The notes beneath the pieces are model-generated. The model was not told where the DNA came from. It did no database searches and saw nothing but the letters and a program-made list of their open reading frames with translations. Source: Gemmatimonadota bacterium (GTDB lineage Bacteria > Gemmatimonadota > Gemmatimonadetes > Palauibacterales > KS3-K002). Taken from it: 64,000 nucleotides of DNA. Every line of letters begins with the position of its first letter. The first letter of the stretch is position 1. The stretch spans positions 1,885 to 65,884 of the forward strand of contig JBDHJU010000040.1 of NCBI GenBank assembly GCA_039586755.1. Direction: 5' to 3'. The translations under genes and the position numbers were made by a program. Of this stretch, positions 1 to 64,000 are shown piece after piece.

Positions 1-78
1 GGCGGAGCAAGCGACACCCGCCGAGCGGGAGTGGCTCTCCTCGCTTGTCGCTGATAACGACAAGGAGGAGCAGGTTTG

Positions 79-930
79 ATGGCCAGGCCCGCCGCTGCCG
101 AGCTGGTGCAGCGGATCCGCACCGCGTCAGAGGTGATCAGGAGCCGTTCCGACCTAAAGCCACGTGCCGCGGTCATCCTGGGCACCGGCTTGGGGGCTCT
201 GGCGGAGGAGATCGATGCGGACGCGAGCATACCGTACGAGGAGATCCCCGATTTTCCCGTGTCCACAGTGGAGAGCCACAGCGGTCGGCTCCTACTGGGC
301 CACCTATCGGGGCAGCCTGTAGTCGCCATGCAGGGTCGGTTCCATCGCTATGAGGGTTACACGCTGCCTCAGGTCGCCTTTCCCGTCCGGGTGATGCGCG
401 ACCTTGGCGCAGAGATGCTCATCGTGTCCAACGCCTGTGGCGGCATGAACCCGATGTGGGATGTGGGCGATCTCATGCTAATCGCGGACCATATCAACCT
501 TCTGGGTGACAACCCGCTCATCGGCCCGAACAGCGAAGAGCTCGGTCCGCGTTTCCCCGATATGTCGGAACCCTACGACGAGGGGTTGCAGCGTCTGGCG
601 CTCGATGTGGCGCGAGACGAGAAGATCACTCTACGACGTGGGGTCTATGTCGCGGTCAGCGGCCCAAACCTCGAGACGCGGGCCGAGTACCGCTTCTTGC
701 GGATGATCGGCGCCGACGTCGTTGGGATGTCCACCGTTCCGGAGGTCATTGTCGCCTTGCACGGCGGTATGAAAGTGCTGGGTGTTTCGATCATCACCGA
801 CAGTTGCCTGCCGGATGCCCTGAAGCCGGCTAGCGTCGAGGAGATCATCCAAGTGGCCGGCGCGGCGGAACCGAAACTGACGCTACTGATCAAGGAAGTC
901 GTAGCCCGCCTGGGCCCACAACAGATATGA
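79..930 (+). CDS. punA: Purine nucleoside phosphorylase (PunA/PNP family)
   Basis: ATG at 79 follows AAGGAGG (62-68). Motifs ILGTGLG, VESHSGRLLLG, MQGRFHRYEGY and VGMSTVPEV are typical of trimeric PNP. Stop overlaps the ileS start (ATGA). Confidence 0.88.
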   Translation: MARPAAAELVQRIRTASEVIRSRSDLKPRAAVILGTGLGALAEEIDADASIPYEEIPDFPVSTVESHSGRLLLGHLSGQPVVAMQGRFHRYEGYTLPQVAFPVRVMRDLGAEMLIVSNACGGMNPMWDVGDLMLIADHINLLGDNPLIGPNSEELGPRFPDMSEPYDEGLQRLALDVARDEKITLRRGVYVAVSGPNLETRAEYRFLRMIGADVVGMSTVPEVIVALHGGMKVLGVSIITDSCLPDALKPASVEEIIQVAGAAEPKLTLLIKEVVARLGPQQI

Positions 931-3900
931 CGGACAAGCTTTACCGCGAGATTCCCGAGGATCCAACCGAACTCGAAGAAGACGTCCTGCGGACCTGGGA
1001 AGAAGAGGACACCTTCCACCGCTCGCTCGAGCTAACCAAGGACGGCGAGCCGTTCGTGTTCTATGAGGGCCCGCCGACGGCGAACGGCCGGCCGGGGATT
1101 CACCACGTCTTCTCGCGGTCGCTCAAGGACACCTTCTGTCGCTACAAGACGATGCAGGGGCGCTCGGTCACCCGCATCGCCGGTTGGGATACGCACGGTC
1201 TCCCGGTGGAGGTCGAAGCCGAGAAGGCGCTCGGCATCTCCGGCAAACCCGGGATCGAGAAGATTGGCGTCGAGAAGTTCGCAGCAGTCTGCCGGGAACA
1301 CATCTTCACCTACAAAGAAGACTGGGAGAAGCTGTCTTTCAGAATTGGTTTCTGGCTCGATTACTCGCGCCCCTACATCACCTGCTCGCCCGAGTTCATC
1401 GAGAGCGTCTGGTGGGCGCTCTCGCAGTTCCACGAGAAGGGCCTTGTGTATCGCGGCCACAAGGTCGTCCCGTACTGCCCGCGCTGCGGGACCGGCCTCT
1501 CGAGCCACGAGGTCGCCCAAGGGTACGAGGATGTCACGGAACCGGCGGTGACGGTCAAGTTCCCGGTCGAGGGTCGGCCGGGTGAGTACCTGCTCGCCTG
1601 GACGACGACGCCCTGGACCCTGCCGGGGAACATCGCGCTCGCCGTCAGTCCGATGATCGCCTACGTGAAGGCGCGGGTCGGCGACGAGATCTTCTATTTG
1701 GCTGAGCGGTTGGCCGACGAGGTTTTGGGCGCGGGCCACGAGATCCTGGAGACCATGCCGGGCGGGAAGCTGGAGGGTCTTCGCTACGAGCCGCCGTTCC
1801 CGTTTCTCGCCGAAACGGTTGGTCGGCAGAACGGCTGGTTCGTAGCGGTGGCCGACTTCGTGACTGCCGACGAGGGGACTGGGATCGTGCACACCGCGGT
1901 CATGTACGGTCAAGACGACTACGACCTCGGAGTGCAGCTCGGGCTCCCGGAGCACCATCTGGTTGACGAGCAGGGCCGCTTCAACCCGGAGGTGACGGCC
2001 TGGGCGGGCGTCTTCGTCAAGGACGCCGACCCGCAGATCGTAGAGGCTCTGAAGGAGTCGGGCCGGCTCTGGAAGGCCGCCGACTACACTCACAGTTATC
2101 CGTTCTGCTGGCGTTGCGATACGCCGCTCCTCTACTACGCACGGAACTCGTGGTATCTGCGAACGACGGCAGTCAAGGATCGGCTGCTGGCGAACAACGC
2201 CGCCATCGATTGGCATCCGCCGGAGATCGGCCGTGGCCGTATGGGGGAGTGGCTCGAGAACAACGTGGACTGGGCCCTGTCGCGCGATCGCTACTGGGGC
2301 ACGCCGTTGCCTGTGTGGGTCTGTGATCAGGACCGATCTCACATTCGGTTCATCGGGAGCTATAGCGAGCTGGCTGAGTGCGCTGGCATCGAGTTGGGCC
2401 CTGACTTCGACCCGCACAAGCCGTTCATCGACGCGCTTGAATGGGAGTGCCCGGATTGCGGCGCGACTATGCGGCGAACCCCGGAAGTCATCGACACCTG
2501 GTTCGATTCGGGTTCCATGCCGTTCGGCCAGTGGCACTATCCGATGGAGCACGAGTCCGAATTCAAGAATCAATTCCCGGCGGACTTCATCGCGGAAGGT
2601 TTGGATCAGACGAGGGGCTGGTTCTACTCGCTGCTGGCGATCTCGACGGTGTTGTTCGATGAGGCGCCGTACAGGAACGTGGTCGTCAACGGCATGCTTC
2701 TGGATGCCGATGGCATCAAGATGTCGAAGCGGCTGGGCAACGTGGTCGATCCGTGGGACGCGGTCGGCGAGTATGGCGCCGACGCGATTCGCTACTATCT
2801 CCTTTCGGTAAGCAATCCCTGGCTGCCCAAACGCCACGACCCGAAGGCGATCGGCGAAGTACGCCGGAGGTTTTTTGCCACGTTGTCGGCAACCTATCGC
2901 TTCTTCGAGCTGTACGCCAACCTGGAGAATTGGAGGCCGGGTGATGAGGAGGCGGTGGCCAAACGTCCGATAATGGATCGCTGGCTGCTCTCGCGCCTCG
3001 ACGCTGTCGTGGCTGCCTGCCGATCCGACCTCGACAACTACAACGTCACTCACGCGATTCGCAGGATCAGCGATTTCGTGACCGACGACGTGTCGAACTG
3101 GTACGTGAGGCTCACGCGGGCGCGCTTCTGGGGAACGAGAGCGGCGACGCGTGAGACGATGAACGCTGCCTTCGCTACGCTGTGGGAGGTGCTCGTCACT
3201 ACCTGCCGCCTCATGGCGCCGGCGATCCCGTTCATCAGCGACTGGATCCATCGCGAGCTGGCCGACGGGGTTTCCGTGCATTTCGAGCGCTACCCCGAGC
3301 CGCGGGATCGGCGCGATCCGCAGCTGGACCGGGCCATGGATTCCGGCCGCCAGCTGGTCCGGCTCGGCAGGGCCGCCCGGGAGCTGGCCGGGGCCCGGGT
3401 TCGCCAACCGCTGCGCCGGTTGTATGCGGTGCTGCCAGCCGAGCGAGCGACGGGGTTGGACGAGGAAGTATTGAAACTCGTGCGGGATGAGTTGAACGTG
3501 AAGGAGATTACCTTCACCGCCGATGCCGGTGAGCTGGTTTCCCTCAAGGCGGAGCCGGACTTCGCGGTTCTGGGGCCCCGATTCGGCCCTCGCGCCCAGG
3601 CGGTTGCGGAGGCCCTGAAGGCTTTGGGTGGCCCCGAGCTGGCCGAGTGGCAGGCCGCGGGCGGGGGGCCGCTGACCCTCGAGGTCTCGGATGAGCGGGT
3701 CGACGTCCCAGAGACGGCGGTGACCCTCGTGCAGGAACCGCGGCCGGGCCTGGTCGTTCAGTCGGATGGTGGGGTGACGGTGGGGCTGGACACGGCGGTA
3801 GACGAGGCGCTGAGGCTGGAGGGCATCGCCCGGGATCTTGTCAACCGGATTCAGCGTTTGCGGCGTGATGCGGGGTTGGAACTGGACGACCGGATCCGTT

Positions 3901-4085
3901 TGGGTATCTTTGGGGCGCCCGAGGTAGTCTCAGCGGCGGAAATCCACAGCGAATACATAGCCGGTGAGGTACTGGCTGTGGCTGTGGAAGTGGGTAGCGA
4001 GGCGCTGGCTGGGAACGCCTACGAGCACGTGCAGCAGTTCCGGCTGGAAGCCGGCGAGGCTGAAGTCGGGGTCCAGGTAACTTGA
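927..4085 (+). CDS. ileS: Isoleucyl-tRNA synthetase (type 2)
   Basis: 1052 aa. Has PPTANGRPGIHH (HIGH region), KMSKRLGN (KMSKS) and Cys clusters CPRCGT/CWRCDT and CPDCG. Length and order fit IleRS. Confidence 0.95.
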   Translation: MTDKLYREIPEDPTELEEDVLRTWEEEDTFHRSLELTKDGEPFVFYEGPPTANGRPGIHHVFSRSLKDTFCRYKTMQGRSVTRIAGWDTHGLPVEVEAEKALGISGKPGIEKIGVEKFAAVCREHIFTYKEDWEKLSFRIGFWLDYSRPYITCSPEFIESVWWALSQFHEKGLVYRGHKVVPYCPRCGTGLSSHEVAQGYEDVTEPAVTVKFPVEGRPGEYLLAWTTTPWTLPGNIALAVSPMIAYVKARVGDEIFYLAERLADEVLGAGHEILETMPGGKLEGLRYEPPFPFLAETVGRQNGWFVAVADFVTADEGTGIVHTAVMYGQDDYDLGVQLGLPEHHLVDEQGRFNPEVTAWAGVFVKDADPQIVEALKESGRLWKAADYTHSYPFCWRCDTPLLYYARNSWYLRTTAVKDRLLANNAAIDWHPPEIGRGRMGEWLENNVDWALSRDRYWGTPLPVWVCDQDRSHIRFIGSYSELAECAGIELGPDFDPHKPFIDALEWECPDCGATMRRTPEVIDTWFDSGSMPFGQWHYPMEHESEFKNQFPADFIAEGLDQTRGWFYSLLAISTVLFDEAPYRNVVVNGMLLDADGIKMSKRLGNVVDPWDAVGEYGADAIRYYLLSVSNPWLPKRHDPKAIGEVRRRFFATLSATYRFFELYANLENWRPGDEEAVAKRPIMDRWLLSRLDAVVAACRSDLDNYNVTHAIRRISDFVTDDVSNWYVRLTRARFWGTRAATRETMNAAFATLWEVLVTTCRLMAPAIPFISDWIHRELADGVSVHFERYPEPRDRRDPQLDRAMDSGRQLVRLGRAARELAGARVRQPLRRLYAVLPAERATGLDEEVLKLVRDELNVKEITFTADAGELVSLKAEPDFAVLGPRFGPRAQAVAEALKALGGPELAEWQAAGGGPLTLEVSDERVDVPETAVTLVQEPRPGLVVQSDGGVTVGLDTAVDEALRLEGIARDLVNRIQRLRRDAGLELDDRIRLGIFGAPEVVSAAEIHSEYIAGEVLAVAVEVGSEALAGNAYEHVQQFRLEAGEAEVGVQVT

Positions 4086-4113
4086 CCGCTGTCGAAATGG
4101 TTGAGGAGTAGAG

Positions 4114-4500
4114 ATGCCACTGAGCAATAAAGATCGGGCGCACTTCGAGGAGCGCCTTTTAGATGAGCGGGAGAAGATAGTCAAGCAGCTGGCCCAGTTC
4201 GATGAATCGTTCTCAGACACGCTCCAGGGGTCGGATGGCGATCTGTCGGCGTACAGTTTCCACATGGCGGATCAGGGGACTGACGCGATGGAGCGCGAGA
4301 AGGCGTTCCTGTTTGCCAGCAAGGAAGGTCGGCTGCTGTATCACATCGATGATGCCCTGCGTCGTCTTTACAAGTCGCCGGAGAGCTTCGGCATCTGCCA
4401 GGAGTGCGGTGAGGAAGTGGGGTATGAGCGGTTGGACGCGCTTCCCCACGCTCGACTGTGCATCAAGTGCAAGGAGCGGGAGGAGGATGGTGGTGCCTGA
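4114..4500 (+). CDS. DksA/TraR-family C4 zinc-finger protein
   Basis: 128 aa with a C-terminal CQECGEEV...CIKCK four-Cys finger after a predicted coiled-coil. GAGGAG lies upstream of the ATG. Confidence 0.8.
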   Translation: MPLSNKDRAHFEERLLDEREKIVKQLAQFDESFSDTLQGSDGDLSAYSFHMADQGTDAMEREKAFLFASKEGRLLYHIDDALRRLYKSPESFGICQECGEEVGYERLDALPHARLCIKCKEREEDGGA

Positions 4501-5059
4501 CGGGTACCCGCGGGCGGAGGAAATGAGCGCGGGAGAGGAGTTTGCGGGGGCCGCTCCGCTGAAGGGGAAACTGAGTGCCTTTGCGGGCACGGCGGGCGCA
4601 ATTCTCGCTCTCGACATGCTGACCAAGTACCTGGTTCAGCAAACGCTGACTCCCTACGACCAGATACCTGTCTTCGGCGAGTTCTTTCGGCTGACGTATA
4701 TCTATAACCCGGGGGCGGCTTTCGGGCTTCATCTCGGGCCCTACTCGCGGTTTATTTTCCTCGCCCTCGCCTTCGTTGCTCTCGGTGTGCTGCTCGTTAT
4801 GTACCGGCACACAGCTGCAGATGACCGACTGAGGCTGTTCGCGATCGGGGCGATCTCCGGCGGTGCATTGGGCAACGTGATCGACCGTATCCGCTCGGCG
4901 GCGGGTGTAGTTGATTTCTTGGACTTCGGCATAGGCACCCTGCGCTGGCCAGTGTTCAACATAGCGGATACGGCCGTCACCTTGGGGGCCATCCTGCTCC
5001 TCGCCTCGCTTTGGGCGGAAGACCAGCGTCGCGACCAGAGTAAGAGTGGATCCGGTTGA
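4487..5059 (+). CDS. lspA: Lipoprotein signal peptidase (signal peptidase II)
   Basis: In-frame ATG at 4487 after GGAGGAGGA. Has YNPGAAFG and FNIADTAV (catalytic Asp) motifs and four hydrophobic segments. The first 95 codons of the ORF-track entry overlap the dksA-like gene and look non-coding. Confidence 0.88.
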   Translation: MVVPDGYPRAEEMSAGEEFAGAAPLKGKLSAFAGTAGAILALDMLTKYLVQQTLTPYDQIPVFGEFFRLTYIYNPGAAFGLHLGPYSRFIFLALAFVALGVLLVMYRHTAADDRLRLFAIGAISGGALGNVIDRIRSAAGVVDFLDFGIGTLRWPVFNIADTAVTLGAILLLASLWAEDQRRDQSKSGSG

Positions 5060-6014
5060 GGAGCGGGAAGGTTTCGCTACCCACCGGGTCGAGGTAGATG
5101 AGCCCAGCGGGCAGAGGATCGACCGCTATCTAGCAGACAGACTTCCGCTTTCCCGTTCCCAGATAGTCGCATTGATTGACGCGGGTAGAGTCCGCGTCGC
5201 CGACCGGACTCCCAAGAAGAGCTACATCCCCGAAGTGGGCGACGTCATAGAGGTCGTCGTTCCGCCGCCCGAGCCGATGTTGGCGGTCGCGGAAGAGATC
5301 CCGATCGAGATCGTCTTCGAGGACGAGGGATTTCTCGTTGTGAACAAGCCGGCCGGGATGGTTGTCCACCCGGCCCCCGGCCACCCCCGTGGCACGCTCG
5401 TCAACGCTGTCCTGCACCATGTAGGCCGGCTGTCCCCGGTTGGTGGGGCGCGCAGACCGGGAATCGTTCACCGGCTGGACAAGGACACCTCGGGCTTGAT
5501 CATCGTCGCCAAGGACGAGACGATCCATCGCCGCCTCGCCGGCTCGCTGGCACAGCGTGAGATCGTCCGCCGCTATCTGGCTGCCTGCTGGGGACATCTC
5601 CAGGACGACACCCTGCGGGTTGAGGCGGACGTCGGCCGTCACCAACGCGATCGTAAGCGAATGGCCGTGGTACCGGGCGCGCGGACCGCGGTAACCGAGA
5701 TCCAGCGCATCGAGCGGTGGAAGGCCGCCGATTTGCTCAAGGTCCGACTTCTCACAGGCCGAACCCACCAAATCCGTGTCCATTTGAGACATATCGGCCA
5801 CCCGGTCGTCGGCGACCGACAGTACGGTCAGGGTTGGGAGCGTGGCCTGGAAGGCCGCTGGCCGGGCGACCTGGCAAAACGGGTAAAACGGCAATTCTTA
5901 CACGCGGCGGAGCTGGCCTTTGCGCACCCTGTTTCGGGTGAGCGGCTGGAGCTCTCGGCCCCCCTACCCGGGGACCTGGCGGAAGCCGCAGAATGGGCCC
6001 GCCGGACAAGTTGA
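5046..6014 (+). CDS. rluD: 23S rRNA pseudouridine synthase, RluA/RluD family
   Basis: S4-like N-terminus (RIDRYLADRL), catalytic HRLDKDTSGLIIVAK and GRTHQIRVH. GTG start overlaps the lspA end. Confidence 0.9.
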   Translation: MDPVEEREGFATHRVEVDEPSGQRIDRYLADRLPLSRSQIVALIDAGRVRVADRTPKKSYIPEVGDVIEVVVPPPEPMLAVAEEIPIEIVFEDEGFLVVNKPAGMVVHPAPGHPRGTLVNAVLHHVGRLSPVGGARRPGIVHRLDKDTSGLIIVAKDETIHRRLAGSLAQREIVRRYLAACWGHLQDDTLRVEADVGRHQRDRKRMAVVPGARTAVTEIQRIERWKAADLLKVRLLTGRTHQIRVHLRHIGHPVVGDRQYGQGWERGLEGRWPGDLAKRVKRQFLHAAELAFAHPVSGERLELSAPLPGDLAEAAEWARRTS

Positions 6015-6039
6015 CCGACGCGTTAGTCGTTATTATACT
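6011..6039 (+). promoter_or_regulatory. Sigma70-like promoter for the che-mgl operon: TTGACC-17 nt-TATACT
   Basis: -35 TTGACC (6011-6016, overlapping the rluD stop), a 17-nt spacer, then -10 TATACT (6034-6039). It lies ~70 nt upstream of the cheW start, in the only sizeable gap before the operon. Confidence 0.5.
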
Positions 6040-6111
6040 TGTACTTCCGCGAGTGGCCGCACCGCGAAACCTCCCCCATTTCCCATTAACGTGCTTCGAG
6101 GGTTGCACTGG

Positions 6112-6603
6112 GTGTCGGACTCTGCCAGGCGCCAGCTACTTGTTGAGGTCGGGGGGTGTCTGTTCGCCGCCGCCCCCGACGAGGTTCGCGAGGTGATGGA
6201 TCGGACCGAGGCGACGCCGGTCCCCGGAGCGATACAGGGTGTGCTGGGTCTTCTGAATCGGCGTGGCAAAGTCATCGTCGCCGGAGAACTGGGTGTGTTC
6301 CTGGGTGTGGACTCGAATCCTGGCGAAGAGTCGGCGCTCGTGGTTTTCGCCGACGGCGATAGGCGGATCGCTTTGATGGTGGACCGGGTGATAGGCATGG
6401 CTCCCTATGCGGGGACCGAGCTCGACGTCGAGAGTGATTTGCTGGAGGCGCTTGGTGCCCGAGAGATGGCGTTAGGAGTGGGGCAGTTCGGGCCGCGGCC
6501 GTACATAAGGCTCGATGTGCCGGCGATCTTCGCACGTGTTTTCGATCAGGCCGGAGACCGTGATCGGTCGATACGGCTCGGATCGACGGTAAGACAGGAG
6601 TGA
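6112..6603 (+). CDS. cheW: CheW-like coupling protein
   Basis: Single CheW domain (LLVEVGGCLFAAAPDEVREV...PGAIQGVLGLLNRRGKVI...ALMVDRVIG). GTG at 6112 follows GAGGG; 6091 and 6103 are alternative starts. The upstream part of the ORF-track entry overlaps rluD. Confidence 0.8.
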   Translation: MSDSARRQLLVEVGGCLFAAAPDEVREVMDRTEATPVPGAIQGVLGLLNRRGKVIVAGELGVFLGVDSNPGEESALVVFADGDRRIALMVDRVIGMAPYAGTELDVESDLLEALGAREMALGVGQFGPRPYIRLDVPAIFARVFDQAGDRDRSIRLGSTVRQE

Positions 6604-6606
6604 TTC

Positions 6607-6969
6607 ATGAGCCGCACGGTGCTGATTGTAGACGACGCGATCTTCATGCGGACGATGATCGCTGACATCCTCAAGGGCGCGGACTTCGAGGTCGTGGGTG
6701 AGGCTTCCTCCGGGGCGGAAGCCGTTGAGAAGTATAAGGAGCTCAAGCCTGATCTGGTGACCATGGACATCGTGATGCCCGACATGGGTGGGATCGATGC
6801 GGTTCGCGAGATCATAGAGTTCGACCCCGACGCCAGGATCCTGATGTGCAGCGCAATGGGCCAGCAGGGTCTGGTGGTCGAGGCCATTCAGGCCGGTGCC
6901 CGAGACTTCGTCGTCAAGCCGTTCCAGCCCTCAAGGGTACTCGAGGCAGTGCAACGCTTGTTGGGATGA
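6607..6969 (+). CDS. cheY: CheY-like single-domain response regulator
   Basis: 120 aa REC domain with the acidic pocket (VDDA), phospho-acceptor Asp (VTMDIVMPDMGG), conserved Ser (MCSAMG) and Lys (VVKPF). Confidence 0.93.
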   Translation: MSRTVLIVDDAIFMRTMIADILKGADFEVVGEASSGAEAVEKYKELKPDLVTMDIVMPDMGGIDAVREIIEFDPDARILMCSAMGQQGLVVEAIQAGARDFVVKPFQPSRVLEAVQRLLG

Positions 6970-8549
6970 GCCAGCAGCAGAAATACGCCGAGCTCTTTGC
7001 AGCCGAGGCGCGCGAGCATCTGGCGGAGATGGGTCGCGCGCTCGTTGCTCTAGAAGAGGAACTGGCAGCGGCGATGGGCTACGAGGTTCCGACACGGCTC
7101 GCCCACAACATTGAGTCGGTGCTCGACGAGTTGAGGTCGGGCAGGCGGAAGGTAGGCGCCAAAGTCGTGGACCTTCTGTTGGAGACTTCCGATCTCCTCG
7201 AGGGTGCGGTCGAGGCTACCGTGGCCGGCAAAACGCCGGCCGATCCGTCTTCTGCGATTGAGCGACTGGTACTCTGGCGACTGGCCGACGAAGGTGTGGC
7301 GCAGCAACAGCCACCGGCGGAGGAAACGAGTGCAGCTGAGCAACCATCGCCGGCGTACGAGGCGCAGCGCGTCGCGGCCCCCACCTCGCGACGCTCAGAC
7401 AGCAGTCGCTTGCGCGTTGACATCCGCCGCCTCGATGCACTGATGAACCTGATGGGCGAGTTGATGATCCTGCGCGGCGAACTGAAAGCCCTGGCGGATC
7501 AGCTGGGCGCCGAGTCGCTTCAGGATGCGGTGGAGCGTGCCGGCAGGTTCATCGGCGAGATGCAGGCGCACGTAGTCGGAAGTCGGATGGTGCCTGTTTG
7601 GCAGATCTTCGATCGTTTCCCGCGCCTGGTGCGCGATGCCTCGCGTTCGGTGGGGAAGGAGATCGAGCTCAAGATTACCGGTAAACAACTCGAGCTCGAC
7701 CGATCACTACTAGATGCTATAAGCGATCCACTCGTTCACCTGCTGCGCAACGCTGTGGACCACGGCATCGAGCCTGCTGAAGAGCGCGAGCGCGCCGGTA
7801 AGCCGCGAGTCGGACGTATCGAGCTCGCTGCCCAGCGCGAGCGCTCGCGTCTGGTGATCACCATCCGTGACGATGGCCGGGGCATCGATCGCGAGGTTGT
7901 GGTCGAAAAGGCCAGGCGCGAGGGGCTTCTGGGGGCCGGCGAGGAACCGACGGACCAGATGCTGTTTCGAATCATGGCGCGACCGGGATTCTCGACGGCT
8001 GCGCAGATTACCACGCTGTCCGGCCGCGGAGTCGGGCTCGACGTCGTCGAGACCACCATCCGGGGGCTCGGTGGCTCGGTCGGCTTCAGGAGCGAGCCAG
8101 GTTCCGGCACTTCGTTCCGTCTCGATCTCCCGCTGACCCTGGCCATCCTGCGCGCTCTGATCGTTGAGGTGGACGGTCAGGTCTATGCCGTACCCGCCAC
8201 ATTCACGCGGGAGAGTTTCGAGGTCGAGGAGGAGGCCGTGGAGCGGGCGCACGGTCAGGAGTGGGTTCACTGGGCCGGCGAGCGCGTGCCTCTGACGCGC
8301 CTGCGGACTCTGTTCAACGGTGGAGAGGGCAACGGATCGTCGAAGGACGGAGTCGGCTTCCTGAATCTCGTCGGTCTCGAGTTCGGGGACTCGCGCATGG
8401 TTATCTCGGTCGACGAGTTCCTGGGCGAAGAGGAAATAGTCATCAAGCCATTCGATCCCCCGCGCGGCGCTGTACCCGTGTTCTCCGGTGCTATCGTCCG
8501 GCCGGATGGACGACCGGCCTTGGTGCTGGACGTCGGTAACCTGTCGTGA
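6966..8549 (+). CDS. cheA: CheA-like histidine kinase with atypical P1 and no P2 domain
   Basis: ATGA overlap with cheY. Has the dimerisation segment RVDIRRLDALMNLMGELMI, N-box HLLRNAVDHGIE, G1 DDGRGID, G2 GRGVGLDVV and a C-terminal CheW-like P5. The N-terminal Hpt-like bundle lacks the HxxKG phospho-His helix (see findings). Confidence 0.9.
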   Translation: MSQQQKYAELFAAEAREHLAEMGRALVALEEELAAAMGYEVPTRLAHNIESVLDELRSGRRKVGAKVVDLLLETSDLLEGAVEATVAGKTPADPSSAIERLVLWRLADEGVAQQQPPAEETSAAEQPSPAYEAQRVAAPTSRRSDSSRLRVDIRRLDALMNLMGELMILRGELKALADQLGAESLQDAVERAGRFIGEMQAHVVGSRMVPVWQIFDRFPRLVRDASRSVGKEIELKITGKQLELDRSLLDAISDPLVHLLRNAVDHGIEPAEERERAGKPRVGRIELAAQRERSRLVITIRDDGRGIDREVVVEKARREGLLGAGEEPTDQMLFRIMARPGFSTAAQITTLSGRGVGLDVVETTIRGLGGSVGFRSEPGSGTSFRLDLPLTLAILRALIVEVDGQVYAVPATFTRESFEVEEEAVERAHGQEWVHWAGERVPLTRLRTLFNGGEGNGSSKDGVGFLNLVGLEFGDSRMVISVDEFLGEEEIVIKPFDPPRGAVPVFSGAIVRPDGRPALVLDVGNLS

Positions 8550-8580
8550 TACGCGGATCCACCAGTGAGGGATGGCGTGA

Positions 8581-9198
8581 ATGAACGCGAAGCGTGAGCT
8601 CCATGACAAAGAGCTTGATGCTCTCAAGGAAGTAGCGAACATCGGCGCAGGCCACGCGGCGACGGCACTAAGCCAGCTGACGAGTCGCCGCATCATGATC
8701 GATGTGCCGAAGGTGCAGATTTGCACCATCGAGGAAGCAGCCTCCGCCGTTGGCGATGGTGGGGTGGTTGCCGCCGTGCTCATGCAGGTGTTGGGTGACC
8801 TGACCGGTCGCAGTCTGTTGCTGTTCGAGAAGAATCTGGCGTTGCAGCTCGCCGACATGTTGCTCACTAGGGAGCCCGGGACGACCAAGGTCTTTGCCGA
8901 GTTCGAGCAGTCGGCGCTCAAGGAGACGGCGAACATCTTGACCGGCGCGTACCTGAACGGGCTGTCCGACATGCTGGGGCTAATGCTGATACCGTCGGTG
9001 CCGAGCCTTGCCATCGACCTCAGCACAGCGATTCTGTCCACGGCCTACCTCGACTTCACCTACGAGCAAGGAAACGTCATCATCCTGGACACGCGGTTTC
9101 GATTCGACCCCGGCGACGCCAGCATGTCGGGTCATTTCGTCTTGTTGCCGGACCCGGCGAGTCTTGAAGTGATACTGAAGGCTGCTCGTTTGCTGTGA
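8581..9198 (+). CDS. cheC: CheC-family CheY-P phosphatase
   Basis: Both ExxN-x22-P active-site motifs are present: KEVAN...(22 aa)...P and KETAN...(22 aa)...P. Confidence 0.85.
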   Translation: MNAKRELHDKELDALKEVANIGAGHAATALSQLTSRRIMIDVPKVQICTIEEAASAVGDGGVVAAVLMQVLGDLTGRSLLLFEKNLALQLADMLLTREPGTTKVFAEFEQSALKETANILTGAYLNGLSDMLGLMLIPSVPSLAIDLSTAILSTAYLDFTYEQGNVIILDTRFRFDPGDASMSGHFVLLPDPASLEVILKAARLL

Positions 9199-11897
9199 AT
9201 AAGACGACGGTTCACTCCGAGGGCGACATTAGCATCCTCCGCGCGCTGGCTCAGCGCATCGATCCGGGGGATGCGGGGGCGTATAACAACCTGGGAGTGG
9301 TGTTCTACCAAAAGGGCCTATACGAGGAAGCGATCGAGCAGTTTCGTCGCGCGCTGGCGATTGATGGTAAGATGGAGGTGGCGCGACGGAACCTGGACAT
9401 CGCCTATCATCAGACGGGCTACTACGATCGTCGTATTGCCGAGCTGATCGCTCGCCTGCGCGCCAATGAGGATGACGACGACGCCCGCTACAGCCTCGCC
9501 GAAGCATACTTCAACACCGGCCGCTTCGACGAAGCCATCGTTCAGTATGAGAAGCTGATCGAGAAAAAGCCCGGCAACGTTCGGGTTCTGTTGAGGCTCG
9601 GTGCCGCCGAGAAGCAACGCGGCGAGTTGAAACGGGCCATTGAATGGTTCGAGAAGGCCCGCGAGCTTCAACCCGACCGCCCCTTCATCTACTATTCGTT
9701 GGGCGAGATCCTCTACAACCAGGGGATGAACGAGGAGGCTATCGCCCACCTCCGCAAAGCGCTGCAGCTGAATCCTTCCGTCGCCGAGGTGCACCACCTG
9801 CTGAGCTTCGTCTACGGCGACATCGGTGCGGCCGATAAGGCAGCCGAGCATGCGGCGCATGCCGCTGAGCTCAACCCGGCGGCCACACGGGTACGGGCGA
9901 ACCTCTCGCTCGATCGTTACAGTCCGGCCCAGTACGTCGAGCTCACCGGTAAGGTGGCTGCGCCGAGCGTCGAGGGGGCAAAGGCGTTTGCGCACTACAG
10001 TTTGGGGATCGCCTTTCGAGCACGCGGACTCTACGAAGAGGCGCGACAAGAGTTCACGCGCGGGCGCGAGGCCGGCGAAGATCCGACCTTGATCGATCAA
10101 GCGGAAGCCGAGTTGGCGCTTCTCGAGGGCGACGCGGAGGGGGCATTGGCGAGATACGATTCGCTACTCGCCAGAGTCAGCAACAGCCCCAAGGTCTGGA
10201 ACGAGCGCGGTGTTACGCTCCACCAGGTCGGACGTCTGGACGAGGCCGAGGAGAGCTACCGTCGCGCCCTGGACCTCGACGAAGGCTACGCTTTGGCCTG
10301 GAACAACATTGGGGTGGCGGCCGCGCACCGCGGCGACCAAGAGAGTGCCGAGGCCGCGTTCCGGCGGGCGCTCGAGATTCAAGCCGAGCTGAACGACGCG
10401 CGACTCAATCTGGGGCTGCTCTGGGTGCTGGCCGATAGGCACGATAGCAGTCTTCAGCTGCACCGCGATATGCTGAAGGTGGATTCGAGTCGTGCGGACG
10501 CATGGAACGGCTTGGGCTCGGCGCTGATGGCTATGGACCGGTTCGCCGAGGCGCGCAACGCGTTTGCGCGTGCCGTGGAGGCAAACCCGAACTTCCCGCC
10601 GGCACGCTACAATCTGAGCTTCGCGCTCGCTCGCCTTGGTGAGCATGAGGATGCCCTGCGTGAGACCAAGATGGCGCTGGAGCTCGATCCGTATTACACA
10701 GCGCCACGCTACAAGCTGTCGATCGATCTGCAGTATGAGGGTGGCGACGTGTGGGCGCCGGAGCTGGCGGCACCAGAACGAGTCGCGCCGAAGGATGACG
10801 GGGTCCGTGATTTCGATTTCGATCCGGCGGAGTTGGAGTCGGTCTTCCACGAACTCGAGGGGCCGGAAGCTGAAGAGAAGGAGGCGGCGCCCAGCGAGAC
10901 GTTCGAGTTGGCTCGGGACCATCTCGCAAACGGCCTCTACGATGGGGCGCTCTCCGAAGCCGCACGAGTTCTGCGCGAGGGTGGCGATGCGGGCGAAGGC
11001 GCGCTGATCATCGGTGAGGTCTATCTGCAGCGCGGGCTCTACGGCGAGGCGCTCGAGCGCTTCGAGGAAGCGCGCGCCCTGCGACCTGACGATCCGCAGG
11101 TACTCGCCGGCGCTACCCGCTGTCTGTTGCAGCTTGATCGCGTCGATGAGGCACGGCTGGCGGCGGAAGCCTTGCAGCCGAAGGCGGGCCAGGATGTCAC
11201 GCATCTGCTGATGGTCGGTGAGGCACTGACCCGGTCGGGCGAAGCGAAACGAGCGATGGAGGTGCTCGACCTGGCGGCGCAGCTTGCTCCGCAGGACCCG
11301 GTCGTGCATCGACAGATCGCCAGGGCCGCCCTAGCGGTGGGCAACCGGCGGCGCGCCCGGGATGCCTACCGAAAGGCGATAGCCGAGGACCCGGACTTCA
11401 CGGCGGCGCGTGTGGAATTCGGGCGCCTGTTGGTCGAAGAAGGTGCGTACAGCGAAGCGGAGGCCGAGATTCGACAGGCCCTCGAGCTCATGCCTACCTA
11501 TGCCGACGGCGCCCTGGTGCTCTCCGATTTGCTGAATCGCCAAGGTCGGGGTCGTGAGGCCGTGAACTTGCTCGTGGGTTTCTTGGAAACCGAGCCGTAC
11601 AACCTCGACGCCCTGGTGCTGCTGAGTGAGGCGTTGCTCGCCGAGGGTAAGCGTCGCGACGCGGAACAGGCGCTCGTTCGAGTGGTGCGCTTCGACCCGG
11701 AGCGGCCCGCCGCGCTGTTTCGCCTCGGAGAGCTCACTGCCGAGTCGGGTCGTTACCGCGACGCGCTCGGCTATTGGCGCCGACTCATAGAGGCGGCTCC
11801 GGATAGCGAGTACGCCGCTCGCGCCCGGGTGCAGGCGCGCGTTGCGTTGGGGATGGGTAGCGCCTTTGAGGGCCAGACAGCAGGGAGCGGTGCCTGA
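9195..11897 (+). CDS. Large TPR-repeat protein (900 aa)
   Basis: GTGA overlap with cheC. TPR-like 34-aa repeats (A..Y..AL.L.P....A..NLG) run along the whole length. No signal peptide or TM segment seen. Confidence 0.8.
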   Translation: MNKTTVHSEGDISILRALAQRIDPGDAGAYNNLGVVFYQKGLYEEAIEQFRRALAIDGKMEVARRNLDIAYHQTGYYDRRIAELIARLRANEDDDDARYSLAEAYFNTGRFDEAIVQYEKLIEKKPGNVRVLLRLGAAEKQRGELKRAIEWFEKARELQPDRPFIYYSLGEILYNQGMNEEAIAHLRKALQLNPSVAEVHHLLSFVYGDIGAADKAAEHAAHAAELNPAATRVRANLSLDRYSPAQYVELTGKVAAPSVEGAKAFAHYSLGIAFRARGLYEEARQEFTRGREAGEDPTLIDQAEAELALLEGDAEGALARYDSLLARVSNSPKVWNERGVTLHQVGRLDEAEESYRRALDLDEGYALAWNNIGVAAAHRGDQESAEAAFRRALEIQAELNDARLNLGLLWVLADRHDSSLQLHRDMLKVDSSRADAWNGLGSALMAMDRFAEARNAFARAVEANPNFPPARYNLSFALARLGEHEDALRETKMALELDPYYTAPRYKLSIDLQYEGGDVWAPELAAPERVAPKDDGVRDFDFDPAELESVFHELEGPEAEEKEAAPSETFELARDHLANGLYDGALSEAARVLREGGDAGEGALIIGEVYLQRGLYGEALERFEEARALRPDDPQVLAGATRCLLQLDRVDEARLAAEALQPKAGQDVTHLLMVGEALTRSGEAKRAMEVLDLAAQLAPQDPVVHRQIARAALAVGNRRRARDAYRKAIAEDPDFTAARVEFGRLLVEEGAYSEAEAEIRQALELMPTYADGALVLSDLLNRQGRGREAVNLLVGFLETEPYNLDALVLLSEALLAEGKRRDAEQALVRVVRFDPERPAALFRLGELTAESGRYRDALGYWRRLIEAAPDSEYAARARVQARVALGMGSAFEGQTAGSGA

Positions 11898-13030
11898 TGC
11901 CGATCGAAGGCTCACTGCGTGAGTTCGCGCTCACCGACATTTTTCAGCTGCTTCACCTGTCCCGGAAGACGGGTGAGCTGAGGATCGTACGTGAGCCATC
12001 GGGCAGCACCGGATTGGTGATATTCAACCATGGGACCGTGGTAGGGACGATCCTCGACGAGGCCAGTCCTCGCCTTGGATACATGTTGCTGAACGCGGGT
12101 AAGATAACCGAGGCGGATCTTCACAGGGCTGATCAGCTCCATTCGGAGGACCCGAGCCGGTCCTGGACGGATATCCTGACATCGATGGAGGTCGTCGAGT
12201 CCTCGGAAATGGACAGGTTCATCCGGTTCCAGGTCGAGGAAACCGCCTACGAGATTCTCGGTTGGGAGGATGGCAAGTTCTCGTTCGAGGAACGCGACGT
12301 CGACGACGCGGAATGTGTCACCCTGATTCCGGTCGAGTCGATCTTGATGGAAGGAGCCCGCCGGGCGGATGAGATGTCGGCGCTGGCCACTACGATCGAG
12401 AGTCCGACCGCCGTACCGCGCTTGTCTGATCGAGCCGGCGAGGGCGGTATGATCGATCTCGCGCCGGAAGAATGGGAGATCCTCGGTCGCATCGATGGCA
12501 CGAGCGACGTCAAATCGATCGCCTGGACCCTGGGCCGCAACGAGGTCGAGGTCAGCAAGATAATTTCGAAGCTCGCGGAGCTGAGCCTGGTCGAGATCGG
12601 CGACGAGGAGGAGATCGCCCGCACCCGACCTCCCCACGAGGTGTCTCTCGATGAGGCGGAGGGTCTGCTGGAGAGCGGCGAGGTGCGCGAGGCGCGACGC
12701 CATATCACGTCGGTGCTGAAGCGACACCCGGAAGAACCGCGTGCACATCTACTGGCGGCCAGGGCGTTGGAGCGATCCGGTGATTGGCTCGGTGCTACCG
12801 AAGCATACGAGAGAACCCTGGCAATCGACCCGTTGGCTGTCGAAGCGCGACAGAGGCTTGGCCTGGTGCGTTTGAAGATGGGGGACATAGAAGGTGCAGC
12901 GCGTGAGTGGACGGCGTACCTGCGAATGGCGCCGGATTCGCTTGACAAGAGCACCGTTAACCGGGCGATAGAGGCCGTGCGCGAACTACAGATCGTTTTG
13001 GACGTGTTGGATGGACGGGAAGACGCGTAG
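11897..13030 (+). CDS. PATAN (DUF4388) domain protein with C-terminal TPR
   Basis: N-terminus IEGSLREFALTDIFQLLHLSRKTGELRI matches the DUF4388/PATAN signature. C-terminus carries TPR repeats. 1-nt TGATG overlap with the upstream gene. Confidence 0.75.
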   Translation: MPIEGSLREFALTDIFQLLHLSRKTGELRIVREPSGSTGLVIFNHGTVVGTILDEASPRLGYMLLNAGKITEADLHRADQLHSEDPSRSWTDILTSMEVVESSEMDRFIRFQVEETAYEILGWEDGKFSFEERDVDDAECVTLIPVESILMEGARRADEMSALATTIESPTAVPRLSDRAGEGGMIDLAPEEWEILGRIDGTSDVKSIAWTLGRNEVEVSKIISKLAELSLVEIGDEEEIARTRPPHEVSLDEAEGLLESGEVREARRHITSVLKRHPEEPRAHLLAARALERSGDWLGATEAYERTLAIDPLAVEARQRLGLVRLKMGDIEGAAREWTAYLRMAPDSLDKSTVNRAIEAVRELQIVLDVLDGREDA

Positions 13031-13817
13031 ATCGCTGCAGAGTCTGAGCGAAGAGGTCGCCACGAACCCGAACTCGACGGCGTTTGTGGAGCTGGCCGCG
13101 GCATACAGGGAGCGTGGCGACAGCGAGCGCGCTCTGCGGCTCTGCCTGCGCGGTCTCCAGCGGCATCCGACACACGTTGAGGCCCATTTCGAGCTCGGCC
13201 TGATATATGAGGCGCGTGGCGAACGGGAGCTGGCGCTGGACGAGTGGGGAATCGTACGGCAGCTAGCGCCAGACCACGTGGCCTCGCGTTTGGCGCTGAT
13301 CCGGCTCTATCTGGACGAGGAGCGATACGTCGATGCGGAGATCGAGCTGAAGGCTGCTCGGGCGCTCGCACCCGCCGACAGTGCGGTCGCCGGGCTGTGG
13401 CAGGCGCTCCAGGCCGCGCAACGCGATGCGGTTCCTGACCAGGCAGGGGGCACCGCGACCGCCGGTCTCTTCGCTGCCCTCGAGAGCGAGCAGCCCGGAA
13501 CGCTCGGGGTGATGCTGGTCGGCGGAGACGGTCAGCTGCTGGAGGGTCGGATGACGCGACGCGGTGCCGAGTCGGATCGGATGCTCGGCGTGACCCTGAA
13601 TGGTGCCAATTCCGAGGCGACGCGCGTCGCGTCTTATCTAGGCTTGGGCGAGTTGCAGGGTATGATCATCGAGAGCGCGGTGGCTCGGCTCACGGTATCC
13701 CCTGTAAGCGATGGGATTGTGATCGTGGCGACGCGCGCTGACGTCCCGGCCGGCCAGGCGGCCCGGCTCGTGCAGCGCGCCCGCGAGATCGCCGAGACTC
13801 ATCTGGGTGACGAATAG
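13011..13817 (+). CDS. TPR - Roadblock/LC7 fusion protein
   Basis: The N-terminal ~120 aa are TPR. The C-terminal ~110 aa (LGVMLVGGDGQLLEG...LQGMIIESAVARLTVSPVSDGIVIVATRADVPAG) have the Roadblock/LC7 pattern. Confidence 0.7.
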   Translation: MDGKTRRSLQSLSEEVATNPNSTAFVELAAAYRERGDSERALRLCLRGLQRHPTHVEAHFELGLIYEARGERELALDEWGIVRQLAPDHVASRLALIRLYLDEERYVDAEIELKAARALAPADSAVAGLWQALQAAQRDAVPDQAGGTATAGLFAALESEQPGTLGVMLVGGDGQLLEGRMTRRGAESDRMLGVTLNGANSEATRVASYLGLGELQGMIIESAVARLTVSPVSDGIVIVATRADVPAGQAARLVQRAREIAETHLGDE

Positions 13818-13819
13818 CG

Positions 13820-14182
13820 ATGAGGACTCCGTACGGGGACCTGTTGGCTAGAGTGATGAGTTCGCCAGGCGTTCGTGGTGCCCTCGTGGTCGCGGTGCGA
13901 GACGGCCTTGTGGTCGACGGTCGTGTGCACGTCGGTGTTGAGGGTGAAGCGGTGGCGGCGCTCGCCGCATCGCTCTACCGCCGCGCTTGTCGAGCGACCG
14001 GCGCCACCGAGGGCAAGGGTCGCTTCGTCGAGCTGGAGGCCGACGGCGGCCGCATCATGATCGCTGGCAAGAACGACCTGGCTATGATGGCGGTCCTCCA
14101 ACGACGCGCGAACGCGGGGCAGGCGCGGGTGGCCGTGCAGCGGGCCGCCGATGACCTGGCGGCGCTGGAGGGGCAGGCGTAG
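13820..14182 (+). CDS. Roadblock/LC7 domain protein
   Basis: 120 aa. VRGALVVAVRDGLVVDG...FVELEADGGRIMIAGKNDLAMMAVLQRRANAG is a typical Roadblock/LC7 fold signature. Confidence 0.72.
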   Translation: MRTPYGDLLARVMSSPGVRGALVVAVRDGLVVDGRVHVGVEGEAVAALAASLYRRACRATGATEGKGRFVELEADGGRIMIAGKNDLAMMAVLQRRANAGQARVAVQRAADDLAALEGQA

Positions 14183-14671
14183 ATGGAGCGCCTGGAAATC
14201 AAGCAGATACAGGACGCCTTCGATGAACCGCTCCGAGTTTTCGTCCGCGAGTCGGGCGTCGGGCTGGCCGTGCTGATCAATCGCAGCGGCCAGGTCCTGG
14301 CGCAGCACGGCTTCGACAAAGTTTTCGACCTCGTCGGTGTCGCGTCGCTCGCTGCCGGTATTAACGCATCGAGTCGCGCCCTCGCGAATCAACTCGGCGA
14401 AGAGCAGTTCGAGCACCTTCACCATGCGGGGCGAGCGCGGCAGCTGTTTCTCGGCCACTTCGACTCGGGCGCCGGACAGCTGATGCTCGTGGCGGTGTTC
14501 GACGACCGCTCGTCCATCGGTCTGGTTAGGCTGTTCTTCGAGCAGTTCGTCGGCGGGATACGGCGACTACCATCGATGGATGCATCGCGAAAGGCTGTGA
14601 GTGCGGCGGAGTTCGAGGCAGAGCTCGAAACAAGCCTCGACAAGTTCTTCCAAGATCTGATAGGCGGCTGA
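14183..14671 (+). CDS. mglB: MglB-like Roadblock/LC7 GTPase-activating protein
   Basis: By-eye alignment to Myxococcus MglB over the full length: AVLINRSGQVLAQHG, SLAAGINASSRALANQLGEEQF, MLVAVFDDRSSIGLVRL. Lies immediately upstream of mglA, as in Myxococcus. Confidence 0.85.
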   Translation: MERLEIKQIQDAFDEPLRVFVRESGVGLAVLINRSGQVLAQHGFDKVFDLVGVASLAAGINASSRALANQLGEEQFEHLHHAGRARQLFLGHFDSGAGQLMLVAVFDDRSSIGLVRLFFEQFVGGIRRLPSMDASRKAVSAAEFEAELETSLDKFFQDLIGG

Positions 14672-14673
14672 CG

Positions 14674-15297
14674 ATGTCGCTCGTGAACTACGCAACACGA
14701 GAGATTACCTGCAAGATCGTCTACTACGGTCCGGGACGGTCTGGTAAGACAACGAACTTGCAGTACATCCACAGTCGCGTCCCTTGGGATCGGAAAGGCG
14801 AGATGGTCTCGCTGGCAACCGAAGCGGACAGGACTCTCTTCTTCGATTTCCTTCCCCTGGAGCTCGGCCAGATCTCCGGGTTCACGACGCGTTTCCAGCT
14901 GTACACGGTGCCGGGCCAAGTCTACTACAATGCGACGCGCAGGCTCGTCCTGCAGGGTGCCGACGGAGTGGTCTTCGTCGCCGACAGCCAGAGGCCGCAG
15001 ATCGATGGTAACATCGAATCGCTGCGCAACCTACACGAGAACCTGCTCGAGCACGGGATCGACATTCGTGACATCCCGGTGGTGATACAGTACAACAAGC
15101 GCGACCTACCTAACGTCTTCAGCATCGAACAGCTGGAGGAGGAGCTGAACTTCAGGAATGTGCCGAGTCATCCGGCGTCGGCACTATTGGGGGAGGGTGT
15201 GTTCGATACACTCAGGTCAGCGAGCGAGGGGGTTCTGAAGAAACTGGCGAGGAAGCTCGAGGTCTCGGCCGCTGACACGATGGGAGAGCCAGGGTGA
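14674..15297 (+). CDS. mglA: MglA-family Ras-like small GTPase
   Basis: Near-colinear with Myxococcus MglA: CKIVYYGPGRSGKTTNLQYI (P-loop), DRTLFFDFLPL (intrinsic Arg), YTVPGQVYY (catalytic Gln), QYNKRDLPN (NKxD). Confidence 0.95.
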   Translation: MSLVNYATREITCKIVYYGPGRSGKTTNLQYIHSRVPWDRKGEMVSLATEADRTLFFDFLPLELGQISGFTTRFQLYTVPGQVYYNATRRLVLQGADGVVFVADSQRPQIDGNIESLRNLHENLLEHGIDIRDIPVVIQYNKRDLPNVFSIEQLEEELNFRNVPSHPASALLGEGVFDTLRSASEGVLKKLARKLEVSAADTMGEPG

Positions 15298-16472
15298 GCG
15301 CTGCCATCGATCCGTCGTTGACCTTCGCCAATTTCGTGGTCGGGCAGGAAAATCGCCTGGCATGCGAGGCGGCGCGCACCGCCTCTGAGTCGCCGGGCTC
15401 TGCCTATAACCCCCTGTTCATCTACAGCGATACCGGTCTCGGAAAGACCCATTTGCTGATCGCGCTCGCCAATCGTGCCAAAGAGTTGCAGCCGGATCTG
15501 AAGGTCGTCTATGTGCCGCTCGAAGAGCTGATGCGGGCGCTGTCCAGCACCGACGACTCCGATTCGTCATACCGGGACGCGGATATCCTCCTGATCGACG
15601 ATCTGCAGTTCATCGGTGACCACCGTCAGGGTCACCAGATACTCTTTCACCTCCTCGATCACCTGCTGATGGCGGGTAAGCAGGTAGCCCTCGCCTGTGA
15701 CCGCCCGCCGTTGGAGTTGGGCGAGCTCGACGACCGGCTGCTGTCACGTTTCAGTGGCGGCCTGGTTGTTGACATAGGGCGGCCGACACTGGAAACGCGA
15801 CGGGCGATTCTAGAGCTGCGTCTTTCCGCCTTTGGCCAGGACCTGAGAGCGGAGGTCGTCGACGCGATCGCGCGGCGCGCGATAGAGAACGTGCGCCAGT
15901 TGAATGGGGCGCTGAACAGAATACTTGCGGCTCAGAGGTCGGAGGGGCGCGAGGTAGAGGCCGATGAGGTGGATCGCCTGCTCGCAGATGTAGTTTCGGA
16001 TGCCGACATGCCGTGGCTGGCCGAAGCGGCGCAGCGTACGGGAGCCGAGTTCGAGGATTTTCTTACCGACGTCTCCAGCGCGGTCGAGGAAGCGCTCGGT
16101 TCTCCGAAATGGCGCGAGGATCTCGCCCGGGCGATCCTCAAATGGGAGGGCGAAGGATACGTTACTAGTCGGCTCGAGTCGTATCTCGAAGGTGATGAGA
16201 CGGTCGACGCCCAAGAGGTGGTTGCCGCCTACGAGCGTGACGTCGCGACGCTCAGATCGATCGAGGAAGAACTGGGCCGGCTCGATGCCGAGGTCCAGGA
16301 CAGTCAGGTCGTGAAGGACCCAGAGCGTATCGAGCAGGCCAGGCAACTGCTGGAGGAAGCGCGCCGTTCCAACCTGGCGGTCGACGATTTCTTCTTCGAT
16401 GATGAGAAGGTTGTCTGGGAGTGGCCGGTAATAGAGGAGCAACTGATGGAGGGCTGGAGCGATGGCTATTAA
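15294..16472 (+). CDS. DnaA-like AAA+ ATPase (domain III only) with an acidic C-terminal extension
   Basis: LTFANFVVGQENRLA, YNPLFIYSDTGLGKTHLL (Walker A), ILLIDDLQF (Walker B), RLLSRFSGGLVVDI and VRQLNGALNRI match DnaA/Hda domain III. No domain I and no domain IV helix-turn-helix. GTGA overlap with mglA. Confidence 0.8.
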   Translation: MSAAIDPSLTFANFVVGQENRLACEAARTASESPGSAYNPLFIYSDTGLGKTHLLIALANRAKELQPDLKVVYVPLEELMRALSSTDDSDSSYRDADILLIDDLQFIGDHRQGHQILFHLLDHLLMAGKQVALACDRPPLELGELDDRLLSRFSGGLVVDIGRPTLETRRAILELRLSAFGQDLRAEVVDAIARRAIENVRQLNGALNRILAAQRSEGREVEADEVDRLLADVVSDADMPWLAEAAQRTGAEFEDFLTDVSSAVEEALGSPKWREDLARAILKWEGEGYVTSRLESYLEGDETVDAQEVVAAYERDVATLRSIEEELGRLDAEVQDSQVVKDPERIEQARQLLEEARRSNLAVDDFFFDDEKVVWEWPVIEEQLMEGWSDGY

Positions 16473-18093
16473 AGGCAGCCTTAAAGAAGCCAGCCTGCCT
16501 GATGTTCTCCAGCTCCTCACCATGGGAGGTAAGACGGGCTGCCTATCTGTCACGGACCGGCAGAGCTTCGGTTACATCTATTTCGAGGAAGGCCGGATTA
16601 TCTACGCCTCGCTGCTCAATCGACGCGACCGGATCGGGGATATCCTGGTGCGGGAGGCTGTGATTTCGCGTGAACAGTTGGACGCAGCGATCGAGGAGCA
16701 GAGTGCCACTCGCGACGGCCGACGCTTGGGCGAGATCCTCAAAGACAGCGGGTATATCGAGCAGGACACACTGCACAGGTGGGTGCGCTATCAGATCGAG
16801 GAGGCAGTGTACCACCTGTTCACCTGGAGCCAGGGCACGTTCTACTTCGAGCCGGGCCAGCGCCCCGATCGGGAGCAGATACTGGTCTCGATCGACCCCG
16901 AGAGCCTGTTGCTGGAGGGAGCGCGGCGAGTTGACGAATGGAGCCAGATAGAGAAGAAAGTCTCGTCGCTCGAGTTGGTCTTTTCGTTGCACCCTGAGCG
17001 GTCACAAGCGATATCGTCGCTCAACCTCACCGAGGAACAGCAAAAGCTACTCCCGTTGCTGGATGGTAAGCACAGCGGTTGGGACATCATCGAAGAGACC
17101 GCGCTGGGTGAGTTCGAGGTAGGTAAGGCGCTCTTCGGTTTGGTGACTGCCGGGTTGATCCGCCGGGTTGGAAGGCGCGAACGGAAATCTCCGCGGGCCG
17201 AGGCTCGGGCCAGGGTGAATGAGCACCGTAACCTGGGTGTGGCGTTCTACCGAACCGGAATGTACGACGAGGCTGTACGTGAGTTGAGGCAGGTGCTCGA
17301 GCTCGAGCCCGAGGCACTGGATGCCGAGTTCTTCTTGGGGCTCGTGGCACTCCGCCGCGGTGACCTGGATGCGGCCGAGAAGAAGTTCGTCGAGATCATG
17401 GAGGCCGGCGCGGTCCAACCCGCGCTATACAACGACCTCGCCCTAGTGCTGGCGGGCCAGGGCAAACTGGGGCAGGCGGCAGCGCTGCTCGACGAGGGAC
17501 TCGAGAAGACCCAAGCTCACCCGAAGCTTCTGCTGACAAAGGCTGTGTGCCAGTTGAAGCTAGGCGATTCCGCGGCATCGAAGAGCACACTCGACGCTTT
17601 CGCAGCGGTCGCGAGCGGGGAGTTGCCGCCTCTGTACTACTCGACGCGCGCGCTGGCCGAGGCGATGTCAGCCGACCTGGATTCGGCGGCTGAGATGGCG
17701 GCCGAAGGTGTGGAACGGCATCCGAGCTCGGCAGCGCTTGCCAACAACGCCGGCGTGATCATGGAGAGGAAGGGCGACCTGGAGGGTGCCCGGGTGCTGT
17801 ACGAGAAGGCGTTCGAGCAGGACTCGGCGCTCCCACAAGCGTCCAAGAATCTGGGTGACCTTCTGTATCGAGAGGGCCTGTACGACAAAGCTGCCGAGGC
17901 CTACAAGCGGGCACTGCGTGCCAACCCGAATCTCGGAGACGACGTGTACGCCAAGCTGGGCAACGTCTACTACAAAGGGCGCGATCGCGAGAAGGCAGTC
18001 GAGATGTGGAGGCGAGCGCTTGAAATCAACCCCGCCAACGAGGTCGTGCGCACGAACCTTGAATTCGTGAAGGGCGATGCCGGCGACGGGTGA
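16462..18093 (+). CDS. PATAN (DUF4388) domain protein with C-terminal TPR array
   Basis: N-terminus IKGSLKEASLPDVLQLLTMGGKTGCLSV...IYFEEGRIIYA is the DUF4388/PATAN signature. The ~300 aa C-terminus is TPR. Confidence 0.78.
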   Translation: MAIKGSLKEASLPDVLQLLTMGGKTGCLSVTDRQSFGYIYFEEGRIIYASLLNRRDRIGDILVREAVISREQLDAAIEEQSATRDGRRLGEILKDSGYIEQDTLHRWVRYQIEEAVYHLFTWSQGTFYFEPGQRPDREQILVSIDPESLLLEGARRVDEWSQIEKKVSSLELVFSLHPERSQAISSLNLTEEQQKLLPLLDGKHSGWDIIEETALGEFEVGKALFGLVTAGLIRRVGRRERKSPRAEARARVNEHRNLGVAFYRTGMYDEAVRELRQVLELEPEALDAEFFLGLVALRRGDLDAAEKKFVEIMEAGAVQPALYNDLALVLAGQGKLGQAAALLDEGLEKTQAHPKLLLTKAVCQLKLGDSAASKSTLDAFAAVASGELPPLYYSTRALAEAMSADLDSAAEMAAEGVERHPSSAALANNAGVIMERKGDLEGARVLYEKAFEQDSALPQASKNLGDLLYREGLYDKAAEAYKRALRANPNLGDDVYAKLGNVYYKGRDREKAVEMWRRALEINPANEVVRTNLEFVKGDAGDG

Positions 18094-18886
18094 TGACACC
18101 GCTTATGCTGCACTGTTCGCGAAGATCGAGCGCGAGCGGGGCTTTCGTGGGAATCTCTACCGGCAGAAGTGCTTGCGCCGTAGGGTCGGCGTACGGATGC
18201 GCGCTCGCGGTCTTACGAGCATCGATGACTACTCGGCGCTGCTCGATACCGATCCTGCCGAATACGACTGGCTTCTGCGCGCCCTGACCATCAACGTCAG
18301 CAAGTTTTTCCGCAACAAGGAAACGTGGGACGTTATCGGCAACGAGTTGCTGCCAGGGCTGCTGGCCCGGGGGGAGCCGGTTCTTCTGTGGAGCGCCGGA
18401 TCGGCGGCCGGCGAAGAGGCGTACAGCCTGGCGATCCTGGTGCGGGAGCGACTGGCGGCCGGCGGGCAGTGTGAGGTGAACGGTGTGCGTATCATCGGTA
18501 CCGATATCGATGAGGATAGTCTCGAGCTCGCCCGCTCGGCGGAATACCCGGAGGTCGCCCTGGTCGAGACACCGGAGGAGGTTCGGCGACGCTGGTTCGT
18601 TCCCGGGCCCATGAACCGGCTTAAGGACCCGATACCTTCTATGGTGGAATTCCGAAAAGTCGACATCCTGGAAAGCAGCCCGGATTTCGAGGCGGATCTC
18701 ATCCTCTGCCGTAACCTGCTCATATACCTGGACCGACCGGCCCAGGGCCGTGTCTTCGAGATGTTTGTCGATGTTTTACGACCGGGGGGCTACCTGGTAT
18801 TGGGCCGGGTGGAGATGCTCGGCCGGGAGGTGAAGGAGCACTTCGACGTGGTTGACGGGCGAGAGAGGATATACCAGCGGCGGTGA
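18077..18886 (+). CDS. cheR: CheR chemotaxis methyltransferase
   Basis: FFRNKETWD, the SAM-binding LLWSAGSAAGEEAYSLAI, and DLILCRNLLIYL. Confidence 0.9.
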   Translation: MPATGDDTAYAALFAKIERERGFRGNLYRQKCLRRRVGVRMRARGLTSIDDYSALLDTDPAEYDWLLRALTINVSKFFRNKETWDVIGNELLPGLLARGEPVLLWSAGSAAGEEAYSLAILVRERLAAGGQCEVNGVRIIGTDIDEDSLELARSAEYPEVALVETPEEVRRRWFVPGPMNRLKDPIPSMVEFRKVDILESSPDFEADLILCRNLLIYLDRPAQGRVFEMFVDVLRPGGYLVLGRVEMLGREVKEHFDVVDGRERIYQRR

Positions 18887-19359
18887 GGATCTTCGTTCCG
18901 ATGGGCGATCGTCGCGTTGGTCAGGGCGAGGGGACGCTATCGATCACAGGCCTAGGCTCTTGTGTGGCGATCGTTTTGTACGATGAGGCGAGCCACGTGG
19001 GGGGCCTGGCACACGTGCTCCTGCCGGACCGCTCTTTCTCGAAGCGCGACCGCTGCTGGCTGTTCGTGACGGAGGCCGTCCCGGCGCTGCTCGATGAGCT
19101 GGCGGAAGCCGGGGCCGTGCGTAGTCGTCTCACCGCACGGCTGGTTGGTGGTGCCGCCATGTTTGAGGACCTGGCGCCGCAGGACAGGCCTAACATCGGC
19201 CGGCGCAACATCTCGGCGGCGCGAAAGGTGCTCGCCAGGGTTGGGATCCCCATCGTCGCCGAGGATGTGGGCGGCGGTTTCGGCCGCTCGATCGACTTTG
19301 AATTGTCGAACGGTCGTATAGTTGTCACCTCGCAGGGGAAGAGCCGTGTCGAAATCTGA
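18883..19359 (+). CDS. cheD: CheD chemoreceptor glutamine deamidase
   Basis: ITGLGSCVAIVLYD...GGLAHVLLP carries the catalytic Cys/His context. 158 aa. GTG at 18883, or ATG at 18901. Confidence 0.88.
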   Translation: MRIFVPMGDRRVGQGEGTLSITGLGSCVAIVLYDEASHVGGLAHVLLPDRSFSKRDRCWLFVTEAVPALLDELAEAGAVRSRLTARLVGGAAMFEDLAPQDRPNIGRRNISAARKVLARVGIPIVAEDVGGGFGRSIDFELSNGRIVVTSQGKSRVEI

Positions 19360-20434
19360 GCGCGGCGCATCCGGCAGCACCGTCCTGGTGGTAGATGACA
19401 GTGTGTTCATGCGGCGCATGATCTCGGACATGATCGATCGCTTCCCTGGGTTCCACGTGGCGGGTACAGCGTCCGACGGTAAGGAAGCATTGCGGCGCAT
19501 AGAAGAGCTCGCGCCCGACGTGGTGACGCTAGATATCGAGATGCCGCGTCTCGATGGGTTCGGTGTGCTCGAGCGCGTCATGTCGACACGACCGCGGCCA
19601 ATCGTAGTCTTCTCGGCCTACACCGATACCGGATCGACTGCTGCGCTGCGGGCACTCGATCTCGGCGCCGTCGACTTTGTAGCCAAGCCCTCAGGACCGA
19701 TTTCCTTCGACCTCGGCCGAGTGGAAGCACGGCTTTACGAGGCTTTGCGGGCCGCAGTGGCCGCAGATGTCGAGGTGCTGATCGCCGAACGGACGTTGGA
19801 GGCCGAACCTGTGGTCGCCCCAGTCATCGGCGGCGAAGCGGCGGTGGCCATCGCCGCTTCCACCGGGGGGCCGCGGGCGCTTTCACAGGTTCTCCGCGCC
19901 TTACCTTCCGACCTGGGTGCAGCGGTGCTCATCGTTCAGCATATGCCGCCGGGTTTCACATCGACGCTGGCGGAACGCTTGAGCGGCTTGGCGTCGCTAC
20001 CAGTGGAGGAGGCGAGTGGGGGTGAGACCGTAAGGCCGGGCCGGGTCTGGCTCGCTCCCGGCGACTTCCACATGCGGGTGAGGCGGATCGACGGGACGGT
20101 GAAGATCACGCTCGATCAGCGCGAGTCGATGTGGGGCACGCGACCGGCGGCAGACGCACTCTTTCCAAGCGTCGCCGAGGCCTTCGGGGGTCGCTCGGTG
20201 GGCGTTGTGCTGACCGGTATGGGTCGAGACGGTGCCAACGGTCTGGCGGCGATCCGGGCGAGCGGCGGTCGAACGATAGCCCAGGACAAGGCGACCAGTG
20301 TTGTCTACGGGATGCCCGGTCGCGCCGTGGAGCAGGGAGCGGCCGAACACATTGTCTCTCTGGACGGGATAGCGGGTGCCATCGTCGAGTGCCTCGCTGA
20401 ACTTCCGGCCCGCGAGGCCGACGCGAGCCAATGA
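19346..20434 (+). CDS. cheB: CheB methylesterase (REC + esterase)
   Basis: REC domain (VLVVDDS, VTLDIEMP, FVAKP) plus esterase Ser (ASTGGPRAL), His (VQHMPPGFT) and Asp (GMGRDGA). GTG at 19346 is preferred over the TTG at 19322. Confidence 0.9.
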   Translation: MSKSERGASGSTVLVVDDSVFMRRMISDMIDRFPGFHVAGTASDGKEALRRIEELAPDVVTLDIEMPRLDGFGVLERVMSTRPRPIVVFSAYTDTGSTAALRALDLGAVDFVAKPSGPISFDLGRVEARLYEALRAAVAADVEVLIAERTLEAEPVVAPVIGGEAAVAIAASTGGPRALSQVLRALPSDLGAAVLIVQHMPPGFTSTLAERLSGLASLPVEEASGGETVRPGRVWLAPGDFHMRVRRIDGTVKITLDQRESMWGTRPAADALFPSVAEAFGGRSVGVVLTGMGRDGANGLAAIRASGGRTIAQDKATSVVYGMPGRAVEQGAAEHIVSLDGIAGAIVECLAELPAREADASQ

Positions 20435-21405
20435 GCAACCTGATCACGTTCCGATTGGGCGATTCGCGGTTTGCGATCCCGGCCGACGTGGTAACCGAGA
20501 TCGTCGAGGCCGGCTCGATCGAGCACCGCCTGCCTGGGGACAAGGGTGCCCAAGTTGGTCTGGCCCGCGTCCGCGACCGCTGGATACCTGTGGTCGAGCT
20601 GGCCGGCGCCATCAGCGGCGTGCCGAGTTTGGATCCGGATTCACCGGACGCATTGCTGCTGGTGCTGGGCCGGGAGCGTGGCCGGTTGGGCCTGCGAGTT
20701 CAGGGCCCGGGCGAAGTCGTCCAGGGAAGGGCGGCACGGTCGCCAAATGACCGGTCGGATGACTTGCTCGAGCTAGATGGTGAGATGGTCCGTTTTGTCG
20801 ACCCGGCGGCGCTTGTCGCTTCTCGGGCCGAGCTGCTTGGAGAGAAGGGAGAATCCATGGTGGATCGAGATGTCGCTGCCGAGCCGCTGCGCGTGGTGAG
20901 GTTCCAGCTCGGCGACGACGAATTCGGTATCGATGTGATGAAGGTCTTCGAGGTGATTCCGGTGCCGAAGGTGCGCCCCGTACCCAAAGCGCCCGCCTTC
21001 GTCGAAGGTGTCGTCGACATTCGCGACTCGATTGTCCCGGTAATCGACATGCGCAAACGCTTTAGTCTGCCGCCGAGAGAAACGGACGAGTCCAGCCGGC
21101 TGCTGATTGTAGCGATCGGCGAATCCCGGGCCGGTTTGGTCGTCGACACGGTTCCCGGCGTGGTACCTTTAGCCGAAGACGCGGTGAGCACGCCGCCTGA
21201 CTTCTTCCGCGGCTTGGCAGGAAGGTACCTCGAAGGTCTCGCTAAGGACGATGATCGCATGATCATCATGCTCAACGTCGGCGAAATTCTCAGCTCGAAG
21301 GAGAAGATAGCCCTCGAGAAGGTCGTCGATTCCGCGAAGCCCGCAGGCCGCGCCAAGGGTAAGAAGCGCGCGCCGCGGCGCAGCAAGAAGAAGTCGGAAG
21401 GTTGA
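20431..21405 (+). CDS. Tandem CheW-CheW coupling protein with a polybasic tail
   Basis: Two CheW domains (ITFRLGDSRFAIPADVV... and VVRFQLGDDEFGIDVMKVFEV...VEGVVDIRDSIVPVIDMRKRF). C-terminal tail is AKGKKRAPRRSKKKSEG. Confidence 0.85.
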   Translation: MSNLITFRLGDSRFAIPADVVTEIVEAGSIEHRLPGDKGAQVGLARVRDRWIPVVELAGAISGVPSLDPDSPDALLLVLGRERGRLGLRVQGPGEVVQGRAARSPNDRSDDLLELDGEMVRFVDPAALVASRAELLGEKGESMVDRDVAAEPLRVVRFQLGDDEFGIDVMKVFEVIPVPKVRPVPKAPAFVEGVVDIRDSIVPVIDMRKRFSLPPRETDESSRLLIVAIGESRAGLVVDTVPGVVPLAEDAVSTPPDFFRGLAGRYLEGLAKDDDRMIIMLNVGEILSSKEKIALEKVVDSAKPAGRAKGKKRAPRRSKKKSEG

Positions 21406-22256
21406 CCGGCATCGACCCGCTGTCGCCACTGCTAGGCCGATACCGTGAGCTGGAAGACGCTCTGGCCCGCGCTCAGGATGCGGCGGAATCCGCTCGCTTG
21501 GGTGCGATGGCCTCGGAACTTTTGGATACCCTGAAACAGTTGGAAGGGCGATTGGCGGAGTTGCGGGAGATGCTCCGCCAGTTGATGGACCGTCACGGAA
21601 TTCTGCCTGATTTACCAGCAGGCTCGGTGGGTCTTCCACCGGCGGCGGCGGAGCGCCGAAGTGATCTGGGCGGCGGCCAGGTGGCAAAAGGGTGGAACCT
21701 GCTTCGCTCTGCCGACTATGGTGGTGCGATTGAGTTGTTGAAGGAGGCGCTCGACCTGGCGCCGGACGATCCGGGTGTCCTATCGTCCCTGGGCTGGGCA
21801 CAGACGATATCGCAGGCTTACGACGAAGCGCTGGCTACGTACCAGCACTTGTTGGCGGTTAGCCCAGAGGACACGCTGGCCCGCGTCAACCTGGGGTACA
21901 TTTGCCTGAGGAAAGGGATCTACGGCGAGGCGATCGAGCACCTGTCGAAGGCGATCCGGGGCTCGACCGATCCGAGGGCGGGTATGTACGGTCGCTACTA
22001 TCTCGGCCTGGTGTACCTGGCGCGAGAGATGTACGAGGACGCGGAATCGTTCCTGCACGAGGCCGTGGAGCTGGACCCGACGATGAGCGAGGCGTCGTTC
22101 CAGCTGGGACGAGCACGCTACCTTGCCGGCCGGAAAGCGGAAGCGATCTCGGCCTGGAAAGATGGGGCTGCGGCGCCGCAGGGCGACTTCTGGGCAAGCC
22201 GTTGTGCCGAGGCGGCACGGAGCGCCGAGTCCGGCGTCCAGCCATTGCTCGACTGA
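21402..22256 (+). CDS. Coiled-coil + TPR protein
   Basis: 284 aa with a helical/coiled-coil N-terminus followed by TPR repeats. TTGA overlap with the upstream gene. Confidence 0.7.
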   Translation: MTGIDPLSPLLGRYRELEDALARAQDAAESARLGAMASELLDTLKQLEGRLAELREMLRQLMDRHGILPDLPAGSVGLPPAAAERRSDLGGGQVAKGWNLLRSADYGGAIELLKEALDLAPDDPGVLSSLGWAQTISQAYDEALATYQHLLAVSPEDTLARVNLGYICLRKGIYGEAIEHLSKAIRGSTDPRAGMYGRYYLGLVYLAREMYEDAESFLHEAVELDPTMSEASFQLGRARYLAGRKAEAISAWKDGAAAPQGDFWASRCAEAARSAESGVQPLLD

Positions 22257-23239
22257 CCCCCAGCCTCACCCTTCTCCTCCTCCTCCTCCTCGGTGCAGCA
22301 CACCCGGCACAGGCTGGCCAGGTACCTCCCCAAGGTGAGATCCGCACGGGTTCGCTGGTCTTTCGCTTTTGGCCCGGCCAGGAAGCGGCGGCTGAGGCGC
22401 TCGCCGGCAGCGTGGCCGGCACCCGTGCGCTCCCCGGGCTGCCGCCGGATATTCTCGACACGGGAGAGATCGTCGTCTACTTGGCGCCGGACGAGGCGAC
22501 GTACGATTCGTTGGCGCCCGGCGCCCCCGACTGGAGCGGCGGCCTGGCGTTCCCGGAGGGTGACCGGATCATCCTGCCGACCTTCGGTCCGCGGGCAGGG
22601 GGGAGGCCGTTGGCGACCGTCCTCCGACACGAGCTGGCTCACGTAGGCCTCGCGCGGCAGCTCGGGTCGGCGGTGCCTCGCTGGTTCCATGAGGGTTACG
22701 CGCAGCTGGCGTCGGGAAGCTGGAACGCCGGGAACGCATGGGCTCTGCGGATCGCGATTCTCCAGGGCCGCTTGGAGTCACTGGAGTCGCTGAGCCTCGA
22801 TTTCGCCCGCGGTCGCGTCAGTGCCGATCATGCCTATCTCCTCTCCTACACGGCCGTAGAGTTCCTCTATAGACTGGGCGGTGCGGAGGGGTTCGCCCGG
22901 CTGTTGGAACGCTGGCGCGAGATGGGCTCGCTCGACCCGGCCCTCCGACGAACCTACGGGCTGACGCTGGGGCAATTCGAGCGTCTGTGGCGCAGAGACG
23001 TTGGCCGGCGCTTCGGCTGGCTTCTCGTCCTGGCTCAGGCGGCCGTCTTCTGGACCGTCCTGACGATCCTTTTGCTGATTCTGGGGTATTGGAAGAAAAG
23101 ACGAACCCGTCAAAAACTGGTGGCGCTCGAGGCAGCGGTGGCGGCCCGCGAAGCCAATGCACTCCTTGAGGCTACGGCGGAAGGCGGCCCGGCTGGCCGT
23201 GGCCCCGACGTGATTGACGGGGTAAGTCGAAGCGAATAG
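22202..23239 (+). CDS. Membrane-anchored zinc metallopeptidase-like protein (peptidase MA-type HExxH)
   Basis: RHELAHV plus a downstream WFHEGYAQ. Signal-peptide-like N-terminus (RRPAIARLTPSLTLLLLLLLGAAHPAQA) and a C-terminal TM helix followed by KKRR. Start is uncertain: TTG at 22202 is proposed. The ORF-track N-terminus overlaps the TPR gene. Confidence 0.6.
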   Translation: MCRGGTERRVRRPAIARLTPSLTLLLLLLLGAAHPAQAGQVPPQGEIRTGSLVFRFWPGQEAAAEALAGSVAGTRALPGLPPDILDTGEIVVYLAPDEATYDSLAPGAPDWSGGLAFPEGDRIILPTFGPRAGGRPLATVLRHELAHVGLARQLGSAVPRWFHEGYAQLASGSWNAGNAWALRIAILQGRLESLESLSLDFARGRVSADHAYLLSYTAVEFLYRLGGAEGFARLLERWREMGSLDPALRRTYGLTLGQFERLWRRDVGRRFGWLLVLAQAAVFWTVLTILLLILGYWKKRRTRQKLVALEAAVAAREANALLEATAEGGPAGRGPDVIDGVSRSE

Positions 23240-23284
23240 GTTTGGGCGGTTCAAGACCCGAAATCTTACGCTTGGCAAGAAGAC

Positions 23285-23304
23285 GCGGGCCGCACGCGGC
23301 CCGC
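23285..23304 (+). terminator. GC-rich hairpin after the operon (GCGGGCCG-cacg-CGGCCCGC)
   Basis: Perfect 8-bp stem with a 4-nt loop, 46 nt after the last operon stop. No U-tract follows, so intrinsic-terminator function is uncertain. Confidence 0.4.
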
Positions 23305-23334
23305 AGAGCATATTGGGCGGAGGACCAGGACAGC

Positions 23335-23538
23335 ATGTCAGCCAGGGGAGTTGTGGATGGGCCTCGGGCCCTCCAGTTCACGCGACTGAATTGGGCGCTA
23401 CTCGCCGCCGCGGCCGTACTGATCGTGGTCGGCTATGTGGCGCTGGCAAGTAGTTCGCCGGTCCTCTCGACCGTTGTGGCGCCACTTCTTTTGGTTGCGG
23501 CCTACGTGGTCCTGATACCGCTGGGGCTCATCCTCTGA
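23335..23538 (+). CDS. Small two-TM membrane protein (67 aa)
   Basis: ATG at 23335 after GGAGGA. Two hydrophobic helices (WALLAAAAVLIVVGYVALA and VVAPLLLVAAYVVLIPLGLIL). No recognisable family. Confidence 0.5.
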   Translation: MSARGVVDGPRALQFTRLNWALLAAAAVLIVVGYVALASSSPVLSTVVAPLLLVAAYVVLIPLGLIL

Positions 23539-23563
23539 GGAGCGGGCTCGGAGGGGCGGCCGG

Positions 23564-23592
23564 TTGACGTCTCGTCAGGCCGGTCATATGCT
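23564..23592 (+). promoter_or_regulatory. Sigma70-like promoter for tRNA-Val: TTGACG-17 nt-TATGCT
   Basis: -35 at 23564-23569, -10 at 23587-23592. The tRNA 5' end is ~25 nt downstream. Confidence 0.5.
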
Positions 23593-23616
23593 CCCGGCTT
23601 AAGCTCAGTGGGGTCG

Positions 23617-23690
23617 GGGCGCGTAGCTCAGCTGGCAAGAGCGCTGCCCTTACAAGGCAGAGGCCCCTGGTTCGAGTCCAGGCGCGCCCA
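23617..23690 (+). tRNA. tRNA-Val (anticodon TAC)
   Basis: Hand-folded cloverleaf: acceptor GGGCGCG/CGCGCCC, D arm GCTC-AGCTGGCAA-GAGC, anticodon arm CTGCC-CTTACAA-GGCAG, variable loop AGGCC, T arm CCTGG-TTCGAGT-CCAGG, discriminator A. CCA is not encoded. Confidence 0.93.
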
Positions 23691-23801
23691 TCCTGGGTTG
23701 GACCGTCGAGGCCCGGAATGTGGCTGACGGCGGCCTGAGGCGCACGATGTCGTAGGCGCGGGCGGATGCCCGCTGTTGTAACCCAAGTGGGGGGTAAGCC
23801 C

Positions 23802-25544
23802 ATGAAGTCTGGCATAGTCAGGTGCGGAGCTGCGGCCCTCGGGCTGCTTGTAGGATCGGTACTGATGGCGACCCTGTTCGGCCCCGCGGCCCGAGAGGCA
23901 TACGCGCAGGAGCCGGGTGGACGGTATCGTGTCCTCGTAATCCCTTTCGAGTCGAGAGCTCTGGACCGGAGGTTCGGCGACAAGGTGGCGGATGAGATCC
24001 GCAAGCGCCTCGAGGATTTCCCCACGCACGCCCCCGTCGAGGAGAAGGACTATAATCGCGCCCTAGACCAGTACGACCTAAAGGATGAAGAGCTGAACGC
24101 GATCAGAGCGCGCCAGCTTGCCAACCTGATGGGCGCACAGGTGCTTTACTTCGCAACGCTGGAAGCCGTGGACGGTGTCTTCGAGGTCAGGGGCACCTTC
24201 ATCGACGTCCGCACCGGTGACGAGGTACCCGTGCCGCCCGTGCGCGTCAGCGACAGAAGTAACGAGTCGAGGGATCGGGTAGTCGACGTGACGATCGAGT
24301 CGTTCGAGGAGCAGGTCCGATTCGTCCGAGCTCAGCAGTTCTGTGCCGAGTACGTCGAGAGCCAGCAGCTGGAGAACGCGCTGCGCAACTGCGACGAAGC
24401 CCTCGAGATCAACCCGAACAGCGTACACGTGCTGTTCAACAAGGGTATGGCTTACCGCGTCATGTTCGAGCAGGAAGAGACCGCCACGGACGGTTGGGCG
24501 GACTCTTCGATCGCCTATTTCGAGATGGTGCTCGAGCGCCAGCCGAGTCATCGCGCCGCGCTGCAGAACGCTGCGTTCATGTACTCCCAGTCCGGTGAGG
24601 CCGATCGGGCCAGCGAGCTCTACCAGCGCTACCTGGAGTACGATGCCGGCAACGTGCCTGTGCGCATCAAGGTCGCCTACGACCTGGCGAACGCCGACTT
24701 GATGCCTGAGGCGATCGCGATCATCCAGGCCGGACTCGAGATCGCTGAGAACGATGTCGACCTCCTGCAGTCGCTCGGTGACTACGCGCTACGTTACTCC
24801 TCGAGCGACTCCACCTACGTAGACATCGCCCTCGAGGCCTACGAGCAGGTGCTTGAGATTAAAGGCGAGGAGACCGACCTCTCGATCATCGAGAACACGC
24901 TCGCCGCCTACACCCAGGCCAACCGAACGGACGAGGCCATCGAGTTCGCCGAGTTGGCGCTACAGTCACACTCGGAAAGCGCCCGACTCTGGTCGCTTTA
25001 TGCCGATGCCCTCGGCCGCGCCGAGCGCTTCGGCGACGCCAGCAACGCCATGGTTAGGGTCGTCGAGATCGATCCCGAATATCCCGCAGCTCTGCTCAAA
25101 CGTGGGCGGTTCAAGTTGCAGGGCGGCGACCAACAGGCCGCGCTGATCGATTTCAATCTGGCCATCGAGAGCGGTGCCTCGACATCCGAGGAGGTCTTCA
25201 GGCTCTTCTGGGGCGAGGCGCACGGCGCCCGTAGCGGCGGCAACCTGCCGGCGGCGATCGGACACTTCGAGACCGCCTCCAACTTCGCTCCCGCCGACCA
25301 GAGGCGTGAGCTCGAGTTCTGGTGGGGCTACAGCTACTACCAACTGGGCGAGCGGCAGGCGACGCCGGAGGATGCCTCCGTCGCCGTCCTCGAGCGCGCC
25401 CGCGCCAACGTCCAGGCCGCTCAGGGCCACTTCCAGCGGGCCGGCAACGTGCGGCGCGAGGTCCCGCAGCTCCTCGACGCCTGTGAGCGTTGGCTGCTCA
25501 ACATCGACGCGAGAATCCGGCGCGCCCAGCGCGGAAACCGCTGA
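23802..25544 (+). CDS. Secreted or lipoprotein TPR-repeat protein
   Basis: ATG at 23802. Signal peptide MKSGIVRCGAAALGLLVGSVLMATLF...AYAQ. Multiple TPR-like repeats through the C-terminal two-thirds. Confidence 0.7.
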   Translation: MKSGIVRCGAAALGLLVGSVLMATLFGPAAREAYAQEPGGRYRVLVIPFESRALDRRFGDKVADEIRKRLEDFPTHAPVEEKDYNRALDQYDLKDEELNAIRARQLANLMGAQVLYFATLEAVDGVFEVRGTFIDVRTGDEVPVPPVRVSDRSNESRDRVVDVTIESFEEQVRFVRAQQFCAEYVESQQLENALRNCDEALEINPNSVHVLFNKGMAYRVMFEQEETATDGWADSSIAYFEMVLERQPSHRAALQNAAFMYSQSGEADRASELYQRYLEYDAGNVPVRIKVAYDLANADLMPEAIAIIQAGLEIAENDVDLLQSLGDYALRYSSSDSTYVDIALEAYEQVLEIKGEETDLSIIENTLAAYTQANRTDEAIEFAELALQSHSESARLWSLYADALGRAERFGDASNAMVRVVEIDPEYPAALLKRGRFKLQGGDQQAALIDFNLAIESGASTSEEVFRLFWGEAHGARSGGNLPAAIGHFETASNFAPADQRRELEFWWGYSYYQLGERQATPEDASVAVLERARANVQAAQGHFQRAGNVRREVPQLLDACERWLLNIDARIRRAQRGNR

Positions 25545-25707
25545 GATTTAGGGATTCTGGGATTCGGGGATTCGGGGATTCTTTCCCCGGATCCCCGATT
25601 TCATCCCATTCCCGCATTCCACGGATTCGCGGATCTACCTCTCGAGTTCCCAATTCGCTGAAGCCCGAATACCCGAATACCCGAATCGGCGATTCCCACC
25701 CGAATAG
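25545..25707. repeat. Two inverted arrays of 8-nt tandem repeats (GATTCNGG x5 ... CCCGAATA x3-4)
   Basis: Left array at 25545-25584: GATTTAGG GATTCTGG GATTCGGG GATTCGGG GATTCTTT. Right array at 25664-25707: CCCGAATA CCCGAATA CCCGAATC ... CCCGAATA, the reverse complement of the left unit. The ~80-nt spacer holds more GATTC/GGATC motifs. Confidence 0.85.
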
Positions 25708-25727
25708 ATCCCGTACAAGATAAGTCC

Positions 25728-25756
25728 TTGACGTAGTGGGGACATGGCACTAGCTT
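25728..25756 (+). promoter_or_regulatory. Sigma70-like promoter for the dcw cluster: TTGACG-17 nt-TAGCTT, with flanking TGGG repeats
   Basis: -35 at 25728-25733, -10 at 25751-25756. TGGG(G/T) motifs sit at 25737, 25756, 25768 and 25778, about 10-12 nt apart, resembling MraZ-box repeats. Confidence 0.5.
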
Positions 25757-25863
25757 GGGGGTCGGAGTGGGGTAAAGTGGTGAGAAGTGCATCTCTCGCC
25801 CACCTTTCGGTGCCCGGATCCCCGCCGACCGGGCCCAAGCGAGCCTTCCGGGGGAGGTTTTAC

Positions 25864-26295
25864 TTGACCGGCTTCTTGGGGAGCTACCTCCATCAGCTGG
25901 ACGAGAAGGGCCGCCTGGCGCTGCCGGCGTCGTTTCGCCGCGCTGCCGGGGACGGTGGCTTCGTCCTGATCCACGCCCTGGAACCGGCGCTGTTTCTGTA
26001 TCCGGCGCGGGCCTGGGCGGTGGTGGAGGAGCGTCTCGGGGAGCTTCTGCGGCGGCAGCCCGACGCGCGGGGCAGGGTGTTGGGGCTGACGGCAAACGCG
26101 GTGGAGGTGATCCCCGACAAGCAGGGCCGGATCCTGGTACCGGAGCGTCTGCAACGGGCGGCGCAACTGGACAGTGAGGCTCTGGTCGTGGGGGTGCTGG
26201 AGAAGATCGAGATCTGGAATCCTGAGCTGTTTGAAAACACGACGAGGGAGGCCGAGGAGGGCTTTGAGGAGTTCGTTCGGCAGATCCTCGTGTGA
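25864..26295 (+). CDS. mraZ: Transcriptional regulator MraZ
   Basis: Two DxxxR-type repeats (LDEKGRLALP and PDKQGRILVP). The 143-aa length fits MraZ if the TTG at 25864 is the start. The ORF-track N-terminal extension looks non-coding. Confidence 0.88.
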   Translation: MTGFLGSYLHQLDEKGRLALPASFRRAAGDGGFVLIHALEPALFLYPARAWAVVEERLGELLRRQPDARGRVLGLTANAVEVIPDKQGRILVPERLQRAAQLDSEALVVGVLEKIEIWNPELFENTTREAEEGFEEFVRQILV

Positions 26296-26545
26296 GGTGG
26301 CAGGGCCCGGCGCTGACGGTCGAGTTGGGTTGATGGGCGGATCGTGGGGGAATCGCTCGTCTGTGATGAGAGGTGCGATGGCCGTCAGCTGCTGGACCCG
26401 GAGGATTCGGACGGTGGGCAGGTGGCAGGGGGAGGGCTGTGTGGACCTAGGGGTAGGGCAACGCCGTCTGTCCACTGTCCTGTATGTAGGTGATGGGAAG
26501 TCGTCCGGGCCCCCCGGGTGATGACCCGCTAACCCGGCAGGGGCC

Positions 26546-27478
26546 TTGAGCGCCAGCACGTTCCATACGCCGGTGATGACGGAAGCGGTGTTGCGGTACT
26601 TGGCGCCCGAGCGGGGTGGCACCTTCCTGGACGGGACTGTGGGAGGTGGAGGTCACGCGGAGGCGATCCTGCGAGCGGGAGAGGAGGCCGACCTGTTGGC
26701 CGTGGATCGGGACCCTGAGGCGCAGGATGAAGCCGGCAAGCGGTTGGTGAGTTTCGGGAAGCGGGTGCGGTTTGCGAGGGGCGACTACGCGGATGTGAGT
26801 GAAATGTTCGATCTGGGGGAGGGCGCATTGGCTGGAGTTTTGTTGGACCTGGGGGTGTCCTCCCACCAGATCGATAATCTGGAGCGCGGGTTTTCGTTTC
26901 GCCAAGGTGCTCCACTCGATATGCGGATGTTCGGCGAGGGACCGGAACCGACTGCTGCGCAGTTGTTGTCGGGTCTCTCGGCGGATGAACTGGCCGAGAT
27001 TTTTCGCAACTTCGGAGAGGAGCGACGCGCCAGGCGGCTCGCGACGGCGATCGTCGAGAGCCGGGAGGACGAGTCGCTGGAGACGAGCGACGATCTGATG
27101 AAGGTCATGGAAAGGGTTTGGGGCAGGGCGGTCGCCGCGTCCGATGCCGCTCGGATCTTTCAGGCGCTCAGAATAGCGGTGAATCGAGAGCTCGATTCGT
27201 TGCAGCGTGCGCTCCCGTCCCTCCGAGATCTGCTCGCTCCCACCGGCCGGATGGTGGTTATCGCGTATCACTCGCTCGAGGACAGGCTGGTGAAGCGCTC
27301 TTTCCGCGATTGGAGCCGCGAATGTGTCTGTCCGCCGGGCATCCCGGTTTGCCGCTGTCGCGGTCGGGCGCTCGGTCGCGAGCTCACGCGCTCGCCGCTG
27401 CGGCCTTCAACGGTCGAGGTGGAGGCTAATCCACGGGCGCGGAGTGCGCGTCTGCGTGCCTGGGAGCGAGGCGAATGA
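26546..27478 (+). CDS. rsmH: 16S rRNA (cytosine1402-N4)-methyltransferase RsmH
   Basis: FHTPVM, DGTVGGGGHAEAIL, LLDLGVSSHQID, AYHSLEDRLVK. Confidence 0.93.
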   Translation: MSASTFHTPVMTEAVLRYLAPERGGTFLDGTVGGGGHAEAILRAGEEADLLAVDRDPEAQDEAGKRLVSFGKRVRFARGDYADVSEMFDLGEGALAGVLLDLGVSSHQIDNLERGFSFRQGAPLDMRMFGEGPEPTAAQLLSGLSADELAEIFRNFGEERRARRLATAIVESREDESLETSDDLMKVMERVWGRAVAASDAARIFQALRIAVNRELDSLQRALPSLRDLLAPTGRMVVIAYHSLEDRLVKRSFRDWSRECVCPPGIPVCRCRGRALGRELTRSPLRPSTVEVEANPRARSARLRAWERGE

Positions 27479-27777
27479 GGCTCCGCGGCATACTCACCGC
27501 CGTTTCGGCGATGCTGCTTTTGGCGGGGATGTTCATCGCGGTTCATCGCGGTGCTCGCGGTCGCGTCATCGCAGAGCGCGTCAGTGCGATCGACAATCAG
27601 CGGGAAACCGCGGTGGTGCGGAAGAACGAGTTGCGACAGAGGGTCGAGTACCTGCATAGTCGGTCGCGAATCGTGCACGCCGCGCAGTCGTTGGGACTCC
27701 ATCAGCCGAGCGAGGATGAGCTGGTGTACCTCGATCTGAGCGGTCTGCCATCGACAGTGTCGGGAGGCTCATTGTGA
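27475..27777 (+). CDS. ftsL: Cell division protein FtsL
   Basis: 100 aa, one N-terminal TM helix then a coiled-coil. Sits between rsmH and ftsI. ATGA overlap. Confidence 0.75.
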   Translation: MRLRGILTAVSAMLLLAGMFIAVHRGARGRVIAERVSAIDNQRETAVVRKNELRQRVEYLHSRSRIVHAAQSLGLHQPSEDELVYLDLSGLPSTVSGGSL

Positions 27778-29804
27778 GGTCGGAAGCGCGACAGGCTCGC
27801 CGCCGGCATTTGAGACACGGTATGCTGCAGCTGTCATTGCTGTTGGCGTGCGGCGTGGTAATGGCTCGCGCGTTCCAGTTGCAGGTGTTGCAGGGCGAGC
27901 ATTGGCAGGCGCGCTCGATCAACCAACATGAGTATCGGGATCCGCTTCCGGCGCCGCGAGGAACGATCTACGATCGTGAAGGTCGCGAGCTAGCGGTTAG
28001 CCGCACGGACTACGAGCTCTACGTGGCGCCGAAGGAGCTGCGTGATCCTCAGGCCGCCGCGGTGGCATTGCGGAGCGCGGTCGATCTCGAACCAGAGAAA
28101 GCGCGGCTGGTCGCCGAAGGTAAGGAGGGCTGGTTCCGGCTGCCGGGCGTCTATTCGGCGCTCGAGCTGGATGAGCTGGAGGATCGTTTCCCGCGGGGGC
28201 TTCACGCCGAGGCACGCGTCAGTCGCTCGTACCCGCGCGGTGACCTGGGGGCAGAGATCATCGGTCGCGTGAACGAGGCGGGTCATGGACTGAGCGGTCT
28301 GGAGCTCAGCTTCGACTCGGTACTTGCCGGCCAACCCGGATTGGGCCTTTCGCGGAAAGATGCGACCGGCGCCTCGTCCGCCTGGCTCACGGTGGAGATC
28401 GCTCCGCCGAGCCCCGGCCACGACATCTATCTAACGATCGACGCCGAGATGCAGGCGCTCGCCGAGTCGGTGCTGGAAGAGGCGGTCGCCGAGTCCAACG
28501 CCAGCGGCGGCGATCTGTTGATCCTCGATCCCAAGACCGGCGAACTACTGGCCGCGGCCAGCCGGCGCGAGCGGCTGCGCGGGCGCGAGCCGCATTTGAC
28601 TGCGGCGACGGAACCCTACGAGGCCGGCTCGACCCTAAAGCCATTCACGGTGGCTGCGCTGCTGACGGAGGGCTTGGCCGAATTTTCCGATAGCGTCGAT
28701 ACGGGAGTAGGGCTGTATCGAGCGGCCGGTCGAACGATCCGAGACGAAACACCCCACGGTTGGCTGAGTTTGGCACAGACGCTAACGGTCTCCAGCAACG
28801 TGGGGATGGCGATATTTGCCGAGCGCATTCCGAAGGGCGTCCAGTTCAGCATCCTGCGCAATTTCGGCTTTGGGACACCCACCGGTCTAACTTACCCCTC
28901 CGAGTCCCCCGGTTTTCTACGGCGCCCTTCGGAATGGTCGGCACAGAGCCGCGCCTCACTGGCCATCGGTTACGAGGTAGCGGTTACACCTTTGCAGCTC
29001 GTCATGGCATACGGTGCGATCGCCAACGGCGGGATCCTCTTGCGGCCGCGGCTCGTGCGCGAGGCACGGTCTGCCGACGGGACGATGCGCTGGCAAGAAG
29101 GTTCGGAAGTCATCCGCCGGGTCGTGTCGGAGGAGATCGCCTCCGCGATTCGGCGGGTGCTGGCGCATGCGGTGGCTGAAGGCACGGGCCGGAGCGCCGG
29201 TGTGCATGGCCTGAGTATCGCCGGCAAGACCGGCACGGCCTGGCGCTTCGATGAGGAGTTGGGGTACGACGGGCACTCATACACTTCGTCGTTCGTCGGC
29301 CTCATACCGTCGGACGATCCGCAACTGGTGATCTTAGTGAAACTGGACGAGCCGAGCGGCACGTACTATGGAGGCGCGACCGCAGCCCCGGTCATGCGCA
29401 CCGCGGTACGTGCCGCTCTTGCGGGAAGCTACTGGTCGGCGCCGCCGCTAATGGGGGAGCCGGAAATTCCGGACGAACAGGCGGGAGTATCAGCGGGTCT
29501 GGTGCCGACCGGTGGCCCTTATGTTTTCGCGCTCGACACGCCGCTGCTCAGGACCCGCGATGATGACGCGAGCAGTGCATTTCGGGTCGCGGAGGTGCTG
29601 CCCGACCTCAAAGGCCTGTCGCTACGTGCCGCCGCACACCGGCTGCACCGGGCAGGTTGGCGGGTGGCCGTGCGTGGAGGTGGACGTGTTGAGTCGATGG
29701 AGCCAGCGGTCGGAACGATGTTGCGCTTGGGCGAGCGGGTGCTTCTCTCGGGCAGCGAGCGCAGCCCACCGGTTCGACCGAGTAACCCATCAGGAGCGGG
29801 GTGA
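27774..29804 (+). CDS. ftsI: Penicillin-binding protein FtsI (class B PBP) with a C-terminal PASTA-like domain
   Basis: SxxK (AGSTLKPF), SxN (VSSNVG) and KTG (AGKTGTA). C-terminal LPDLKGLSLRAAAHRLHRAGWRV resembles PASTA. Confidence 0.92.
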   Translation: MRSEARQARRRHLRHGMLQLSLLLACGVVMARAFQLQVLQGEHWQARSINQHEYRDPLPAPRGTIYDREGRELAVSRTDYELYVAPKELRDPQAAAVALRSAVDLEPEKARLVAEGKEGWFRLPGVYSALELDELEDRFPRGLHAEARVSRSYPRGDLGAEIIGRVNEAGHGLSGLELSFDSVLAGQPGLGLSRKDATGASSAWLTVEIAPPSPGHDIYLTIDAEMQALAESVLEEAVAESNASGGDLLILDPKTGELLAAASRRERLRGREPHLTAATEPYEAGSTLKPFTVAALLTEGLAEFSDSVDTGVGLYRAAGRTIRDETPHGWLSLAQTLTVSSNVGMAIFAERIPKGVQFSILRNFGFGTPTGLTYPSESPGFLRRPSEWSAQSRASLAIGYEVAVTPLQLVMAYGAIANGGILLRPRLVREARSADGTMRWQEGSEVIRRVVSEEIASAIRRVLAHAVAEGTGRSAGVHGLSIAGKTGTAWRFDEELGYDGHSYTSSFVGLIPSDDPQLVILVKLDEPSGTYYGGATAAPVMRTAVRAALAGSYWSAPPLMGEPEIPDEQAGVSAGLVPTGGPYVFALDTPLLRTRDDDASSAFRVAEVLPDLKGLSLRAAAHRLHRAGWRVAVRGGGRVESMEPAVGTMLRLGERVLLSGSERSPPVRPSNPSGAG

Positions 29805-31258
29805 TACCGATCGCCGATGTCCTCGCGCGTCTCGACTCGGCCGGGCTCCTGCGGGGGCCCGGCCCTACGGTTGATCTCGCCGTCACGGGGATTAGCGCCG
29901 ACTCCCGCCAGGTCGGCGCCGGCGATCTTTACTGCGCGATTCGAGGCTACGTACACGACGGACACGACTTCCTGAACGAGGCGAAGGCGGCCGGGGCGGT
30001 GGCGGCTCTCGTCGAGAACCCACGCGCCGAGCTCGACCTGCTGCAGATACACGTCAGCGATGGCCGGCGCGCCGCGGCCCTCGCGGCGCAAGTCGTTTAT
30101 GGGGAGCCTGCAGTCGGCCTGAGGCTCGTCGGCGTGACCGGCACCAACGGCAAGACGACCACGGTTCACCTGGCACGCCACATCCTGGCGCGGCGCTTCG
30201 CCAGCGGCTCGATCGGCACCCTGGGTGTCGTTGCCGCTTCGGGCGCGCGCGAAGAGTCGGCGTTGACGACGCCGGGACCCGTGGAGTTCGCGGGCCGCTT
30301 GGCCGCCCTCAAGCGGGATGAAGTCGAGTGCGTAGTCGCCGAGGTATCATCGCACGCTCTGTCGCAAGGCCGAGTGGATGGAGTGGCCTTCGAGGTCGCA
30401 GCATTCACTAACCTGTCTCGCGACCATCTCGACTATCACTCCGACTTCGACCAGTACAGGGCAACGAAAGCGCGGCTGGCCGATCTCGTCTCCCCGGACG
30501 GGACGTTGGTCGTCAACGCCGACGAACCGGCGTGGTCGGATCTACCGCGACGTCGAACGGTGCGCTTCGGGCTGGCGGGCGACGTGGAATACACGGCCCG
30601 CGACATCCAGCAGGGGCGCGGCGGCTCTCGCTGGAGGTTGGTGGCGCCAGAGGCTGAGGTAGCTGTCGAACTTCCGTTGCTGGGGGAATTCAACGTCTCG
30701 AACGCGCTGGCTGCCGCGGCCGTGGCTGGTGTCTTCGGCATCGAGGCGGAAGTGATCGGAGAGGCGCTATCCCACGTGCCGCCGGTGTTGGGTCGGCTCG
30801 AGGTATTGGGGGAGCGGCCGCTGGTGCTGCGGGATTATGCGCACACACCTGACGCGCTGAGCCGCGCCCTGGCGGCCCTGCGCCCGCTGACGAAGACGCG
30901 ATTGATCGTCGTGTTCGGATGTGGAGGCGATCGCGATGCCGGCAAACGGCCGCTGATGGGGCGGGCGGCAGCGGCAGGCGCGGACCACAGCATAGTCACC
31001 TCGGACAACCCGAGGAGCGAGGAGCCCGAGGCGATCATCGCGGACATCTTGCCGGGGATTGGTGCAGCTAACCACGAAGTGGTCGTTGATCGCCGCGCCG
31101 CTATCGCCCGGGCACTGGAGATCGCCGGCCCTGAGGACACGATCCTTCTGGCCGGCAAAGGACACGAGGACTACCAAATCGTCGGCGATGAGGTCAGGTC
31201 GCTGGACGAGGCGGTGATCGTGGCGGAGCTGCTCGCCGCCGGTGGGGAAGGCTCGTGA
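29801..31258 (+). CDS. murE: UDP-MurNAc-tripeptide synthetase MurE
   Basis: GVTGTNGKTTT P-loop, DNPRSE motif, and position in the dcw order. Confidence 0.93.
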   Translation: MIPIADVLARLDSAGLLRGPGPTVDLAVTGISADSRQVGAGDLYCAIRGYVHDGHDFLNEAKAAGAVAALVENPRAELDLLQIHVSDGRRAAALAAQVVYGEPAVGLRLVGVTGTNGKTTTVHLARHILARRFASGSIGTLGVVAASGAREESALTTPGPVEFAGRLAALKRDEVECVVAEVSSHALSQGRVDGVAFEVAAFTNLSRDHLDYHSDFDQYRATKARLADLVSPDGTLVVNADEPAWSDLPRRRTVRFGLAGDVEYTARDIQQGRGGSRWRLVAPEAEVAVELPLLGEFNVSNALAAAAVAGVFGIEAEVIGEALSHVPPVLGRLEVLGERPLVLRDYAHTPDALSRALAALRPLTKTRLIVVFGCGGDRDAGKRPLMGRAAAAGADHSIVTSDNPRSEEPEAIIADILPGIGAANHEVVVDRRAAIARALEIAGPEDTILLAGKGHEDYQIVGDEVRSLDEAVIVAELLAAGGEGS

Positions 31259-32649
31259 TGGCGCGATTCTCCTGGACGAGCCAGCGCGTGCGCGATACTC
31301 TCGGCCTTCCGGCAACGGACGAGCCGGGACGCACGTACTCGGGTGTCTCCACCGACACGCGCAGCATCCGTTCGGGAGAGCTGTATGTCGCTCTCCGCGG
31401 CGAGCGGTTCGACGGGGCCGACTTCGTCGGCGCTGCGGTAGAGGCCGGAGCCGCCGGCGCGGTGGTCGAGCGTCGCCCCGACGGCCTGCCGGCCGACTTC
31501 GAGACCTTCGTGGTCGACGATTCCCTGGCGGCGCTGGGCCAATTGGCTGCAGCGAGGCGATCGGCCCTGGATCCCACCGTGGTGGCGATAACGGGGACGA
31601 GCGGCAAGACGACGACGCGCGAGCTTACCATGGCCGCCCTGGGGAGCGAGGCCTACGGCAGTCCGGGCAACTTCAACAACCTGGTGGGCCTTCCGCTTTC
31701 GATCTTGGCGGCGCCCGAGGGGGCGAGAATCTGGGTGCTCGAGCTCGCCTCGAATCAGCGCGGTGAGATCGAGCGTTTGGGTCGCATCGCGGAGCCGGAC
31801 TACGCGATCGTCACAACGGTGAGCGAAGGCCACCTTGAGGGGCTCGGTGATTTGGGTGGGGTCCTCGACGAAAAGCTCTCGCTCCTCCCAACCCTGCGGG
31901 CCGGGGGCGTCGCCCTGGTCGGCGATGAGCCGCCCGAGCTCGTGGAGGGGGCGCGCGCCCGATATCCGCAGGTGCGGAGCGTCGGGCTGGATGCGGCGGC
32001 CGACGAACGACCGGAGAGTTGGGCGGTCACCGACGACGGTGTGGTCTGGAGATGGGGCGGCACGGGCTACGGCCTCCGGGGCTTCGGCACGCACCTCATA
32101 CGCGATGGGCTATTCGCTGCCGTCGTGGCGTCGCTACTGGGGATCGACCCACAGCGGGCGGCCGAGCGGTTGGCTAGCGCCGAGTTGCCGCCCATGCGTG
32201 GTGAGGTGCGACGGCTTCGCGATCTCACGCTGCTCGTCGATTGCTACAACGCGAATCCGGCGTCGTTTCTGGCTGCGATCGATGCGCTCGGCGCCCTCGC
32301 GGCGGGTGGCCGCCGCGCGGTCCTCGCCGGGACGATGCTGGAACTGGGTGCCCGCTCGGATGTGCTGCACGAGCAAGTGGCGGGCCTCATGGTCGACGCG
32401 GGCGTCGAGTTGATCGCCGCGACCGGCGCGTTCGTGGAGGCGTTCGCTCGTGCCGGAAGCCGGGCGCACGAGGCACTGATCCTCGAGCCGGAGCTGGAGG
32501 ACGCCTACCGGCAGCTGGCTGCGCGCCTCGCGGGCGGTGAGTTCGTTCTGCTCAAGGCGTCGCGGGGAATGAAGTTCGAGCGGGCCATCCCCTGGTTCGA
32601 GCGCGATTTCGGGGCTGGGGGAGAGTTGGGTTCAGGTACGGCAGGTTAG
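31255..32649 (+). CDS. murF: UDP-MurNAc-pentapeptide synthetase MurF
   Basis: AITGTSGKTTT, Mur ligase middle and C-terminal domains, dcw position. Confidence 0.92.
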   Translation: MMARFSWTSQRVRDTLGLPATDEPGRTYSGVSTDTRSIRSGELYVALRGERFDGADFVGAAVEAGAAGAVVERRPDGLPADFETFVVDDSLAALGQLAAARRSALDPTVVAITGTSGKTTTRELTMAALGSEAYGSPGNFNNLVGLPLSILAAPEGARIWVLELASNQRGEIERLGRIAEPDYAIVTTVSEGHLEGLGDLGGVLDEKLSLLPTLRAGGVALVGDEPPELVEGARARYPQVRSVGLDAAADERPESWAVTDDGVVWRWGGTGYGLRGFGTHLIRDGLFAAVVASLLGIDPQRAAERLASAELPPMRGEVRRLRDLTLLVDCYNANPASFLAAIDALGALAAGGRRAVLAGTMLELGARSDVLHEQVAGLMVDAGVELIAATGAFVEAFARAGSRAHEALILEPELEDAYRQLAARLAGGEFVLLKASRGMKFERAIPWFERDFGAGGELGSGTAG

Positions 32650-32661
32650 CGAGGGACGATC

Positions 32662-33768
32662 GTGCTCTACGAATTCCTGTTTCCGCTGGCCGACAAGCAC
32701 ATCGTGTTCAACCTGTTCCAGTACATCACGTTCAGAGCAGGTGGGGCGACGGTCACTGCACTGCTCATCGCCTTTGTCACAGGCCCGCCGATCCTAAGCT
32801 GGTTGCGGCGGCGTGGTATCGGCCAGGTCGTGCGACTGGACGGGCCACACGCGCATCTCGACAAGGCCGGCACCCCGACGATGGGCGGCCTCATTATCCT
32901 GGCTGCTGTCGTCGTTCCAACGGTCCTCTGGGCGCGTCTCGACAACTCGTACGTGCTCATCGCGCTCGGGCTGACGGCGGCGATGGGTCTGCTCGGTTTT
33001 GTCGATGACTACATGAAGGTTGTCCAGCGCGAGTCGCGTGGCCTGGTGGCGCGCTACAAGTTCGTCGGCCAGTTCGCTCTCGGCCTGCTGTTGGGCTACC
33101 TGCTCTGGCAGTATCCGCTCAGCGACTATCCAGTGAACCACACAACGCTGCCCTTCTTCAAGGAGTGGCGGCTGGTGATCTGGGCGCCGTTCTTCATCCC
33201 GTTCGTTGCTCTCGTGGTAAGTGGCAGCGCGAACTCGGTGAACCTCACGGATGGGCTCGACGGTCTCGCGTCCGGACTCGCGGCAATCGCCGGCGGCACG
33301 TTCGGCGTCTTCGCCTATCTGATCGGACGTGTCGACGCCTCCGACTACCTGGGGCTCTTCTATCTCCCGGGCGTCGGTGAGCTGTCGGTATTCTGCGCCG
33401 CGCTCGCCGGTGCTGCACTGGGCTTCCTCTGGTTCAACAGCCACCCCGCGGATGTGTTCATGGGTGACACCGGTTCGCTAGCGCTCGGCGGTGCATTGGG
33501 CGCCGTAGCCGTCTTGATCAAAGGTGAGTTCTTGCTGCTGATCGTCGGTGCGGTGTTCGTGGCCGAGGCGCTGTCGGTCATCCTGCAGACGAGCTGGTTC
33601 AAGTACACGCGGAAACGTTTTGGGCAAGGCCGGCGCATTTTCCGTATGGCGCCGTTACACCATCACTTCGAGCAACTCGGCTGGTCGGAATCGAAAGTCG
33701 TCGTTCGCTTCTGGATCGCCGGGGTGCTCGCTGCGCTGATCGCGCTGAGCACGTTGAAGATACGGTGA
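32662..33768 (+). CDS. mraY: Phospho-MurNAc-pentapeptide translocase MraY
   Basis: Polytopic membrane protein with GTPTMGG, NLTDGLDGLA, HHHFE. Confidence 0.95.
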   Translation: MLYEFLFPLADKHIVFNLFQYITFRAGGATVTALLIAFVTGPPILSWLRRRGIGQVVRLDGPHAHLDKAGTPTMGGLIILAAVVVPTVLWARLDNSYVLIALGLTAAMGLLGFVDDYMKVVQRESRGLVARYKFVGQFALGLLLGYLLWQYPLSDYPVNHTTLPFFKEWRLVIWAPFFIPFVALVVSGSANSVNLTDGLDGLASGLAAIAGGTFGVFAYLIGRVDASDYLGLFYLPGVGELSVFCAALAGAALGFLWFNSHPADVFMGDTGSLALGGALGAVAVLIKGEFLLLIVGAVFVAEALSVILQTSWFKYTRKRFGQGRRIFRMAPLHHHFEQLGWSESKVVVRFWIAGVLAALIALSTLKIR

Positions 33769-35147
33769 AGACTCCCGATTCGTGGTCGGAGCTCCGGGTG
33801 GGCGTACTGGGATTGGGTCGCAGTGGACGCGCGGCGACGCGGCTGCTGGCCCGGGCCGGTGCCTCGGTCTACGCCAGCGACGCGGCGGATACACCGGAGC
33901 TGCGGGCGGAGGTAGAGGACCTCCGCAGTCCGCGAGTTGAGGTCGAGCTGGGCCGGCACGACGTGGAGAGGCTGGAAGGGTGCGATGTGTTGGTGACCAG
34001 TCCGGGGATTCCGCCCGGCGCAGAAGTCTTCCAAAGTGCGGGTGTTCGGTCGCGGCCGCTGATCTCCGAGCTCGAGCTGGCGTTCGGCTTTCTCGAGGCC
34101 CCGATCATCGCCGTAACCGGGACGAACGGTAAGACGACGACGAGCGCCTGGATCGGTTCGATGCTCGAGCGCGCCGGCCTGCGCGTTGGCGTGGGCGGCA
34201 ACATAGGTCGAGCGCTTTCCGAGCTGGCAGTTGAGAGCGACCGCGGATACGAGTGGGTCGTCGCTGAGGTGAGCTCGTTCCAGCTGGCTCAGATAGACCG
34301 CTTCACTCCGGCGATCGGCGTGTTTCTCAACCTATGCCCGGACCACCTCGATTGGCATGTCGATGTCGAGGACTACTACGCCGCCAAGGCCCGCTTGTTC
34401 GACAACGCCGGCCCCGACAGCCGCTGGGTGCTGAACGGAGAAGATAGAGGTGTTTTGGATCTGGCCGCGGCAAAACCCGGGATCCCCCGCTATTTCCGCG
34501 TCGCATCGCGGCCGCCGGCCGGCGAGCAGGGCGCCTTTCTCGACGCCGATGACGTGTTGGCCGCCCACTACGACGGTGAGCAGGTCAGGCTCGTGGCGCG
34601 AAGCGAGCTCAAGCTGCTGGGCGCCCATAACGTCGCCAACGCGCTGGCCTCCGCCATCGCAGCCGCGTTCGCGGACGTTCCCGTCCCTGCTGTGCGCGAG
34701 GGGCTCCGTGACTTCGAGCCGCTTCCTCACCGCCTGCAGCCTGTGGCGGAAAAGGACGGTGTGCTCTGGGTGAACGATTCGAAGGCGACGAACGTGGCGT
34801 CGACCCGTGTGGCGTTACAGGCGATGGATCGCCCAGTGGTCCTGCTGCTAGGCGGACGACCGAAAGGGGAATCGTTTGCGGCCCTGGCGCCGGACCTGAA
34901 GGGTCGGGTTCGCGCAGTCGTCGCCTACGGCGAAGCGGCGGCACAGATCGAGTCTGAGCTCGGAGACGAAGTGGATCTCGTGCGTGAGGATGGACCTTTT
35001 GAAGATGTGGTGCGGCGGGCGCGTGCCCTGACACATCCGGGCGACTCTGCTCTTCTCGCGCCCGCCTGCGCCAGCTTCGACATGTTTCGCAACTACGAGG
35101 AGCGGGGCGAACGCTTCATAACGCTGGTGGATCAGGAGATATCGTGA
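33765..35147 (+). CDS. murD: UDP-MurNAc-L-Ala:D-Glu ligase MurD
   Basis: GLGRSG Rossmann N-terminus, AVTGTNGKTTT, dcw position. Confidence 0.93.
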   Translation: MKTPDSWSELRVGVLGLGRSGRAATRLLARAGASVYASDAADTPELRAEVEDLRSPRVEVELGRHDVERLEGCDVLVTSPGIPPGAEVFQSAGVRSRPLISELELAFGFLEAPIIAVTGTNGKTTTSAWIGSMLERAGLRVGVGGNIGRALSELAVESDRGYEWVVAEVSSFQLAQIDRFTPAIGVFLNLCPDHLDWHVDVEDYYAAKARLFDNAGPDSRWVLNGEDRGVLDLAAAKPGIPRYFRVASRPPAGEQGAFLDADDVLAAHYDGEQVRLVARSELKLLGAHNVANALASAIAAAFADVPVPAVREGLRDFEPLPHRLQPVAEKDGVLWVNDSKATNVASTRVALQAMDRPVVLLLGGRPKGESFAALAPDLKGRVRAVVAYGEAAAQIESELGDEVDLVREDGPFEDVVRRARALTHPGDSALLAPACASFDMFRNYEERGERFITLVDQEIS

Positions 35148-36292
35148 GAGATCTTGCGGCATCGGTAACGGTTGACGCTTACGTGCCTGCGGCGGGCAGT
35201 GCGCGGCGCGATGCCGGTATGCTGCTCGCGGTCACGATCTTCTTGCTGCTCGCCGGCCTCATCACCGTGTACAGCGCGAGCTCGTTCCTCGCGCAGACAC
35301 AGGGACTGCCCGACCACTTCTATCTCCGCCAGCAGGCGAGCAAGGCGCTGGTCGGTCTGCTGGCGCTGTACGTGCTGGCACGGGTCGACTACCGGATCTA
35401 CCCGCAGCTGGCTTGGCCGCTGCTCGGTCTGACGCTGCTCGCGCTCCTGGTGCTCGTCATACCGGGTACCGAGGCGATCGCGCCGCCGCGCAACGGCGCG
35501 CGCCGCTGGCTCGAGTTGGGTATCCGTTTCCAGCCGTCCGAGGTCGCCAAGCTGGTGATGGTAATCTGGGCGGCATCGATAGCGGCGAAAAAGGGGGAAC
35601 GCATCCGTAGTCTGCGTTGGGGACTGGGGGCGTTCGGCGTGATTTACCTGGCCGTCGGTTATCTGATCATTTTGGAGCCCGACCTCTCGTCAGCCGTCGT
35701 AATCGGGATGCTCTGCGCGATCGTTCTGTTCGCCGCCGGTGCACGAGTTGGCCATTTCGTGCTGATCGCGCTGCTGGCGCTGCCGCTCTTCTGGGAGTGG
35801 GTCCGTTCGGCCAGTTATCGGATGGAGAGGATCGCCACGTTCTTCAGCGGTGGGACCGACCCTGCAGGCGCGGGTCACCAGTTGCACCAGTCGCTGATCG
35901 CCGTGGGCTCGGGCGGTCTCGTAGGCGTCGGTTACGGCGAGAGCACTCAGAAGTACTTCTTCCTGCCGGAACCCCACAACGACTTCGCGTTCGCGGTCAT
36001 CGCGGAGGAGTGGGGACTCGTTGGCACGGCGGCGATCGTACTGGCCATCGCGGCTGTGGGTGTCCTGGGTCTGCGGGTGGCGCGACGCGCTCCCGATGGG
36101 TTCGGCTTCTTACTGGCCGTGGGCCTGACGGCGCTGATAGTGGTCAGCGCCTTGATTCACATTTGCGTGACTTTGGGCCTGCTGCCGACAACAGGAGTGA
36201 CGCTACCGTTCATCAGCTACGGCGGCTCGAGTCTGGTCGTCTGCCTGTCGGCGGTTGGCATTCTCCTGAACATCGGCAGCTGGCGGGCGTGA
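35144..36292 (+). CDS. ftsW: SEDS-family peptidoglycan polymerase FtsW
   Basis: Ten-TM SEDS pattern, PEPHNDFAFAVIAEEWG, LPFISYGGSS. Confidence 0.92.
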   Translation: MRDLAASVTVDAYVPAAGSARRDAGMLLAVTIFLLLAGLITVYSASSFLAQTQGLPDHFYLRQQASKALVGLLALYVLARVDYRIYPQLAWPLLGLTLLALLVLVIPGTEAIAPPRNGARRWLELGIRFQPSEVAKLVMVIWAASIAAKKGERIRSLRWGLGAFGVIYLAVGYLIILEPDLSSAVVIGMLCAIVLFAAGARVGHFVLIALLALPLFWEWVRSASYRMERIATFFSGGTDPAGAGHQLHQSLIAVGSGGLVGVGYGESTQKYFFLPEPHNDFAFAVIAEEWGLVGTAAIVLAIAAVGVLGLRVARRAPDGFGFLLAVGLTALIVVSALIHICVTLGLLPTTGVTLPFISYGGSSLVVCLSAVGILLNIGSWRA

Positions 36293-36296
36293 TGAC

Positions 36297-37323
36297 GTGG
36301 CATACCGTGCGATTATCGCAGGCGGAGGAACCGGCGGGCACCTGTACCCGGCCCTGAATTTGGCCGAATCACTGAGGAGGTCGGCGCGTAATGAGATCGA
36401 GATACTGCTGGTCGGTGCACAGAGAGGAGTCGAGGCTCGCGTACTTCCTGAACGGGGTGTCGCGCATCGTCTTCTGCCTCTCGAGCCGATTCGCCGCAGT
36501 CGTCCGTGGCAGAACTGGAGGCTACTACGGTCGGCGATCCTGGCGAGCAAAGAGATCCGGCGGCTTCTCGATTCGTTCGCTCCCGACCTGGTGGTTGGTA
36601 CAGGCGGCTATGCTGCAGGGCCGGTCGTTGGTTGGGCGCTCGCGCGCCGGCTGCCCACGGCATTGCAGGAACAGAACAGCTATCCGGGTCTCACGACACG
36701 CTGGCTGGCGCCCTATGTGGACCAGCTGCACTTGGGTTACGAGGAGGCGATGAAGAACTTGTGGCCGGGACGTGACACGCTCATACGCGTTCACGGTAAC
36801 CCCATACGCTGGCCGGACCAGCGACCGCGCCGTACACGACGGCGAGCTGCCGGCCCTGCCGCCCGACGCGCAGCTTCTCTGGTCGACCGGTCCGTCGCAT
36901 CACGCGGCGATCTCGGCGCGCCTGGCGAAGCTGGGCAGCCGGGTCGCCGTGCGGACGCTGCCGTACATAGCCGAGATGGAGAAGGCGCTCTCGGTGACGA
37001 CGCTGGCCGTGTCACGGGCCGGCGCCCTCACGCTGGCCGAGCTGTGCGCCTGGGGCGTGCCGGCCGTGCTCGTTCCTCTACCCCATGCGGCGGCCGATCA
37101 CCAGCGCCACAACGCTGCCGCCATGGAGGAGGCCGGTGCGGCTGTCGTCGTGGACGAGCTGGAGGTGAAGCGGGACCCTGTGGCTCTGTGGTATGCCGTC
37201 GTCGATCTGCTCAACTGGCCGAAGCGACTCGCGAGCATGAGCCAGGCTGCAGAGGGACGAGGCAACCCCCGGGCGGCGGACGATATCGCCACCGACCTCT
37301 GGCGCCTGATGGAGGACCGTTGA
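36297..37323 (+). pseudogene. murG: murG, apparently disrupted by a frameshift plus internal deletion
   Basis: The N-terminal half (IIAGGGTGGHLYPAL ... VHGNPIR) is in the frame of 36297. The C-terminal half (LLWSTG...SRAGALTLAELCAWGVPAVLVPLPHAAADHQRHNA...) is in the +1 frame and ends at 37323. The span is 1027 nt, not a multiple of 3. The GGSQGA-type second glycine loop is missing. Confidence 0.7.
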
Positions 37324-38735
37324 CGGAAGCGCACGGTTTGGCCGACCTCGCTGCGAGCGGCGCCGCGATCCACCTGATGGGCATCGGCGGTGCCGGGATG
37401 GCAGGGCTCGCTCTGCTGCTGGCTGCGCGGGGCGCCGCCGTCAGCGGCTGCGACCGTGAGCGCAACGAGACCACAGAGGATCTCGAGAGCCGAGGGATGA
37501 TGGTTCACCAGGGGCACAGTCCGGATCATGCCGACGGCCAGGCCGCCCTCGTCCATACAGCGGCGGTCCCGGCGGACCATCCCGAATTGGACACGGCCCG
37601 TGCCCAGGGCACTCCGGTGTTGAAGCGGAGCGAGGCACTGGCTGGGCTCGTGAACACGGGCTCCCTGATCGCCATCGCCGGTACGCACGGCAAGACCACG
37701 ACTAGCGCCCTCACCGCGATGGCGCTGGAATCGGCTGGCGTCGATCCCACCGCACTGGTCGGTGGTCGCGTGCAGGCGTGGAAGGGTAACGCCCGCATCG
37801 GTGGCACGACCTACGTGGTGGAGGCGGACGAGTATGACCGTTCTTTCCTGTCGCTGTGGCCGAAGGTCGCAGTGGTCACGTCGGTCGAGGCTGAGCACCT
37901 CGACACGTACGCGACATTCGAAGAGATGGAAACGGCGTTCGATAACTTCGTAAGTCGCGTTCCAGAGGACGGCCGCGTGATTGCCTGTGCCGATGACGCC
38001 GGAGCACGGCGCCGGCTAGCCGTCGCCGCCGATCGCGGCTTGAGCTACGGCATCGGTAACGACGCGATGCTGCGCGCCACGGCCATTAGCTACGAGCCGG
38101 ACTGCACACGGTTCACCGCGAGCCTAGGCGGCCGCAGGCTAGGCGAGTTCGAGCTCGCCCTGCGAGGGCCTCACAACCTTCGTAATGCACTCGCCGTCCT
38201 CGCGGTCATGGTGGCGCTCGGGCTCGACCCGCAAGCGGCGGCGCCGGCCTTCGCCGGCTTCACCGGTGTTGAGCGCCGCTTCCAATATCTCGGTGTCGCA
38301 GCGGGCGTGACGGTGATCGATGACTATGCACACCACCCGACCGAGGTGGCGGCGACACTGGAAACCGCGCGACAGGCGTTCGCCGGTCGGCGGTTGGTCG
38401 TCGCGTTCCAGCCGCACCTTTACACTAGGACGCGCGCTTTCGCACACGAGTTCGGCGAGATGCTGGCCGACGCCGATCTGCTGTTCGTCACGGAGATCTA
38501 TCCGGCCCGCGAACAGCCGATACCCGGGGTCTCGGCGCAGTTGGTGGTCGATGCGGCTCGCAGGTTCGCGGACGAGGATCGCGTGCGCTATGCGGTGGAT
38601 CTCGAGGATCTGATGGCGCAAGTGCGGGGCGCCTTGCAGGACGGTGACGTGTTCATGACGCTCGGTGCCGGCGACATCAACAGTGTCGCCCACTCGCTGT
38701 TTGACGAGCTCAGGCGGAGCCATGTGGATGCGTGA
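37320..38735 (+). CDS. murC: UDP-MurNAc:L-alanine ligase MurC
   Basis: TTG at 37320 overlaps the murG stop (TTGA). Has HLMGIGGAGMAGLA and IAGTHGKTTT. The 812-aa ORF-track entry is read-through of out-of-frame murG. Confidence 0.9.
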   Translation: MTEAHGLADLAASGAAIHLMGIGGAGMAGLALLLAARGAAVSGCDRERNETTEDLESRGMMVHQGHSPDHADGQAALVHTAAVPADHPELDTARAQGTPVLKRSEALAGLVNTGSLIAIAGTHGKTTTSALTAMALESAGVDPTALVGGRVQAWKGNARIGGTTYVVEADEYDRSFLSLWPKVAVVTSVEAEHLDTYATFEEMETAFDNFVSRVPEDGRVIACADDAGARRRLAVAADRGLSYGIGNDAMLRATAISYEPDCTRFTASLGGRRLGEFELALRGPHNLRNALAVLAVMVALGLDPQAAAPAFAGFTGVERRFQYLGVAAGVTVIDDYAHHPTEVAATLETARQAFAGRRLVVAFQPHLYTRTRAFAHEFGEMLADADLLFVTEIYPAREQPIPGVSAQLVVDAARRFADEDRVRYAVDLEDLMAQVRGALQDGDVFMTLGAGDINSVAHSLFDELRRSHVDA

Positions 38736-39615
38736 CGTGCCGCTGGCGGACTTGACGCGCTGGAAGATCGGCGGCCCGGCGCCCGCCTACGCGAAAGCGG
38801 GCTCCGAGGAGGAACTGCGTGCGCTTCTAGCGGAGGTCAGCGGTGAGCGAGTTCTCGTCTTGGGTCGCGGAGCCAACGTGCTGATCTCCGATGCTGGACC
38901 TGGCGCGCCCGTGCTGCAGCTGGAGGGCGAGTTTGCCGACCACGAGGTACTCGATCATACGATTCGCTTCGGAGCCGGAGCACAGATCTCGACGATCGTG
39001 CAGACGGCGCGCCGCTTGGGCCGTTCCGGCCTCTGGATCCTCGAAGCGGTTCCGGGAACGATGGGCGGTGCGCTGCGCATGAACGCCGGGACCGCCGAGG
39101 AGGGGATCTGGGGGCGCACCCTGTGGGCCGAGGCGATGTGGCCGGACGGTAGCGCGAAGCGGCTGACGAGAGAGGACGTGAGTCCGCGCTACCGCGGGAT
39201 CGATCTCGACCCAGCGGCCGTCTTTCTGCGTGGAGAGGTCGATGCGCCGGCCGGTGATCCCGAACGCATCGAGCAGGAGCACCTGAGCCGTAGGGAGGCG
39301 AAGCTGCGGGCGCAGGTCTATGACCTGCCGACGTGTGGATCGACCTGGAAGAACCCCGACGCGCCGGGGCCGTCTGCCTGGCGGTTGGTCGATCGGGTCG
39401 GGATGCGTGGTGCGCGTCGCGGCGGCGCACAGATTTCGGAGAAGCACGCGAACTTCATCGTGAATCTCGGCGGTGCCCGGGCCCAGGACGTAGTCGACCT
39501 ACTTGTCGAGACCCGTCGCCGCGTGCTCGAGGAAACCGGGATCGCTCTCGAGCCTGAAATCCAGTTCTGGGGTTTCGAGGAAGAGGTGTTGCGCGAATTG
39601 GGAGCGGTGCGATGA
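38722..39615 (+). CDS. murB: UDP-N-acetylenolpyruvoylglucosamine reductase MurB
   Basis: FAD-binding PCMH-type N-terminus (WKIGGPA, VLGRGANVLISD), a C-terminal MurB domain (GSTWKNP, GGAQISEKHANFIVN). Confidence 0.9.
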   Translation: MWMRDVPLADLTRWKIGGPAPAYAKAGSEEELRALLAEVSGERVLVLGRGANVLISDAGPGAPVLQLEGEFADHEVLDHTIRFGAGAQISTIVQTARRLGRSGLWILEAVPGTMGGALRMNAGTAEEGIWGRTLWAEAMWPDGSAKRLTREDVSPRYRGIDLDPAAVFLRGEVDAPAGDPERIEQEHLSRREAKLRAQVYDLPTCGSTWKNPDAPGPSAWRLVDRVGMRGARRGGAQISEKHANFIVNLGGARAQDVVDLLVETRRRVLEETGIALEPEIQFWGFEEEVLRELGAVR

Positions 39616-40364
39616 AGGGGCGCAGCGCGTTGCCACGCGCGGCGTTCTTCGTTGGCCTTCTGGTGATGGCCGGGGGGATCGCCGGTTGGCTTTGGGGAGG
39701 TCGGCTGCTGGCGCGTTTCGACTACTTCGCTGTACGCCAGGTCGAGGTCGTGGGATCGCGCTGGCTGGCTCCCGACTCGACCCTGCGACTGGCAGCGATC
39801 GGCTCGGACCGCTCGGTGTGGGATGATTTTTCCGATGTCGAGCGACGGTTGCTCGGGCACCCGATGATCGAAGAGGTACGTGTTCACCGATCGGGTTTAC
39901 ATGCCCTGCGCATCGTCGTGCGCGAGGTCGAGCCGGTGGCTCTGGCAGGCACGCCCGAGCTCCGCGCCGTGCTCGGTGACGGAACCTTACTGCCGATCGA
40001 CCCGGCGGGGACGACGCTCGACCTGCCGCTGCTGATGATGGATGTGGCACTGACCCCCGACGCGAGTCAACTGCGTGTCGGACCGGCGCTCTATGCGCTC
40101 GAAATATTCGGAAGGTTGCAGGAGGTCGACCCGGGCCTGGCGGCGGTGGTCTCAGATTTCCGCCTGCTGGACGGTCAGGGTCTGATGATGAATCTGGTAA
40201 TGTCTCAGCCAGCGAGGCGCCTCGCCGTGCCGGCCGAGATCGACGAGACGCTCGCCAGGCGCGTGCGTGCTACGCTCGCCGATCTGAGAGGCCGGGGTGT
40301 CGCAGCGACGCTGGTCGAGGCACGCTATGCGGGTCAAATCGTGGTTCAGAGAGGACAGCTATGA
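39612..40364 (+). CDS. ftsQ: Cell division protein FtsQ (POTRA)
   Basis: N-terminal TM helix, POTRA-like VRQVEVVGSRWLAPDSTL, position before ftsA. Confidence 0.85.
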   Translation: MKGRSALPRAAFFVGLLVMAGGIAGWLWGGRLLARFDYFAVRQVEVVGSRWLAPDSTLRLAAIGSDRSVWDDFSDVERRLLGHPMIEEVRVHRSGLHALRIVVREVEPVALAGTPELRAVLGDGTLLPIDPAGTTLDLPLLMMDVALTPDASQLRVGPALYALEIFGRLQEVDPGLAAVVSDFRLLDGQGLMMNLVMSQPARRLAVPAEIDETLARRVRATLADLRGRGVAATLVEARYAGQIVVQRGQL

Positions 40365-41599
40365 TTGCAACACCTTATCTCATCGGTGCGCTCGATATCG
40401 GCTCGACCAAGACTTGTGCCGTGATCGGCGAGCTCATCCTCGAGGGTGACGGCCCGGCACAGGTCAAGGTACTCGGGGTCGGTCAGGTGAAGCCGAGCGG
40501 AATCCGCCGCGACGCCGTGAGCAATATCGAGGAGACGACGGAGGAGATCCGCCAGGCGCTCAAGCAGGCCGAGTTGATGGCCGGGATGCAGCCGCGCGGC
40601 CTCTACGTCGGCATATCGGCCGAGTACGTGCAGACCAGTACGTCGAACGGTGTCGTCGCGATCGGTGGAGACGAGATCACCGGCGACGATGTCGACCGAG
40701 TCCACGAGGTCGCACGCGCGGTCGTCGTGCCGCCCGACAAGGAACTGCTGCACGTCATACCGCAGGACTACTCGGTCGACCATCGTGGTGGCATCCAGCA
40801 GCCGGCGGGGATGATCGGGACCCGGCTGGAGGCGGACGTCTTCATGGTCCTCGGGTCGGGCGCTGCGGCCCGTAACCTCCGAAAGGCCGTCGCTCGGGCC
40901 GGCTACGAGGTGGCCCAGCTGGTGCTGACGCCGCTGGCGGCGGGGCTCAGCGTTCTGACGACCGAGGAGCGGGAGGTCGGGGCTGCGGTCGTGGCGATCG
41001 GTGGTCGCACGACCGAGATCGCGATCTTCCACGAAGGCAAGATCCGCCACGTCGCTATCGTGCCGTGCGGTGGCGTGAGCTTCACGAACGACCTTGTCAA
41101 AGGACTCGGCATCCCGTACGCCGAGGCCGAACGAGTCAAAGAACGGCACGGTGTTGCAACGATTCACCTGGTCGATCCGGAGCAGTCGATCGAGGTTCCC
41201 GGGCCGGCTCCCGGAGCCCGCAAGCACATGCCGCGCGAGTTGCTGGCACACATCATCGAGCAGCGGATGGACGAGGTACTCACGCTGGTGCTGCACGAGA
41301 TCGATCGGGCCGGCTACGCGCACCGGCTGGGCGGCGGCGTGGTGCTGACGGGTGGCGGCGCCAGCCTGGAAGGCACGCTGGACGTCGCGCAGTCGATATT
41401 CACGATGCCTGTTCGCTGCGGTGCACCGGGTGCCGGGCTGACAGGGCTGGCCGATTCGGTGCGTCGACCGAAGTTCGCCACGGCGGCCGGGCTGATGTTG
41501 TTCGGGGTTGGGCGCATCCGAGAAGACCTCAGCAACGGCAGGGGCCACACGCTGCGTGCCCTGTCGAAGGTAGGTGGATGGCTCAAGGAGTTTTTCTAG
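40361..41599 (+). CDS. ftsA: Cell division protein FtsA
   Basis: Actin-fold ATPase motifs (ALDIGSTKTCAV, GGGASLEG) and a C-terminal amphipathic helix LSKVGGWLKEFF. Confidence 0.94.
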   Translation: MIATPYLIGALDIGSTKTCAVIGELILEGDGPAQVKVLGVGQVKPSGIRRDAVSNIEETTEEIRQALKQAELMAGMQPRGLYVGISAEYVQTSTSNGVVAIGGDEITGDDVDRVHEVARAVVVPPDKELLHVIPQDYSVDHRGGIQQPAGMIGTRLEADVFMVLGSGAAARNLRKAVARAGYEVAQLVLTPLAAGLSVLTTEEREVGAAVVAIGGRTTEIAIFHEGKIRHVAIVPCGGVSFTNDLVKGLGIPYAEAERVKERHGVATIHLVDPEQSIEVPGPAPGARKHMPRELLAHIIEQRMDEVLTLVLHEIDRAGYAHRLGGGVVLTGGGASLEGTLDVAQSIFTMPVRCGAPGAGLTGLADSVRRPKFATAAGLMLFGVGRIREDLSNGRGHTLRALSKVGGWLKEFF

Positions 41600-41652
41600 A
41601 TGGGATTCCTGATCTCACCGAAACCGCTGCAGGAAGTAACAACGAGGAACGC

Positions 41653-42801
41653 ATGAACGGGGAGGGGACGAGGATGATTCGATTCGAGCTAGCAGAGAGC
41701 GGCGCGCGCTCGGCGACTATGCGCGTCATCGGCATCGGGGGCGGCGGCAACAATGCCGTCGACCGGATGATCGAGGAGGACCTGCCAGGCGTGGAGTTCA
41801 TCGCCGTGAACACCGACGCGCAGGCGCTGGGCAACACACGCGCTCCGGTCAAGGTCCAGATCGGTAAGAAGCTGACGCGCGGCCTCGGCGCGGGTGCGCG
41901 TCCCGAGATCGGACGGCAGGCTATCGATGAGAACAAAGATGACGTCGTCCAGGTGCTGCGGGGCTCGGACCTGGTATTCGTGACCGCCGGGCTGGGTGGC
42001 GGTACCGGTACCGGTGCGGCGCCCATCGTCGGCCAGCTGGCCCGCGAGCTGGGCGCGCTCAGCATCGCCATCGTGACCAAGCCGTTCGAGTTCGAGGGCA
42101 AAAAACGGATGCACCAGGCGGACATCGGGCTGGCCGAGATTCGCAAGGCCGTCGACACGGTCATAGTAGTGCCGAACCAGCGACTGCTGGCTGTCGTCGG
42201 GAAGGGGACGAGCTTCCGCGAGGCGCTGAAGAAGGCCGACGAGGTGCTGCTGCAGGCGACCCGTGGGATCTCGGACCTGATCAGCGTGACCGGCGATGTG
42301 AACGTAGATTTCGCCGACGTGCGCACGGTCATGGCCAACCGCGGCCCGGCTCTGATGGGCACGGGCCGGGCTCAGGGCGACAACCGCGCCCAGGAAGCCG
42401 CGCAGGAGGCGATCTCGTCGCCGCTGCTCGACGATATCTCGATCCACGGCGCCAAGGCCGTGCTGATCAATATCACGGGCAGCAACGACCTCACGATTGA
42501 CGAGGTTCACACCGTAAGCACGATCATCGGCGAAGCGTGCGGTGACGAGGCTGAGATCATCTTCGGCACCGTCCACGATCCCACGCTGGAGAACGAGATC
42601 CGTGTGACCGTCATAGCCACCGGGTTCGAGGCGGCGGAGAGGGAGGCGGCGCCCCGAGCCGTGCGGCCGAACTTTGGGGCCCGCAAGGTGGTAAAAAAGG
42701 AGGTGCGTGTACCGGCGGCCGAGCGCAGCGTCGCGCCGCTCGAGGTCGCCGACCCCCGGGAGCTGGAGATCCCAACGTTTATCAGACGCCAGATGGATTG
42801 A
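41653..42801 (+). CDS. ftsZ: Cell division GTPase FtsZ
   Basis: GIGGGGNNAV, GGGTGTGAAP and the C-terminal peptide EIPTFIRRQ. Start is ATG 41653 or ATG 41674. The ORF-track upstream part overlaps ftsA out of frame. Confidence 0.95.
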   Translation: MNGEGTRMIRFELAESGARSATMRVIGIGGGGNNAVDRMIEEDLPGVEFIAVNTDAQALGNTRAPVKVQIGKKLTRGLGAGARPEIGRQAIDENKDDVVQVLRGSDLVFVTAGLGGGTGTGAAPIVGQLARELGALSIAIVTKPFEFEGKKRMHQADIGLAEIRKAVDTVIVVPNQRLLAVVGKGTSFREALKKADEVLLQATRGISDLISVTGDVNVDFADVRTVMANRGPALMGTGRAQGDNRAQEAAQEAISSPLLDDISIHGAKAVLINITGSNDLTIDEVHTVSTIIGEACGDEAEIIFGTVHDPTLENEIRVTVIATGFEAAEREAAPRAVRPNFGARKVVKKEVRVPAAERSVAPLEVADPRELEIPTFIRRQMD

Positions 42802-42871
42802 GAAAAGGAGTCGTATCGCGTGAGTCAGAACCGGACCGCGCCCAACGTGTCGTCCCCTCCCCGTTCGAGTA

Positions 42872-44119
42872 ATGGGTAGAGGCCTGCTGATCTTTGCGTT
42901 TCTGGTCACGGGTGGCCTGACGCTCATTCTGGGGCGCCCTGCCAGCTCGCAGCGGCGGCTTCCCGAGTTGGAGGCGGTTGTGGTCTCCGCCGGTGAAGCC
43001 GAGTCGCTGGTTAGGGCGGACACGCTTCGGCGCGGCGAGGTTCTGGCTCAGGTTCTGGCCCGGCACGACCTGGGCCCGACTGACGCCGCCGAGATCGTCG
43101 AGGAGCTTAGCCGCTACGCGAACCCGCGGCGGCTGAGAGCCGGTCTCGCGGTCCACTCCCAGTGGACGGCCTGGGACAGCCTGATCGACCTCACAGTGCA
43201 GGTAGACTCCGACCACGAGGTCTACTTCGTCCGCGATGTGCTGGGCTGGGCGGCCGAGTTCAATGAGCTGACCGTCCGCGTAGACACCATGCTGATCACG
43301 GGAACGATCGCCAGCAGCCTTTACAATTCGGTGATGGAGCTGCGCATGCCGGCGGTCGGCGCTCAGGAGCGGATCGAGCAGGTCATGTGGGGGATCTATC
43401 GTCCCTTCCAGTGGGCGATCGACTTTGGCATCGACCTGCGGCGCGGCGACACCTATCGCGCCGTCTACGAACGGCACGTGCGTCCCGATGGTACGGTACG
43501 GCACGCCCGCGTTCTCGCCGCCGAGTTCACCAATCGAGGTGAGACCCATCAGGCTTTCTGGTTCGATTCGCGTCGCGAGTACTTCGACGAGGACGGCGGC
43601 TCGATGAAGATGGTCTTCCTCAAGGCGCCCGTCGATTTCCGAAGAATCTCTTCTCGTTTCACCCGGCGGCGTTACCATCCGACGTTGGGCATCTATCGCG
43701 CCCACCTCGGTACCGACTACGCCGCCGACACCGGCACCCGCGTCCACTCCACCGCCGACGGTACTGTGACCCGGGCCGGCTGGTGGGGCGGCTACGGTCG
43801 CATCGTCGAGATCCGGCATGTCAACGGCTACAGCACCCGATATGCCCACCTGAGCTTCATCGCCAGAGGGATCAGGAGGGGCGCACGCGTCAGCCAGGGC
43901 CAGCTGATCGGCCACGTCGGACAGACGGGCCTGGCCAGCGGAGCCCACCTCCACTACGAGCTTCTGCTCAACGGGAGAGCCATCGACGCCCGCGGTGTGA
44001 ATCTCCCATCCGGCGTGCCGATCTCACAGGAGGAGATGCCGGAGTTCCGGCGACTCAAAGGCAGGCTCCTCAGGCTGATGAACGGCGAGCACGAACCGAC
44101 CACTGTACTCGCCGAGTAG
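42872..44119 (+). CDS. M23 (LytM-domain) peptidoglycan endopeptidase
   Basis: HLGTDYAA (HxxxD), GQTGLASGAHLHYE (HxH), an N-terminal signal anchor, and a Csd3/OapA-like middle region. Confidence 0.88.
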   Translation: MGRGLLIFAFLVTGGLTLILGRPASSQRRLPELEAVVVSAGEAESLVRADTLRRGEVLAQVLARHDLGPTDAAEIVEELSRYANPRRLRAGLAVHSQWTAWDSLIDLTVQVDSDHEVYFVRDVLGWAAEFNELTVRVDTMLITGTIASSLYNSVMELRMPAVGAQERIEQVMWGIYRPFQWAIDFGIDLRRGDTYRAVYERHVRPDGTVRHARVLAAEFTNRGETHQAFWFDSRREYFDEDGGSMKMVFLKAPVDFRRISSRFTRRRYHPTLGIYRAHLGTDYAADTGTRVHSTADGTVTRAGWWGGYGRIVEIRHVNGYSTRYAHLSFIARGIRRGARVSQGQLIGHVGQTGLASGAHLHYELLLNGRAIDARGVNLPSGVPISQEEMPEFRRLKGRLLRLMNGEHEPTTVLAE

Positions 44120-44223
44120 CCGGCCCAGACTAGCCGCCCTCTAACCTCGTTGCCCCGCAATCGACACGGGCACATCTTTTAGCACAACCGGGCGCCCGTA
44201 GCACCACATACCTCAGGCCGCAG

Positions 44224-45927
44224 GTGGCAGCCATGTCCCGTATCAAGCGGCTCATCCTCGAGATCCACCGCCGATCCCTGTGGCAGGTGCTGCTGATCTA
44301 CATCGGCGGCGCCTGGGTCTGCTACGAGATCATCGACACGATAACCGACCGGCTGGTCCTCCCCGAGTGGATCCCGGTGGCGGCCATCGTCCTGTTCCTG
44401 GTCGGGCTTCCGTTCGTTGTGGCGACGGCGTGCGTCCGGGAAAGGGGCTCGGCTGGGGAAGTATCGCTGGAAGCAGAACCAGCAGCAGCGACGGCGGAAT
44501 CCGTCGCGCCGGTCGCGGAAACCGCTGCCCGGGCCGAGACACGTGCCGAAGGGCGCAAATCGGTCGCCGTGCTGCCGTTCGTCAACCTGAGCGCCGAGGT
44601 TGAGAGCGAATACTTCAGCGACGGTATCACCTTCGACATCATCAATCACCTCGCCAAGATCACCGATCTCAAGGTCATCTCCCGCACCTCGGTCATGCGA
44701 TACAAAACCACCGACAAACCGCTGCGCCAAATCGGCGAGGAGCTTGGCGTGGCTTCAATCGTCGAGGGTGAGGTTCAGCGGGTCGGTGACCGCGTGCGGA
44801 TCAGCGCTCAACTGGTCGATGCGCGGAGCGATGAGCACCTGTGGGCCGAACAATACGATCGTGAGTTGTTGGACGTCTTCGCCATCCAGAGTGATGTGGC
44901 ACATCAAGTGGCTGCCGCTCTGCAGGCGACGCTCACTCCGGCGCAGCAGGAGCGGATCGAGAGGAGACCGACGGACGATTCCGAGGCCTACAACCTCTAC
45001 TTGAAGGGCCGCTACTTCTTCGATAGAAGAGGCGAGGGGATTTGGAAGGGCCTGGAGTACTTTGGGCAGGCGCTCGAGATCGACCCGGACTACGCTCTGG
45101 CCCACGCCGGGGTGGCCGACTGTCACTGTCTCATGGGCTTCTACGGCTACATTCCCGCGAGGGAGGGTTGGGCCGAGGCGAAGGCCGCTGCGCTCCGCGC
45201 GCTGGAGATCGATGATGGGCTCGGTGAAGCGCACGCCACGCTGGCGTTTGTCAACGTCTGTTACGGCTGGGATATGCAGGCCGCCGAGAGGGAATTCAAG
45301 CGGGCGATCGAGCTCAACCCCGGCTACGCGCCCGCCTACTACTGGTACGCAACTCTGTTCACCGCTTTGGGGCGCTGGGAGGAGAGTTCCAGGCAGAGCG
45401 AGCGAGCTCTGGAGGTCGATCCGCTGTCGATCTTTGCGACCGCGCACTATGGCTGGTGCCTGATTGGGCCCCGGCAGTACGAGCGAGCCAGAGAGCAGCA
45501 GAAGAGGGCCCTCGAGCTTGAGCCGAACTTCGCGCATGCATACTGGCTGCTTGGCTGGCTCTTCGGAATGGAGTCGAGGTTCGAAGAAAGCATAGCGCAT
45601 CTTCAGAAGGCCCTTGAACTCGACGAACACTTTTCGTGGTCCCTGGCGCATCTTGGCTGGGCTTACGGAGCATCGGGCCGGGTGGATGAGGCGTGTGCGG
45701 TGCTCTCCGAGTTGAAGGCGAGACGACGAGAGGGTTACGTACGGTCGCTCTATTTCGCGTTGGTGCACTTTGGCCTGGGTGAGCGGGATGAGGCGCTCGA
45801 TTGGCTGGAAAAGGCCTACGAAGAGCGCGACGTTTGGATGGCCTGGCTGAACATAGACGGGACGTTTGACAGCCTGCGTTCGGAGCCTAGGTTCGAAGCG
45901 CTCATCAAGAAAGTGGGCGTGGCGTAG
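44224..45927 (+). CDS. Membrane-anchored TPR protein with a TolB-N-like periplasmic module
   Basis: Two N-terminal TM helices, then KSVAVLPFVNLSAE...YFSDGITFDIINHLAKI...RISAQLVDARSDEHLWAEQYD, then TPR repeats. ATG at 44233 is an alternative start. Confidence 0.7.
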   Translation: MAAMSRIKRLILEIHRRSLWQVLLIYIGGAWVCYEIIDTITDRLVLPEWIPVAAIVLFLVGLPFVVATACVRERGSAGEVSLEAEPAAATAESVAPVAETAARAETRAEGRKSVAVLPFVNLSAEVESEYFSDGITFDIINHLAKITDLKVISRTSVMRYKTTDKPLRQIGEELGVASIVEGEVQRVGDRVRISAQLVDARSDEHLWAEQYDRELLDVFAIQSDVAHQVAAALQATLTPAQQERIERRPTDDSEAYNLYLKGRYFFDRRGEGIWKGLEYFGQALEIDPDYALAHAGVADCHCLMGFYGYIPAREGWAEAKAAALRALEIDDGLGEAHATLAFVNVCYGWDMQAAEREFKRAIELNPGYAPAYYWYATLFTALGRWEESSRQSERALEVDPLSIFATAHYGWCLIGPRQYERAREQQKRALELEPNFAHAYWLLGWLFGMESRFEESIAHLQKALELDEHFSWSLAHLGWAYGASGRVDEACAVLSELKARRREGYVRSLYFALVHFGLGERDEALDWLEKAYEERDVWMAWLNIDGTFDSLRSEPRFEALIKKVGVA

Positions 45928-46132
45928 GCCACGCTGCGTGCGCCTACTGTTCGCGCGCGCAGTTCAGGGCACTCCCGGAAAACACAGTTAACCTCGCTGG
46001 ACAATTCCGCTCGCTGGGCCGCCCTTTCTATTGACTGCTCGGCGTTTGACCTCAAGTTCATCCACGGTATCCGTCAGCTTGGAAAGCTGCGACATAACTC
46101 GACGCGACACCTTGACCGGAGCTCTGATTCCT

Positions 46133-47905
46133 ATGATCCACATCCGCCTGGGGGCCGCCGCTACGCTCGCTCTGCTCTTGACCCTGATGGCTGCCGTCCA
46201 GCGGGCGCCGGCACAGACAGCTGCGCCCGCGGTGAGCGAGCTGCGCGACACCTTGGAGCTGTACGCGTCCGATCGCCGCGCCTTGCACCGCCGATACGAC
46301 GTAGAGTACTCGCCGGTACAACGAGAGCGTCAACGCGCATTCATCGGCGATTGGCATGCCCGGCTAGCGGGCATCGACTTCGTCGCCCTCAGTCAGGAAG
46401 GTCGCATCGACTACGTGCTGCTGGACCACGAGCTGCGCTATCAGCTCGCCCTCCTGGAGCGCGAGGAGGGTACCTTCGCGCAGATGTCGCCGTGGCTGCC
46501 GTTCGCCGGCACCCTAATGGAGCTGGAGGAAGCCCGGCGCCGTCTGGAGCCCGTGGACCCGGCGGCGCTCGCCCGGACGCTGGCCGAGCTGGTGCAGGAG
46601 ATCGACAGCGTGCGGGAGGCGACGGCCGAGGCATGGAAGGCGCGCGAGTCCTCAGCGGCGCGAGATGGCCCGCAACTCACGCGGGTGGTGGCGCGCCGCG
46701 CCGCCGCAACCCTGAGGGAGCTGGGGCGCACGCTGGAGGGCTGGCACGGCTTCTACTCGGGCTACGATCCGCTGTTCACCTGGTGGACCGCTGCCCCCTA
46801 CGAGAAACTGGACGAGGCGCTGGAGGACTACGAGAAGTTCCTGCGGGAGACCGTGGTCGGCATCCACCCCGATGAGCCCGAGCCGATCATCGGCGATCCG
46901 ATCGGTGCCGAAGGCTTGGCCGCGGACCTCGCGCACGAGATGATCCCGTACACGGTGGAAGAGCTGATCGCCATCGCCGAGCGTGAGTTCGCCTGGTGCG
47001 AGGCCGAGCTCGTGCGGGCGGCGCGCGAGATGGGCCACGGCGATGATTGGAAAGCGGCGCTCGAAGAGGTGAAGCGTTCGTATGTGCCGCCGGGCGAACA
47101 GCCGCAGCTGGTGCGCGACCTGGCGCACGAGGCGGTGGACTTCGTCGAGTCGCGTGGCTTGCTGACCGTGCCGCCGCTGGCCAAAGAGATCTGGCGGATG
47201 GAGATGATGTCGCCGGAGCGACAGGTCGTGTCGCCGTTCTTCCTAGGCGGGGAAGTGATCCGTGTATCCTACCCCACCGACGAGATGGCGCACGAGGACA
47301 AACTGATGAGCATGCGTGGGAACAACCCCCACTTCTCCCGGGCGACGGTCCATCACGAGTTGATTCCCGGCCATCATCTCCAGGGGTTCATGACGTCGCG
47401 CTACAACACGCACCGCCGGGCCTTCTCGACCCCGTTTTGGACGGAGGGCTGGGCGCTCTACTGGGAGATGCTGTTGTGGGACCTCGGGTTTCCCGCGACC
47501 CCGGAGGACCGGATGGGGATGCTGTTCTGGCGCACGCACCGCGCGGCGCGGATCATCTTCTCCCTCCGCTTCCACCTGGGCGAGATGACGCCCCAGGAGG
47601 CCGTGGACTTTCTCGTGGACCGCGTGGGCCACGAGCGGGCCAACGCCGAGGGTGAGGTGCGCCGTTCCTTTGCCGGCGACTACGCGCCGCTCTACCAGGC
47701 GGCGTACATGCTGGGCGGCCTCCAATTCCGGGCGTTGAAGAGCGAGCTGGTTGGGTCGGGAGCCATGACGGATCGCGAGTTCCACGATACGATACTTCAG
47801 GGCGGCGGCATGCCTGTCGAGCTGGTGCGCGTCCGACTCAGCGGCGCGCCCCTGACCCGGGACTACACGGCGCGGTGGCGGTTTGCCGGCGACCCGGGAC
47901 GCTGA
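46133..47905 (+). CDS. Secreted DUF885-like protein
   Basis: ATG at 46133 with signal peptide MIHIRLGAAATLALLLTLMAAVQRAPAQ. HHELIPGHHLQ and WTEGWALYWE recall the DUF885 family (from memory). Confidence 0.65.
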   Translation: MIHIRLGAAATLALLLTLMAAVQRAPAQTAAPAVSELRDTLELYASDRRALHRRYDVEYSPVQRERQRAFIGDWHARLAGIDFVALSQEGRIDYVLLDHELRYQLALLEREEGTFAQMSPWLPFAGTLMELEEARRRLEPVDPAALARTLAELVQEIDSVREATAEAWKARESSAARDGPQLTRVVARRAAATLRELGRTLEGWHGFYSGYDPLFTWWTAAPYEKLDEALEDYEKFLRETVVGIHPDEPEPIIGDPIGAEGLAADLAHEMIPYTVEELIAIAEREFAWCEAELVRAAREMGHGDDWKAALEEVKRSYVPPGEQPQLVRDLAHEAVDFVESRGLLTVPPLAKEIWRMEMMSPERQVVSPFFLGGEVIRVSYPTDEMAHEDKLMSMRGNNPHFSRATVHHELIPGHHLQGFMTSRYNTHRRAFSTPFWTEGWALYWEMLLWDLGFPATPEDRMGMLFWRTHRAARIIFSLRFHLGEMTPQEAVDFLVDRVGHERANAEGEVRRSFAGDYAPLYQAAYMLGGLQFRALKSELVGSGAMTDREFHDTILQGGGMPVELVRVRLSGAPLTRDYTARWRFAGDPGR

Positions 47906-47962
47906 GAGGAGAAGTCTGGTTGTCCATTCTCGGGGTGATTCTTGGCTGGGTGAGGAGCGGTT

Positions 47963-49900
47963 GTGTCCCCGGTTAAGTGGCTGCTCCTGGCCGCCGGTGC
48001 CGCTGCCATCGCGGCCTATCTCTTCTGGTGGTATCGGAGTCGGGAAGAACCGGTGGCCGGGCGCTACTGGGCGGCAGCGCTCCGCGGATCGGCGCTGCTC
48101 CTCGCCTGGCTCATCCTGCTCAACCCTTCGGTGCCTGTCGCGGGTGAGGCGCGTGACGGCGGCGACGCGATTCTCCTCGATGCTTCCTTCAGCATGTCCA
48201 GGCCGGTGCGCGCGGACGGCCCCGGCGCTTGGCAGACGGCGCGCGATTCGCTCGCCGGGCTCGACGAGTTCTGGCTGTTTGGGGGAGCTGTCCCCCGACG
48301 GAGTAGCGGGGACTCGCTGCCGGACGAGCCGGTCTACCGAGAGTCACGTTTGGCACCGGCGGTGCGAGCGGCAGCAGCGACGGGTGCACGTCGGGTGCTG
48401 GTCTACACCGATGGCCGCCTGGCCGATGCCCGCGAGTCGCAGGACGAGGCGCGTCGGCTAGGGTTGTCGCTTTCCTTCGTCTCGATGGGTGAGGCCTACC
48501 CGGAGTTGGGTATCGCGAGCGTGCGCGCGCCGTCCTGGATCCAGGTCGGTGATACGGCAGAGGTACGGGTCGAGGTGGTGGGCGCCGCGGCGCCGGCCGA
48601 CAGCATTAGACTGGAGGTTGTTGACTATCGCGGCCGCGTGCAGACAGGCGGCCGGGTCGAGGTGCCGGAGGACGGACGCTACGCTCCGCTCGGTCTCGCT
48701 TTTCCGGTGGGCGACAGTCCCGGCGTGCGACGCTACACGGTGCGGATCGCCGATCGATCGGACCCCGAGGATCGCGACAACCAGCGCCCCTTCTACATTC
48801 AGGTTGGTGAGCGACCGGCGGGGCCCGTGCTCATCTCGCTGCTGCCCGATTGGGAGCCGTCCTTTCTGATCCCGAATCTGGATCGTCTGACAGATGCTCC
48901 AACGGCGGCGTACCTGTGGCTTGCCGACAGCTTGGTGACGCTCGACGGCTATCGACGCGTGTCGCTGGCGCAGCTGCGGCGGCGCGCGAGGGAAGCGCCG
49001 CTCCTGGTACTCCACGGATATGGGGCCGACGCACCGCCCTGGGCTCAGGCACTCGCCCGCGATGCGGGGCGGCTGCTGGTGCTGCCCGCGGGCTCGAGGG
49101 CCTTCGAGCTACCGGGGTGGGGGATCCGGGTGGGCTTTCCCGAGCAGGGGGAGTGGTATGTGTCGCGCGAGGTGCCGGCCTCGCCGCTGGCGCTCGATCT
49201 CGGCGGCTATCCGGTCGAGGAGTTACCGCCGCTAGTGCGCCCAAGGTCGATCGAGGCCGAGCGTTTCTGGGTGCCGCTTGAGGTGCAGCGCTTCCGGCGC
49301 GGCGAGCCTGAGCCGGCGGTCGTGGTGGGCTCCTGGGGGTCGCGCCGCTGGGCCGTGGCCGGTGCCGAGGGGTACTGGCGCTGGGCTTTTCGCCAGGAGG
49401 TGGGGCGGCAACTGTATCGCACGCTGTGGACCGGGGTAGGGGGCTGGCTCTTGACCGGCCGCGATGGTGCCGGTCCCGGCCTGGTACCGCTTCGTCGGGT
49501 GGTCGAGCGAGGTGAAGCGCTGGCCTGGGCAGTGCCGGGTCGTGCCGACTCCCTGGTGGTGGAGCTCGCCGATGAGGACTCGACCGTCGTCTGGTCGGGG
49601 AGCGCCGGCCCGGCCGACACCCTGAGCGTCTCCCTACCGCCGGGCGAGTATTCCTATCAGGCGAGTGCGCATGGGGCGGAGCGCCTGACTACGGCGAGCG
49701 GCCCGGTAGAGGTGGAGCGCTTCGCGCGTGAGCTGCTGCCGACCCCGACCGCGCTCGTCGACATGGCCGAGGTCGGGACGGGCGCCGGCGCCGGGGACTT
49801 CGGTCGCCGGGGGCTCGCGACCCTGGGGTGGCCATATCTCGTCTTGATCGCTCTCTTCTGTGCTGAGTGGGCGGTGCGCCGCCTAATCGGACTCCGCTAG
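47963..49900 (+). CDS. Hypothetical membrane protein with a vWA/MIDAS-like N-terminal region
   Basis: GTG start, two N-terminal TM helices, ILLDASFSM (DxSxS), and a C-terminal TM helix (WPYLVLIALFCAEWAV). No firm family assignment. Confidence 0.5.
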   Translation: MSPVKWLLLAAGAAAIAAYLFWWYRSREEPVAGRYWAAALRGSALLLAWLILLNPSVPVAGEARDGGDAILLDASFSMSRPVRADGPGAWQTARDSLAGLDEFWLFGGAVPRRSSGDSLPDEPVYRESRLAPAVRAAAATGARRVLVYTDGRLADARESQDEARRLGLSLSFVSMGEAYPELGIASVRAPSWIQVGDTAEVRVEVVGAAAPADSIRLEVVDYRGRVQTGGRVEVPEDGRYAPLGLAFPVGDSPGVRRYTVRIADRSDPEDRDNQRPFYIQVGERPAGPVLISLLPDWEPSFLIPNLDRLTDAPTAAYLWLADSLVTLDGYRRVSLAQLRRRAREAPLLVLHGYGADAPPWAQALARDAGRLLVLPAGSRAFELPGWGIRVGFPEQGEWYVSREVPASPLALDLGGYPVEELPPLVRPRSIEAERFWVPLEVQRFRRGEPEPAVVVGSWGSRRWAVAGAEGYWRWAFRQEVGRQLYRTLWTGVGGWLLTGRDGAGPGLVPLRRVVERGEALAWAVPGRADSLVVELADEDSTVVWSGSAGPADTLSVSLPPGEYSYQASAHGAERLTTASGPVEVERFARELLPTPTALVDMAEVGTGAGAGDFGRRGLATLGWPYLVLIALFCAEWAVRRLIGLR

Positions 49901-49915
49901 CCGTGTGCTGATTCT

Positions 49916-51997
49916 ATGGGTGAGGCTCATCTTCTCGACCGGCCCGTTCAGTATTTGAAGGGCGTCGGCCCGCGCCGTGCCGAGGCGCTGGCCAAGCTCG
50001 GCGTCCAGACCGCGCGAGACCTACTGCGCCACGGGCCCCACCGCTATGAGGATGCCACGACGGTGACCCCCATCGCCAAACTGGCGCCGGGCATGGACGC
50101 GACGGCGATCGGCGAGGTCGTATCGAAAGGCGTCATACCTACGCGACGCGGACTACGCTTCTTCCAGGCGGTAATCAAGGACTCGAGCGGACTTATCGAG
50201 TGCTCTTGGCCCGGTCAGCCGTTCCTCGACCGCACCATACGAAAGGGCGACACACTGCTGGTCTCTGGGCCCGTGCGCTTCTTCCACGGCCGCCAGATCC
50301 AGCCGCGCGAATTCACCATTCTGGCCCGGGCCGGCGAATCGGTCGACGAGGAGGGCACGGTCTTTCCCGTCTACCCGGCGACCGCCGGGCTCAGCCATCG
50401 TCAGATCCGCCATATCGTTCGGCAGAATCTCGATACGCTGCTCGCTGCCGTCGACGACGCCGCCGATTACGTACCCGAGGACTTGCGCCGCCGGCTCGAG
50501 CTGGCGGGTCTACGGGACGCTTTGGATTGGCTGCATCGTCCGCCGACGCTGGCACGCGCCGAGGAGGCGCGACGTCGGCTCGCCTTCGATGAGCTGTTCA
50601 TCCTCCAGGTGCTGTACGCGCGGGCCCGCTACGAGAACCGCGAGAAGCGCCAGGGCATCGCATTCGAGCGAAAGAACGGGCTCGTAAGGCCCTTCGCCGA
50701 ATCGCTTCCGTTCGAGTTGACCTCGGCGCAGAAAAGGGTGCTTTCCGAGATCTCGACCGACATGACGCAGCCGCGCCCGATGAACCGACTGCTGCAGGGT
50801 GATGTCGGGAGCGGCAAGACGGTGGTCGCGCTGTTTGCCATGCTGCGTGCTGTGGAGAACGGGTACCAGGCGGCGCTGATGGCGCCGACCGAGCTGCTGG
50901 CCGAGCAGCATCACAACACGCTGACAGAGATGCTCGCCGGTTCGCCGGTGAACGTCGAGCTTTTGAGAGGCGGTCTGCGTGCTGCACAGCGTCGCGAGGC
51001 AGTGGAGCGAATTGCCGGCGGCCAGGCGCAGCTCGTCATTGGGACGCACGCGTTGATCCAGGAGGACGTCGAGTTTCAGCGATTGGGCCTCGTGATTATC
51101 GACGAGCAACATCGCTTCGGTGTTCGTCAACGGCTGCAGCTACGTAGAGCGGGCGCCGAGCCCGATGTGCTGGTCATGTCGGCGACACCGATTCCGCGCT
51201 CGCTCGCCTTGACGTTCTATGGCGATCTGGACGTCTCGGTGCTCGATGAACTGCCGCCGGGACGGCGACCGGTGAAGACCGTGCTGCGCGGCGAGTCGGC
51301 CAGGGCGCGTGTCTTCGAGTTCGTGCGGACGGAGGTCGAAGCGGGCCGTCAGGTCTATGTAGTCTATCCGGTTATCGAAGAATCGGAGGCCCTCGATGTA
51401 CGATCGGCGACCGAGGCGTACGAGCATCTGTCGAACGATGTGCTGTCCGACCTCGCTGTCGCTCTCATACATGGGCGCATGAACAGTGACGAGAAGGACG
51501 AGACAATGCGGCGCTTCGTCGCCGGTGAGATAAACGTTCTGGTTTCCACCACCGTCATCGAAGTCGGCATCGATGTGCCGAACGCCACGGTCATGATCGT
51601 CGAGGGCGCCGAACGGTTCGGCCTCTCGCAGCTGCACCAGCTGCGCGGACGCGTCGGACGCGGCGCCGAACAGAGCTACTGCATCGTCATACATGGTGGC
51701 AGGGAACCGCCCGAGAGGTTGGATATCTTTGCGGCCACCAAAGACGGGTTCGAGATCGCCCGCGCCGATCTCCGCCTCCGCGGCTACGGCGACTTCTTCG
51801 GCGCCCGCCAACACGGGCTGCCGGAGTTCGCGTTCGCCGACCTGGAGCGTGACGAAGCGCTGCTCCACGCCGCCCGCGACGCCGCCGCCCAGATCGTCGC
51901 CGCCGACCCGGAACTGAAGCAGGACGAGCATCGAGCCCTGGGCCAGGCGCTGCGGACGGAATATCGAGAGCGGCTGCGCCTCTTCGATGTAGGTTGA
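49916..51997 (+). CDS. recG: ATP-dependent DNA helicase RecG
   Basis: Wedge/OB N-terminus, Walker A GDVGSGKT, IIDEQHRFG, TTVIEVGIDVPNA, HQLRGRVGRG. Confidence 0.95.
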   Translation: MGEAHLLDRPVQYLKGVGPRRAEALAKLGVQTARDLLRHGPHRYEDATTVTPIAKLAPGMDATAIGEVVSKGVIPTRRGLRFFQAVIKDSSGLIECSWPGQPFLDRTIRKGDTLLVSGPVRFFHGRQIQPREFTILARAGESVDEEGTVFPVYPATAGLSHRQIRHIVRQNLDTLLAAVDDAADYVPEDLRRRLELAGLRDALDWLHRPPTLARAEEARRRLAFDELFILQVLYARARYENREKRQGIAFERKNGLVRPFAESLPFELTSAQKRVLSEISTDMTQPRPMNRLLQGDVGSGKTVVALFAMLRAVENGYQAALMAPTELLAEQHHNTLTEMLAGSPVNVELLRGGLRAAQRREAVERIAGGQAQLVIGTHALIQEDVEFQRLGLVIIDEQHRFGVRQRLQLRRAGAEPDVLVMSATPIPRSLALTFYGDLDVSVLDELPPGRRPVKTVLRGESARARVFEFVRTEVEAGRQVYVVYPVIEESEALDVRSATEAYEHLSNDVLSDLAVALIHGRMNSDEKDETMRRFVAGEINVLVSTTVIEVGIDVPNATVMIVEGAERFGLSQLHQLRGRVGRGAEQSYCIVIHGGREPPERLDIFAATKDGFEIARADLRLRGYGDFFGARQHGLPEFAFADLERDEALLHAARDAAAQIVAADPELKQDEHRALGQALRTEYRERLRLFDVG

Positions 51998-52079
51998 ACG
52001 TGGTTTTGTAAATAGCTGTGGAACAACAAGATACAGGCCATATGTGATGTGGACTGTGAACCGGCGCAGTAGGTCGGAA

Positions 52080-52270
52080 GTGTCAATTCTCAGTTCCTTT
52101 GGGAATTCTCGAATCTTGAGCAAGGGACCAGTGGAACAGGGGAGGTGGGGAAGCGGAAGTGGTTCTATACCTCCCTACCTCCTCTGTTGTACTGGTCCCC
52201 GAATCGAGATTCGAGAATTCCCAGGCGAACTTGAGCTCTGGCAGTTCACCAACTCTGTGGAAATTGACAG
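52080..52270. repeat. ~190-nt imperfect palindrome or structured element (core hairpin 52101-52222)
   Basis: Arms GGGAATTCTCGAATCT...GGGACCAGT...GGAGGT (52101-52150) and their reverse complement (52171-52222) flank a 20-nt loop. An outer pairing joins GTGTCAATT (52080-88) to AATTGACAG (52262-70). Sits in an AT-richer intergenic region. Confidence 0.8.
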
Positions 52271-52292
52271 TCTGCGGGGCTCGGTCTAACTT
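52264..52292 (+). promoter_or_regulatory. Sigma70-like promoter for asnS: TTGACA-17 nt-TAACTT
   Basis: -35 at 52264-52269, -10 at 52287-52292. The asnS ATG is 28 nt downstream of the -10. Confidence 0.45.
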
Positions 52293-52319
52293 GCGCGCCC
52301 GAACGAGGGTGTGTGAAAG

Positions 52320-53624
52320 ATGAGCGAACACGTCCAGATAAGAGAGCTAGCTGAGCACGTCGGCGACGACGTGTCGGTTCTAGGCTGGGTGCACAACCTG
52401 CGCTCGAGCGGCAAGATCGCGTTCCTCATAGTGCGCGACGGAACGGGGCTGGTGCAGGGCGTGATGAGTGCGGGCGACGTGTCCCCCGAGGCTTGGGCGC
52501 GACTCGAGGGGCTCGCCTACGAGGCGAGCGTGAAAGTCAGCGGGTCGGTGCGTGAGGACAAGCGCGCGCCCGGAGGATACGAACTGTCGCTTACGGACCT
52601 CGAGATCGTCGGGCCGTCAGCGGAAGAGTATCCGATCCAGCTCAAGGAACATGGCGTCGACTTTCTGCTCGAGCACCGTCATCTGTGGCTGAGGACGCCA
52701 CGGCAGGTGGCGATCATGCGCGTTCGCGACGAGGTGGTGAAGGCGATACGTGACTTCCTCTATGAACAGGGCTTTGTGAACGTCGATACGCCCATCCTCA
52801 CCGGGTCGATCGGCGAATCGGCGGGCACACTGTTCGAGACCGAATACTTCGATCTCGGCAGCGCTTACCTCGCTCAGACCGGCCAGCTCTACAACGAGGC
52901 GACAGCGGCGGCGTTGGGTCGGGTCTACTGCTTCGGCCCGACGTTCCGGGCCGAGAAGTCGAAGACGCGCCGTCACCTCACCGAGTTCTGGATGCTCGAG
53001 CCGGAGATCGCCTGGTGCGACAGCGAATGTAACATGCGCATCCAGGAAGGCCTTATCTGCGCGATCGTGGAGCGCGCGGTAGAGCGATGCCGCGACCTGC
53101 TGGAGAACGAGCTCGAGCGTGACCTCTCGAAGCTGGAATCGGTCCGCTCGCCGTTCCCGCGTCTGTCATACAGCGAAGCGATCGAGAGAGTCCAGGCGCT
53201 GGGCTCGTCGATCCAGTGGGGTGACGATCTGGGCGCCGAGGACGAGACTCTGGTCGCGCAGGAGTACGATCGGCCCGTCTTCGTCTACAACTACCCGAAG
53301 CAGGCCAAGGCCTTCTACATGAAGGAGAACCCGGACGACACGCGGACCGTGCTGTGCGACGACCTCATCGCGCCGGAGGGCTACGGCGAGATCATCGGCG
53401 GTAGCCAGCGCGAGGACGATTACGACAGGCTGCTGGCGCGGATCCGCGAAGAAGGTCTACCGGAAGAGGCATACGGCTGGTATCTGGACCTGCGTCGCTA
53501 CGGGACGTACCCGCACAGCGGGTTCGGGTTGGGCCTCGAGCGGACCGTCGCCTGGATTTGCGGTGTCTCGCATATCAGGGAGTGTATTGCGTTTCCGCGG
53601 ACGTTGAATCGGCTGTATCCGTAG
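52320..53624 (+). CDS. asnS: Asparaginyl-tRNA synthetase
   Basis: 434 aa class IIb aaRS. FRAEKSKTRRHLTEFWMLEPEIAW is AsnRS-type motif 2. Motif 3 is GFGLGLERTV. Confidence 0.88.
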   Translation: MSEHVQIRELAEHVGDDVSVLGWVHNLRSSGKIAFLIVRDGTGLVQGVMSAGDVSPEAWARLEGLAYEASVKVSGSVREDKRAPGGYELSLTDLEIVGPSAEEYPIQLKEHGVDFLLEHRHLWLRTPRQVAIMRVRDEVVKAIRDFLYEQGFVNVDTPILTGSIGESAGTLFETEYFDLGSAYLAQTGQLYNEATAAALGRVYCFGPTFRAEKSKTRRHLTEFWMLEPEIAWCDSECNMRIQEGLICAIVERAVERCRDLLENELERDLSKLESVRSPFPRLSYSEAIERVQALGSSIQWGDDLGAEDETLVAQEYDRPVFVYNYPKQAKAFYMKENPDDTRTVLCDDLIAPEGYGEIIGGSQREDDYDRLLARIREEGLPEEAYGWYLDLRRYGTYPHSGFGLGLERTVAWICGVSHIRECIAFPRTLNRLYP

Positions 53625-53680
53625 GCTTCGGGCTGACGCCCGCCGTCGGGCAGACGGTAGGCAGTAAGCGGTAGGCAGTA

Positions 53681-53700
53681 GGCGGTGAACGTCCACCGCC
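53681..53700. terminator. Hairpin between convergent asnS and mazG (GGCGGTG-aacgtc-CACCGCC)
   Basis: 7-bp GC stem with a 6-nt loop. An alternative stem pairs GTAGGCGGTG (53678-87) with CACCGCCTAC (53702-11). Preceded by the tandem repeat GGTAGGCAGTA(A/G)GC x2. No U-tract. Confidence 0.4.
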
Positions 53701-53707
53701 GCACCGC

Positions 53708-54508
53708 CTACCGCTCACCTTCCTTCATCTCCTCCCAAATCGCGTCCAGCTCCTCCAGCGTCGCCTCGCCCAAGACCAGACCACGCTCCTTAGCCACTTC
53801 CGCCATCCGCTTGAAGCGCCTCTCGAACTTCGCGTTCGCCAGCCGCAGTGCGGTTCCGGCGTGTAGGTCGGAGAGGCGAGCGACGTTGACGCAGGCGAAG
53901 AGCAGGTCGCCGATCTCCTGCTCGAGGGCGTCGCGCTCGGTGCTCTCCAGATGGGCGGCCACTTCTTCGACCTCCTCGTGGACCTTTTCAAACGCGTCTT
54001 TGGCGTGCTCCCAGTCGAAGCCGACGCCGGCTGCCCGGTCTTGCAGGCGCTGGGCGCGGGAGAGCGGGTCGAGGCGGCTGGCCAACCCCGCGAAGACATC
54101 ATCGCCGCTCCGCTCGTTGGCCTTCTCTGCCTCCCAATGGGGGCGCTCTTCGGCATCGCCGTACAGGTGCGGGTGGCGGCGGCGCATCTTCGCTTCCAGC
54201 GTCGCAACCACGTCGGCGGCGTCGAAAGCGCCACGCTCCTCGGCCAGCACGATCTGGAATGCGACGTTGAGCAGCAGGTCGCCGATCTCGCTGCGCAGCC
54301 TGTCGTCGGGTGCTCCTTCGATGATGTCCTCGGCCAGTTCCAGAGACTCTTCCAGCAGGTAGGGCGTCAGCGAGACCGGTGTCTGGGCGGCGTCCCAGGG
54401 GCAGCCGGCGCGGAGGAAGCGGACCAGGACGAGGGCCCGGTCGAGGACCCCGGCTGGCGGCGGGGTGTCGCCTTGTGGAAGTTCCCTATTAGCAGGCATT
54501 TCTTGCAT
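53708..54508 (-). CDS. mazG: Nucleoside triphosphate pyrophosphohydrolase MazG
   Basis: Two tandem MazG domains (CPWDAAQT...LLEESLELAEDI...EIGDLLL and FDWEHAKDAFEKVHEEVEEV...EIGDLLF). ATG at 54508 (MQEMPAN) is preferred over the ORF-track start. Confidence 0.88.
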   Translation of the reverse strand: MQEMPANRELPQGDTPPPAGVLDRALVLVRFLRAGCPWDAAQTPVSLTPYLLEESLELAEDIIEGAPDDRLRSEIGDLLLNVAFQIVLAEERGAFDAADVVATLEAKMRRRHPHLYGDAEERPHWEAEKANERSGDDVFAGLASRLDPLSRAQRLQDRAAGVGFDWEHAKDAFEKVHEEVEEVAAHLESTERDALEQEIGDLLFACVNVARLSDLHAGTALRLANAKFERRFKRMAEVAKERGLVLGEATLEELDAIWEEMKEGER

Positions 54509-54531
54509 CCGTGATGGCGGCCGGATATACT
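54503..54531 (+). promoter_or_regulatory. Sigma70-like promoter for alr: TTGCAT-17 nt-TATACT
   Basis: -35 at 54503-54508 (overlapping the mazG start codon on the other strand), -10 at 54526-54531. The alr ATG is 20 nt downstream. Confidence 0.45.
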
Positions 54532-54550
54532 GACGGCCGTAACTTAAACG

Positions 54551-55684
54551 ATGGGTACACAAGACTTGTCCAGCGTGCGCGCCTGGGTCGATGTGGACCT
54601 CGGTGCGCTCGTTGCAAACTACGACAGCCTGCAGGAGCGGGCCAAGCCGCGGGTGGGCATGCTGCCGGTGGTCAAGGCGGATGCCTATGGTGTGGGGGTC
54701 TGTCCCGTGGTACGGGCGCTGGAACCGCGCCAGCCCTGGGGCTACGGTGTGGCCGCCGTCGCCGAGGGGCTGGAGCTACGCGAGCGCGGAATCGACCGCC
54801 GGGTGGTCCTCCTCTTCAGCACACCGGAAGAGCTGGATCTGGCCGTTGAGGCCTCTCTGACGCCGGGCATCGGCGATCTCGAGGCGCTAGGACGTTACCG
54901 GGCCTGTGCCAAGAGGGTCGATCGCCGCCTCCCATTCCACCTGGAGATCGACACGGGGATCGGCCGTTGTGGCTTCCACCACGCCGCGGTAGCCGATTGG
55001 CTGCCTCGAGTCCTGGAGGCCTGCGAAGCCGAGCTCGAGTGGGAGGGCACGTTCGCTCACTTCCACTCGGCCGACGAAGAGGATGAGAAGCCCTCGCGGG
55101 AGCAGTGGGAGCGGTTTCAGCAGTGTGTCCGAATATTCCCCGATGGTGCGGGTGGCGTGCACCACCTCGCGGCGAGCGTGTCAGCGACTCGATGGCCGGA
55201 GTACGGTGCGGACCTCCTGCGTCCAGGTCTCTTCCTCTACGGAGGGACCGGAGGCAATGAGGCGATCCTGCCGCGGCCGGTGGTCACGGTGCGTGCTCGC
55301 GTGACTGCGGTGCGCGAAGTGCCGGCGGGTTGGACGGCGAGCTACGGTGCGACGTACAAGGCCGAACGCCCTTCGCGTTGGGCGACCCTCGCCATCGGCT
55401 ACGCCGACGGGGTACCGCGCGCGCTGTCGAACAACGGCGTCGTGACGTTTGGAGAGCAGCAGGCGCCGATCATCGGCCGCGTCTGCATGGACGTCATAGT
55501 GGTGGACGTAACGGGTCTCGACGGCGTATCGGCCGGATCGGTGTGCACGGTCATCGGCGGTCCGCCCGACGCCCCCACGAGCCTGCAGACGGTTGCGGAT
55601 CGAAGTGACACGATCACCTACGATATCCTTACGGGCCTTACACGTCGCCTGCCACGCCGCTACAACGTCGACGCACAAAGTTGA
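54551..55684 (+). CDS. alr: Alanine racemase
   Basis: PLP-lysine motif PVVKADAYGVG, TIM-barrel plus beta-domain length (377 aa), CMDVIVVDVT. Confidence 0.9.
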   Translation: MGTQDLSSVRAWVDVDLGALVANYDSLQERAKPRVGMLPVVKADAYGVGVCPVVRALEPRQPWGYGVAAVAEGLELRERGIDRRVVLLFSTPEELDLAVEASLTPGIGDLEALGRYRACAKRVDRRLPFHLEIDTGIGRCGFHHAAVADWLPRVLEACEAELEWEGTFAHFHSADEEDEKPSREQWERFQQCVRIFPDGAGGVHHLAASVSATRWPEYGADLLRPGLFLYGGTGGNEAILPRPVVTVRARVTAVREVPAGWTASYGATYKAERPSRWATLAIGYADGVPRALSNNGVVTFGEQQAPIIGRVCMDVIVVDVTGLDGVSAGSVCTVIGGPPDAPTSLQTVADRSDTITYDILTGLTRRLPRRYNVDAQS

Positions 55685-55706
55685 GAGTCTGGGGTAGGGA
55701 AGGCAT

Positions 55707-56051
55707 ATGAACGAGGAAAAGGTCGATTTCAAGAACCTGGTCGCCGGGCTGGCGGCGTCGGCGATCGCGGTGCTCAGCCAGGTCGAGATGCTACTAGACC
55801 CGTCGACGACTGAGGGGGAGACCGAGAAGCTGTCGAAGGAGGAGACCGACAAGCGAATATCAGACGGCCTGACAGGGGCCCGGCAGCTAATCGACACCCT
55901 GGCCGTCCTGGAGGAGAAGACCAGGGGTAACCTCACCGATGAGGAGGGGCAGCTGCTTCAGGCTGTGCTCTCCGACCTTCGAATCCGCTACGTGAGCGTG
56001 GCGAACCGCCCAGCGTCCGAGGGAGATGCGGGGAAGGGGGACGCCGAGTGA
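55707..56051 (+). CDS. Small acidic protein, DUF1844-like
   Basis: 114 aa. FKNLVAGLAASAIAVLSQVE followed by an acidic helical tail resembles DUF1844 (from memory). Confidence 0.5.
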   Translation: MNEEKVDFKNLVAGLAASAIAVLSQVEMLLDPSTTEGETEKLSKEETDKRISDGLTGARQLIDTLAVLEEKTRGNLTDEEGQLLQAVLSDLRIRYVSVANRPASEGDAGKGDAE

Positions 56052-57370
56052 GGGTCGGGTCCTCCACGCTTCGGTTGGCGGCAGCGGCGCTCGTTCTCGT
56101 GGCGTGCGAGCGGGATGAGATCGTCAACGTCGACCCCGAAGCGGCGCCCGGTCCGTCTTCGCCCACCGTGGAGGCCGTGCTCGACACGGGCGTGCTGAGC
56201 GACTGGGCCGACACGACCTTCGGTGGCTTCACGAGAGCAGGGGTCACCAACTACATCCAGGTTGTGGGCGGCGCACCGCAGGGGACGAGCCGTGGGCTCG
56301 TCCAGTACAACAGCGTCGATGTCGAGGTCAGAATTCCCGGGTTCATCTCGGAAGTGGAGGCGTACGACTCGGCGCGCGTAGTAATAGGCGTCGACAGCAC
56401 GCAGACGGACCTTCCGGCGGCCGGAAGCATGATCCTGCAGCTCGTCGAGCTCGAGCAGGAGTGGGACATATCGGCTACCTGGGAGTTCGCGGTCGATACG
56501 CCGGGGGTCGCCACACCGTGGTTGGGCGGGCCCGGGGGGTCGTTGGGCGTGACGATTCTCGCCGAGGATACTCTCGAGCTCATCGCCATCGATGACACGA
56601 CGAGCGAGATGCCCGACTCACTCGTCTTCTGGCTGGGCGAGGCCTCCGACTCGCTGCTCAAGCTGTGGGCCGACTCACTCGAAGTTAATACCGGGCTCGC
56701 CGTGGTCGTCGCCGATTCCGGTCGCACCTGGCTGTTCGGAGCGAGACTCGACTACAACATGATACCGGTCGACAATCCGGACACGGCCGTGGCGGCCAAC
56801 TCGTTTGCTACTGCCGAGACGTTCATCTTCGATCCGACGGGCACAGAGAACGTCGAGGGCATCCTTCGCGTCGGTGGGGTGGAAGGATGGCGAACCTATA
56901 CCCAATTCGTCATCCCCGATTCGGTGCCGGTTCTGGGTTCGGACGACCTGTATCCGCTCCGCGGTTCGACGATCAACAAGGCAGAGCTCCTGCTCGTGAG
57001 CGTCGAGCAGCGGCCTCCGCCGTTCGAGGCGGAGGACCCGTTCCAGACGTCGACTTACGCACTGGCCGATAACTTCCTGGTGTTCGGCCCCAGGACGCCG
57101 GTGGGAAGGTTCGTCCGTGCCGGCGACGTGGTCCTTTTCCCGGATTCGATCGCGGTGGGTGATACCGTTCGCGTCGAGCTCACCCTGCTAGTGGAGGACT
57201 GGGCTGAGGCTTCGGCGGATTCGATTCCATTGCTGAGGTTCCTGATTCGACCGACAACAGGGGCGGCGACCTTCGGTTTCTGGGAGTTCGGAGCAATCGA
57301 CGGTGATCCGGCCTTCGCACCTTCGCTCCGCGTCGTGTTCACGCCGCCGGTTGGGTTCAGATTGCCGTGA
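56048..57370 (+). CDS. Hypothetical lipoprotein
   Basis: GTGA overlap with the upstream gene. Lipobox LVLVAC at residues 15-20. No recognisable catalytic motif. Confidence 0.6.
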   Translation: MRVGSSTLRLAAAALVLVACERDEIVNVDPEAAPGPSSPTVEAVLDTGVLSDWADTTFGGFTRAGVTNYIQVVGGAPQGTSRGLVQYNSVDVEVRIPGFISEVEAYDSARVVIGVDSTQTDLPAAGSMILQLVELEQEWDISATWEFAVDTPGVATPWLGGPGGSLGVTILAEDTLELIAIDDTTSEMPDSLVFWLGEASDSLLKLWADSLEVNTGLAVVVADSGRTWLFGARLDYNMIPVDNPDTAVAANSFATAETFIFDPTGTENVEGILRVGGVEGWRTYTQFVIPDSVPVLGSDDLYPLRGSTINKAELLLVSVEQRPPPFEAEDPFQTSTYALADNFLVFGPRTPVGRFVRAGDVVLFPDSIAVGDTVRVELTLLVEDWAEASADSIPLLRFLIRPTTGAATFGFWEFGAIDGDPAFAPSLRVVFTPPVGFRLP

Positions 57371-58527
57371 GCGTCCGCCGTCTGCTTCCGATGATTCTGG
57401 CGGTCTCCGGTGCCCTCGCCCCGGCAGAAGCGGTGGGGCAGGTCCAAACGTTGGGTACCGTCGCCCTCGGCAGGCCCGCACAGCCCCTCGATGGTCGTGC
57501 CCGCGCTCTGGGTGGTGCCGCGGTCGTCCTACACGGCGGTAACCTATCGGCGGTGAATCCGGCCTCGCTTTCCCGAATCAACTCGTCCGGCATCTGGCTT
57601 GCTTATCAGCCGGAGAGCCGGTCCTTGACGGGCGACCAGGTGAGCGGTGAAACGGAGACAGCCTCCTTCCCGCTGTTCCGCATGGTGCTTCCCATGTCGC
57701 GGCGCTGGGTGGCAGGCGCAGCCTTCGGCAGCGTGCTCGATCGGAATTGGGGGGTGCAGTTTACGGACACAGTCACCCTAACGACCGGTGACACGCCGTT
57801 TGAAGAAAAGCGCACCTCGGATGGTGGTGTAACCCAGTTTCGCCTCGAGAGCGGGTTTGTCCTTTCCCGGTCTTGGACGGTCGGCGTGGCGCTCCAGTAC
57901 TTCTTCGGCGAGTCAAGGGTCGAGGTCACCAGGGTGTTCCTAGAAGACCCCTTGCAGCCATTCGTCTCGGCCACGGCGATTCGCACGAGCGGTTGGGGGC
58001 TGACCTTCGGCACCGAGTTCCAGCCGATCGAAGAGATAATCTTCGGCCTCGTCGCCACCTGGGGGTCGGACCTCACTGTCCGAGATGACAGCACGGGTGC
58101 CGAGATCGATGTCGGTCTGCCGGTGGGGCTACAAGTCGGAGCCTCCTGGGTTCTGACGCCGGAAATCCTGTTCGCGTTCGCGGGGGGGTGGCAGAACTGG
58201 TCGAGCGCCAGCGCCGACCTGCCGAACGCTGCGGCCGAGGACTCCTGGCGCTTCGGCGGAGGTCTCGAGGTTCGTTTCCTCTCGTCGGGTGACGCCTGGG
58301 CCACGCTTTTGCGGCTGGGTGGCAGCTACGAGAAGTTCCCCTTCGTTATCGAGGAAGATGCACCGTGGGAGCGCGCTCTGGCGGTCGGCCTGGGCGCCGA
58401 CTTCATCGGCGGCCGCGGTCGCTTCGATGCAGCGGTCGAGTTCGGGCGACGTGGGAGCCAGGACACGAACGCGATCGAGGAATCCTTCACCCGCTATACC
58501 TTCTCCGTAGCGGTCTTCACGAACTAG
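57367..58527 (+). CDS. Putative outer-membrane beta-barrel protein (FadL/PorV-like N-terminal signature)
   Basis: Signal peptide (...APAEAVGQ), RARALGGAAVVLHGGNLSAVNPASL near the N-terminus, alternating beta-strand pattern, aromatic residue near the C-terminus (FSVAVFTN). Confidence 0.55.
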   Translation: MSVRRLLPMILAVSGALAPAEAVGQVQTLGTVALGRPAQPLDGRARALGGAAVVLHGGNLSAVNPASLSRINSSGIWLAYQPESRSLTGDQVSGETETASFPLFRMVLPMSRRWVAGAAFGSVLDRNWGVQFTDTVTLTTGDTPFEEKRTSDGGVTQFRLESGFVLSRSWTVGVALQYFFGESRVEVTRVFLEDPLQPFVSATAIRTSGWGLTFGTEFQPIEEIIFGLVATWGSDLTVRDDSTGAEIDVGLPVGLQVGASWVLTPEILFAFAGGWQNWSSASADLPNAAAEDSWRFGGGLEVRFLSSGDAWATLLRLGGSYEKFPFVIEEDAPWERALAVGLGADFIGGRGRFDAAVEFGRRGSQDTNAIEESFTRYTFSVAVFTN

Positions 58528-58532
58528 CCTCG

Positions 58533-59828
58533 ATGTCCATGCAGGCGGGCCCTCCTCCCCGGCGGATCTACTTCCATACCTTCGGCTGTCGCGCCAACCA
58601 GTACGATACCGAGCGCATGCGCCAGCTACTCGTGCGCCGCGGCTGTGTGACGGTAAGCGACCCGGGCCGAGCCGATGCGGTCGTAGTCAACAGCTGCACC
58701 GTCACCGGGTCTGCCGACTCCGAGCTGCGTCGGTACGTCCGCGCCGTGAGTCGCCGGTCCGGTGGTCGCGTACCGGTCGTTGTCGCCGGTTGTGCCGCCG
58801 CCGTGGCACGAGAGAAGGTTCGAGCGCTCGAGGGTGTCGCCGCGGTCGTCCCCGGCCAGGATCCCGAAGCCGTGGCCCGCAGCCTCGGCGTTTTGCCACG
58901 ACGGCCTGAGGAGGAGAACGGCGACCTGCTGGAGCGCTGTGAGCGGGGCACACGCGCCTGGCTCAAGGTGCAGGACGGTTGCGACCTCAACTGCTCGTAC
59001 TGCGTGATCCGGGTCGCCCGGGGACGTAACCGGTCGCGCGCGCCCCAGCAGGTCGTTGAGGAGGCGCGGCGGTTGGCCGGGCACCATCCGGAGATTTCGC
59101 TCACCGGAATCCACATCGGACTCTACGGCAAGGATCTGAAGCCGCGAGTCGCCCTCGCGGCCTTGCTCGAGGCGTTGCTGGATGGTGTAGGCGACGTTCG
59201 CTTTCGCGTAGGCTCGCTGGAGTGCAGCCAACTCGATGACCGGGTGATCGACCTAATGGCTGACTCCGCCGGCCGCCTGGCCCCGCACGTCCATGTGCCG
59301 CTACAGAGCGGCAGCGATCGCGTACTCAAGATGATGCGCCGCGCCTATCTGACTCGCCGTTACCGCGAGCGGGTCGAGCGCCTTGCAGAGCGGGTCGCGC
59401 CGCTGGGGCTGGGCACCGACATGATCGTCGGGTTCCCCGGCGAAACCGACGGGGACCACCGGCGCAGCGTCGCGCTCATAGAAGCGCTCCCGTTTACCTA
59501 CGTGCACGTCTTTCCTTACTCGGAGCGCCGGGGCACCGACGCGGAGGGACTGCCCGACCCGGTGGCGCCGGAGGTCAAAGCGGAACGCTCGCTGGAGATA
59601 CGCGAGCTGGTCCGGCGGAAGGCGGACGAGCACCGTCGACGCCGCGTCGGTACGAGAGCGCGGGTCGTGCTCGAAGGCGACGACATGGAGACTGCAGTCA
59701 CCGGTGACTACCTGAAGATGCCGGCCGACGATACCTTACGGGCAGCGGGGCCGCGCTTGCAGCAAGCCGTGATCGAGACGGCGCGAGACGGGGAGCTCCG
59801 CGCCACTGCACACCCACAGAGATCGTGA
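58533..59828 (+). CDS. Radical-SAM methylthiotransferase, MiaB-like (MtaB/RimO class undetermined)
   Basis: ATG at 58533. FHTFGCRANQYDTE (UPF0004 domain) and radical-SAM cluster CDLNCSYC. Confidence 0.82.
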   Translation: MSMQAGPPPRRIYFHTFGCRANQYDTERMRQLLVRRGCVTVSDPGRADAVVVNSCTVTGSADSELRRYVRAVSRRSGGRVPVVVAGCAAAVAREKVRALEGVAAVVPGQDPEAVARSLGVLPRRPEEENGDLLERCERGTRAWLKVQDGCDLNCSYCVIRVARGRNRSRAPQQVVEEARRLAGHHPEISLTGIHIGLYGKDLKPRVALAALLEALLDGVGDVRFRVGSLECSQLDDRVIDLMADSAGRLAPHVHVPLQSGSDRVLKMMRRAYLTRRYRERVERLAERVAPLGLGTDMIVGFPGETDGDHRRSVALIEALPFTYVHVFPYSERRGTDAEGLPDPVAPEVKAERSLEIRELVRRKADEHRRRRVGTRARVVLEGDDMETAVTGDYLKMPADDTLRAAGPRLQQAVIETARDGELRATAHPQRS

Positions 59829-61144
59829 GCATGTCGAAGACGTACTGGGTCGAGACGTACGGATGCCAGATGAACCTGAGCGACAGCGAGCTCATGGAGG
59901 GTGTTCTGGAGTCCGGCGGCTACGCCCAGGTCTCCGCGCCGGAGGAGGCCGACGTCATCCTCGTCAACACGTGCGCGATTCGCGAGCACGCCGAGCAGCG
60001 GGTGTTAGGTCGGGTGGCGGAGCTCAACCGGGTGAAGCGGAAGCGCCCGGGCACGCTGATCGGGGTGTGCGGCTGCATGGCACAGCGCCTTGGCACGCAG
60101 CTCATCGAGCGGGCCGAGTACGTCGACATGGTGATAGGGCCCGACGCCTACCGTTCGCTCCCCCAGCTCATCGACCAGGCGAGCGGGGGCGGCGGAGGTG
60201 TCGTCGACGTAGAGCTCAAGACCTCGGAGAACTACGAGGGACTGGAGCTACGGCGAAAGTCGCAGGTATCGGCCTGGATCCCCATCCAGCGCGGCTGTGA
60301 CTACCGCTGCACATTCTGCATCGTCCCGTTCACCCGCGGGCCGGAAAAGAACCGCGAACCGGATGCCGTTCTGCGTGAGATCGAAGAGCAGGTCACTGAG
60401 GGGATCACCGAGTTCACACTGCTGGGCCAGACCGTGAACTCGTATCGCTACGAGGATTGGACCTTCCCGAAACTGCTACGCGCCGTAGCCCGCCTCGACG
60501 GCGTGCGGCGCGTGCGCTTCACCTCGCCGCACCCCAATGATCTGACGCGCGAGCTGGTGGAGGTGATGGCGGAAGAAGACGCCGTCTGCCCGCAGATGCA
60601 CCTGCCGGTGCAATCGGGCTCGGACCGGGTGCTCAAGCGCATGGCGCGGCGATACACGCGCGCCGAGTACATGACCAAGGTCGAGGGACTGCGCGATGCG
60701 ATTCCGCACATCGCGCTCGGCACGGACATCATCGTCGGATTCCCCGGCGAGGACGAGACCGACTTCGAGGCCACGCTGGACCTGGTGCGTGCCGTCCGTT
60801 ACGATGACGCCTTCACCTTCCGTTATTCGGCACGCGAGGGCACGCCGTCCACCCGGATGGCCGAGGAGTGGGTCGTGCCCGACCACGTGGCGCAAGGACG
60901 GTTGGAGCGCCTGATTGCGCTGGTGCGCGAGATCGCGGCCGAGAAGAATTTGGCCGAGGTCGGGAAGGTCGCCGAGGTTCTGGTCGAGAAACGGGCCCGC
61001 CGCGGTGAGTTGCTCCAGGCGCGCACAGATACATACAAAGTCGTGCTGATCCCGGGACCGGAAGATTGGATCGGCCGCTACATGAGGGTCGCGCTGACCG
61101 GGACCAGCGGGGCCACATTCACCGGATTCCCCGTCGAGCCATGA
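59825..61144 (+). CDS. miaB: tRNA-i6A37 methylthiotransferase MiaB
   Basis: YWVETYGCQMNLSDSE, radical-SAM CDYRCTFC, C-terminal TRAM-like domain. GTG at 59825 (GTGA overlap), or ATG at 59831. Confidence 0.9.
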   Translation: MSMSKTYWVETYGCQMNLSDSELMEGVLESGGYAQVSAPEEADVILVNTCAIREHAEQRVLGRVAELNRVKRKRPGTLIGVCGCMAQRLGTQLIERAEYVDMVIGPDAYRSLPQLIDQASGGGGGVVDVELKTSENYEGLELRRKSQVSAWIPIQRGCDYRCTFCIVPFTRGPEKNREPDAVLREIEEQVTEGITEFTLLGQTVNSYRYEDWTFPKLLRAVARLDGVRRVRFTSPHPNDLTRELVEVMAEEDAVCPQMHLPVQSGSDRVLKRMARRYTRAEYMTKVEGLRDAIPHIALGTDIIVGFPGEDETDFEATLDLVRAVRYDDAFTFRYSAREGTPSTRMAEEWVVPDHVAQGRLERLIALVREIAAEKNLAEVGKVAEVLVEKRARRGELLQARTDTYKVVLIPGPEDWIGRYMRVALTGTSGATFTGFPVEP

Positions 61145-61467
61145 AATGGCGTGCACTTACCTGGAAGATCCTCGGCGGCGCGCTGATCGTGGCGCTGCTC
61201 GCTTGGTTCGCCTACGCAAATTCCGATCAGTCGGTCGACATCAAGCTCGGCCTGTTCACGCTGCGCGGGATATCTCTCCCCATCCTCGTCTACGGCTCCG
61301 TGGTCGTCGGGATGCTGCTTATGGTGGCCGTCGGCCTGCGGAACGACATGCGGACGCGACAGGCGCTGGATCGCTACGACAAGATCGCCGCGGACGTGAT
61401 GCAAGGGATCGAAGATCCGGACCAGGGCAGGGAAGAGGTTCTGGAGGAAACGAGGGACGAGCTCTGA
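61141..61467 (+). CDS. Small LapA-domain-like (DUF1049) membrane protein
   Basis: ATGA overlap with miaB. 108 aa, two TM helices and a charged C-terminus. Confidence 0.55.
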   Translation: MKWRALTWKILGGALIVALLAWFAYANSDQSVDIKLGLFTLRGISLPILVYGSVVVGMLLMVAVGLRNDMRTRQALDRYDKIAADVMQGIEDPDQGREEVLEETRDEL

Positions 61468-61512
61468 GTCTCAGTTAGGCCCGACGCTTGTCGCGACGAG
61501 CATGGGGCGGCC

Positions 61513-62070
61513 ATGAAGGGATCACGAGTGGTCACGTGGATCAGGGTCGGCTTCTGGCTCGTCGTTGCGGTCTTTGTTCTGGGCGCTCTGTGGGCGACGC
61601 GATTCGGCGAGCGCATCCCCTCTATCTACATTCAGACCGGTGTGTCCATGGAGCCGACGCTGGCCCAGGGCGAGTACTTCGTCGCCTGGAGCCCGGCCGG
61701 CCGAATGGAGCGCGGCGATCTGCTCATCTTCCGTTACGTCCGCGGTAGCCGCGAGTACCACGTGCTGCGCCGCCTCGTCGCGCTCCCCGGCGACACGGTG
61801 GCTATGGACTCGGGCGTCGTGGTCCTGAACGGCGCCCCTCAGTCGTGGCCCTTCGACATCGCCAGCCCCGGTGCCTGGCGCTCCGAGCTGGCCATCGAGG
61901 AGAATATCTATACCTGGGGTCCGTGGGTCGTCCCGCCCGATTCGGTCGTGCTGCTCTCCGACCGACGTGACATGCTGGGCTGGCCGGATAGCCGCTTCCT
62001 CGGGTTCATCCCAATCGACGAGATCCTCGCCCGAGCCGCTTTCACGATTCGCGGCCGGCGTCTGCGTTAG
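61513..62070 (+). CDS. Signal peptidase I (S26) homologue lacking the catalytic lysine
   Basis: Box B GVSMEPTL (Ser), box C RGDLLIF and box E SDRRD...DSRFLGFIP are present. Box D reads HVLRRLVALPGD where KR is expected. Confidence 0.75.
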   Translation: MKGSRVVTWIRVGFWLVVAVFVLGALWATRFGERIPSIYIQTGVSMEPTLAQGEYFVAWSPAGRMERGDLLIFRYVRGSREYHVLRRLVALPGDTVAMDSGVVVLNGAPQSWPFDIASPGAWRSELAIEENIYTWGPWVVPPDSVVLLSDRRDMLGWPDSRFLGFIPIDEILARAAFTIRGRRLR

Positions 62071-62127
62071 AGAGTCTTGTGGCCGCCGCGCGATCGGAGG
62101 CACGGCCACAGCAACCGGGAGGTTAGC

Positions 62128-63003
62128 ATGAAGAGAATAGCGATCGCTCTACTGGCTCTGCCGTTCCTCTGTGCCCCGGGGTTCGCACAGTCGCAGGGGA
62201 ACCTCAAGGTCTTCATCTCGGTGGACATGGAGGGCATCACCGGCGTCGTCAACTGGGAGGACGTGAGCAGGACGGGGAAGGACTACGATCGCTTCCGTCG
62301 AATTATGACCGAGGAGGTGAACGCCGCTATCGAAGGCGCCGTGGCGGCGGGCGCCACCGAGATCGTCGTCCGCGACTCGCACGGCTCGGCGCGCAATATC
62401 TTGCCGGATCTGCTCGATCCGCGGGCCCGGCTGATACGGGACTGGTCCGGCGGCCCGAAAGTCATGATGGAAGGGGTCGATGAGAGCTTCGATGCCGTCA
62501 TCTTCATCGGCTACCACGCGAAGGCCGGCACCCCCGACGCTCTCCTCGAGCACACGAGCTCTGGGGACGTGACGGATTTCTCGATCAACGGAATCTCGAT
62601 GCCGGAGGCCGGCTACAACTCGCTGATCGCCGGTTATTACGATGTCCCTGTCGTCTTCGCCGCCGGTGACAAGGCGCTCTGCGAACAGATCGAGGGCCTG
62701 TTGGGCGACGTCGAGACGGTAGCGGTGAAGGAAGGGATCGGGGCCGCCGCGCTCACTCTGCACCCCGAGGTGTCGCACGGAAGGATCCGCCTGGGCGTGC
62801 AGCGGGCGCTCAGTAACCTCGACCGCTTCGAGCCCTTCAAGCTCGACACCCCCTACACGCTGGTGCTCAAGCTCAAGACCGAGGAGTCGGTATATAGAGG
62901 CTCTCACTTCCCGGGGGCCGAGCGGACCGGCGATTGGGAGCTCACGTACAGCAGCGACGATTTCCTCGAAGTTATGTACGCGTTTGGTGCCATGCGGAGA
63001 TAG
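62128..63003 (+). CDS. M55-family D-aminopeptidase (DppA-like), secreted
   Basis: Signal peptide MKRIAIALLALPFLCAPGFAQ, then FISVDMEGITGV, RDSHGSA, GYHAKAG. Confidence 0.8.
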   Translation: MKRIAIALLALPFLCAPGFAQSQGNLKVFISVDMEGITGVVNWEDVSRTGKDYDRFRRIMTEEVNAAIEGAVAAGATEIVVRDSHGSARNILPDLLDPRARLIRDWSGGPKVMMEGVDESFDAVIFIGYHAKAGTPDALLEHTSSGDVTDFSINGISMPEAGYNSLIAGYYDVPVVFAAGDKALCEQIEGLLGDVETVAVKEGIGAAALTLHPEVSHGRIRLGVQRALSNLDRFEPFKLDTPYTLVLKLKTEESVYRGSHFPGAERTGDWELTYSSDDFLEVMYAFGAMRR

Positions 63004-63069
63004 CATCGCGAGCCGGGGCGGGGGATACGGCATCTACCTCAGTTCTAGCCGAGGGAGTTTACCATGACG

Positions 63070-63180
63070 CGGAGTCCGGAGACGGCGTCGTCCGGGGAAC
63101 CAGGCGCGGTGCTGGCCGACGCGGCAATGGGTTACTAGGTAAGTCGGACGAGGGCCGCCAGTGCGCAGACCGGCGGTGGG
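63070..63180 (+). promoter_or_regulatory. Candidate cobalamin (B12) riboswitch-like leader
   Basis: By eye: a hairpin (63076-63095), GGGGAAC, stem CCAG-GCGCGGTG-CTGG, CCGACGCGGCAATGGGTTA (compare E. coli btuB GCUGACGCGCAGCGGUAAGG), and a B12-box-like AAGTCGGACGAGGGCCGCC followed by the pairing partner GGCGG. Not verified with a covariance model. Confidence 0.35.
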
Positions 63181-63264
63181 TCCGATGGGAACCGTGGCGA
63201 GTCGTACGGAGTTTACTGATTCGAGGAGCCCTACTTGCCAGGACACCCTCTCTGGGAGGTCTCA

Positions 63265-63534
63265 ATGATTCGCATGTTCGCACGCCATCCCGTAGCCGAC
63301 TTCGCCAAGTGGAAGCAGGCCTATGACGACTTCGACTCTGAGCGGAAGGGCATGGGAGTGGTAGGTGAAGCGGTCTTCAAGTCGGCGGACGATCCGAACG
63401 ACGTCACCGTGTGGCACGACTTCAAGACGCTGCAGTCGGCTCGCGAGTTCGTAGAGTCCGATCGCCTGCGCGAGGTGATGGACTCGGCGGGCGTGGCCGG
63501 CGAGCCCACTATATGGTTCACCGACCCGGCCTGA
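63265..63534 (+). CDS. Small (89 aa) dimeric alpha/beta-barrel-like protein of unknown function
   Basis: ATG at 63265, 6 nt after GGGAGG. MFARHPVADFAKWKQAYDDF...DDPNDVTVWHDF...ARE resembles small proteins often annotated 'cyclase' in high-GC bacteria (from memory). Confidence 0.6.
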   Translation: MIRMFARHPVADFAKWKQAYDDFDSERKGMGVVGEAVFKSADDPNDVTVWHDFKTLQSAREFVESDRLREVMDSAGVAGEPTIWFTDPA

Positions 63535-63548
63535 TCAACGGAACGAAC

Positions 63549-63860
63549 TCAAGGCGACGTAACTGACTCGGCGCGCCCCCGTGGGCGGATCTCCAGGCGG
63601 GCCTTCGCCTCCTCCGTCGGCTCGAGGCGGCCGCCCAGGGTCACGGTGTGGCGGCCCGGCCCCATGCGGAAGGCGGCCTCGTCTACAGCGAGTACGCCGA
63701 TCCTGCCGTGGTTCTCGTCACGGATCGTAACCTCTGCGCCACCTTCGTAGCGCAGCGACCAACCCTCCCGTAGCCTCACCGGCAGCGGGAGGGCTTCCCG
63801 TTCGCCCAGGGAGATCCGAGAAAGCCGAGAAGAGCGGCTCGCCGGGTTGCCGGGCCCCAC
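63549..63860 (-). CDS. Hypothetical protein, possibly the 3' part of a frameshifted gene reaching the window edge
   Basis: Protein-like composition from ISLGEREALPLPVRLREGWSLRYEGG onward. A second protein-like reading (MAGVFTSDQKRRMEDVGNEFHLEATGPGAWQLVQIYPQVFRHE, 63862-63990) is in another frame just upstream. Confidence 0.3.
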   Translation of the reverse strand: MGPGNPASRSSRLSRISLGEREALPLPVRLREGWSLRYEGGAEVTIRDENHGRIGVLAVDEAAFRMGPGRHTVTLGGRLEPTEEAKARLEIRPRGRAESVTSP

Positions 63861-64000
63861 GTTCGTGCCGGAAGACCTGCGGATAGATCTGGACCAGCTG
63901 CCAGGCCCCGGGCCCGGTCGCCTCGAGGTGGAATTCGTTACCTACGTCCTCCATCCGCCTCTTCTGGTCGGAGGTGAAGACGCCTGCCATCCGGGCGCGC

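Follow-up and report, generated by a model that had tools for sequence, protein, structure and literature searches.

Chemosensory genes interleaved with an MglA/MglB polarity module in a conserved gene block of Gemmatimonadota

We analysed a 64 000-nucleotide stretch of DNA (the window) from Gemmatimonadota, a phylum of soil bacteria, in which 18 consecutive, tightly packed genes on the + strand (6112–23239) place a small-GTPase polarity module between the two halves of a chemosensory (che) gene set. In a comparison of the mglA and cheA neighbourhood, which the first-pass annotation of this DNA had proposed, the order cheW-cheY-cheA-cheC, TPR/PATAN/three Roadblock/mglB-mglA/DnaA-like AAA+/PATAN, cheR-cheD-cheB-cheW2 was shared by 35 of 36 Gemmatimonadota loci of at least 19 kb from Gemmatimonadales and Longimicrobiales, indicating that the che and mgl parts are one conserved unit and not chance neighbours. 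The block represents a genuine and conserved form of chemosensory-to-polarity coupling, of which we found no description in the literature: full-text searches gave no account of che genes interleaved with MglA/MglB in one operon, and for Gemmatimonas aurantiaca the survey of prokaryotic small GTPases published in 2015 lists only 'MglB>MglA>'. As to its role, we tentatively favour, at a little below an even chance, a Gemmatimonadota-wide conserved operon in which a Che core and a polarity module serve one cellular process. The features are as follows.

6011–6039, + strand: promoter-like element TTGACC-17-TATACT, 5′ of cheW (10/12 consensus match; predicted function)
6112–6603, + strand: cheW, 163 aa, one CheW domain (Pfam CheW, E 9.7e-16)
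6607–6969, + strand: cheY, 120 aa, F1-type single-domain response regulator (Pfam Response_reg, E 1e-30)
6966–8549, + strand: cheA, 527 aa, P1 remnant, P3, P4 and P5, without P2 (Pfam H-kinase_dim, HATPase_c, CheW; no Hpt)
8581–9198, + strand: cheC, 205 aa, CheC/CheX-family CheY-P phosphatase (Pfam CheC, E 1e-21, also CheX)
9195–11897, + strand: all-TPR cytoplasmic protein, 900 aa (many TPR family matches over the whole length)
11897–13030, + strand: PATAN (DUF4388) and TPR protein 1, 377 aa (Pfam DUF4388, E 6e-29, TPR)
13011–13817, + strand: TPR and Roadblock protein, 268 aa (Pfam TPR; Robl_LC7, 22.8 bits)
13820–14182, + strand: stand-alone Roadblock protein, 120 aa (gene caller, 108 aa; Pfam Robl_LC7, 36.4 bits)
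14183–14671, + strand: mglB, 162 aa, Roadblock-fold GAP of MglA, directly 5′ of mglA (Pfam Robl_LC7, 30.6 bits)
14674–15297, + strand: mglA, 207 aa, group-1 MglA small GTPase (Arf/Ras-like GTPase by Pfam; motifs)
15294–16472, + strand: DnaA-domain-III AAA+ ATPase with a novel helical C-terminal domain, 392 aa (Pfam Bac_DnaA, E 1.5e-46)
16462–18093, + strand: PATAN (DUF4388) and TPR protein 2, 543 aa (Pfam DUF4388, E 3e-41, TPR)
18077–18886, + strand: cheR, 269 aa, MCP methyltransferase (Pfam CheR_N and CheR)
18883–19359, + strand: cheD, 158 aa (131 aa from the later start), MCP deamidase/CheC partner (Pfam CheD, E 4e-27)
19322–20434, + strand: cheB, 370 aa (or 362 aa), receiver and methylesterase (Pfam Response_reg and CheB_methylest, E 2e-66)
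20431–21405, + strand: cheW2, double-CheW-domain protein, 324 aa (Pfam CheW in two stretches, E 5e-50)
21402–22256, + strand: TPR protein, 284 aa (Pfam TPR families)
22253–23239, + strand: Peptidase_MA_2 HExxH metalloprotease with a C-terminal TM helix (Pfam Peptidase_MA_2, 56.5 bits; HELAH)
23284–23305, no strand assigned: GC-rich hairpin 3′ of the last gene (9-pair stem, 8 G-C)

With the starts of the first-pass annotation, the junction gaps in gene order were 3, −4, 31, −4, −1, −20, 2, 0, 2, −4, −11, −17, −4, −38, −4, −4 and −4 nt. On a sibling contig (99.99% identical), the gene caller put later starts on the Roadblock gene, cheD, cheB and the peptidase gene, which widened some gaps to as much as ~155 nt and left the 18-gene block unbroken. 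The ORF list and junction analysis bore out the same-strand genes with small gaps and overlaps described earlier, and Pfam searches of all 18 products confirmed every domain call; the spacing suggests co-transcription of the block. The promoter-like element previously placed at 6011–6039 is also present. It is the top consensus match within 5000–24500, where four promoter-like sites were seen against 2.9 ± 1.6 expected, a count not above chance, and it was kept in the related loci L009, L010 and L012, in which the downstream CheW is only 50–57% identical. The GC hairpin reported after the block exists, but its T-run sits on the minus strand only, with none on the plus strand, and it may be regarded as a putative + strand terminator.

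Most products of the block were merely 25–60% identical between loci, although the order stays. By far the most conserved were CheY (74–98% identity across 50 Gemmatimonadota) and MglA (67–98%). The interleaved order was also observed in every metagenome locus with enough flank that carried the DnaA-like gene, and the full cluster was present in Longimicrobiales MAGs too.

The polarity module includes three Roadblock paralogs in tandem. Judged by its sequence, the GTPase is a true group-1 MglA; it is 60% identical over 193 aa to an M. xanthus MglA sequence and keeps the P-loop, DRT (intrinsic Arg finger), TVPGQ and NKRD motifs. Among solved structures, MglB matched its counterparts from M. xanthus and T. 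thermophilus (E 5e-11 to 2e-8). The Robl_LC7 match of the TPR-Roadblock protein was marginal, at 22.8 bits just short of the Pfam cut-off (23), and alignment of its C-terminal part with the neighbouring Roadblock profile by hhalign (96.3% probability, E 1.8e-9) supports the Roadblock call. The stand-alone Roadblock protein aligned with the MglB profile (hhalign, 94.5% probability), gave no significant match in the solved-structure search and is like MglC in size and position only. The 900-aa TPR protein, conserved in all related loci and with no TM segment, is by analogy an SgmX-like candidate MglA effector or scaffold; SgmX and Bd2492 are all-TPR proteins known as MglA partners. PATAN domains act as outputs, in Synechocystis by binding the pilus motor, and cases are known in which their genes adjoin those of MglA/MglB. 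PATAN protein 2 bears an MshEN-like c-di-GMP-binding insertion (residues ~57–107, window ~16630–16782) composed of two tandem motifs, RIGDILVREAVISREQLDAAIEEQ and RLGEILKDSGYIEQDTLHRWVRYQ, and scored 55.7 bits against NCBIfam NF053729 'c-di-GMP-binding, MshE-related' (cut-off 38). These motifs were partly conserved among 81 orthologs, and the MshEN-like insertion of PATAN-TPR protein 1 is degenerate.

In type, the che genes resemble an ordinary flagellar (F1-like) set, because CheY shares 66% identity with its T. maritima and B. subtilis counterparts. Thermotoga and Bacillus CheY were also its top solved-structure matches, with T. maritima CheY the best (E 6e-51), and conservation reached 90% or more at almost all positions of both its C-terminal half and its partner-binding face. 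The best solved-structure match of CheR was entry 5ftw, which we take to be B. subtilis CheR. The three CheW domains annotated earlier were found, and they become four CheW-like domains once CheA P5 is counted. One loss had been missed: compared with L001, L003, L009, L010 and L012, a 57-nt in-frame deletion at ~7062/7063 in the cheA of the window takes out PGDQASLDAIFRSVHTIKG and with it the phospho-histidine motif (Hpt). If not an artefact of assembly, this deletion would abolish the phosphorelay in the strain variant carrying it.

In one related locus, L007 (CP070722.1), all che genes are gone except cheY, which sits directly 5′ of the whole mgl core. This CheY has kept its phosphorylation residues and shows no relaxed divergence (88% identity, compared with 88–90% in che-bearing relatives at similar distance). 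The che-less variant is one genome, with the loss of che scored at the mgl locus and a CheA possible elsewhere in the genome; that cheY alone stayed beside the mgl core suggests that CheY connects the two modules.

From these sequences we infer a putative CheY-to-Mgl signalling link. The first module would be a complete Che core, soluble and of Bacillus/Thermotoga (F1-like) type, with MCP receptors encoded elsewhere, excitation proteins on the left (CheW, CheY, CheA and CheC) and adaptation proteins on the right (CheR, CheD, CheB and the double CheW). The second, between the Che halves, would comprise group-1 MglA, its GAP MglB, two more Roadblock paralogs (one TPR-fused), the 900-aa TPR protein, two PATAN-TPR proteins (one with a c-di-GMP-type motif) and the DnaA-derived AAA+ ATPase. 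CheA under receptor control would phosphorylate CheY, and CheC would dephosphorylate it, as expected from their families. CheY-P would then act on an MglB/Roadblock/TPR complex and shift the GTP/GDP balance or polar location of MglA, a step that resembles the action of Myxococcus FrzX/FrzZ/RomR on MglB/MglC/MglA; the cluster itself has no gene for a RomR, FrzS or FrzZ-like protein. MglA-GTP may recruit the TPR and PATAN proteins, which would act on a polar motility organelle, the type IV pilus motor or the polar flagellum, and c-di-GMP input would enter via the second PATAN protein. Neither the window nor the loci examined contained pilus, gliding or flagellar genes.

CheY-P may simply go to FliM, as the orthodox flagellar/archaellar-type CheY and the polar flagellum of cultured Gemmatimonas would allow. 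Chemotaxis would then be of the ordinary flagellar kind, the Mgl module would position chemoreceptor arrays and/or the polar flagellum without a phospho-signal into MglA, and the operon would be shared since both modules serve the same organelle. We consider this possible, if unlikely. It is favoured by the CheY identity given above together with an alpha4-beta5-alpha5 face near-identical to that of T. maritima/B. subtilis CheY, by CheC, CheD and CheR of Bacillus type, and by the extra double-CheW protein and TPR scaffolds, which recall ParP. ParP has a CheW-like domain, and ParC/ParP and FlhF/FlhG place arrays or flagella in other polar flagellates. Cultured Gemmatimonas, with MCPs encoded elsewhere, has a single polar flagellum, and CheA and an MCP gene were reported to be specifically upregulated at high calcium, with che and fli genes slightly up in this condition. 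However, L007 keeps the whole mgl module and cheY without the other che genes, which is odd for a pure placer of Che arrays, and the block includes no ParA/MinD-type or FlhF-type protein. We know of no report of MglA positioning flagella or chemoreceptor arrays. The Longimicrobiales MAGs with the full cluster also count against this reading, cultured Longimicrobium being described as non-motile.

The AAA+ gene and the genomic position could instead mark a cell-cycle or division regulator, in which the MglA module ties pole identity to replication or division and che provides a non-motility input ('alternative cellular function'). The AAA+ protein is a paralog of DnaA domain III that keeps every ATPase motif, with Walker A/B, the RLLSRF box and NVRQLxGAL invariant. 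Its gene is found directly 3′ of mglA wherever the flank suffices and 5′ of the second PATAN gene where the contig extends, and the cluster lies just upstream of the mraZ-ftsZ division cluster, flanked by rluD and TPR-mraZ...ftsZ, in the window and L007. However, this neighbourhood is confined to close relatives, and L008 has unrelated genes downstream. The AAA+ protein matched TIGR00362 at positions 103–343 only, under the cut-off, and DnaA structures at residues 5–259; it is without DnaA domain I and DNA-binding domain IV, and only 177 representative clusters carry its C-terminal domain. The reduced variant L077/L079 keeps che and mgl with the AAA+ gene missing, and CheY is of motility type. 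A cell-cycle or division role appears improbable.

Slightly less probable still is that functionally unrelated gene sets share the operon because the mgl block was inserted long ago among che genes. The che genes do fall into two neat halves on either side of the mgl block and are cleanly deletable, as in L007, but gene order persists between orders of the phylum even as protein identity drops to 25–50%, stop and start codons overlap over the che/mgl boundaries (cheC/TPR900, 4 nt; PATAN2/cheR, 17 nt), and cheY was retained with the mgl core in L007.

Our favoured reading, one process served by both modules, includes MCP receptors that would control CheA. Pfam gave no MCPsignal match in any of the 18 products, including the TPR and PATAN proteins, where an MCP domain would have contradicted the first-pass annotation. 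Pfam scans of 19 other window ORFs gave housekeeping families or nothing, with no MCP, and phmmer with MCP signalling-domain queries against all six-frame window ORFs gave nothing better than E = 0.1, upholding the earlier claim that the window encodes no such domain; in 88 related loci, the same search detected nothing at E ≤ 1e-3 up to 10 kb from mglA. CheR, CheB and CheD act specifically on MCP methylation helices and are strictly conserved here with canonical domains; therefore, an MCP substrate is implied. MCP genes commonly lie scattered, away from che operons, and the receptors for this Che set are most likely encoded elsewhere in the genome. In Gemmatimonas phototrophica, the MCP gene GEMMAAP_RS00390 has a locus-tag number far from that of CheA, GEMMAAP_RS15835. 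The earlier proposal of a truly receptor-less system, with soluble TPR/PATAN scaffolds as CheW/CheA partners and CheR/CheB/CheD substrates in place of MCPs, could draw on the missing MCP domains, the many TPR/PATAN proteins and the extra CheW domains, but is unsupported and very improbable in view of the conserved MCP-helix-specific enzymes, the lack of an MCPsignal match in any scaffold, the common scattering of MCP genes and the remote locus-tag number of the G. phototrophica MCP gene.

Downstream of cheW2, the 284-aa TPR protein was found in most related loci. The peptidase, with its TM helix at residues 254–272, is the only non-cytoplasmic product of the block. Its start at 22253 is a non-canonical CTG, and no canonical start codon occurs before the GTG at 22412 (275 aa, as on the sibling contig). 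The CTG start would give the peptidase a signal-peptide-like N-terminus; its orthologs are 324–333 aa long.

All 18 consecutive + strand ORFs that the first-pass annotation had assigned to a single che–mgl operon were recovered in the ORF list, and Pfam agreed with the domain calls for every product. The successive junctions, calculated with the start codons of that annotation, measured 3, −4, 31, −4, −1, −20, 2, 0, 2, −4, −11, −17, −4, −38, −4, −4 and −4 nt, and no membrane segment was predicted in products 1–17. The promoter-like site preceding the first gene was the top match of its region and was kept in relatives in which CheW is merely 50–57% identical. The hairpin proposed for the 3′ end proved to be real, but it was not followed by a T-run on the + strand. 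The G+C content of the window was approximately 64%, and no flagellar, pilus or gliding genes were found within its 64 kb.

Features of the che–mgl operon and its surroundings in the window
Upstream neighbours: ileS, a dksA-like gene, lspA, rluD
6011–6039: promoter-like site
6112–23239, + strand: operon of 18 genes
Operon, 5′ part (Pfam): CheW; receiver (CheY); CheA (6966–8549); CheC/CheX; 900-aa all-TPR protein (TPR900); PATAN (DUF4388) + TPR (PATAN1); TPR + Roadblock
Operon, middle (Pfam): Roadblock; Roadblock (MglB); Arf/Ras-like GTPase (MglA); Bac_DnaA (AAA+ protein); PATAN + TPR (PATAN2)
Operon, 3′ part (Pfam): CheR; CheD; receiver + CheB; double CheW (cheW2); TPR (TPR284); Peptidase_MA_2 with HELAH (peptidase)
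23284–23305: hairpin
Downstream neighbours: tRNA-Val, a TPR protein, mraZ, division/cell-wall cluster through ftsZ
Beyond ftsZ: recG, a class II (Asp/Asn/Lys-type) aminoacyl-tRNA synthetase, alr, others

The che–mgl neighbourhood was conserved among relatives. By tblastn with the window proteins, one gene order was detected in 35 of the 36 loci that spanned 19 kb or more, namely, rluD-(cheW)-cheY-cheA-cheC-TPR900-PATAN1-(TPR-Robl)-(Robl)-mglB-mglA, followed after mglA by (DnaA-like)-PATAN2-cheR-(cheD)-cheB-(cheW2)-(TPR284)-(peptidase). Identities across the loci were just 25–60% for most products, the outliers being CheY (74–98%) and MglA (67–98%). For the genome scan with MglA, one genome was used per species and the best 80 loci were taken. 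The titles of these records named Gemmatimonadota, Gemmatimonadales or Longimicrobiales, except for four (Solirubrobacterales, Acidimicrobiia and two entered as ‘bacterium’), which still carried Gemmatimonadota-type loci and were taken to be mis-binned or unclassified. The scan thus returned only Gemmatimonadota-type loci and no relatives outside Gemmatimonadota, and the source-named MglA homologs at 70–95% identity were likewise all from Gemmatimonadota or Longimicrobiales. The exact MglA of the window was also present on JGI metagenome contigs. In a metagenome scan based on alignment with the AAA+ protein, 14 loci covered most of the protein; each adjoined mglA and, on every contig of sufficient length, lay inside the che–mgl cluster, and the remaining matches were ordinary dnaA.

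Two variant clusters were found among the loci compared with the window. The reduced form of L077 and L079 (also L084 and L086), without the DnaA-like gene, cheD, double cheW, TPR284 and peptidase genes, defines a minimal set of cheW, cheY, cheA, cheC, TPR900, PATAN1, Roadblock, mglB, mglA, PATAN2, cheR and cheB. In L007 (4079–14449), from the complete 4.09-Mb Gemmatimonadota genome CP070722.1, the cheW, cheA, cheC, cheR, cheD, cheB and double cheW genes are cleanly missing from the cluster, and cheY (88% identical) is kept immediately 5′ of the intact mgl core. The list of CheA homologs contained no entry for CP070722.1, but it contained none for CP070812.1 either, despite the intact cheA of the latter.

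CheW, CheY, CheR and CheB all scored above the Pfam cut-off, as in a Che pathway, and the F1 auxiliary proteins CheC/CheX and CheD were also detected by Pfam. The closest solved structures of CheY were T. maritima CheY (E 6e-51) and archaeal CheY; it shared 66% identity with T. maritima CheY and likewise with B. subtilis CheY, and 31% with E. coli CheY. Its α4-β5-α5 face was at least 90% conserved at nearly all positions among 50 Gemmatimonadota. The top solved match of CheR was 5ftw, which we take to be B. subtilis CheR, while P3–P5 of CheA gave near-equal scores against chains 6s1k (654 aa) and 1b3q (379 aa), presumably E. coli and T. maritima CheA, respectively. Judged by the resemblance of CheY and CheR and the presence of CheC and CheD, the che set looks like the Bacillus/Thermotoga (F1-like) type. 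A regex for FliM-like peptides that bind CheY matched the cluster only once, at ADEVDRLLADVV of the AAA+ protein. This match was discarded; it probably corresponds to the domain III/IV linker helix conserved in DnaA.

The CheA of the window showed no Pfam Hpt match, and no phospho-accepting histidine of P1 was identified. Compared with the related loci L001, L003, L009, L010 and L012, its gene carries a 57-nt (19-codon) in-frame deletion at about 7062/7063, with a 3-nt microhomology at the junction. The missing peptide, PGDQASLDAIFRSVHTIKG, includes the Hpt phospho-accepting histidine, and its deletion accounts for the absent match. The Hpt motif was present in all relatives checked (the same five and L008). 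Identity between L001 and the window is 99.99%, and besides this deletion their 20-kb overlap differs by three substitutions only. Since the exact His-less CheA product is not on record elsewhere, two explanations are left for the deletion: a rare strain variant with loss of function, or an artefact of assembly.

MglA showed 60% identity over 193 aa to M. xanthus MglA. The alignment contained the P-loop GPGRSGKT, the DRT motif, TVPGQ (G3) and NKRD (G4), with DRT supplying an intrinsic arginine finger beside the G2 threonine, as in group-1 proteins. The stop codon of mglB lies 2 nt ahead of mglA, in the tandem arrangement of group-1 MglA genes. A P-loop, intrinsic arginine finger, TVPGQ and NKxD are the hallmarks of group-1 MglA according to Wuichet and Sogaard-Andersen. 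The product of mglB matched Pfam Robl_LC7 with 30.6 bits (cut-off 23) and MglB chains of known structure from M. xanthus and T. thermophilus with E values of 5e-11 to 2e-8; as its score of 49 bits against the NCBIfam Thermus-type equivalog is far below the cut-off of 200, it represents a divergent member of the family. MglB is the GAP of MglA, and from its Roadblock/LC7 fold, resembling that of characterised MglB, this product is a predicted GAP.

Robl_LC7 was marginal in the Pfam search with the TPR-Roadblock protein (22.8 bits against 23). In the comparison of ortholog profiles, its C-terminal part aligned with the neighbouring Roadblock protein at 96.3% probability, and the latter, stand-alone protein aligned with the MglB profile at 94.5% probability, indicating the presence of three Roadblock paralogs in tandem. 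The stand-alone protein gave no significant match among solved structures, and the name MglC was withheld. A second group-1 MglA of G. aurantiaca, GAU_1409, is listed with PATAN genes on either side and no adjacent MglB (PMC4316618, supplementary table), which suggests that a second MglA module may exist in the phylum.

Both PATAN proteins possess an N-terminal DUF4388 domain (E 6e-29 and 3e-41) divided in two by an α-helical insertion, as in PatA-type regulators, and both carry TPR repeats in place of the C-terminal receiver. As PATAN is joined to TPR rather than to a receiver, direct phosphorylation is impossible, and by their predicted domains the two are PATAN-domain proteins and not PatA-type regulators. 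The insertion of PATAN2 (residues 57–107; approximately 16630–16782 in the window) scored 55.7 bits against NCBIfam NF053729 (cut-off 38), and direct reading of the sequence identified two tandem 24-residue MshEN-type c-di-GMP-binding motifs of the form RLGxxLLxxGxIxxxxLxxxLxxQ. PATAN2 is thus a candidate MshEN-type c-di-GMP receptor, with a motif that is partly conserved among its orthologs. PATAN1 contains a degenerate copy of the motif.

The AAA+ protein is a paralog of DnaA domain III (Pfam Bac_DnaA, E 1.5e-46), and its predicted model matched domain III of B. subtilis DnaA, with an identity of 40%. The Walker A and B motifs, arginine-finger box and sensor II were all present and were invariant in 24 homologs. 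Identification as DnaA or Hda was rejected: the match to TIGR00362 covered only positions 103–343 of 437 with 248.7 bits (cut-off 343.9), the Hda model gave 91.5 (cut-off 194.8), and domain IV, for which there was no Pfam match, and domain I were both absent. The C-terminal 130 residues (16071–16469) form a distinct helical domain of a very small family, found in 177 representative clusters of 1.84 billion. The AlphaFold model of the protein had a pLDDT of 73.5, and its Foldseek matches were only to DnaA/AAA+ proteins, driven by the N-terminal part. In a few proteins of more than 1000 aa, the C-terminal domain occurs as 6–10 repeats, and in other Gemmatimonadota the counterpart (10640–12397 in the related locus L008) has 585–660 aa with the AAA+ part duplicated.

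The peptidase encoded by the last gene has a C-terminal transmembrane helix. Its score of 37 bits against the flagellinolysin model (cut-off 205) does not place it in that family. There is no canonical start codon where its orthologs (324–333 aa) begin; a CTG at 22253, overlapping the preceding stop codon (CTGA), would yield a signal-peptide-like N-terminus, MTPSLTLLLLLLLGAAHPAQA, and the first canonical start, GTG at 22412, would give a 275-aa protein without it.

Among the closest known systems is that of Myxococcus, in which separate loci encode MglA/MglB and the Frz pathway that acts on them via receiver proteins and Roadblock adaptors, in contrast to the che and mgl genes interleaved here in one operon. 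A Che-type kinase pathway, a group-1 MglA and the Roadblock GAP MglB, taken to act in one process, are common to both. The counterpart of MglC would be the two extra Roadblock paralogs; that of FrzX, as candidate single-domain receiver link, would be CheY; and that of SgmX, an all-TPR protein that binds MglA-GTP and activates pili, would be TPR900 as a large candidate MglA effector. Unlike in Myxococcus, there is no FrzCD-type cytoplasmic MCP, dual-receiver FrzZ or RomR; CheA ends in a CheW domain (P5) without a receiver, unlike the CheA-receiver fusion FrzE, the only receivers in the cluster being CheY and the N-terminus of CheB; and the che genes, among them cheC and cheD, look like the Bacillus/Thermotoga type. 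The PATAN-TPR proteins, the DnaA-derived AAA+ protein and the membrane metalloprotease are additions, and the phylum is a different one, with at least some polar flagellates. The likeness to Frz is a functional analogy only, and the operon and its products fall outside the Frz systems, the PatA-type regulators and the DnaA/Hda proteins.

The presence of PATAN proteins within a che-like operon is shared with the cyanobacterial Tax/Pix operons, which include an MCP-type photoreceptor and no MglA/MglB. Cyanobacterial PatA-type regulators are PATAN-REC proteins, with a receiver as the fusion partner instead of TPR, and the α-helical insertion (‘clip’) of PATAN is related to the GspE_N/MshEN repeat. 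As an output domain, PATAN acts on a motility machine that is polar or localised, and in Synechocystis it binds PilB/PilC. In the polar flagellate Bdellovibrio bacteriovorus, MglA acts with RomR and the TPR protein Bd2492, and mglA/mglB often adjoin PATAN genes (Makarova et al. 2006; Wuichet & Sogaard-Andersen 2015); in contrast to the present operon, these reports describe no che genes in the neighbourhood. Group-1 MglA neighbourhoods vary widely in the 2015 survey, and its table gives G. aurantiaca GAU_1115 merely as ‘MglB>MglA>’. The Che–MglA/MglB pairing (Myxococcus), PATAN in che-like operons (cyanobacteria) and MglA–PATAN neighbourhoods (2006, 2015) are already known. The first-pass annotation knew of no characterised system of this composition, and in full-text literature searches we found no description of an interleaved, phylum-wide operon combining F1-like Che proteins, MglA/MglB, three Roadblock proteins, PATAN-TPR and all-TPR proteins and a DnaA-derived AAA+ protein.

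We consider it quite likely that the two modules serve one process. That signalling runs from Che to MglA is proposed more tentatively, with slightly less than an even chance. CheA would be driven by receptors encoded elsewhere, and CheY-P, removed by CheC, would target the MglB/Roadblock/TPR complex; the TPR and PATAN proteins would then be drawn by MglA-GTP to a polar motility organelle, and PATAN2 may be modulated by c-di-GMP. In its most specific form, CheY-P, from an orthodox flagellar-type CheY, would directly gate the MglA/MglB/Roadblock switch, giving a single-operon chemotaxis-to-cell-polarity circuit with c-di-GMP input via PATAN-MshEN and a DnaA-derived AAA+ part, which picks the pole of the active motility organelle in polar flagellates; we regard this form as possible but rather doubtful.

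As the main alternative, the che genes might constitute an ordinary flagellar pathway, while the mgl module positions the arrays or the flagellum. ParC/ParP of Vibrio and Pseudomonas provides a model for such an arrangement, in which the flagellar che operon of a polar flagellate also contains genes for a nucleotide-switch protein and for a scaffold with a CheW domain; the switch there is a ParA-type ATPase, as opposed to a Ras-like GTPase with a Roadblock GAP, and no ParP-type protein was identified in the operon. The orthodox CheY and the single polar flagellum of Gemmatimonas species agree with this alternative, but the che-less L007 retains cheY together with the whole mgl core, and we judge it somewhat unlikely.

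Even for Myxococcus, with its scattered genes and a link that was found by genetics, the understanding of how the chemosensory kinase communicates with MglA/MglB is incomplete. If Che-to-MglA signalling holds in Gemmatimonadota, a coupling that Myxococcus alone is known to have would turn out to be of earlier origin and wider distribution than has been assumed, with a direct Che–MglA link written into the gene order. Throughout this phylum the candidate partners are neighbours within a single operon, so that the missing contacts can be sought among a short, explicit set of proteins: CheY, three Roadblock proteins, an SgmX-like TPR protein, two PATAN-TPR proteins and a DnaA-derived ATPase. The operon also shows that MglA modules are not limited to gliding or twitching bacteria; polar flagellates whose Che set is of an ordinary flagellar type have them too. 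It gives specialists a compact inventory of the parts through which Che-to-MglA coupling may work in a new phylum, with predictions testable in cultured Gemmatimonas species.

The first-pass annotation had also noted the lack of receptors and suggested that TPR/PATAN scaffolds replace them. Its view of che and mgl as one unit stood, as did the lack of an MCP in the window: MCPsignal was absent from all 18 products by Pfam, and the 19 other window ORFs scanned belonged to housekeeping families or had no match, none to MCPsignal. Queries with MCP signalling domains against all six-frame window ORFs by phmmer gave a best E of 0.1; on this and the Pfam result, an MCP hidden in a scaffold protein was rejected. 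No MCP was detected by phmmer in 88 loci of relatives, up to 10 kb on either side of mglA. The signalling-hairpin receptor of a complete Che pathway is thus missing from the window, while CheR, CheB and CheD, the enzymes acting on MCPs, are encoded. In G. phototrophica, an MCP gene is present with a locus-tag number distant from that of cheA; replacement of receptors by scaffolds was not borne out and is very improbable, and the apparent lack probably reflects receptors encoded elsewhere in the genome.

Several minor features were observed 3′ of the operon. A conserved ORF of 67 aa with two hydrophobic stretches (23335–23538; 67–71 aa in L001, L007 and L008) follows the hairpin, and is followed in turn by a promoter-like site (23564–23592) and the tRNA-Val gene (anticodon TAC; 23617–23690). 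The Rfam scan detected tRNA only, and this tRNA-Val was the sole RNA gene found in the window. On a rough gene map, there was no obvious ftsA candidate between 40364 and 41065. The FtsZ ORF (41065–42801) has a long N-terminal extension, with the tubulin domain starting from residue 220 of 578. Inside the division/cell-wall cluster, an 812-aa ORF (36297–38735) encodes a glycosyltransferase N-terminal domain of the MurG type joined to a complete MurC-like Mur ligase, an apparent murG–murC fusion.

Follow-up and report, generated by a model that had tools for sequence, protein, structure and literature searches.

A 57-bp in-frame gap removing the phospho-accepting histidine of a Gemmatimonadota CheA, probably an artefact of one metagenome assembly

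In a survey of 13,673 CheAs, Hpt was a core domain, P2 was absent in more than half of all proteins, P1–P3–P4–P5 was the commonest architecture, and CheAs in which no Hpt was detected were explained either by errors of sequencing or assembly, with the gene at a contig end, or by an operon that also held a separate Hpt gene (PMC10782961). Besides such canonical P2-less CheAs, the systems used for comparison were as follows: (i) the split CheA of Cereibacter (Rhodobacter) sphaeroides (CheA4 core plus CheA3 P1) and other bipartite CheAs, in which the kinase core has no phosphorylatable His of its own and the Hpt is encoded in the same operon with family-wide conservation; and (ii) ChpA, the multi-Hpt Tfp-class CheA of P. 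aeruginosa, in which an Hpt-like helical domain has lost the conserved His by substitution within an intact bundle, while several functional Hpt domains and a C-terminal receiver are kept. Laboratory mutants of E. coli CheA (H48Q and P1 deletion) do not autophosphorylate and retain array assembly.

The window (the whole 64-kb stretch of DNA analysed here) contained a che operon in which CheW, CheY, CheC/X, CheR, CheD, and CheB accompanied the CheA under study (Table 1). P3 (H-kinase_dim PF02895, residues 147 to 203, 2.5e-12), P4 (HATPase_c PF02518, residues 254 to 391, 1.2e-17), and P5 (CheW PF01584, residues 397 to 526, 6.7e-19) were each above the Pfam threshold, and the P4 boxes N, G1, F, and G2 were legible in the translation (HLLRNAVDHG, DDGRGID, PGFST, and GRGVGLD, respectively); the kinase core, CheY, and the receiver domain of CheB were intact by Pfam and by reading of the sequence, as a preliminary description of this DNA had stated. 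Its remark that P2 was missing was likewise correct, and P2 was missing from the whole orthologous family, i.e., its lack is normal for the family and no part of the anomaly. The window thus had P3, P4, P5, and the operon partners of a canonical P2-less CheA, and sister alleles (see below) additionally had a normal P1 with His47, but the copy assembled in the window was devoid of 19 P1 residues, among them the acceptor His as well as the Lys/Gly of HTIKG. Hpt fell below the gathering score of 24.6 bits (the full-length protein scored 14.6 bits and its N terminus alone 22.1 bits; Pfam), a comparison with the Hpt HMM that the preliminary description had proposed as a check; NCBIfam CheA models aligned well over residues 113 to 526 and covered the N terminus only from about residue 19 to 34 on. 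A P1 that retained the conserved phospho-acceptor (E. coli His48) was found in the sister alleles P0001, P0122, and P0127 and not in the CheA of the window. Compared to ChpA, the window CheA harbored a single P1 remnant and no receiver domain (Pfam), and its His was removed together with most of helix B rather than substituted; compared to the split and bipartite CheAs, it had no Hpt partner in the window, and its His-less state was present in one contig only.

Table 1. Features of the window and private deletions in the near-identical contigs (positions are those of the window; for deletions in other contigs, the equivalent window positions are given)
Contig	Feature	Position	Strand	Details	Basis
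Window	cheW	6112-6603	+		Pfam CheW
Window	cheY	6607-6969	+	Response_reg 1.1e-30; receiver Asp, Ser/Thr, Lys present	Pfam; sequence read
Window	cheA as assembled	6966-8549	+	527 aa; P1 remnant, linker, P3, P4, P5; no P2	Translation
Window	P1 helix A, residues 1-32	6966-7061	+	Same as orthologues	AF2 helix 3-37
Window	Junction of private 57-bp deletion in cheA	7062-7063	+	Absent: CTGGGGACC...ATCAAGGGGA, coding PGDQASLDAIFRSVHTIKG	DNA alignment to L001, L002
Window	Rest of P1, helices C, D, E	7063-7300	+	AF2 helices 40-57, 65-86, 95-106	PDB sequence alignments; AF2
Window	cheC/cheX-type phosphatase	8581-9198	+		Pfam CheC, CheX
Window	Block inserted inside che operon	9195-18093	+		Pfam
Window	cheR, cheD, cheB (REC + methylesterase), tandem-CheW protein	18077-21405	+		Pfam
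Window	Junction of private 113-bp deletion in murG	36826-36831	+	113 bp present in L012 and L013	
L012	70-bp deletion in murB	~39113-39166			
L013	91-bp deletion in murC	38300-38385			
L020	155-bp deletion in class II Asp/Asn-tRNA synthetase gene	52857-53005			
L020	88-bp deletion at a second, separate site	53837-53924			
L014	30-bp deletion in MiaB-like radical-SAM gene	60082-60111			
L017	24-bp deletion in MazG gene	54379-54402			
L001	99-bp deletion in 900-aa TPR gene	10304-10402			
L009	28-bp deletion in PatA_N gene	~11999-12024			

The DNA comparison with the sister contigs L001 and L002 revealed one blunt gap of 57 bp in the window, located between C at 7062 and T at 7063. The preliminary description had estimated that about 15 to 20 residues holding the phospho-His motif were absent in frame, and the alignment fixed the loss at 19 codons. 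The window protein was rebuilt exactly in silico from the intact allele P0122 by removal of residues 33 to 51 (PGDQASLDAIFRSVHTIKG) plus M52L, the Leu being encoded by a hybrid codon (C before and TG after the junction) that replaced Met52. Orthologues read ...LEEEPGDQASLDAIFRSVHTIKGMAAAMGY... across this region of the alignment, while the window read ...LEEELAAAMGY...; the acceptor motif of the intact allele was FRSVHTIKGM, containing His47. A profile made from the P1 domains of 13 orthologues matched the window protein in two blocks (positions 1 to 32 and 52 to 131) with 19 positions skipped. Junction homology at cheA was limited to an imperfect (C)TGG, no unusual GC was present at the site (GC flat at 0.53 to 0.70 around the deletion), and no repeat able to explain a graph collapse was found there.

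The comparison was also applied to solved P1 structures from E. coli (8c5v and 6s1k), Salmonella (1i5n), and Thermotoga (1tqg). The intact allele aligned with them from end to end and placed its His47 on E. coli His48, while the alignment of the window protein with the same structures began only at about E. coli residue 54, which by sequence identifies the missing piece as the A–B loop plus the initial two-thirds of helix B, a segment that holds the acceptor His and the motif Lys/Gly. In the intact protein, His66 on helix C lies exactly 19 residues after the acceptor His47, so that a 19-residue deletion shifts it to the acceptor's place in the linear sequence. The residue numbered His47 in the assembled protein (RLAHNIES; codon at window 7104 to 7106) was accordingly His66 of the intact protein, and it corresponded to His67 on helix C of E. 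coli CheA (PDB alignments 8c5v, 1i5n, and 1tqg). This is not the phospho-acceptor position, and the K/G context was missing around it. On helix C of E. coli CheA, His67 has a helper role in structure and catalysis. The presence of a His at the canonical helix-B position, as judged by profile, was rejected: HMMER gave only a register-shifted alignment of RLAHNIE with RSVHTIK (E. coli RAAHSIK) that put His47 on E. coli His48, and it was non-significant (6.9 bits, E = 93). The structure model of the N terminus, also proposed in the preliminary description, was computed with AF2 (residues 1 to 125, 80-sequence alignment); it predicted a confident helical remnant composed of the helices listed in Table 1 (pLDDT 86), a confidence that tells little about post-deletion stability or real folding, but only helices C to E superposed on Salmonella P1 in a Foldseek search against the PDB (78 columns, E = 0.04).

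The Gemmatimonadota orthologues recovered by database search (55 to 96% identity, 540 to 555 aa) each had a precomputed Hpt match; all orthologues were single-chain proteins with an intact P1, with no conserved split architecture among them, and canonical HTIKG was present in every orthologue down to about 40% identity. In the 80-sequence alignment, H[TS][ILV]KGM was found in 79 of 79 Gemmatimonadota homologues, and the gap was confined to the window. The closest database cluster contained the 527-aa protein of the window (from one 66,208-bp contig) together with several 546-aa alleles; the entries P0122, P0001, P0127, and P0123 jointly stood for seven sister contigs, all intact and all derived from one JGI sample series (3300041075, 079, 082, 084, 085, 086, and one more). 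These sister contigs displayed 99.93 to 99.99% DNA identity to the window around cheA; the 57 bp was carried by six of the six that were fetched, and the seventh was intact at the protein level (N-terminal fragment P0123), so the cheA deletion was present in one of eight contigs. The preliminary description had named orthologues in the same gene context with a normal motif as evidence that would tell against it, and an intact cheA motif in the same gene context was indeed found in orthologues and near-identical sister contigs alike. The 22-mer just upstream of the junction further retrieved five assemblies of related species, all intact, and the scan of metagenome_contigs and genome_contigs with this flanking 22-mer gave no record of the deletion allele; a search for contigs encoding the 527-aa protein gave no record, though the cluster table lists the one contig mentioned above. 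No Logan assembly of these sample runs was present in the protein cluster, and a literature search on the sample series or the MAG accessions found nothing. As for a second Hpt, none other than that of cheA was detected in the 64-kb window when its six-frame translation was searched by hmmsearch, all filters off, using the P1 profile of the family, and no H[ST]x[KR]G or HxxKG motif was found in any credible ORF in the six frames of the window, which bears out the preliminary claim that HxxKG occurs nowhere else in the operon; within the 64-kb window, the same-operon Hpt protein required by a split or bipartite CheA was thus not found.

The pairwise comparison of the window with the near-identical contigs was extended to window 18 to 62 kb. 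Over about 224 kb of pairwise comparison, ten private deletions of 24 to 155 bp were identified in eight contigs (Table 1). None of the ten was common to two contigs, while SNPs were common to several (9740 T>G in four, 7320 G>A in three, and 17514 A>G in two), as expected of real polymorphism, and the deletions were therefore unlike inherited variants. Microhomology at the deletion junctions was 0 to 2 nt, the lengths were divisible by 3 in four of ten cases (the chance expectation), and the sequences gave no sign of selection filtering these deletions. Gene calls of murB, murC, and the Asp/Asn-tRNA synthetase gene were split or truncated in sister contigs, and several of the ten lesions shift the reading frame of essential genes and would inactivate them. 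In the window itself, the 113-bp deletion caused a frameshift after residue 177 of MurG, which was identical to the sister copy over these 177 residues, and the resulting ORF (36297 to 38735, forward strand, 812 aa) was composed of the N-terminal half of MurG, an out-of-frame stretch, and then MurC. Pfam detected the Glyco_transf_28 N-terminal domain and Mur ligase domains in this ORF but not Glyco_tran_28_C, while an intact separate murG (379 aa) and murC were present in L012 and L013 (murC of 471 aa in L012); judged against these copies, the apparent MurG–MurC fusion ORF is spurious and a product of the murG frameshift. Two further length differences were observed: (i) a 4-N run at L013 7345 to 7348 (window 25119 to 25121) stood for three real bases (CAG), and scaffold joins with tiny estimated gaps therefore exist in the data set; and (ii) a 1-bp length polymorphism was located in an intergenic A-run at window 45979, where L017 and L018 were one A longer than the window, and it was probably real variation, unlike the larger deletions, because it was common to two contigs.

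The 57-bp cheA gap was most likely an assembly or library artefact, private to one metagenome assembly; the organism's CheA would then most likely be an ordinary P1–P3–P4–P5 protein with the acceptor His47 in FRSVHTIKGM, and the deletion of the His is not, on the sequence comparison, an evolved feature. A single assembly had the allele, whereas its near-identical counterparts were intact (one contig versus seven), and comparable lesions occurred in essential genes of the same contig and of the data set with no selection signature; the frameshifted essential murG in the same contig and the eight private deletions in the sisters argued for assembly error rather than biology. The preliminary description had listed a recent deletion or an assembly error among its possible readings, and it was this one that the intact sisters, the murG frameshift, and the eight further private deletions supported. 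The cause would be that the two sides of a stretch of low coverage were falsely joined. Candidate mechanisms are the underestimation of a gap during scaffolding or gap closure, the erroneous merging of paired reads, and reliance on a chimeric read as the sole path. Counting against an artefact, the deletion was in frame in a non-essential gene and hence would be viable, the allele was publicly recorded as a called 527-aa protein on the 66,208-bp contig, and the site showed neither the repeat nor the unusual GC that would favor graph collapse. It was considered unlikely that the deletion is genuine and arose very recently in one sample, within a strain or subpopulation, as an in-frame natural phospho-site knockout: the kept reading frame, the identity of the remaining gene and operon to the intact allele, the dispensability of cheA for growth, and the still confident helical remnant of the AF2 model would all fit it, but the allele was seen in only one of eight contigs, the murG frameshift expected to be lethal indicated that the same contig holds non-biological deletions, ten such events had accumulated without sharing between samples, in-frame bias, or microhomology, and AF2 confidence is no indicator of stability after a deletion. 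Motility and chemosensory functions are commonly lost, be it adaptively or neutrally.

If the deletion were real, the P3–P5 core of this CheA would fold, bind ATP, and join CheW and receptors, with neither an acceptor His nor autophosphorylation; CheY and CheB would stay unphosphorylated, and the pathway output would be null or CheA would act as scaffold only. By analogy, the phenotype to be expected is that of the E. coli H48Q and P1-deletion mutants, but those mutants were engineered, while the window allele is probably absent from the organism altogether; even a real allele would be a strain-level loss of function only and no new signalling mechanism. That a real deletion marks a natural subpopulation with a phosphorylation-dead scaffold kinase, in a pathway otherwise intact and wired to an MglA-like GTPase/Roadblock/PatA_N module, was rated as quite improbable, its most exotic version being that the P1 remnant offers His47 (former His66) as a substitute acceptor; a scaffold or pseudokinase as an evolved state, as entertained in the preliminary description, was not supported, since the deletion was private to one contig. 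The same description had raised a non-canonical or trans-acting Hpt, and an evolved non-canonical phosphorelay of this kind would use either a His in trans (as from R. sphaeroides CheA4 to CheA3-P1, or from a separate Hpt gene) or the remaining His47. A P1-less CheA can phosphorylate free P1 in trans, and split CheAs exist (PMC10782961). RLAHNIE could also be aligned, weakly and at the non-significant score given above, on E. coli RAAHSIK. Such a relay was nevertheless held to be extremely improbable: neither the operon nor the six frames of the 64-kb window encoded another Hpt, the orthologues and sister strains were all canonical, and the sister strains were at least 99.9% identical, too close for a new relay to have had time to arise; moreover, His47 corresponded to the helper His67 on helix C without K/G context, and the Foldseek match to P1 was restricted to helices C to E.

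Several other candidates were rejected. Parallel loss of the che operon was suspected as three of seven contigs each had a different in-operon deletion, but private deletions were equally frequent in dcw-cluster genes and in the aminoacyl-tRNA synthetase, MazG, and MiaB-like genes. Repeat- or microhomology-mediated deletion and de Bruijn graph collapse were discarded because the junctions were blunt, with the imperfect (C)TGG at cheA and 0 to 2 nt elsewhere, and a GC anomaly leading to a coverage drop was discarded because GC was flat. The artefact reading, as preferred here, carries a caution: the public contig's 527-aa "CheA" resembles an intriguing His-less kinase and is most probably an assembly error. 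MAGs from these assemblies (e.g., GCA_039588635.1 and GCA_039590155.1) would have a data-quality problem, and searches of them for pseudogenes, fused genes, or degenerate signalling proteins would be led astray, as exemplified by the MurG–MurC ORF.

The che operon (6112 to 22256) was unusual in the module inserted between cheC/X and cheR, and the layout of this module was kept in the sister contigs. The inserted genes encoded a TPR protein (900 aa), a PatA_N/DUF4388–TPR protein, a TPR–Roadblock protein, two Roadblock/LC7 proteins, an MglA/Arf-like GTPase, a DnaA-like ATPase, and a protein with two PatA_N domains plus TPR; the module thus contained two PatA_N (DUF4388/PATAN)–TPR proteins, three Roadblock/LC7-domain proteins, one of them fused to TPR, and a DnaA-like AAA+ ATPase. 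No MCP gene was present in the che operon (6112 to 22256). By analogy with Frz plus MglA/MglB in Myxococcus, this gene content suggests that the che pathway may be linked to a GTPase switch for polarity or surface motility. Immediately downstream of the region with the che operon, the window harbored a complete dcw cell-division/cell-wall cluster (25750 to 43000) composed of mraZ, mraW, an ftsL-like gene, a PBP gene with PASTA, murE, murF, mraY, murD, ftsW, murG, murC, murB, an ftsQ-like gene, ftsA, and ftsZ.

Follow-up and report, generated by a model that had tools for sequence, protein, structure and literature searches.

The window, i.e. the whole stretch of 64,000 nucleotides that was analysed, contains a chemosensory operon in which genes for TPR, PATAN (DUF4388), Roadblock and MglA-type GTPase proteins are placed between two groups of che genes (Table 1). 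Between mglA and a PATAN-TPR gene lies a gene for a 392-aa protein, made up of a DnaA-type AAA+ domain and a C-terminal tail. The overlaps with both neighbours, which had been pointed out from the sequence alone, are seen in the ORF list as well as in the sequence: the GTG start (15294-15296) and the mglA stop codon TGA (15295-15297) share the 4 nt GTGA, and the 3' end of the ORF overlaps the PATAN-TPR gene by 11 nt. A Shine-Dalgarno-like GGGAGAG run is situated approximately 10 nt 5' of the GTG. Since 15294 is the first start codon past an in-frame upstream stop, a hidden N-terminal domain is impossible. Translational coupling of the DnaA-type gene on both sides, within an operon of MglA/MglB, PATAN-TPR and Che proteins, is supported. 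No pilus genes were present in the window and no membrane receptor (MCP) gene in the operon, nor was any IS21 transposase or helicase gene found near the DnaA-type gene. In the loci examined, the mraZ/dcw division cluster always follows just downstream of the operon.

Table 1. Genes of the operon and parts of the 392-aa protein, with positions in the window and the basis of each assignment.
Feature	Position	Strand	Basis
cheW, cheA, cheC/cheX (operon head)	5920..9198	+	same order in loci L001, L008
900-aa TPR protein	9195..11897	+	profile match
PATAN (DUF4388) + TPR protein, upstream copy	11897..13030	+	profile match
TPR + Roadblock protein	13011..13817	+	profile match
Second Roadblock/LC7 protein	13820..14182	+	Robl_LC7 36.4 bits
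MglB-like Roadblock protein	14183..14671	+	Robl_LC7 30.6 bits; NF052242 MglB 49.4 bits, below the cut-off of 200
mglA-type small GTPase, coupled upstream of the DnaA-type gene	14674..15297	+	Arf, small_GTP matches
Gene for the 392-aa protein (DnaA domain III plus tail)	15294..16472	+	GTG start; stop included
DnaA-type AAA+ domain, ATPase core plus lid (residues 4-238)	15303..16007	+	TIGR00362, Foldseek
Walker A / P-loop, S45-D-T-G-L-G-K51-T52	15426..15449	+	sequence; conservation
Initiator-specific motif region (residues 76-94)	15519..15575	+	alignments with B. subtilis DnaA
Walker B, I-L-L-I-D102-D103-L-Q-F	15585..15611	+	D102, D103 invariant (109 orthologues)
Box VII, DDRLLSRFSGGLVVD	15729..15773	+	aligned with EDRLRSRFEWGL of B. 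subtilis DnaA
Sensor II / box VIII, NVRQLNGAL	15888..15914	+	conservation in 109 orthologues
Motif 1 (residues 250-270), GAEFEDFLTDVSSAVEEALGS	16041..16103	+	segment of low AF2 confidence; conservation
Helical-bundle module of ~90 aa (residues 271-360)	16104..16373	+	tail-only model
Motif 2 (residues 364-392), DDFFFDDEKVVWEWPVIEEQLMEGWSDGY, acidic C-terminal WxWP peptide	16383..16469	+	conservation; pLDDT <50
PATAN (DUF4388) + TPR protein, coupled downstream	16462..18093	+	profile match
cheR, cheD, cheB, double-CheW gene (operon tail)	18077..21405	+	same order in related loci

The sequence-only reading regarded the protein as an orphan, but it belongs to a large conserved family. A scan of the genome collection with the tail profile found 80 loci, all of them in Gemmatimonadota. 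In these, mglA is located directly upstream in every testable case (74/74), preceded by mglB-like/Roadblock genes, and the PATAN-TPR gene is located directly downstream in 75/75. Among genes called in other loci, the distance to the neighbours varies between an overlap of 17 nt and a gap of 7 nt. In metagenome loci chosen through MglA alone, 60 of 69 have the DnaA-type gene. The same reading had allowed for the case that linkage to mglA is not conserved elsewhere; this is false, as the linkage is phylum-wide. It is nearly certain that we are dealing with a family of DnaA paralogues, confined in the genome scan to Gemmatimonadota, and the DnaA-type gene is a part of the MglA/MglB-PATAN-TPR module. 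No second DnaA-type match was found within the 80 loci (up to about 20 kb each).

The AAA+ part matches the Pfam model Bac_DnaA (PF00308) with 159 bits and an E-value of 1.5e-46, where residues 6-160 correspond to model positions 2-162 of 162, and it thus exceeds the gathering threshold of 23 bits over the full model. Residues 4-238 match positions 103-343 of 437 in the TIGR00362 model of DnaA, with 248.7 bits against a cut-off of 343.9. The best match by sequence to a solved structure in the PDB is B. subtilis DnaA residues 111-373, and the AAA+ domain exhibits about 39-40% identity to DnaA domain III, compared to about 20% for Hda structures. In the AF2 model, which is a monomer, the pLDDT is approximately 77-88 over the AAA+ domain, and Foldseek retrieved the DnaA domain III structures 8bv3_A (TMt 0.91, rmsd 2.0 Å) and 2z4r_A (TMt 0.91).

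The motifs for nucleotide handling are all present. In the Walker A motif G48, G50, K51 and T52 are invariant among 109 orthologues, albeit with the first P-loop glycine replaced by serine in the clade of the 392-aa protein (SDTGLGKT versus GxxGxGK[ST]). Box VII has invariant R148, S151, R152 and F153 in the same set, where we take R148 as the arginine for DnaA oligomerisation and R152 as the arginine finger, equivalent to R281 and R285 of E. coli. V200, Q202, L203 and G205 of sensor II are likewise invariant, and R201 is found in at least 90% of the orthologues. The dN/dS value is 0.05-0.12 for the AAA+ part and 0.07-0.10 for the whole gene, measured against orthologues at dS 0.5-0.9. Judging from this conservation, the catalytic competence of the predicted ATPase is under selection. 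The initiator-specific motif, which in the AAA+ initiator clade is a helical insertion located between the P-loop strand and Walker B, is predicted as two short helices (residues 76-84 and 89-94) and lacks 6 residues relative to B. subtilis DnaA, so a DnaA-like filament geometry may not hold.

Compared with DnaA itself, the 392-aa protein has a clearly homologous domain III, in which Walker A, Walker B, box VII and sensor II all recur, and its start coincides exactly with that of domain III. The domains I/II of DnaA, which bind helicase and regulators, and domain IV, which holds the helix-turn-helix for DnaA boxes, are absent, and unlike DnaA the protein has a new acidic tail and is encoded in a polarity/chemosensory operon, not beside dnaN or the origin. 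It is close to certain that domain III is all that the protein has kept of DnaA: domains I, II and IV are lost, and the motifs for ATP binding, for hydrolysis and for the arginine finger are all intact. A DnaA-derived AAA+ protein without domains I and IV was also what the first inspection had proposed, and the HMM match, the PDB sequence match and Foldseek (TM-score 0.91 with domain III of B. subtilis DnaA) agree on it, with all motifs quoted at the time in place.

The likeness to Hda that had been suggested did not hold to the same extent. Hda/HdaA is also a DnaA-family AAA+ protein without DNA binding, working through protein contacts and an arginine finger (putative here), and Hda carries an N-terminal β-clamp-binding motif of the QL[SD]LF / QLxLx[LF] type. 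The 392-aa protein scores 91.5 bits with the Hda model TIGR03420, below the cut-off of 194.8, a regex search detected no such clamp-binding motif anywhere in it, and it differs from Hda by 160 extra C-terminal residues and a different genomic context. With no specific Hda feature remaining, membership of the Hda family was rejected. The helper ATPases IstB, DnaC and DnaI belong to the same AAA+ initiator/loader clade; a Pfam IstB_IS21 match of 24.7 bits lies beneath the far stronger Bac_DnaA match, and with no transposase nearby an IS21 helper was also rejected.

The tail contains 42 D+E versus 15 K+R and is predicted to be mostly helical. The predicted pI is 4.05 for the tail, 4.86 for the AAA+ part and 4.39 for the whole protein. 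The earlier description of an acidic helical tail of about 150 aa is correct in these respects, but the tail is not featureless, and it can be divided into motif 1, a helical-bundle module and motif 2 (Table 1). In motif 1, E252, F256, V260 and V264 are invariant among 109 orthologues, and dN/dS for this linker is 0.00-0.07. The helical bundle is predicted with a pLDDT of 80-95 in an AF2 model of the tail alone, again a monomer. In motif 2, D364, E371, K372, W377 and P378 are invariant in a 19-sequence alignment (A1), and in the 109-sequence alignment (A2) D364 and W377 are invariant with E371, K372 and P378 at 90% or more; dN/dS is 0.03-0.05. The two segments that AF2 cannot fold (pLDDT <50) show the strongest constraint within the gene (dN/dS 0.00-0.07).

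No cryptic domain IV was found in the tail, a possibility that the sequence-only reading had raised. Pfam gave no Bac_DnaA_C match even at E≤10, the tail profile gave nothing above noise against PDB sequences, and the tail-only model had no Foldseek match in the PDB at E≤0.001. Domain IV or another known domain was therefore rejected, as these searches and NCBIfam (E≤10) gave noise only. Since the operon holds cheR, cheB and cheD but no receptor gene, SAVEEALGS in motif 1 was considered as a CheR/CheB methylation site, and was rejected because the EE pair is not conserved in the tandem variants and mini-ORFs described below.

In other proteins the helical module is repeated 4-12x in tandem. 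Five Thermoplasmatota proteins named 'DnaA/Hda family' (P0125, P0151 and P0270-P0272) contain this module of about 90 aa together with a Bac_DnaA-type AAA+ domain. They differ from the 392-aa protein in their size of 1250-1390 aa and in that the module is present in 6-8 tandem copies, on the N-terminal side of the AAA+ domain. C-terminal zinc-ribbon matches were obtained for P0151, P0271 and P0272, but not for P0125 and P0270. Motifs 1 and 2 were not found in these proteins by regex, and at the three loci checked the archaeal genes stand alone, none of their neighbours encoding a GTPase, Roadblock, PATAN or Che protein. By these profile and model comparisons, the tail defines at least one new domain family, which archaea share.

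Two variants of the protein occur. In Gemmatimonadaceae the protein has two AAA+ domains in one chain, with the second one (AAA+2) inserted before motif 2, which is still at the extreme C-terminus, and with an initiator-specific motif of full length. Both AAA+ domains mostly keep their ATPase motifs among 125 such variants. As AAA+2 retains the Walker A lysine in 120/125, the idea that it is a dead regulatory domain in general was rejected; in P0111 and P0117 the AAA+2 motifs read GVGVTHL and NVAEL. In the second variant, found in 8 of the 69 MglA-anchored loci, the slot of the DnaA-type gene is occupied by a mini-ORF of 72-83 aa with only motifs 1 and 2, joined by a Pro/Lys-rich linker. The mini-ORFs match the tail profile collinearly at 9-22 bits, where the best of 400 shuffles reached 8.1 bits. 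Their homology to the 392-aa protein is modestly supported, by short motifs that score modestly and by the equivalent position of the ORFs, and motifs 1 and 2 may be a separable docking core. In the same lineage the downstream protein has lost the helical insertion of PATAN along with the last of its TPRs. This co-loss, as one evolutionary event, is suggestive of a contact with the downstream PATAN-TPR protein. With tandem AAA+, single AAA+ and a mini-protein of motifs only, nature provides a ready-made dissection of the functions of the parts.

A precedent for small adaptors in this kind of module is RomX, a helical protein and exchange factor of the M. xanthus MglA module, which links MglA-GTP to a receiver domain and has a conserved tryptophan in one interface (bioRxiv 10.1101/2024.02.20.581209). 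The effectors of MglA include TPR proteins, for example SgmX (PMC11580455). The likeness to RomX, which acts with RomR in M. xanthus, is a functional analogy only: the mini-ORF variant is of RomX-like size, but RomX has no ATPase. Similarity of the tail to RomX, a three-helix bundle, was rejected, with no sequence or fold match in the PDB profile and Foldseek (E≤0.001) searches, of which the RomX entry 8ZNA was possibly outside the set. Group 1 MglA has been reported in Gemmatimonadetes with an occasional PATAN neighbourhood, and in the passages of that study retrieved by terms other than 'DnaA' no DnaA-like neighbour surfaced (Wuichet & Sogaard-Andersen 2015, PMC4316618). Our literature search found no paper joining a DnaA-like protein with MglA or Roadblock.

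We propose that the 392-aa protein could be an ATP-switched, self-assembling adaptor, i.e. a stoichiometric subunit of an MglA/MglB-PATAN-TPR polarity and chemosensory module. Motifs 1 and 2 would dock to the products of neighbouring genes, with MglA and the PATAN-TPR protein as candidates guessed from gene order alone, and a TPR groove would be a suitable binding site for the acidic C-terminal peptide. The DnaA-type AAA+ domain would bind ATP and assemble head-to-tail via the arginine finger, as DnaA does, so that the docked partners would be clustered and set free as ATP is bound and hydrolysed. MglA, itself switched by GTP, would in this way be joined by a second switch that is driven by ATP. 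The two-AAA+ chain would have this role in Gemmatimonadaceae. One lineage has kept no more than the docking motifs, as a mini-protein. Of the explanations considered, this mechanism is the most likely, and we give it slightly less than an even chance. The earlier suggestion of an ATP-dependent assembly factor for the TPR/PATAN scaffold is compatible with it, both being drawn from the gene and its context.

To our knowledge, nearly all described proteins with DnaA domain III act in replication, namely DnaA, Hda and, more distantly, helicase loaders. Here, a DnaA-type ATP switch is conserved throughout a phylum between the genes for a small Ras-like GTPase and a PATAN/TPR scaffold, in a chemosensory operon. 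If the adaptor model is true, this would be the first replication-initiator ATPase reused for cell polarity or signalling, and it would put an ATP-driven layer on the MglA GTPase switch, the regulators of which are poorly known outside Myxococcus. A bolder version, which we regard as unlikely, is that the self-assembling ATP switch of the initiator has become a core component in a polarity oscillator based on a Ras-like GTPase, that the DnaA-type ATP-dependent oligomer serves as a polar landmark or timer for MglA in the place of RomR/RomX of Myxococcus, and that the combination of AAA+ and helical repeats arose or was exchanged between Bacteria and Thermoplasmatota. Were it true, it would reveal a class of non-replicative machines derived from DnaA that spans both domains of life and had gone unrecognised.

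The conservation of the hydrolysis motifs, and not of the binding motifs alone, would also fit an ATP-powered remodeller that pulls apart or resets MglA-MglB or MglA-effector complexes and in this way times polarity switching as an enzyme, not by clustering its partners. The tight coupling to mglA points in the same direction, and the tandem-AAA+ version recalls two-ring or paired AAA+ remodellers. However, the nearest structures are DnaA domain III and not unfoldases. The AAA+ initiator clade (DnaA, Orc/Cdc6 and DnaC) consists of ATP-dependent switches that form open spirals, with no closed threading rings and no pore loops, and by this general classification its members do not thread. Remodelling is quite unlikely in our view.

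Anchoring to the nucleoid is a further alternative, somewhat more improbable again, in which the AAA+ domain would bind single-stranded or duplex DNA via the initiator-specific motif and tether the polarity/chemosensory complex to the chromosome. There is a precedent in M. xanthus FrzCD, which uses the nucleoid as a scaffold. The position of K222, which contacts ssDNA in B. subtilis DnaA, stays H/K/R and the equivalent of I190 stays hydrophobic, the initiator-specific motif is of full length in the tandem-AAA+ relatives, and the operon is without an MCP gene. On the other hand, the protein lacks domain IV and is strongly acidic (pI 4.39), its own clade has the initiator-specific motif shortened by 6 residues, and in one lineage a mini-protein that lacks AAA+ altogether is sufficient.

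The mini-protein also bears on the link to the cell cycle put forward in the sequence-only reading, here taken as an Hda-like regulator, which would use its arginine finger to stimulate ATP hydrolysis by DnaA, or would cap DnaA oligomers, and so couple initiation to the polarity/chemosensory state. That a protein without AAA+ can fill the slot argues that what is conserved is a function in the Mgl module and not one towards DnaA. There is, moreover, no replication context, as mglA and the PATAN-TPR gene flank the gene at all loci, and the Hda score and clamp-motif search described above count against it. Its attractions are a domain III-only build with an intact arginine finger, as in Hda, an identity to DnaA domain III that would allow hetero-oligomers, and the position of the operon always just upstream of the mraZ/dcw cluster. 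We attach only a slender chance to this alternative.

That the protein is a real replication initiator, or a decaying dnaA pseudogene, is hardly credible: domains I and IV are absent and could be accommodated neither in the ORF nor downstream of it, the TIGR00362 score stays below the cut-off, the varying architecture (single AAA+, tandem AAA+, mini-ORF) is unlike an essential initiator, which would not tolerate such variation, and the strong purifying selection excludes a pseudogene. The initiator assignment draws on database names, since in a survey of the matches listed JGI pipelines often gave 'chromosomal replication initiator protein DnaA', whereas NCBI names among the same matches were 'DnaA/Hda family protein' or 'ATP-binding protein'. 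Entries naming members DnaA need correcting, and could mislead origin prediction in Gemmatimonadota genomes.

The DnaA-like gene downstream of mglA starts with a GTG that shares two bases with the mglA TGA stop, with a GGGAGAG run about 10 nt 5' of it. At its 3' end it shares 11 nt with the PATAN-TPR gene that follows (PATAN, DUF4388), which begins with ATG. The sequence-only reading had proposed this ORF with overlaps at both ends, a set of DnaA/Hda domain III motifs, and the loss of domain I. The ORF read from the window is real, the motif list is correct, and domain I is indeed missing: the GTG is the first start codon past an in-frame stop, so that no N-terminal extension is possible, and residues 4-238 align to positions 103-343 of the 437-position NCBIfam DnaA model (248.7 bits, with an equivalog cut-off of 343.9 bits). 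The protein is a member of the Pfam Bac_DnaA family (E 1.5e-46, with a marginal IstB match beneath it) and of the AAA+ initiator clade, and the solved structure that it matches best by sequence is that of B. subtilis DnaA, at residues 111-373. It consists of DnaA domain III without domains I/II and without domain IV.

Locations of the DnaA-like gene, the parts of its tail, its surroundings and the loci compared
Feature	Location	Content
DnaA-like gene	window 15294-16472 (+)	392 aa, GTG start
Overlap with mglA stop	window 15294-15297	GTGA
Tail, motif 1	residues 250-270	GAEFEDFLTDVSSAVEEALGS; pLDDT <50
Tail, helical bundle	residues 271-360	~90 aa, helical; pLDDT 80-95 in tail-only model
Tail, motif 2	residues 364-392	DDFFFDDEKVVWEWPVIEEQLMEGWSDGY; pLDDT <50
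Che/Mgl operon	window 5920-21405
Co-directional cluster, 5' part		cheW, cheA, cheC/X, 900-aa TPR protein, PATAN+TPR, TPR+Roadblock
Co-directional cluster, middle		Roadblock, MglB-like Roadblock, mglA, DnaA-like gene, PATAN+TPR
Co-directional cluster, 3' part		cheR, cheD, cheB, double CheW, TPR, peptidase
PATAN domain with insertion	window 16462-18093	helical insertion, residues ~56-108
PATAN domain with insertion	window 11897-13030	helical insertion, residues ~58-110
Region 3' of Che/Mgl operon	window 21402-27478	TPR protein, peptidase_MA_2, another TPR protein, mraZ/mraW and dcw cluster
Same order in relatives	L001:16525-21185; L003:9052-13476	TPR protein to mraZ/mraW
Apparent murG-murC fusion	window 36297-38735	812-aa ORF
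Tandem-AAA+ genes, examples	L002:2651-4570; L008:10001-11959
Mini-ORFs, examples	L158:2284-2535; L153:5610-5828
Module-plus-Bac_DnaA genes	L004/L005:8001-11747	P0125
Module-plus-Bac_DnaA gene	L170:8001-11741	P0272
Module-plus-Bac_DnaA gene	L171:8001-11801	P0271
MglA fusion ORF	L154:5001-6248	415 aa

In an AlphaFold2 model built on 109 orthologues the AAA+ domain (pLDDT ~77-88) superimposes on domain III of B. subtilis and T. maritima DnaA with a TM-score of 0.91 and an rmsd of ~2 Å, Hda structures (roughly 20% identity) being far behind. The two families had been named together in the sequence-only reading; the DnaA domain III assignment stands, whereas the Hda model scores 91.5 bits against a cut-off of 194.8 bits. 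Hda is rejected on this score and for lack of a clamp motif, and DnaA proper on its missing domains I and IV and a score below the cut-off. The residues invariant across the orthologues are Walker A G48, G50, K51 and T52, Walker B D102 and D103, D136, P138 and P139, box VII R148, S151, R152 and F153, and sensor II V200, Q202, L203 and G205; sensor II R201 occurs in at least 90%. The box VII arginine is the residue through which ATP-DnaA assembles head-to-tail. In this DnaA-type domain, selection acts on the residues for ATP binding, for hydrolysis and for the arginine finger. The domain differs from that of DnaA in two respects: serine replaces the first glycine of the P-loop in this clade, and the initiator-specific helical insertion has 6 residues fewer.

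The tail (residues 234-392) is strongly acidic, with 42 D+E and 15 K+R and a pI of 4.05. No known domain rose above noise in Pfam or NCBIfam (E<=10) or with a profile against all PDB sequences, and Foldseek gave the tail-only model no PDB fold match at E<=0.001; the proposal of a tail in place of domain IV thus holds. Since these sequence and fold searches were all null, a cryptic domain IV is excluded within the reach of those tools, and the predicted helical bundle is new. Every part of the protein is under purifying selection: measured against orthologues at dS 0.5-0.9, dN/dS lies at 0.05-0.09 in the AAA+ domain, 0.11-0.17 in the helical module, 0.00-0.07 in the linker with motif 1 and 0.03-0.05 in motif 2. 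The lowest values make the motif 1 and motif 2 segments, which AlphaFold could not fold, the most constrained, as expected of peptides that fold on a partner, and the two motifs are probably such peptides.

More than 100 full-length orthologues of ~390 aa (49-93% identity) were among the matches listed in a search of 5.8 billion proteins, and all those named come from Gemmatimonadota metagenome-assembled genomes. Their NCBI name is either 'ATP-binding protein' or 'DnaA/Hda family protein'; in JGI they often appear as 'chromosomal replication initiator protein DnaA'. Operon order is kept in six diverse members (390-652 aa) as far as each contig reaches, the L006 contig beginning at the DnaA-like gene, and at both ends of this gene the maps show spacings between an overlap of 17 nt and a gap of 7 nt. 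A scan of one genome per species with the tail profile yielded 157 confirmed stretches; the 80 best loci all come from Gemmatimonadota, five complete chromosomes among them. In these 80, mglA lies directly upstream at 74/74 testable loci and a PATAN-TPR gene directly downstream at 75/75. As this count was anchored on the DnaA-like gene itself, we also counted in reverse: among metagenome loci chosen via MglA alone and with enough downstream sequence, the gene directly follows mglA in 60 of 69. Conserved linkage to mglA, whose absence the sequence-only reading had named as one thing that would speak against it, is clearly upheld by these counts; the gene is obligatorily co-located and translationally coupled with mglA on one side and with the PATAN-TPR gene on the other.

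Two architectural variants were found. The Gemmatimonadaceae form, of ~640 aa, begins with AAA+1, followed by motif 1, the helical module, AAA+2 (again of DnaA type) and motif 2. It accounts for 50 of the best 80 of the 157 loci (L010-L089), is abundant in soil metagenomes, and is widely labelled 'chromosomal replication initiator protein DnaA' by JGI. Both its AAA+ domains have a full-length initiator-specific motif, and as a rule neither has lost any catalytic motif. In AAA+2, 120/125 tandem proteins retain the Walker A lysine; the other five, a small subclade, read GVGVTHL and also lack the sensor II arginine of AAA+2. The domain encoded in the window shares 44-46% identity with AAA+1 and 33-37% with AAA+2, the latter two are 34-39% identical to each other, and all three are 36-43% identical to B. 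subtilis DnaA; judging from these identities, the AAA+ duplication is old.

The second variant dispenses with the ATPase. Eight of the nine MglA-anchored exceptions (metagenome contigs L131, L149, L150, L152, L153, L158, L163 and L166) have the same operon with no AAA+ gene, and the mglA-PATAN gap of ~220 nt holds an ORF of 72-83 aa, which extends from 3-5 nt past the mglA stop to the PATAN start. Its N-terminal part, (G)GEFADF[LM]AD[VI]SxEIAxRVESL, is followed by a Pro/Lys-rich linker and then G[LVM]I[VL][ED]WxN[VI][VA]DR[LMI]IEE[MIV]R, so that the mini-ORF is probably motif 1 joined to motif 2. Its collinear match to the tail profile scores 9-22 bits (best of 400 shuffles, 8.1 bits); by score alone the case for homology is modest, and it becomes probable through the identical slot, order and coupling. 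The mini-ORF has the look of a micro-protein that partners the Mgl module and has escaped annotation, and motifs 1 and 2 can occur where there is no ATPase. The PATAN-TPR protein encoded downstream has, in this lineage, also lost the PATAN helical insertion (~54 residues) and the last TPRs, and this co-loss, a single event, fits a contact between the parts lost on both sides.

Searched against 1.84 billion cluster representatives, the tail profile matched 317, in some of which the ~90-aa helical module occurs in 4-12 tandem copies; the module is a repeat unit of its own. Five proteins of 1250-1390 aa (P0125, P0151, P0270, P0271 and P0272) have 6-8 copies followed by a Bac_DnaA AAA+ domain, and P0151, P0271 and P0272 also match a C-terminal double zinc ribbon. 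NCBI taxonomy places two of them in Thermoplasmata and Thermoplasmatota archaea, where a DnaA-type domain is in itself unexpected. No GTPase, Roadblock, PATAN or Che genes lie near them in the three neighbourhoods examined. The AAA+ domain is familiar; the architecture, the context, the two variants and the archaeal connection are new, and the literature searched held no report of a DnaA-like protein linked to MglA.

TPR proteins such as SgmX serve MglA as effectors (PMC11580455), and small adaptors determine where MglA is placed; one of them, RomX, links MglA-GTP to a receiver domain (bioRxiv 10.1101/2024.02.20.581209). PATAN proteins are known mglA/mglB neighbours (PMC4316618). By analogy, the 392-aa protein may act as a RomX-type adaptor with an ATPase attached; the tail has no similarity to RomX detectable by PDB sequence profile or Foldseek. 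We suggest that motifs 1 and 2 would dock it to MglA and/or the PATAN-TPR scaffold, that ATP binding would drive self-assembly of the AAA+ domain and hydrolysis its disassembly, and that the Mgl module would so gain an ATP-timed clustering step atop the GTP switch. This model as a whole is held tentatively, at slightly under an even chance. The nearest rival, an unlikely one, is an ATP-driven remodeller of the same complexes. A nucleoid anchor has a rather small chance; L83 and H110 stand where B. subtilis DnaA has I190 and K222, which contact ssDNA, and position 110 is H, K or R throughout the family. An Hda-like regulator of DnaA is improbable, the protein lacking the clamp motif. That the gene encodes the true initiator or is a pseudogene is scarcely credible for a protein without domain IV and under selection throughout. 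Because it has no DNA-binding domain and varies in architecture, and from what is generally known, we presume that it is not the genome's only DnaA homologue; neither dnaA nor dnaN lies within the 64-kb window.

The helical insertions in the two PATAN domains hold two tandem stretches, RIGDILVREAVISREQLDAAIEEQ and RLGEILKDSGYIEQDTLHRWVRYQ, which we take to resemble the MshEN c-di-GMP-binding motif RLGxxLLxxGLLxxxxLxxxLxxQ. In Pfam this region belongs to DUF4388 itself, with no T2SSE_N match.

No chemoreceptor (MCP) gene was found in the Che/Mgl operon or elsewhere in the 64-kb window. The Che/Mgl cluster is followed by an mraW-ftsI-mur-ftsW-ftsA division/cell-wall cluster, and since the order is equal in distant relatives, the neighbourhood from the operon through TPR, peptidase_MA_2 and TPR genes to mraZ/dcw is conserved. 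One ORF inside the dcw cluster, an apparent murG-murC fusion, joins a MurG-type glycosyltransferase (Glyco_transf_28) to a complete Mur ligase. The metagenome contig L154, of low GC (0.51) and probably from another phylum, has no DnaA-like gene; its MglA, 65% identical to that of the window, is the N-terminal part of a longer ORF, followed by an MglB-like gene and a PilB-N-terminal-like protein.
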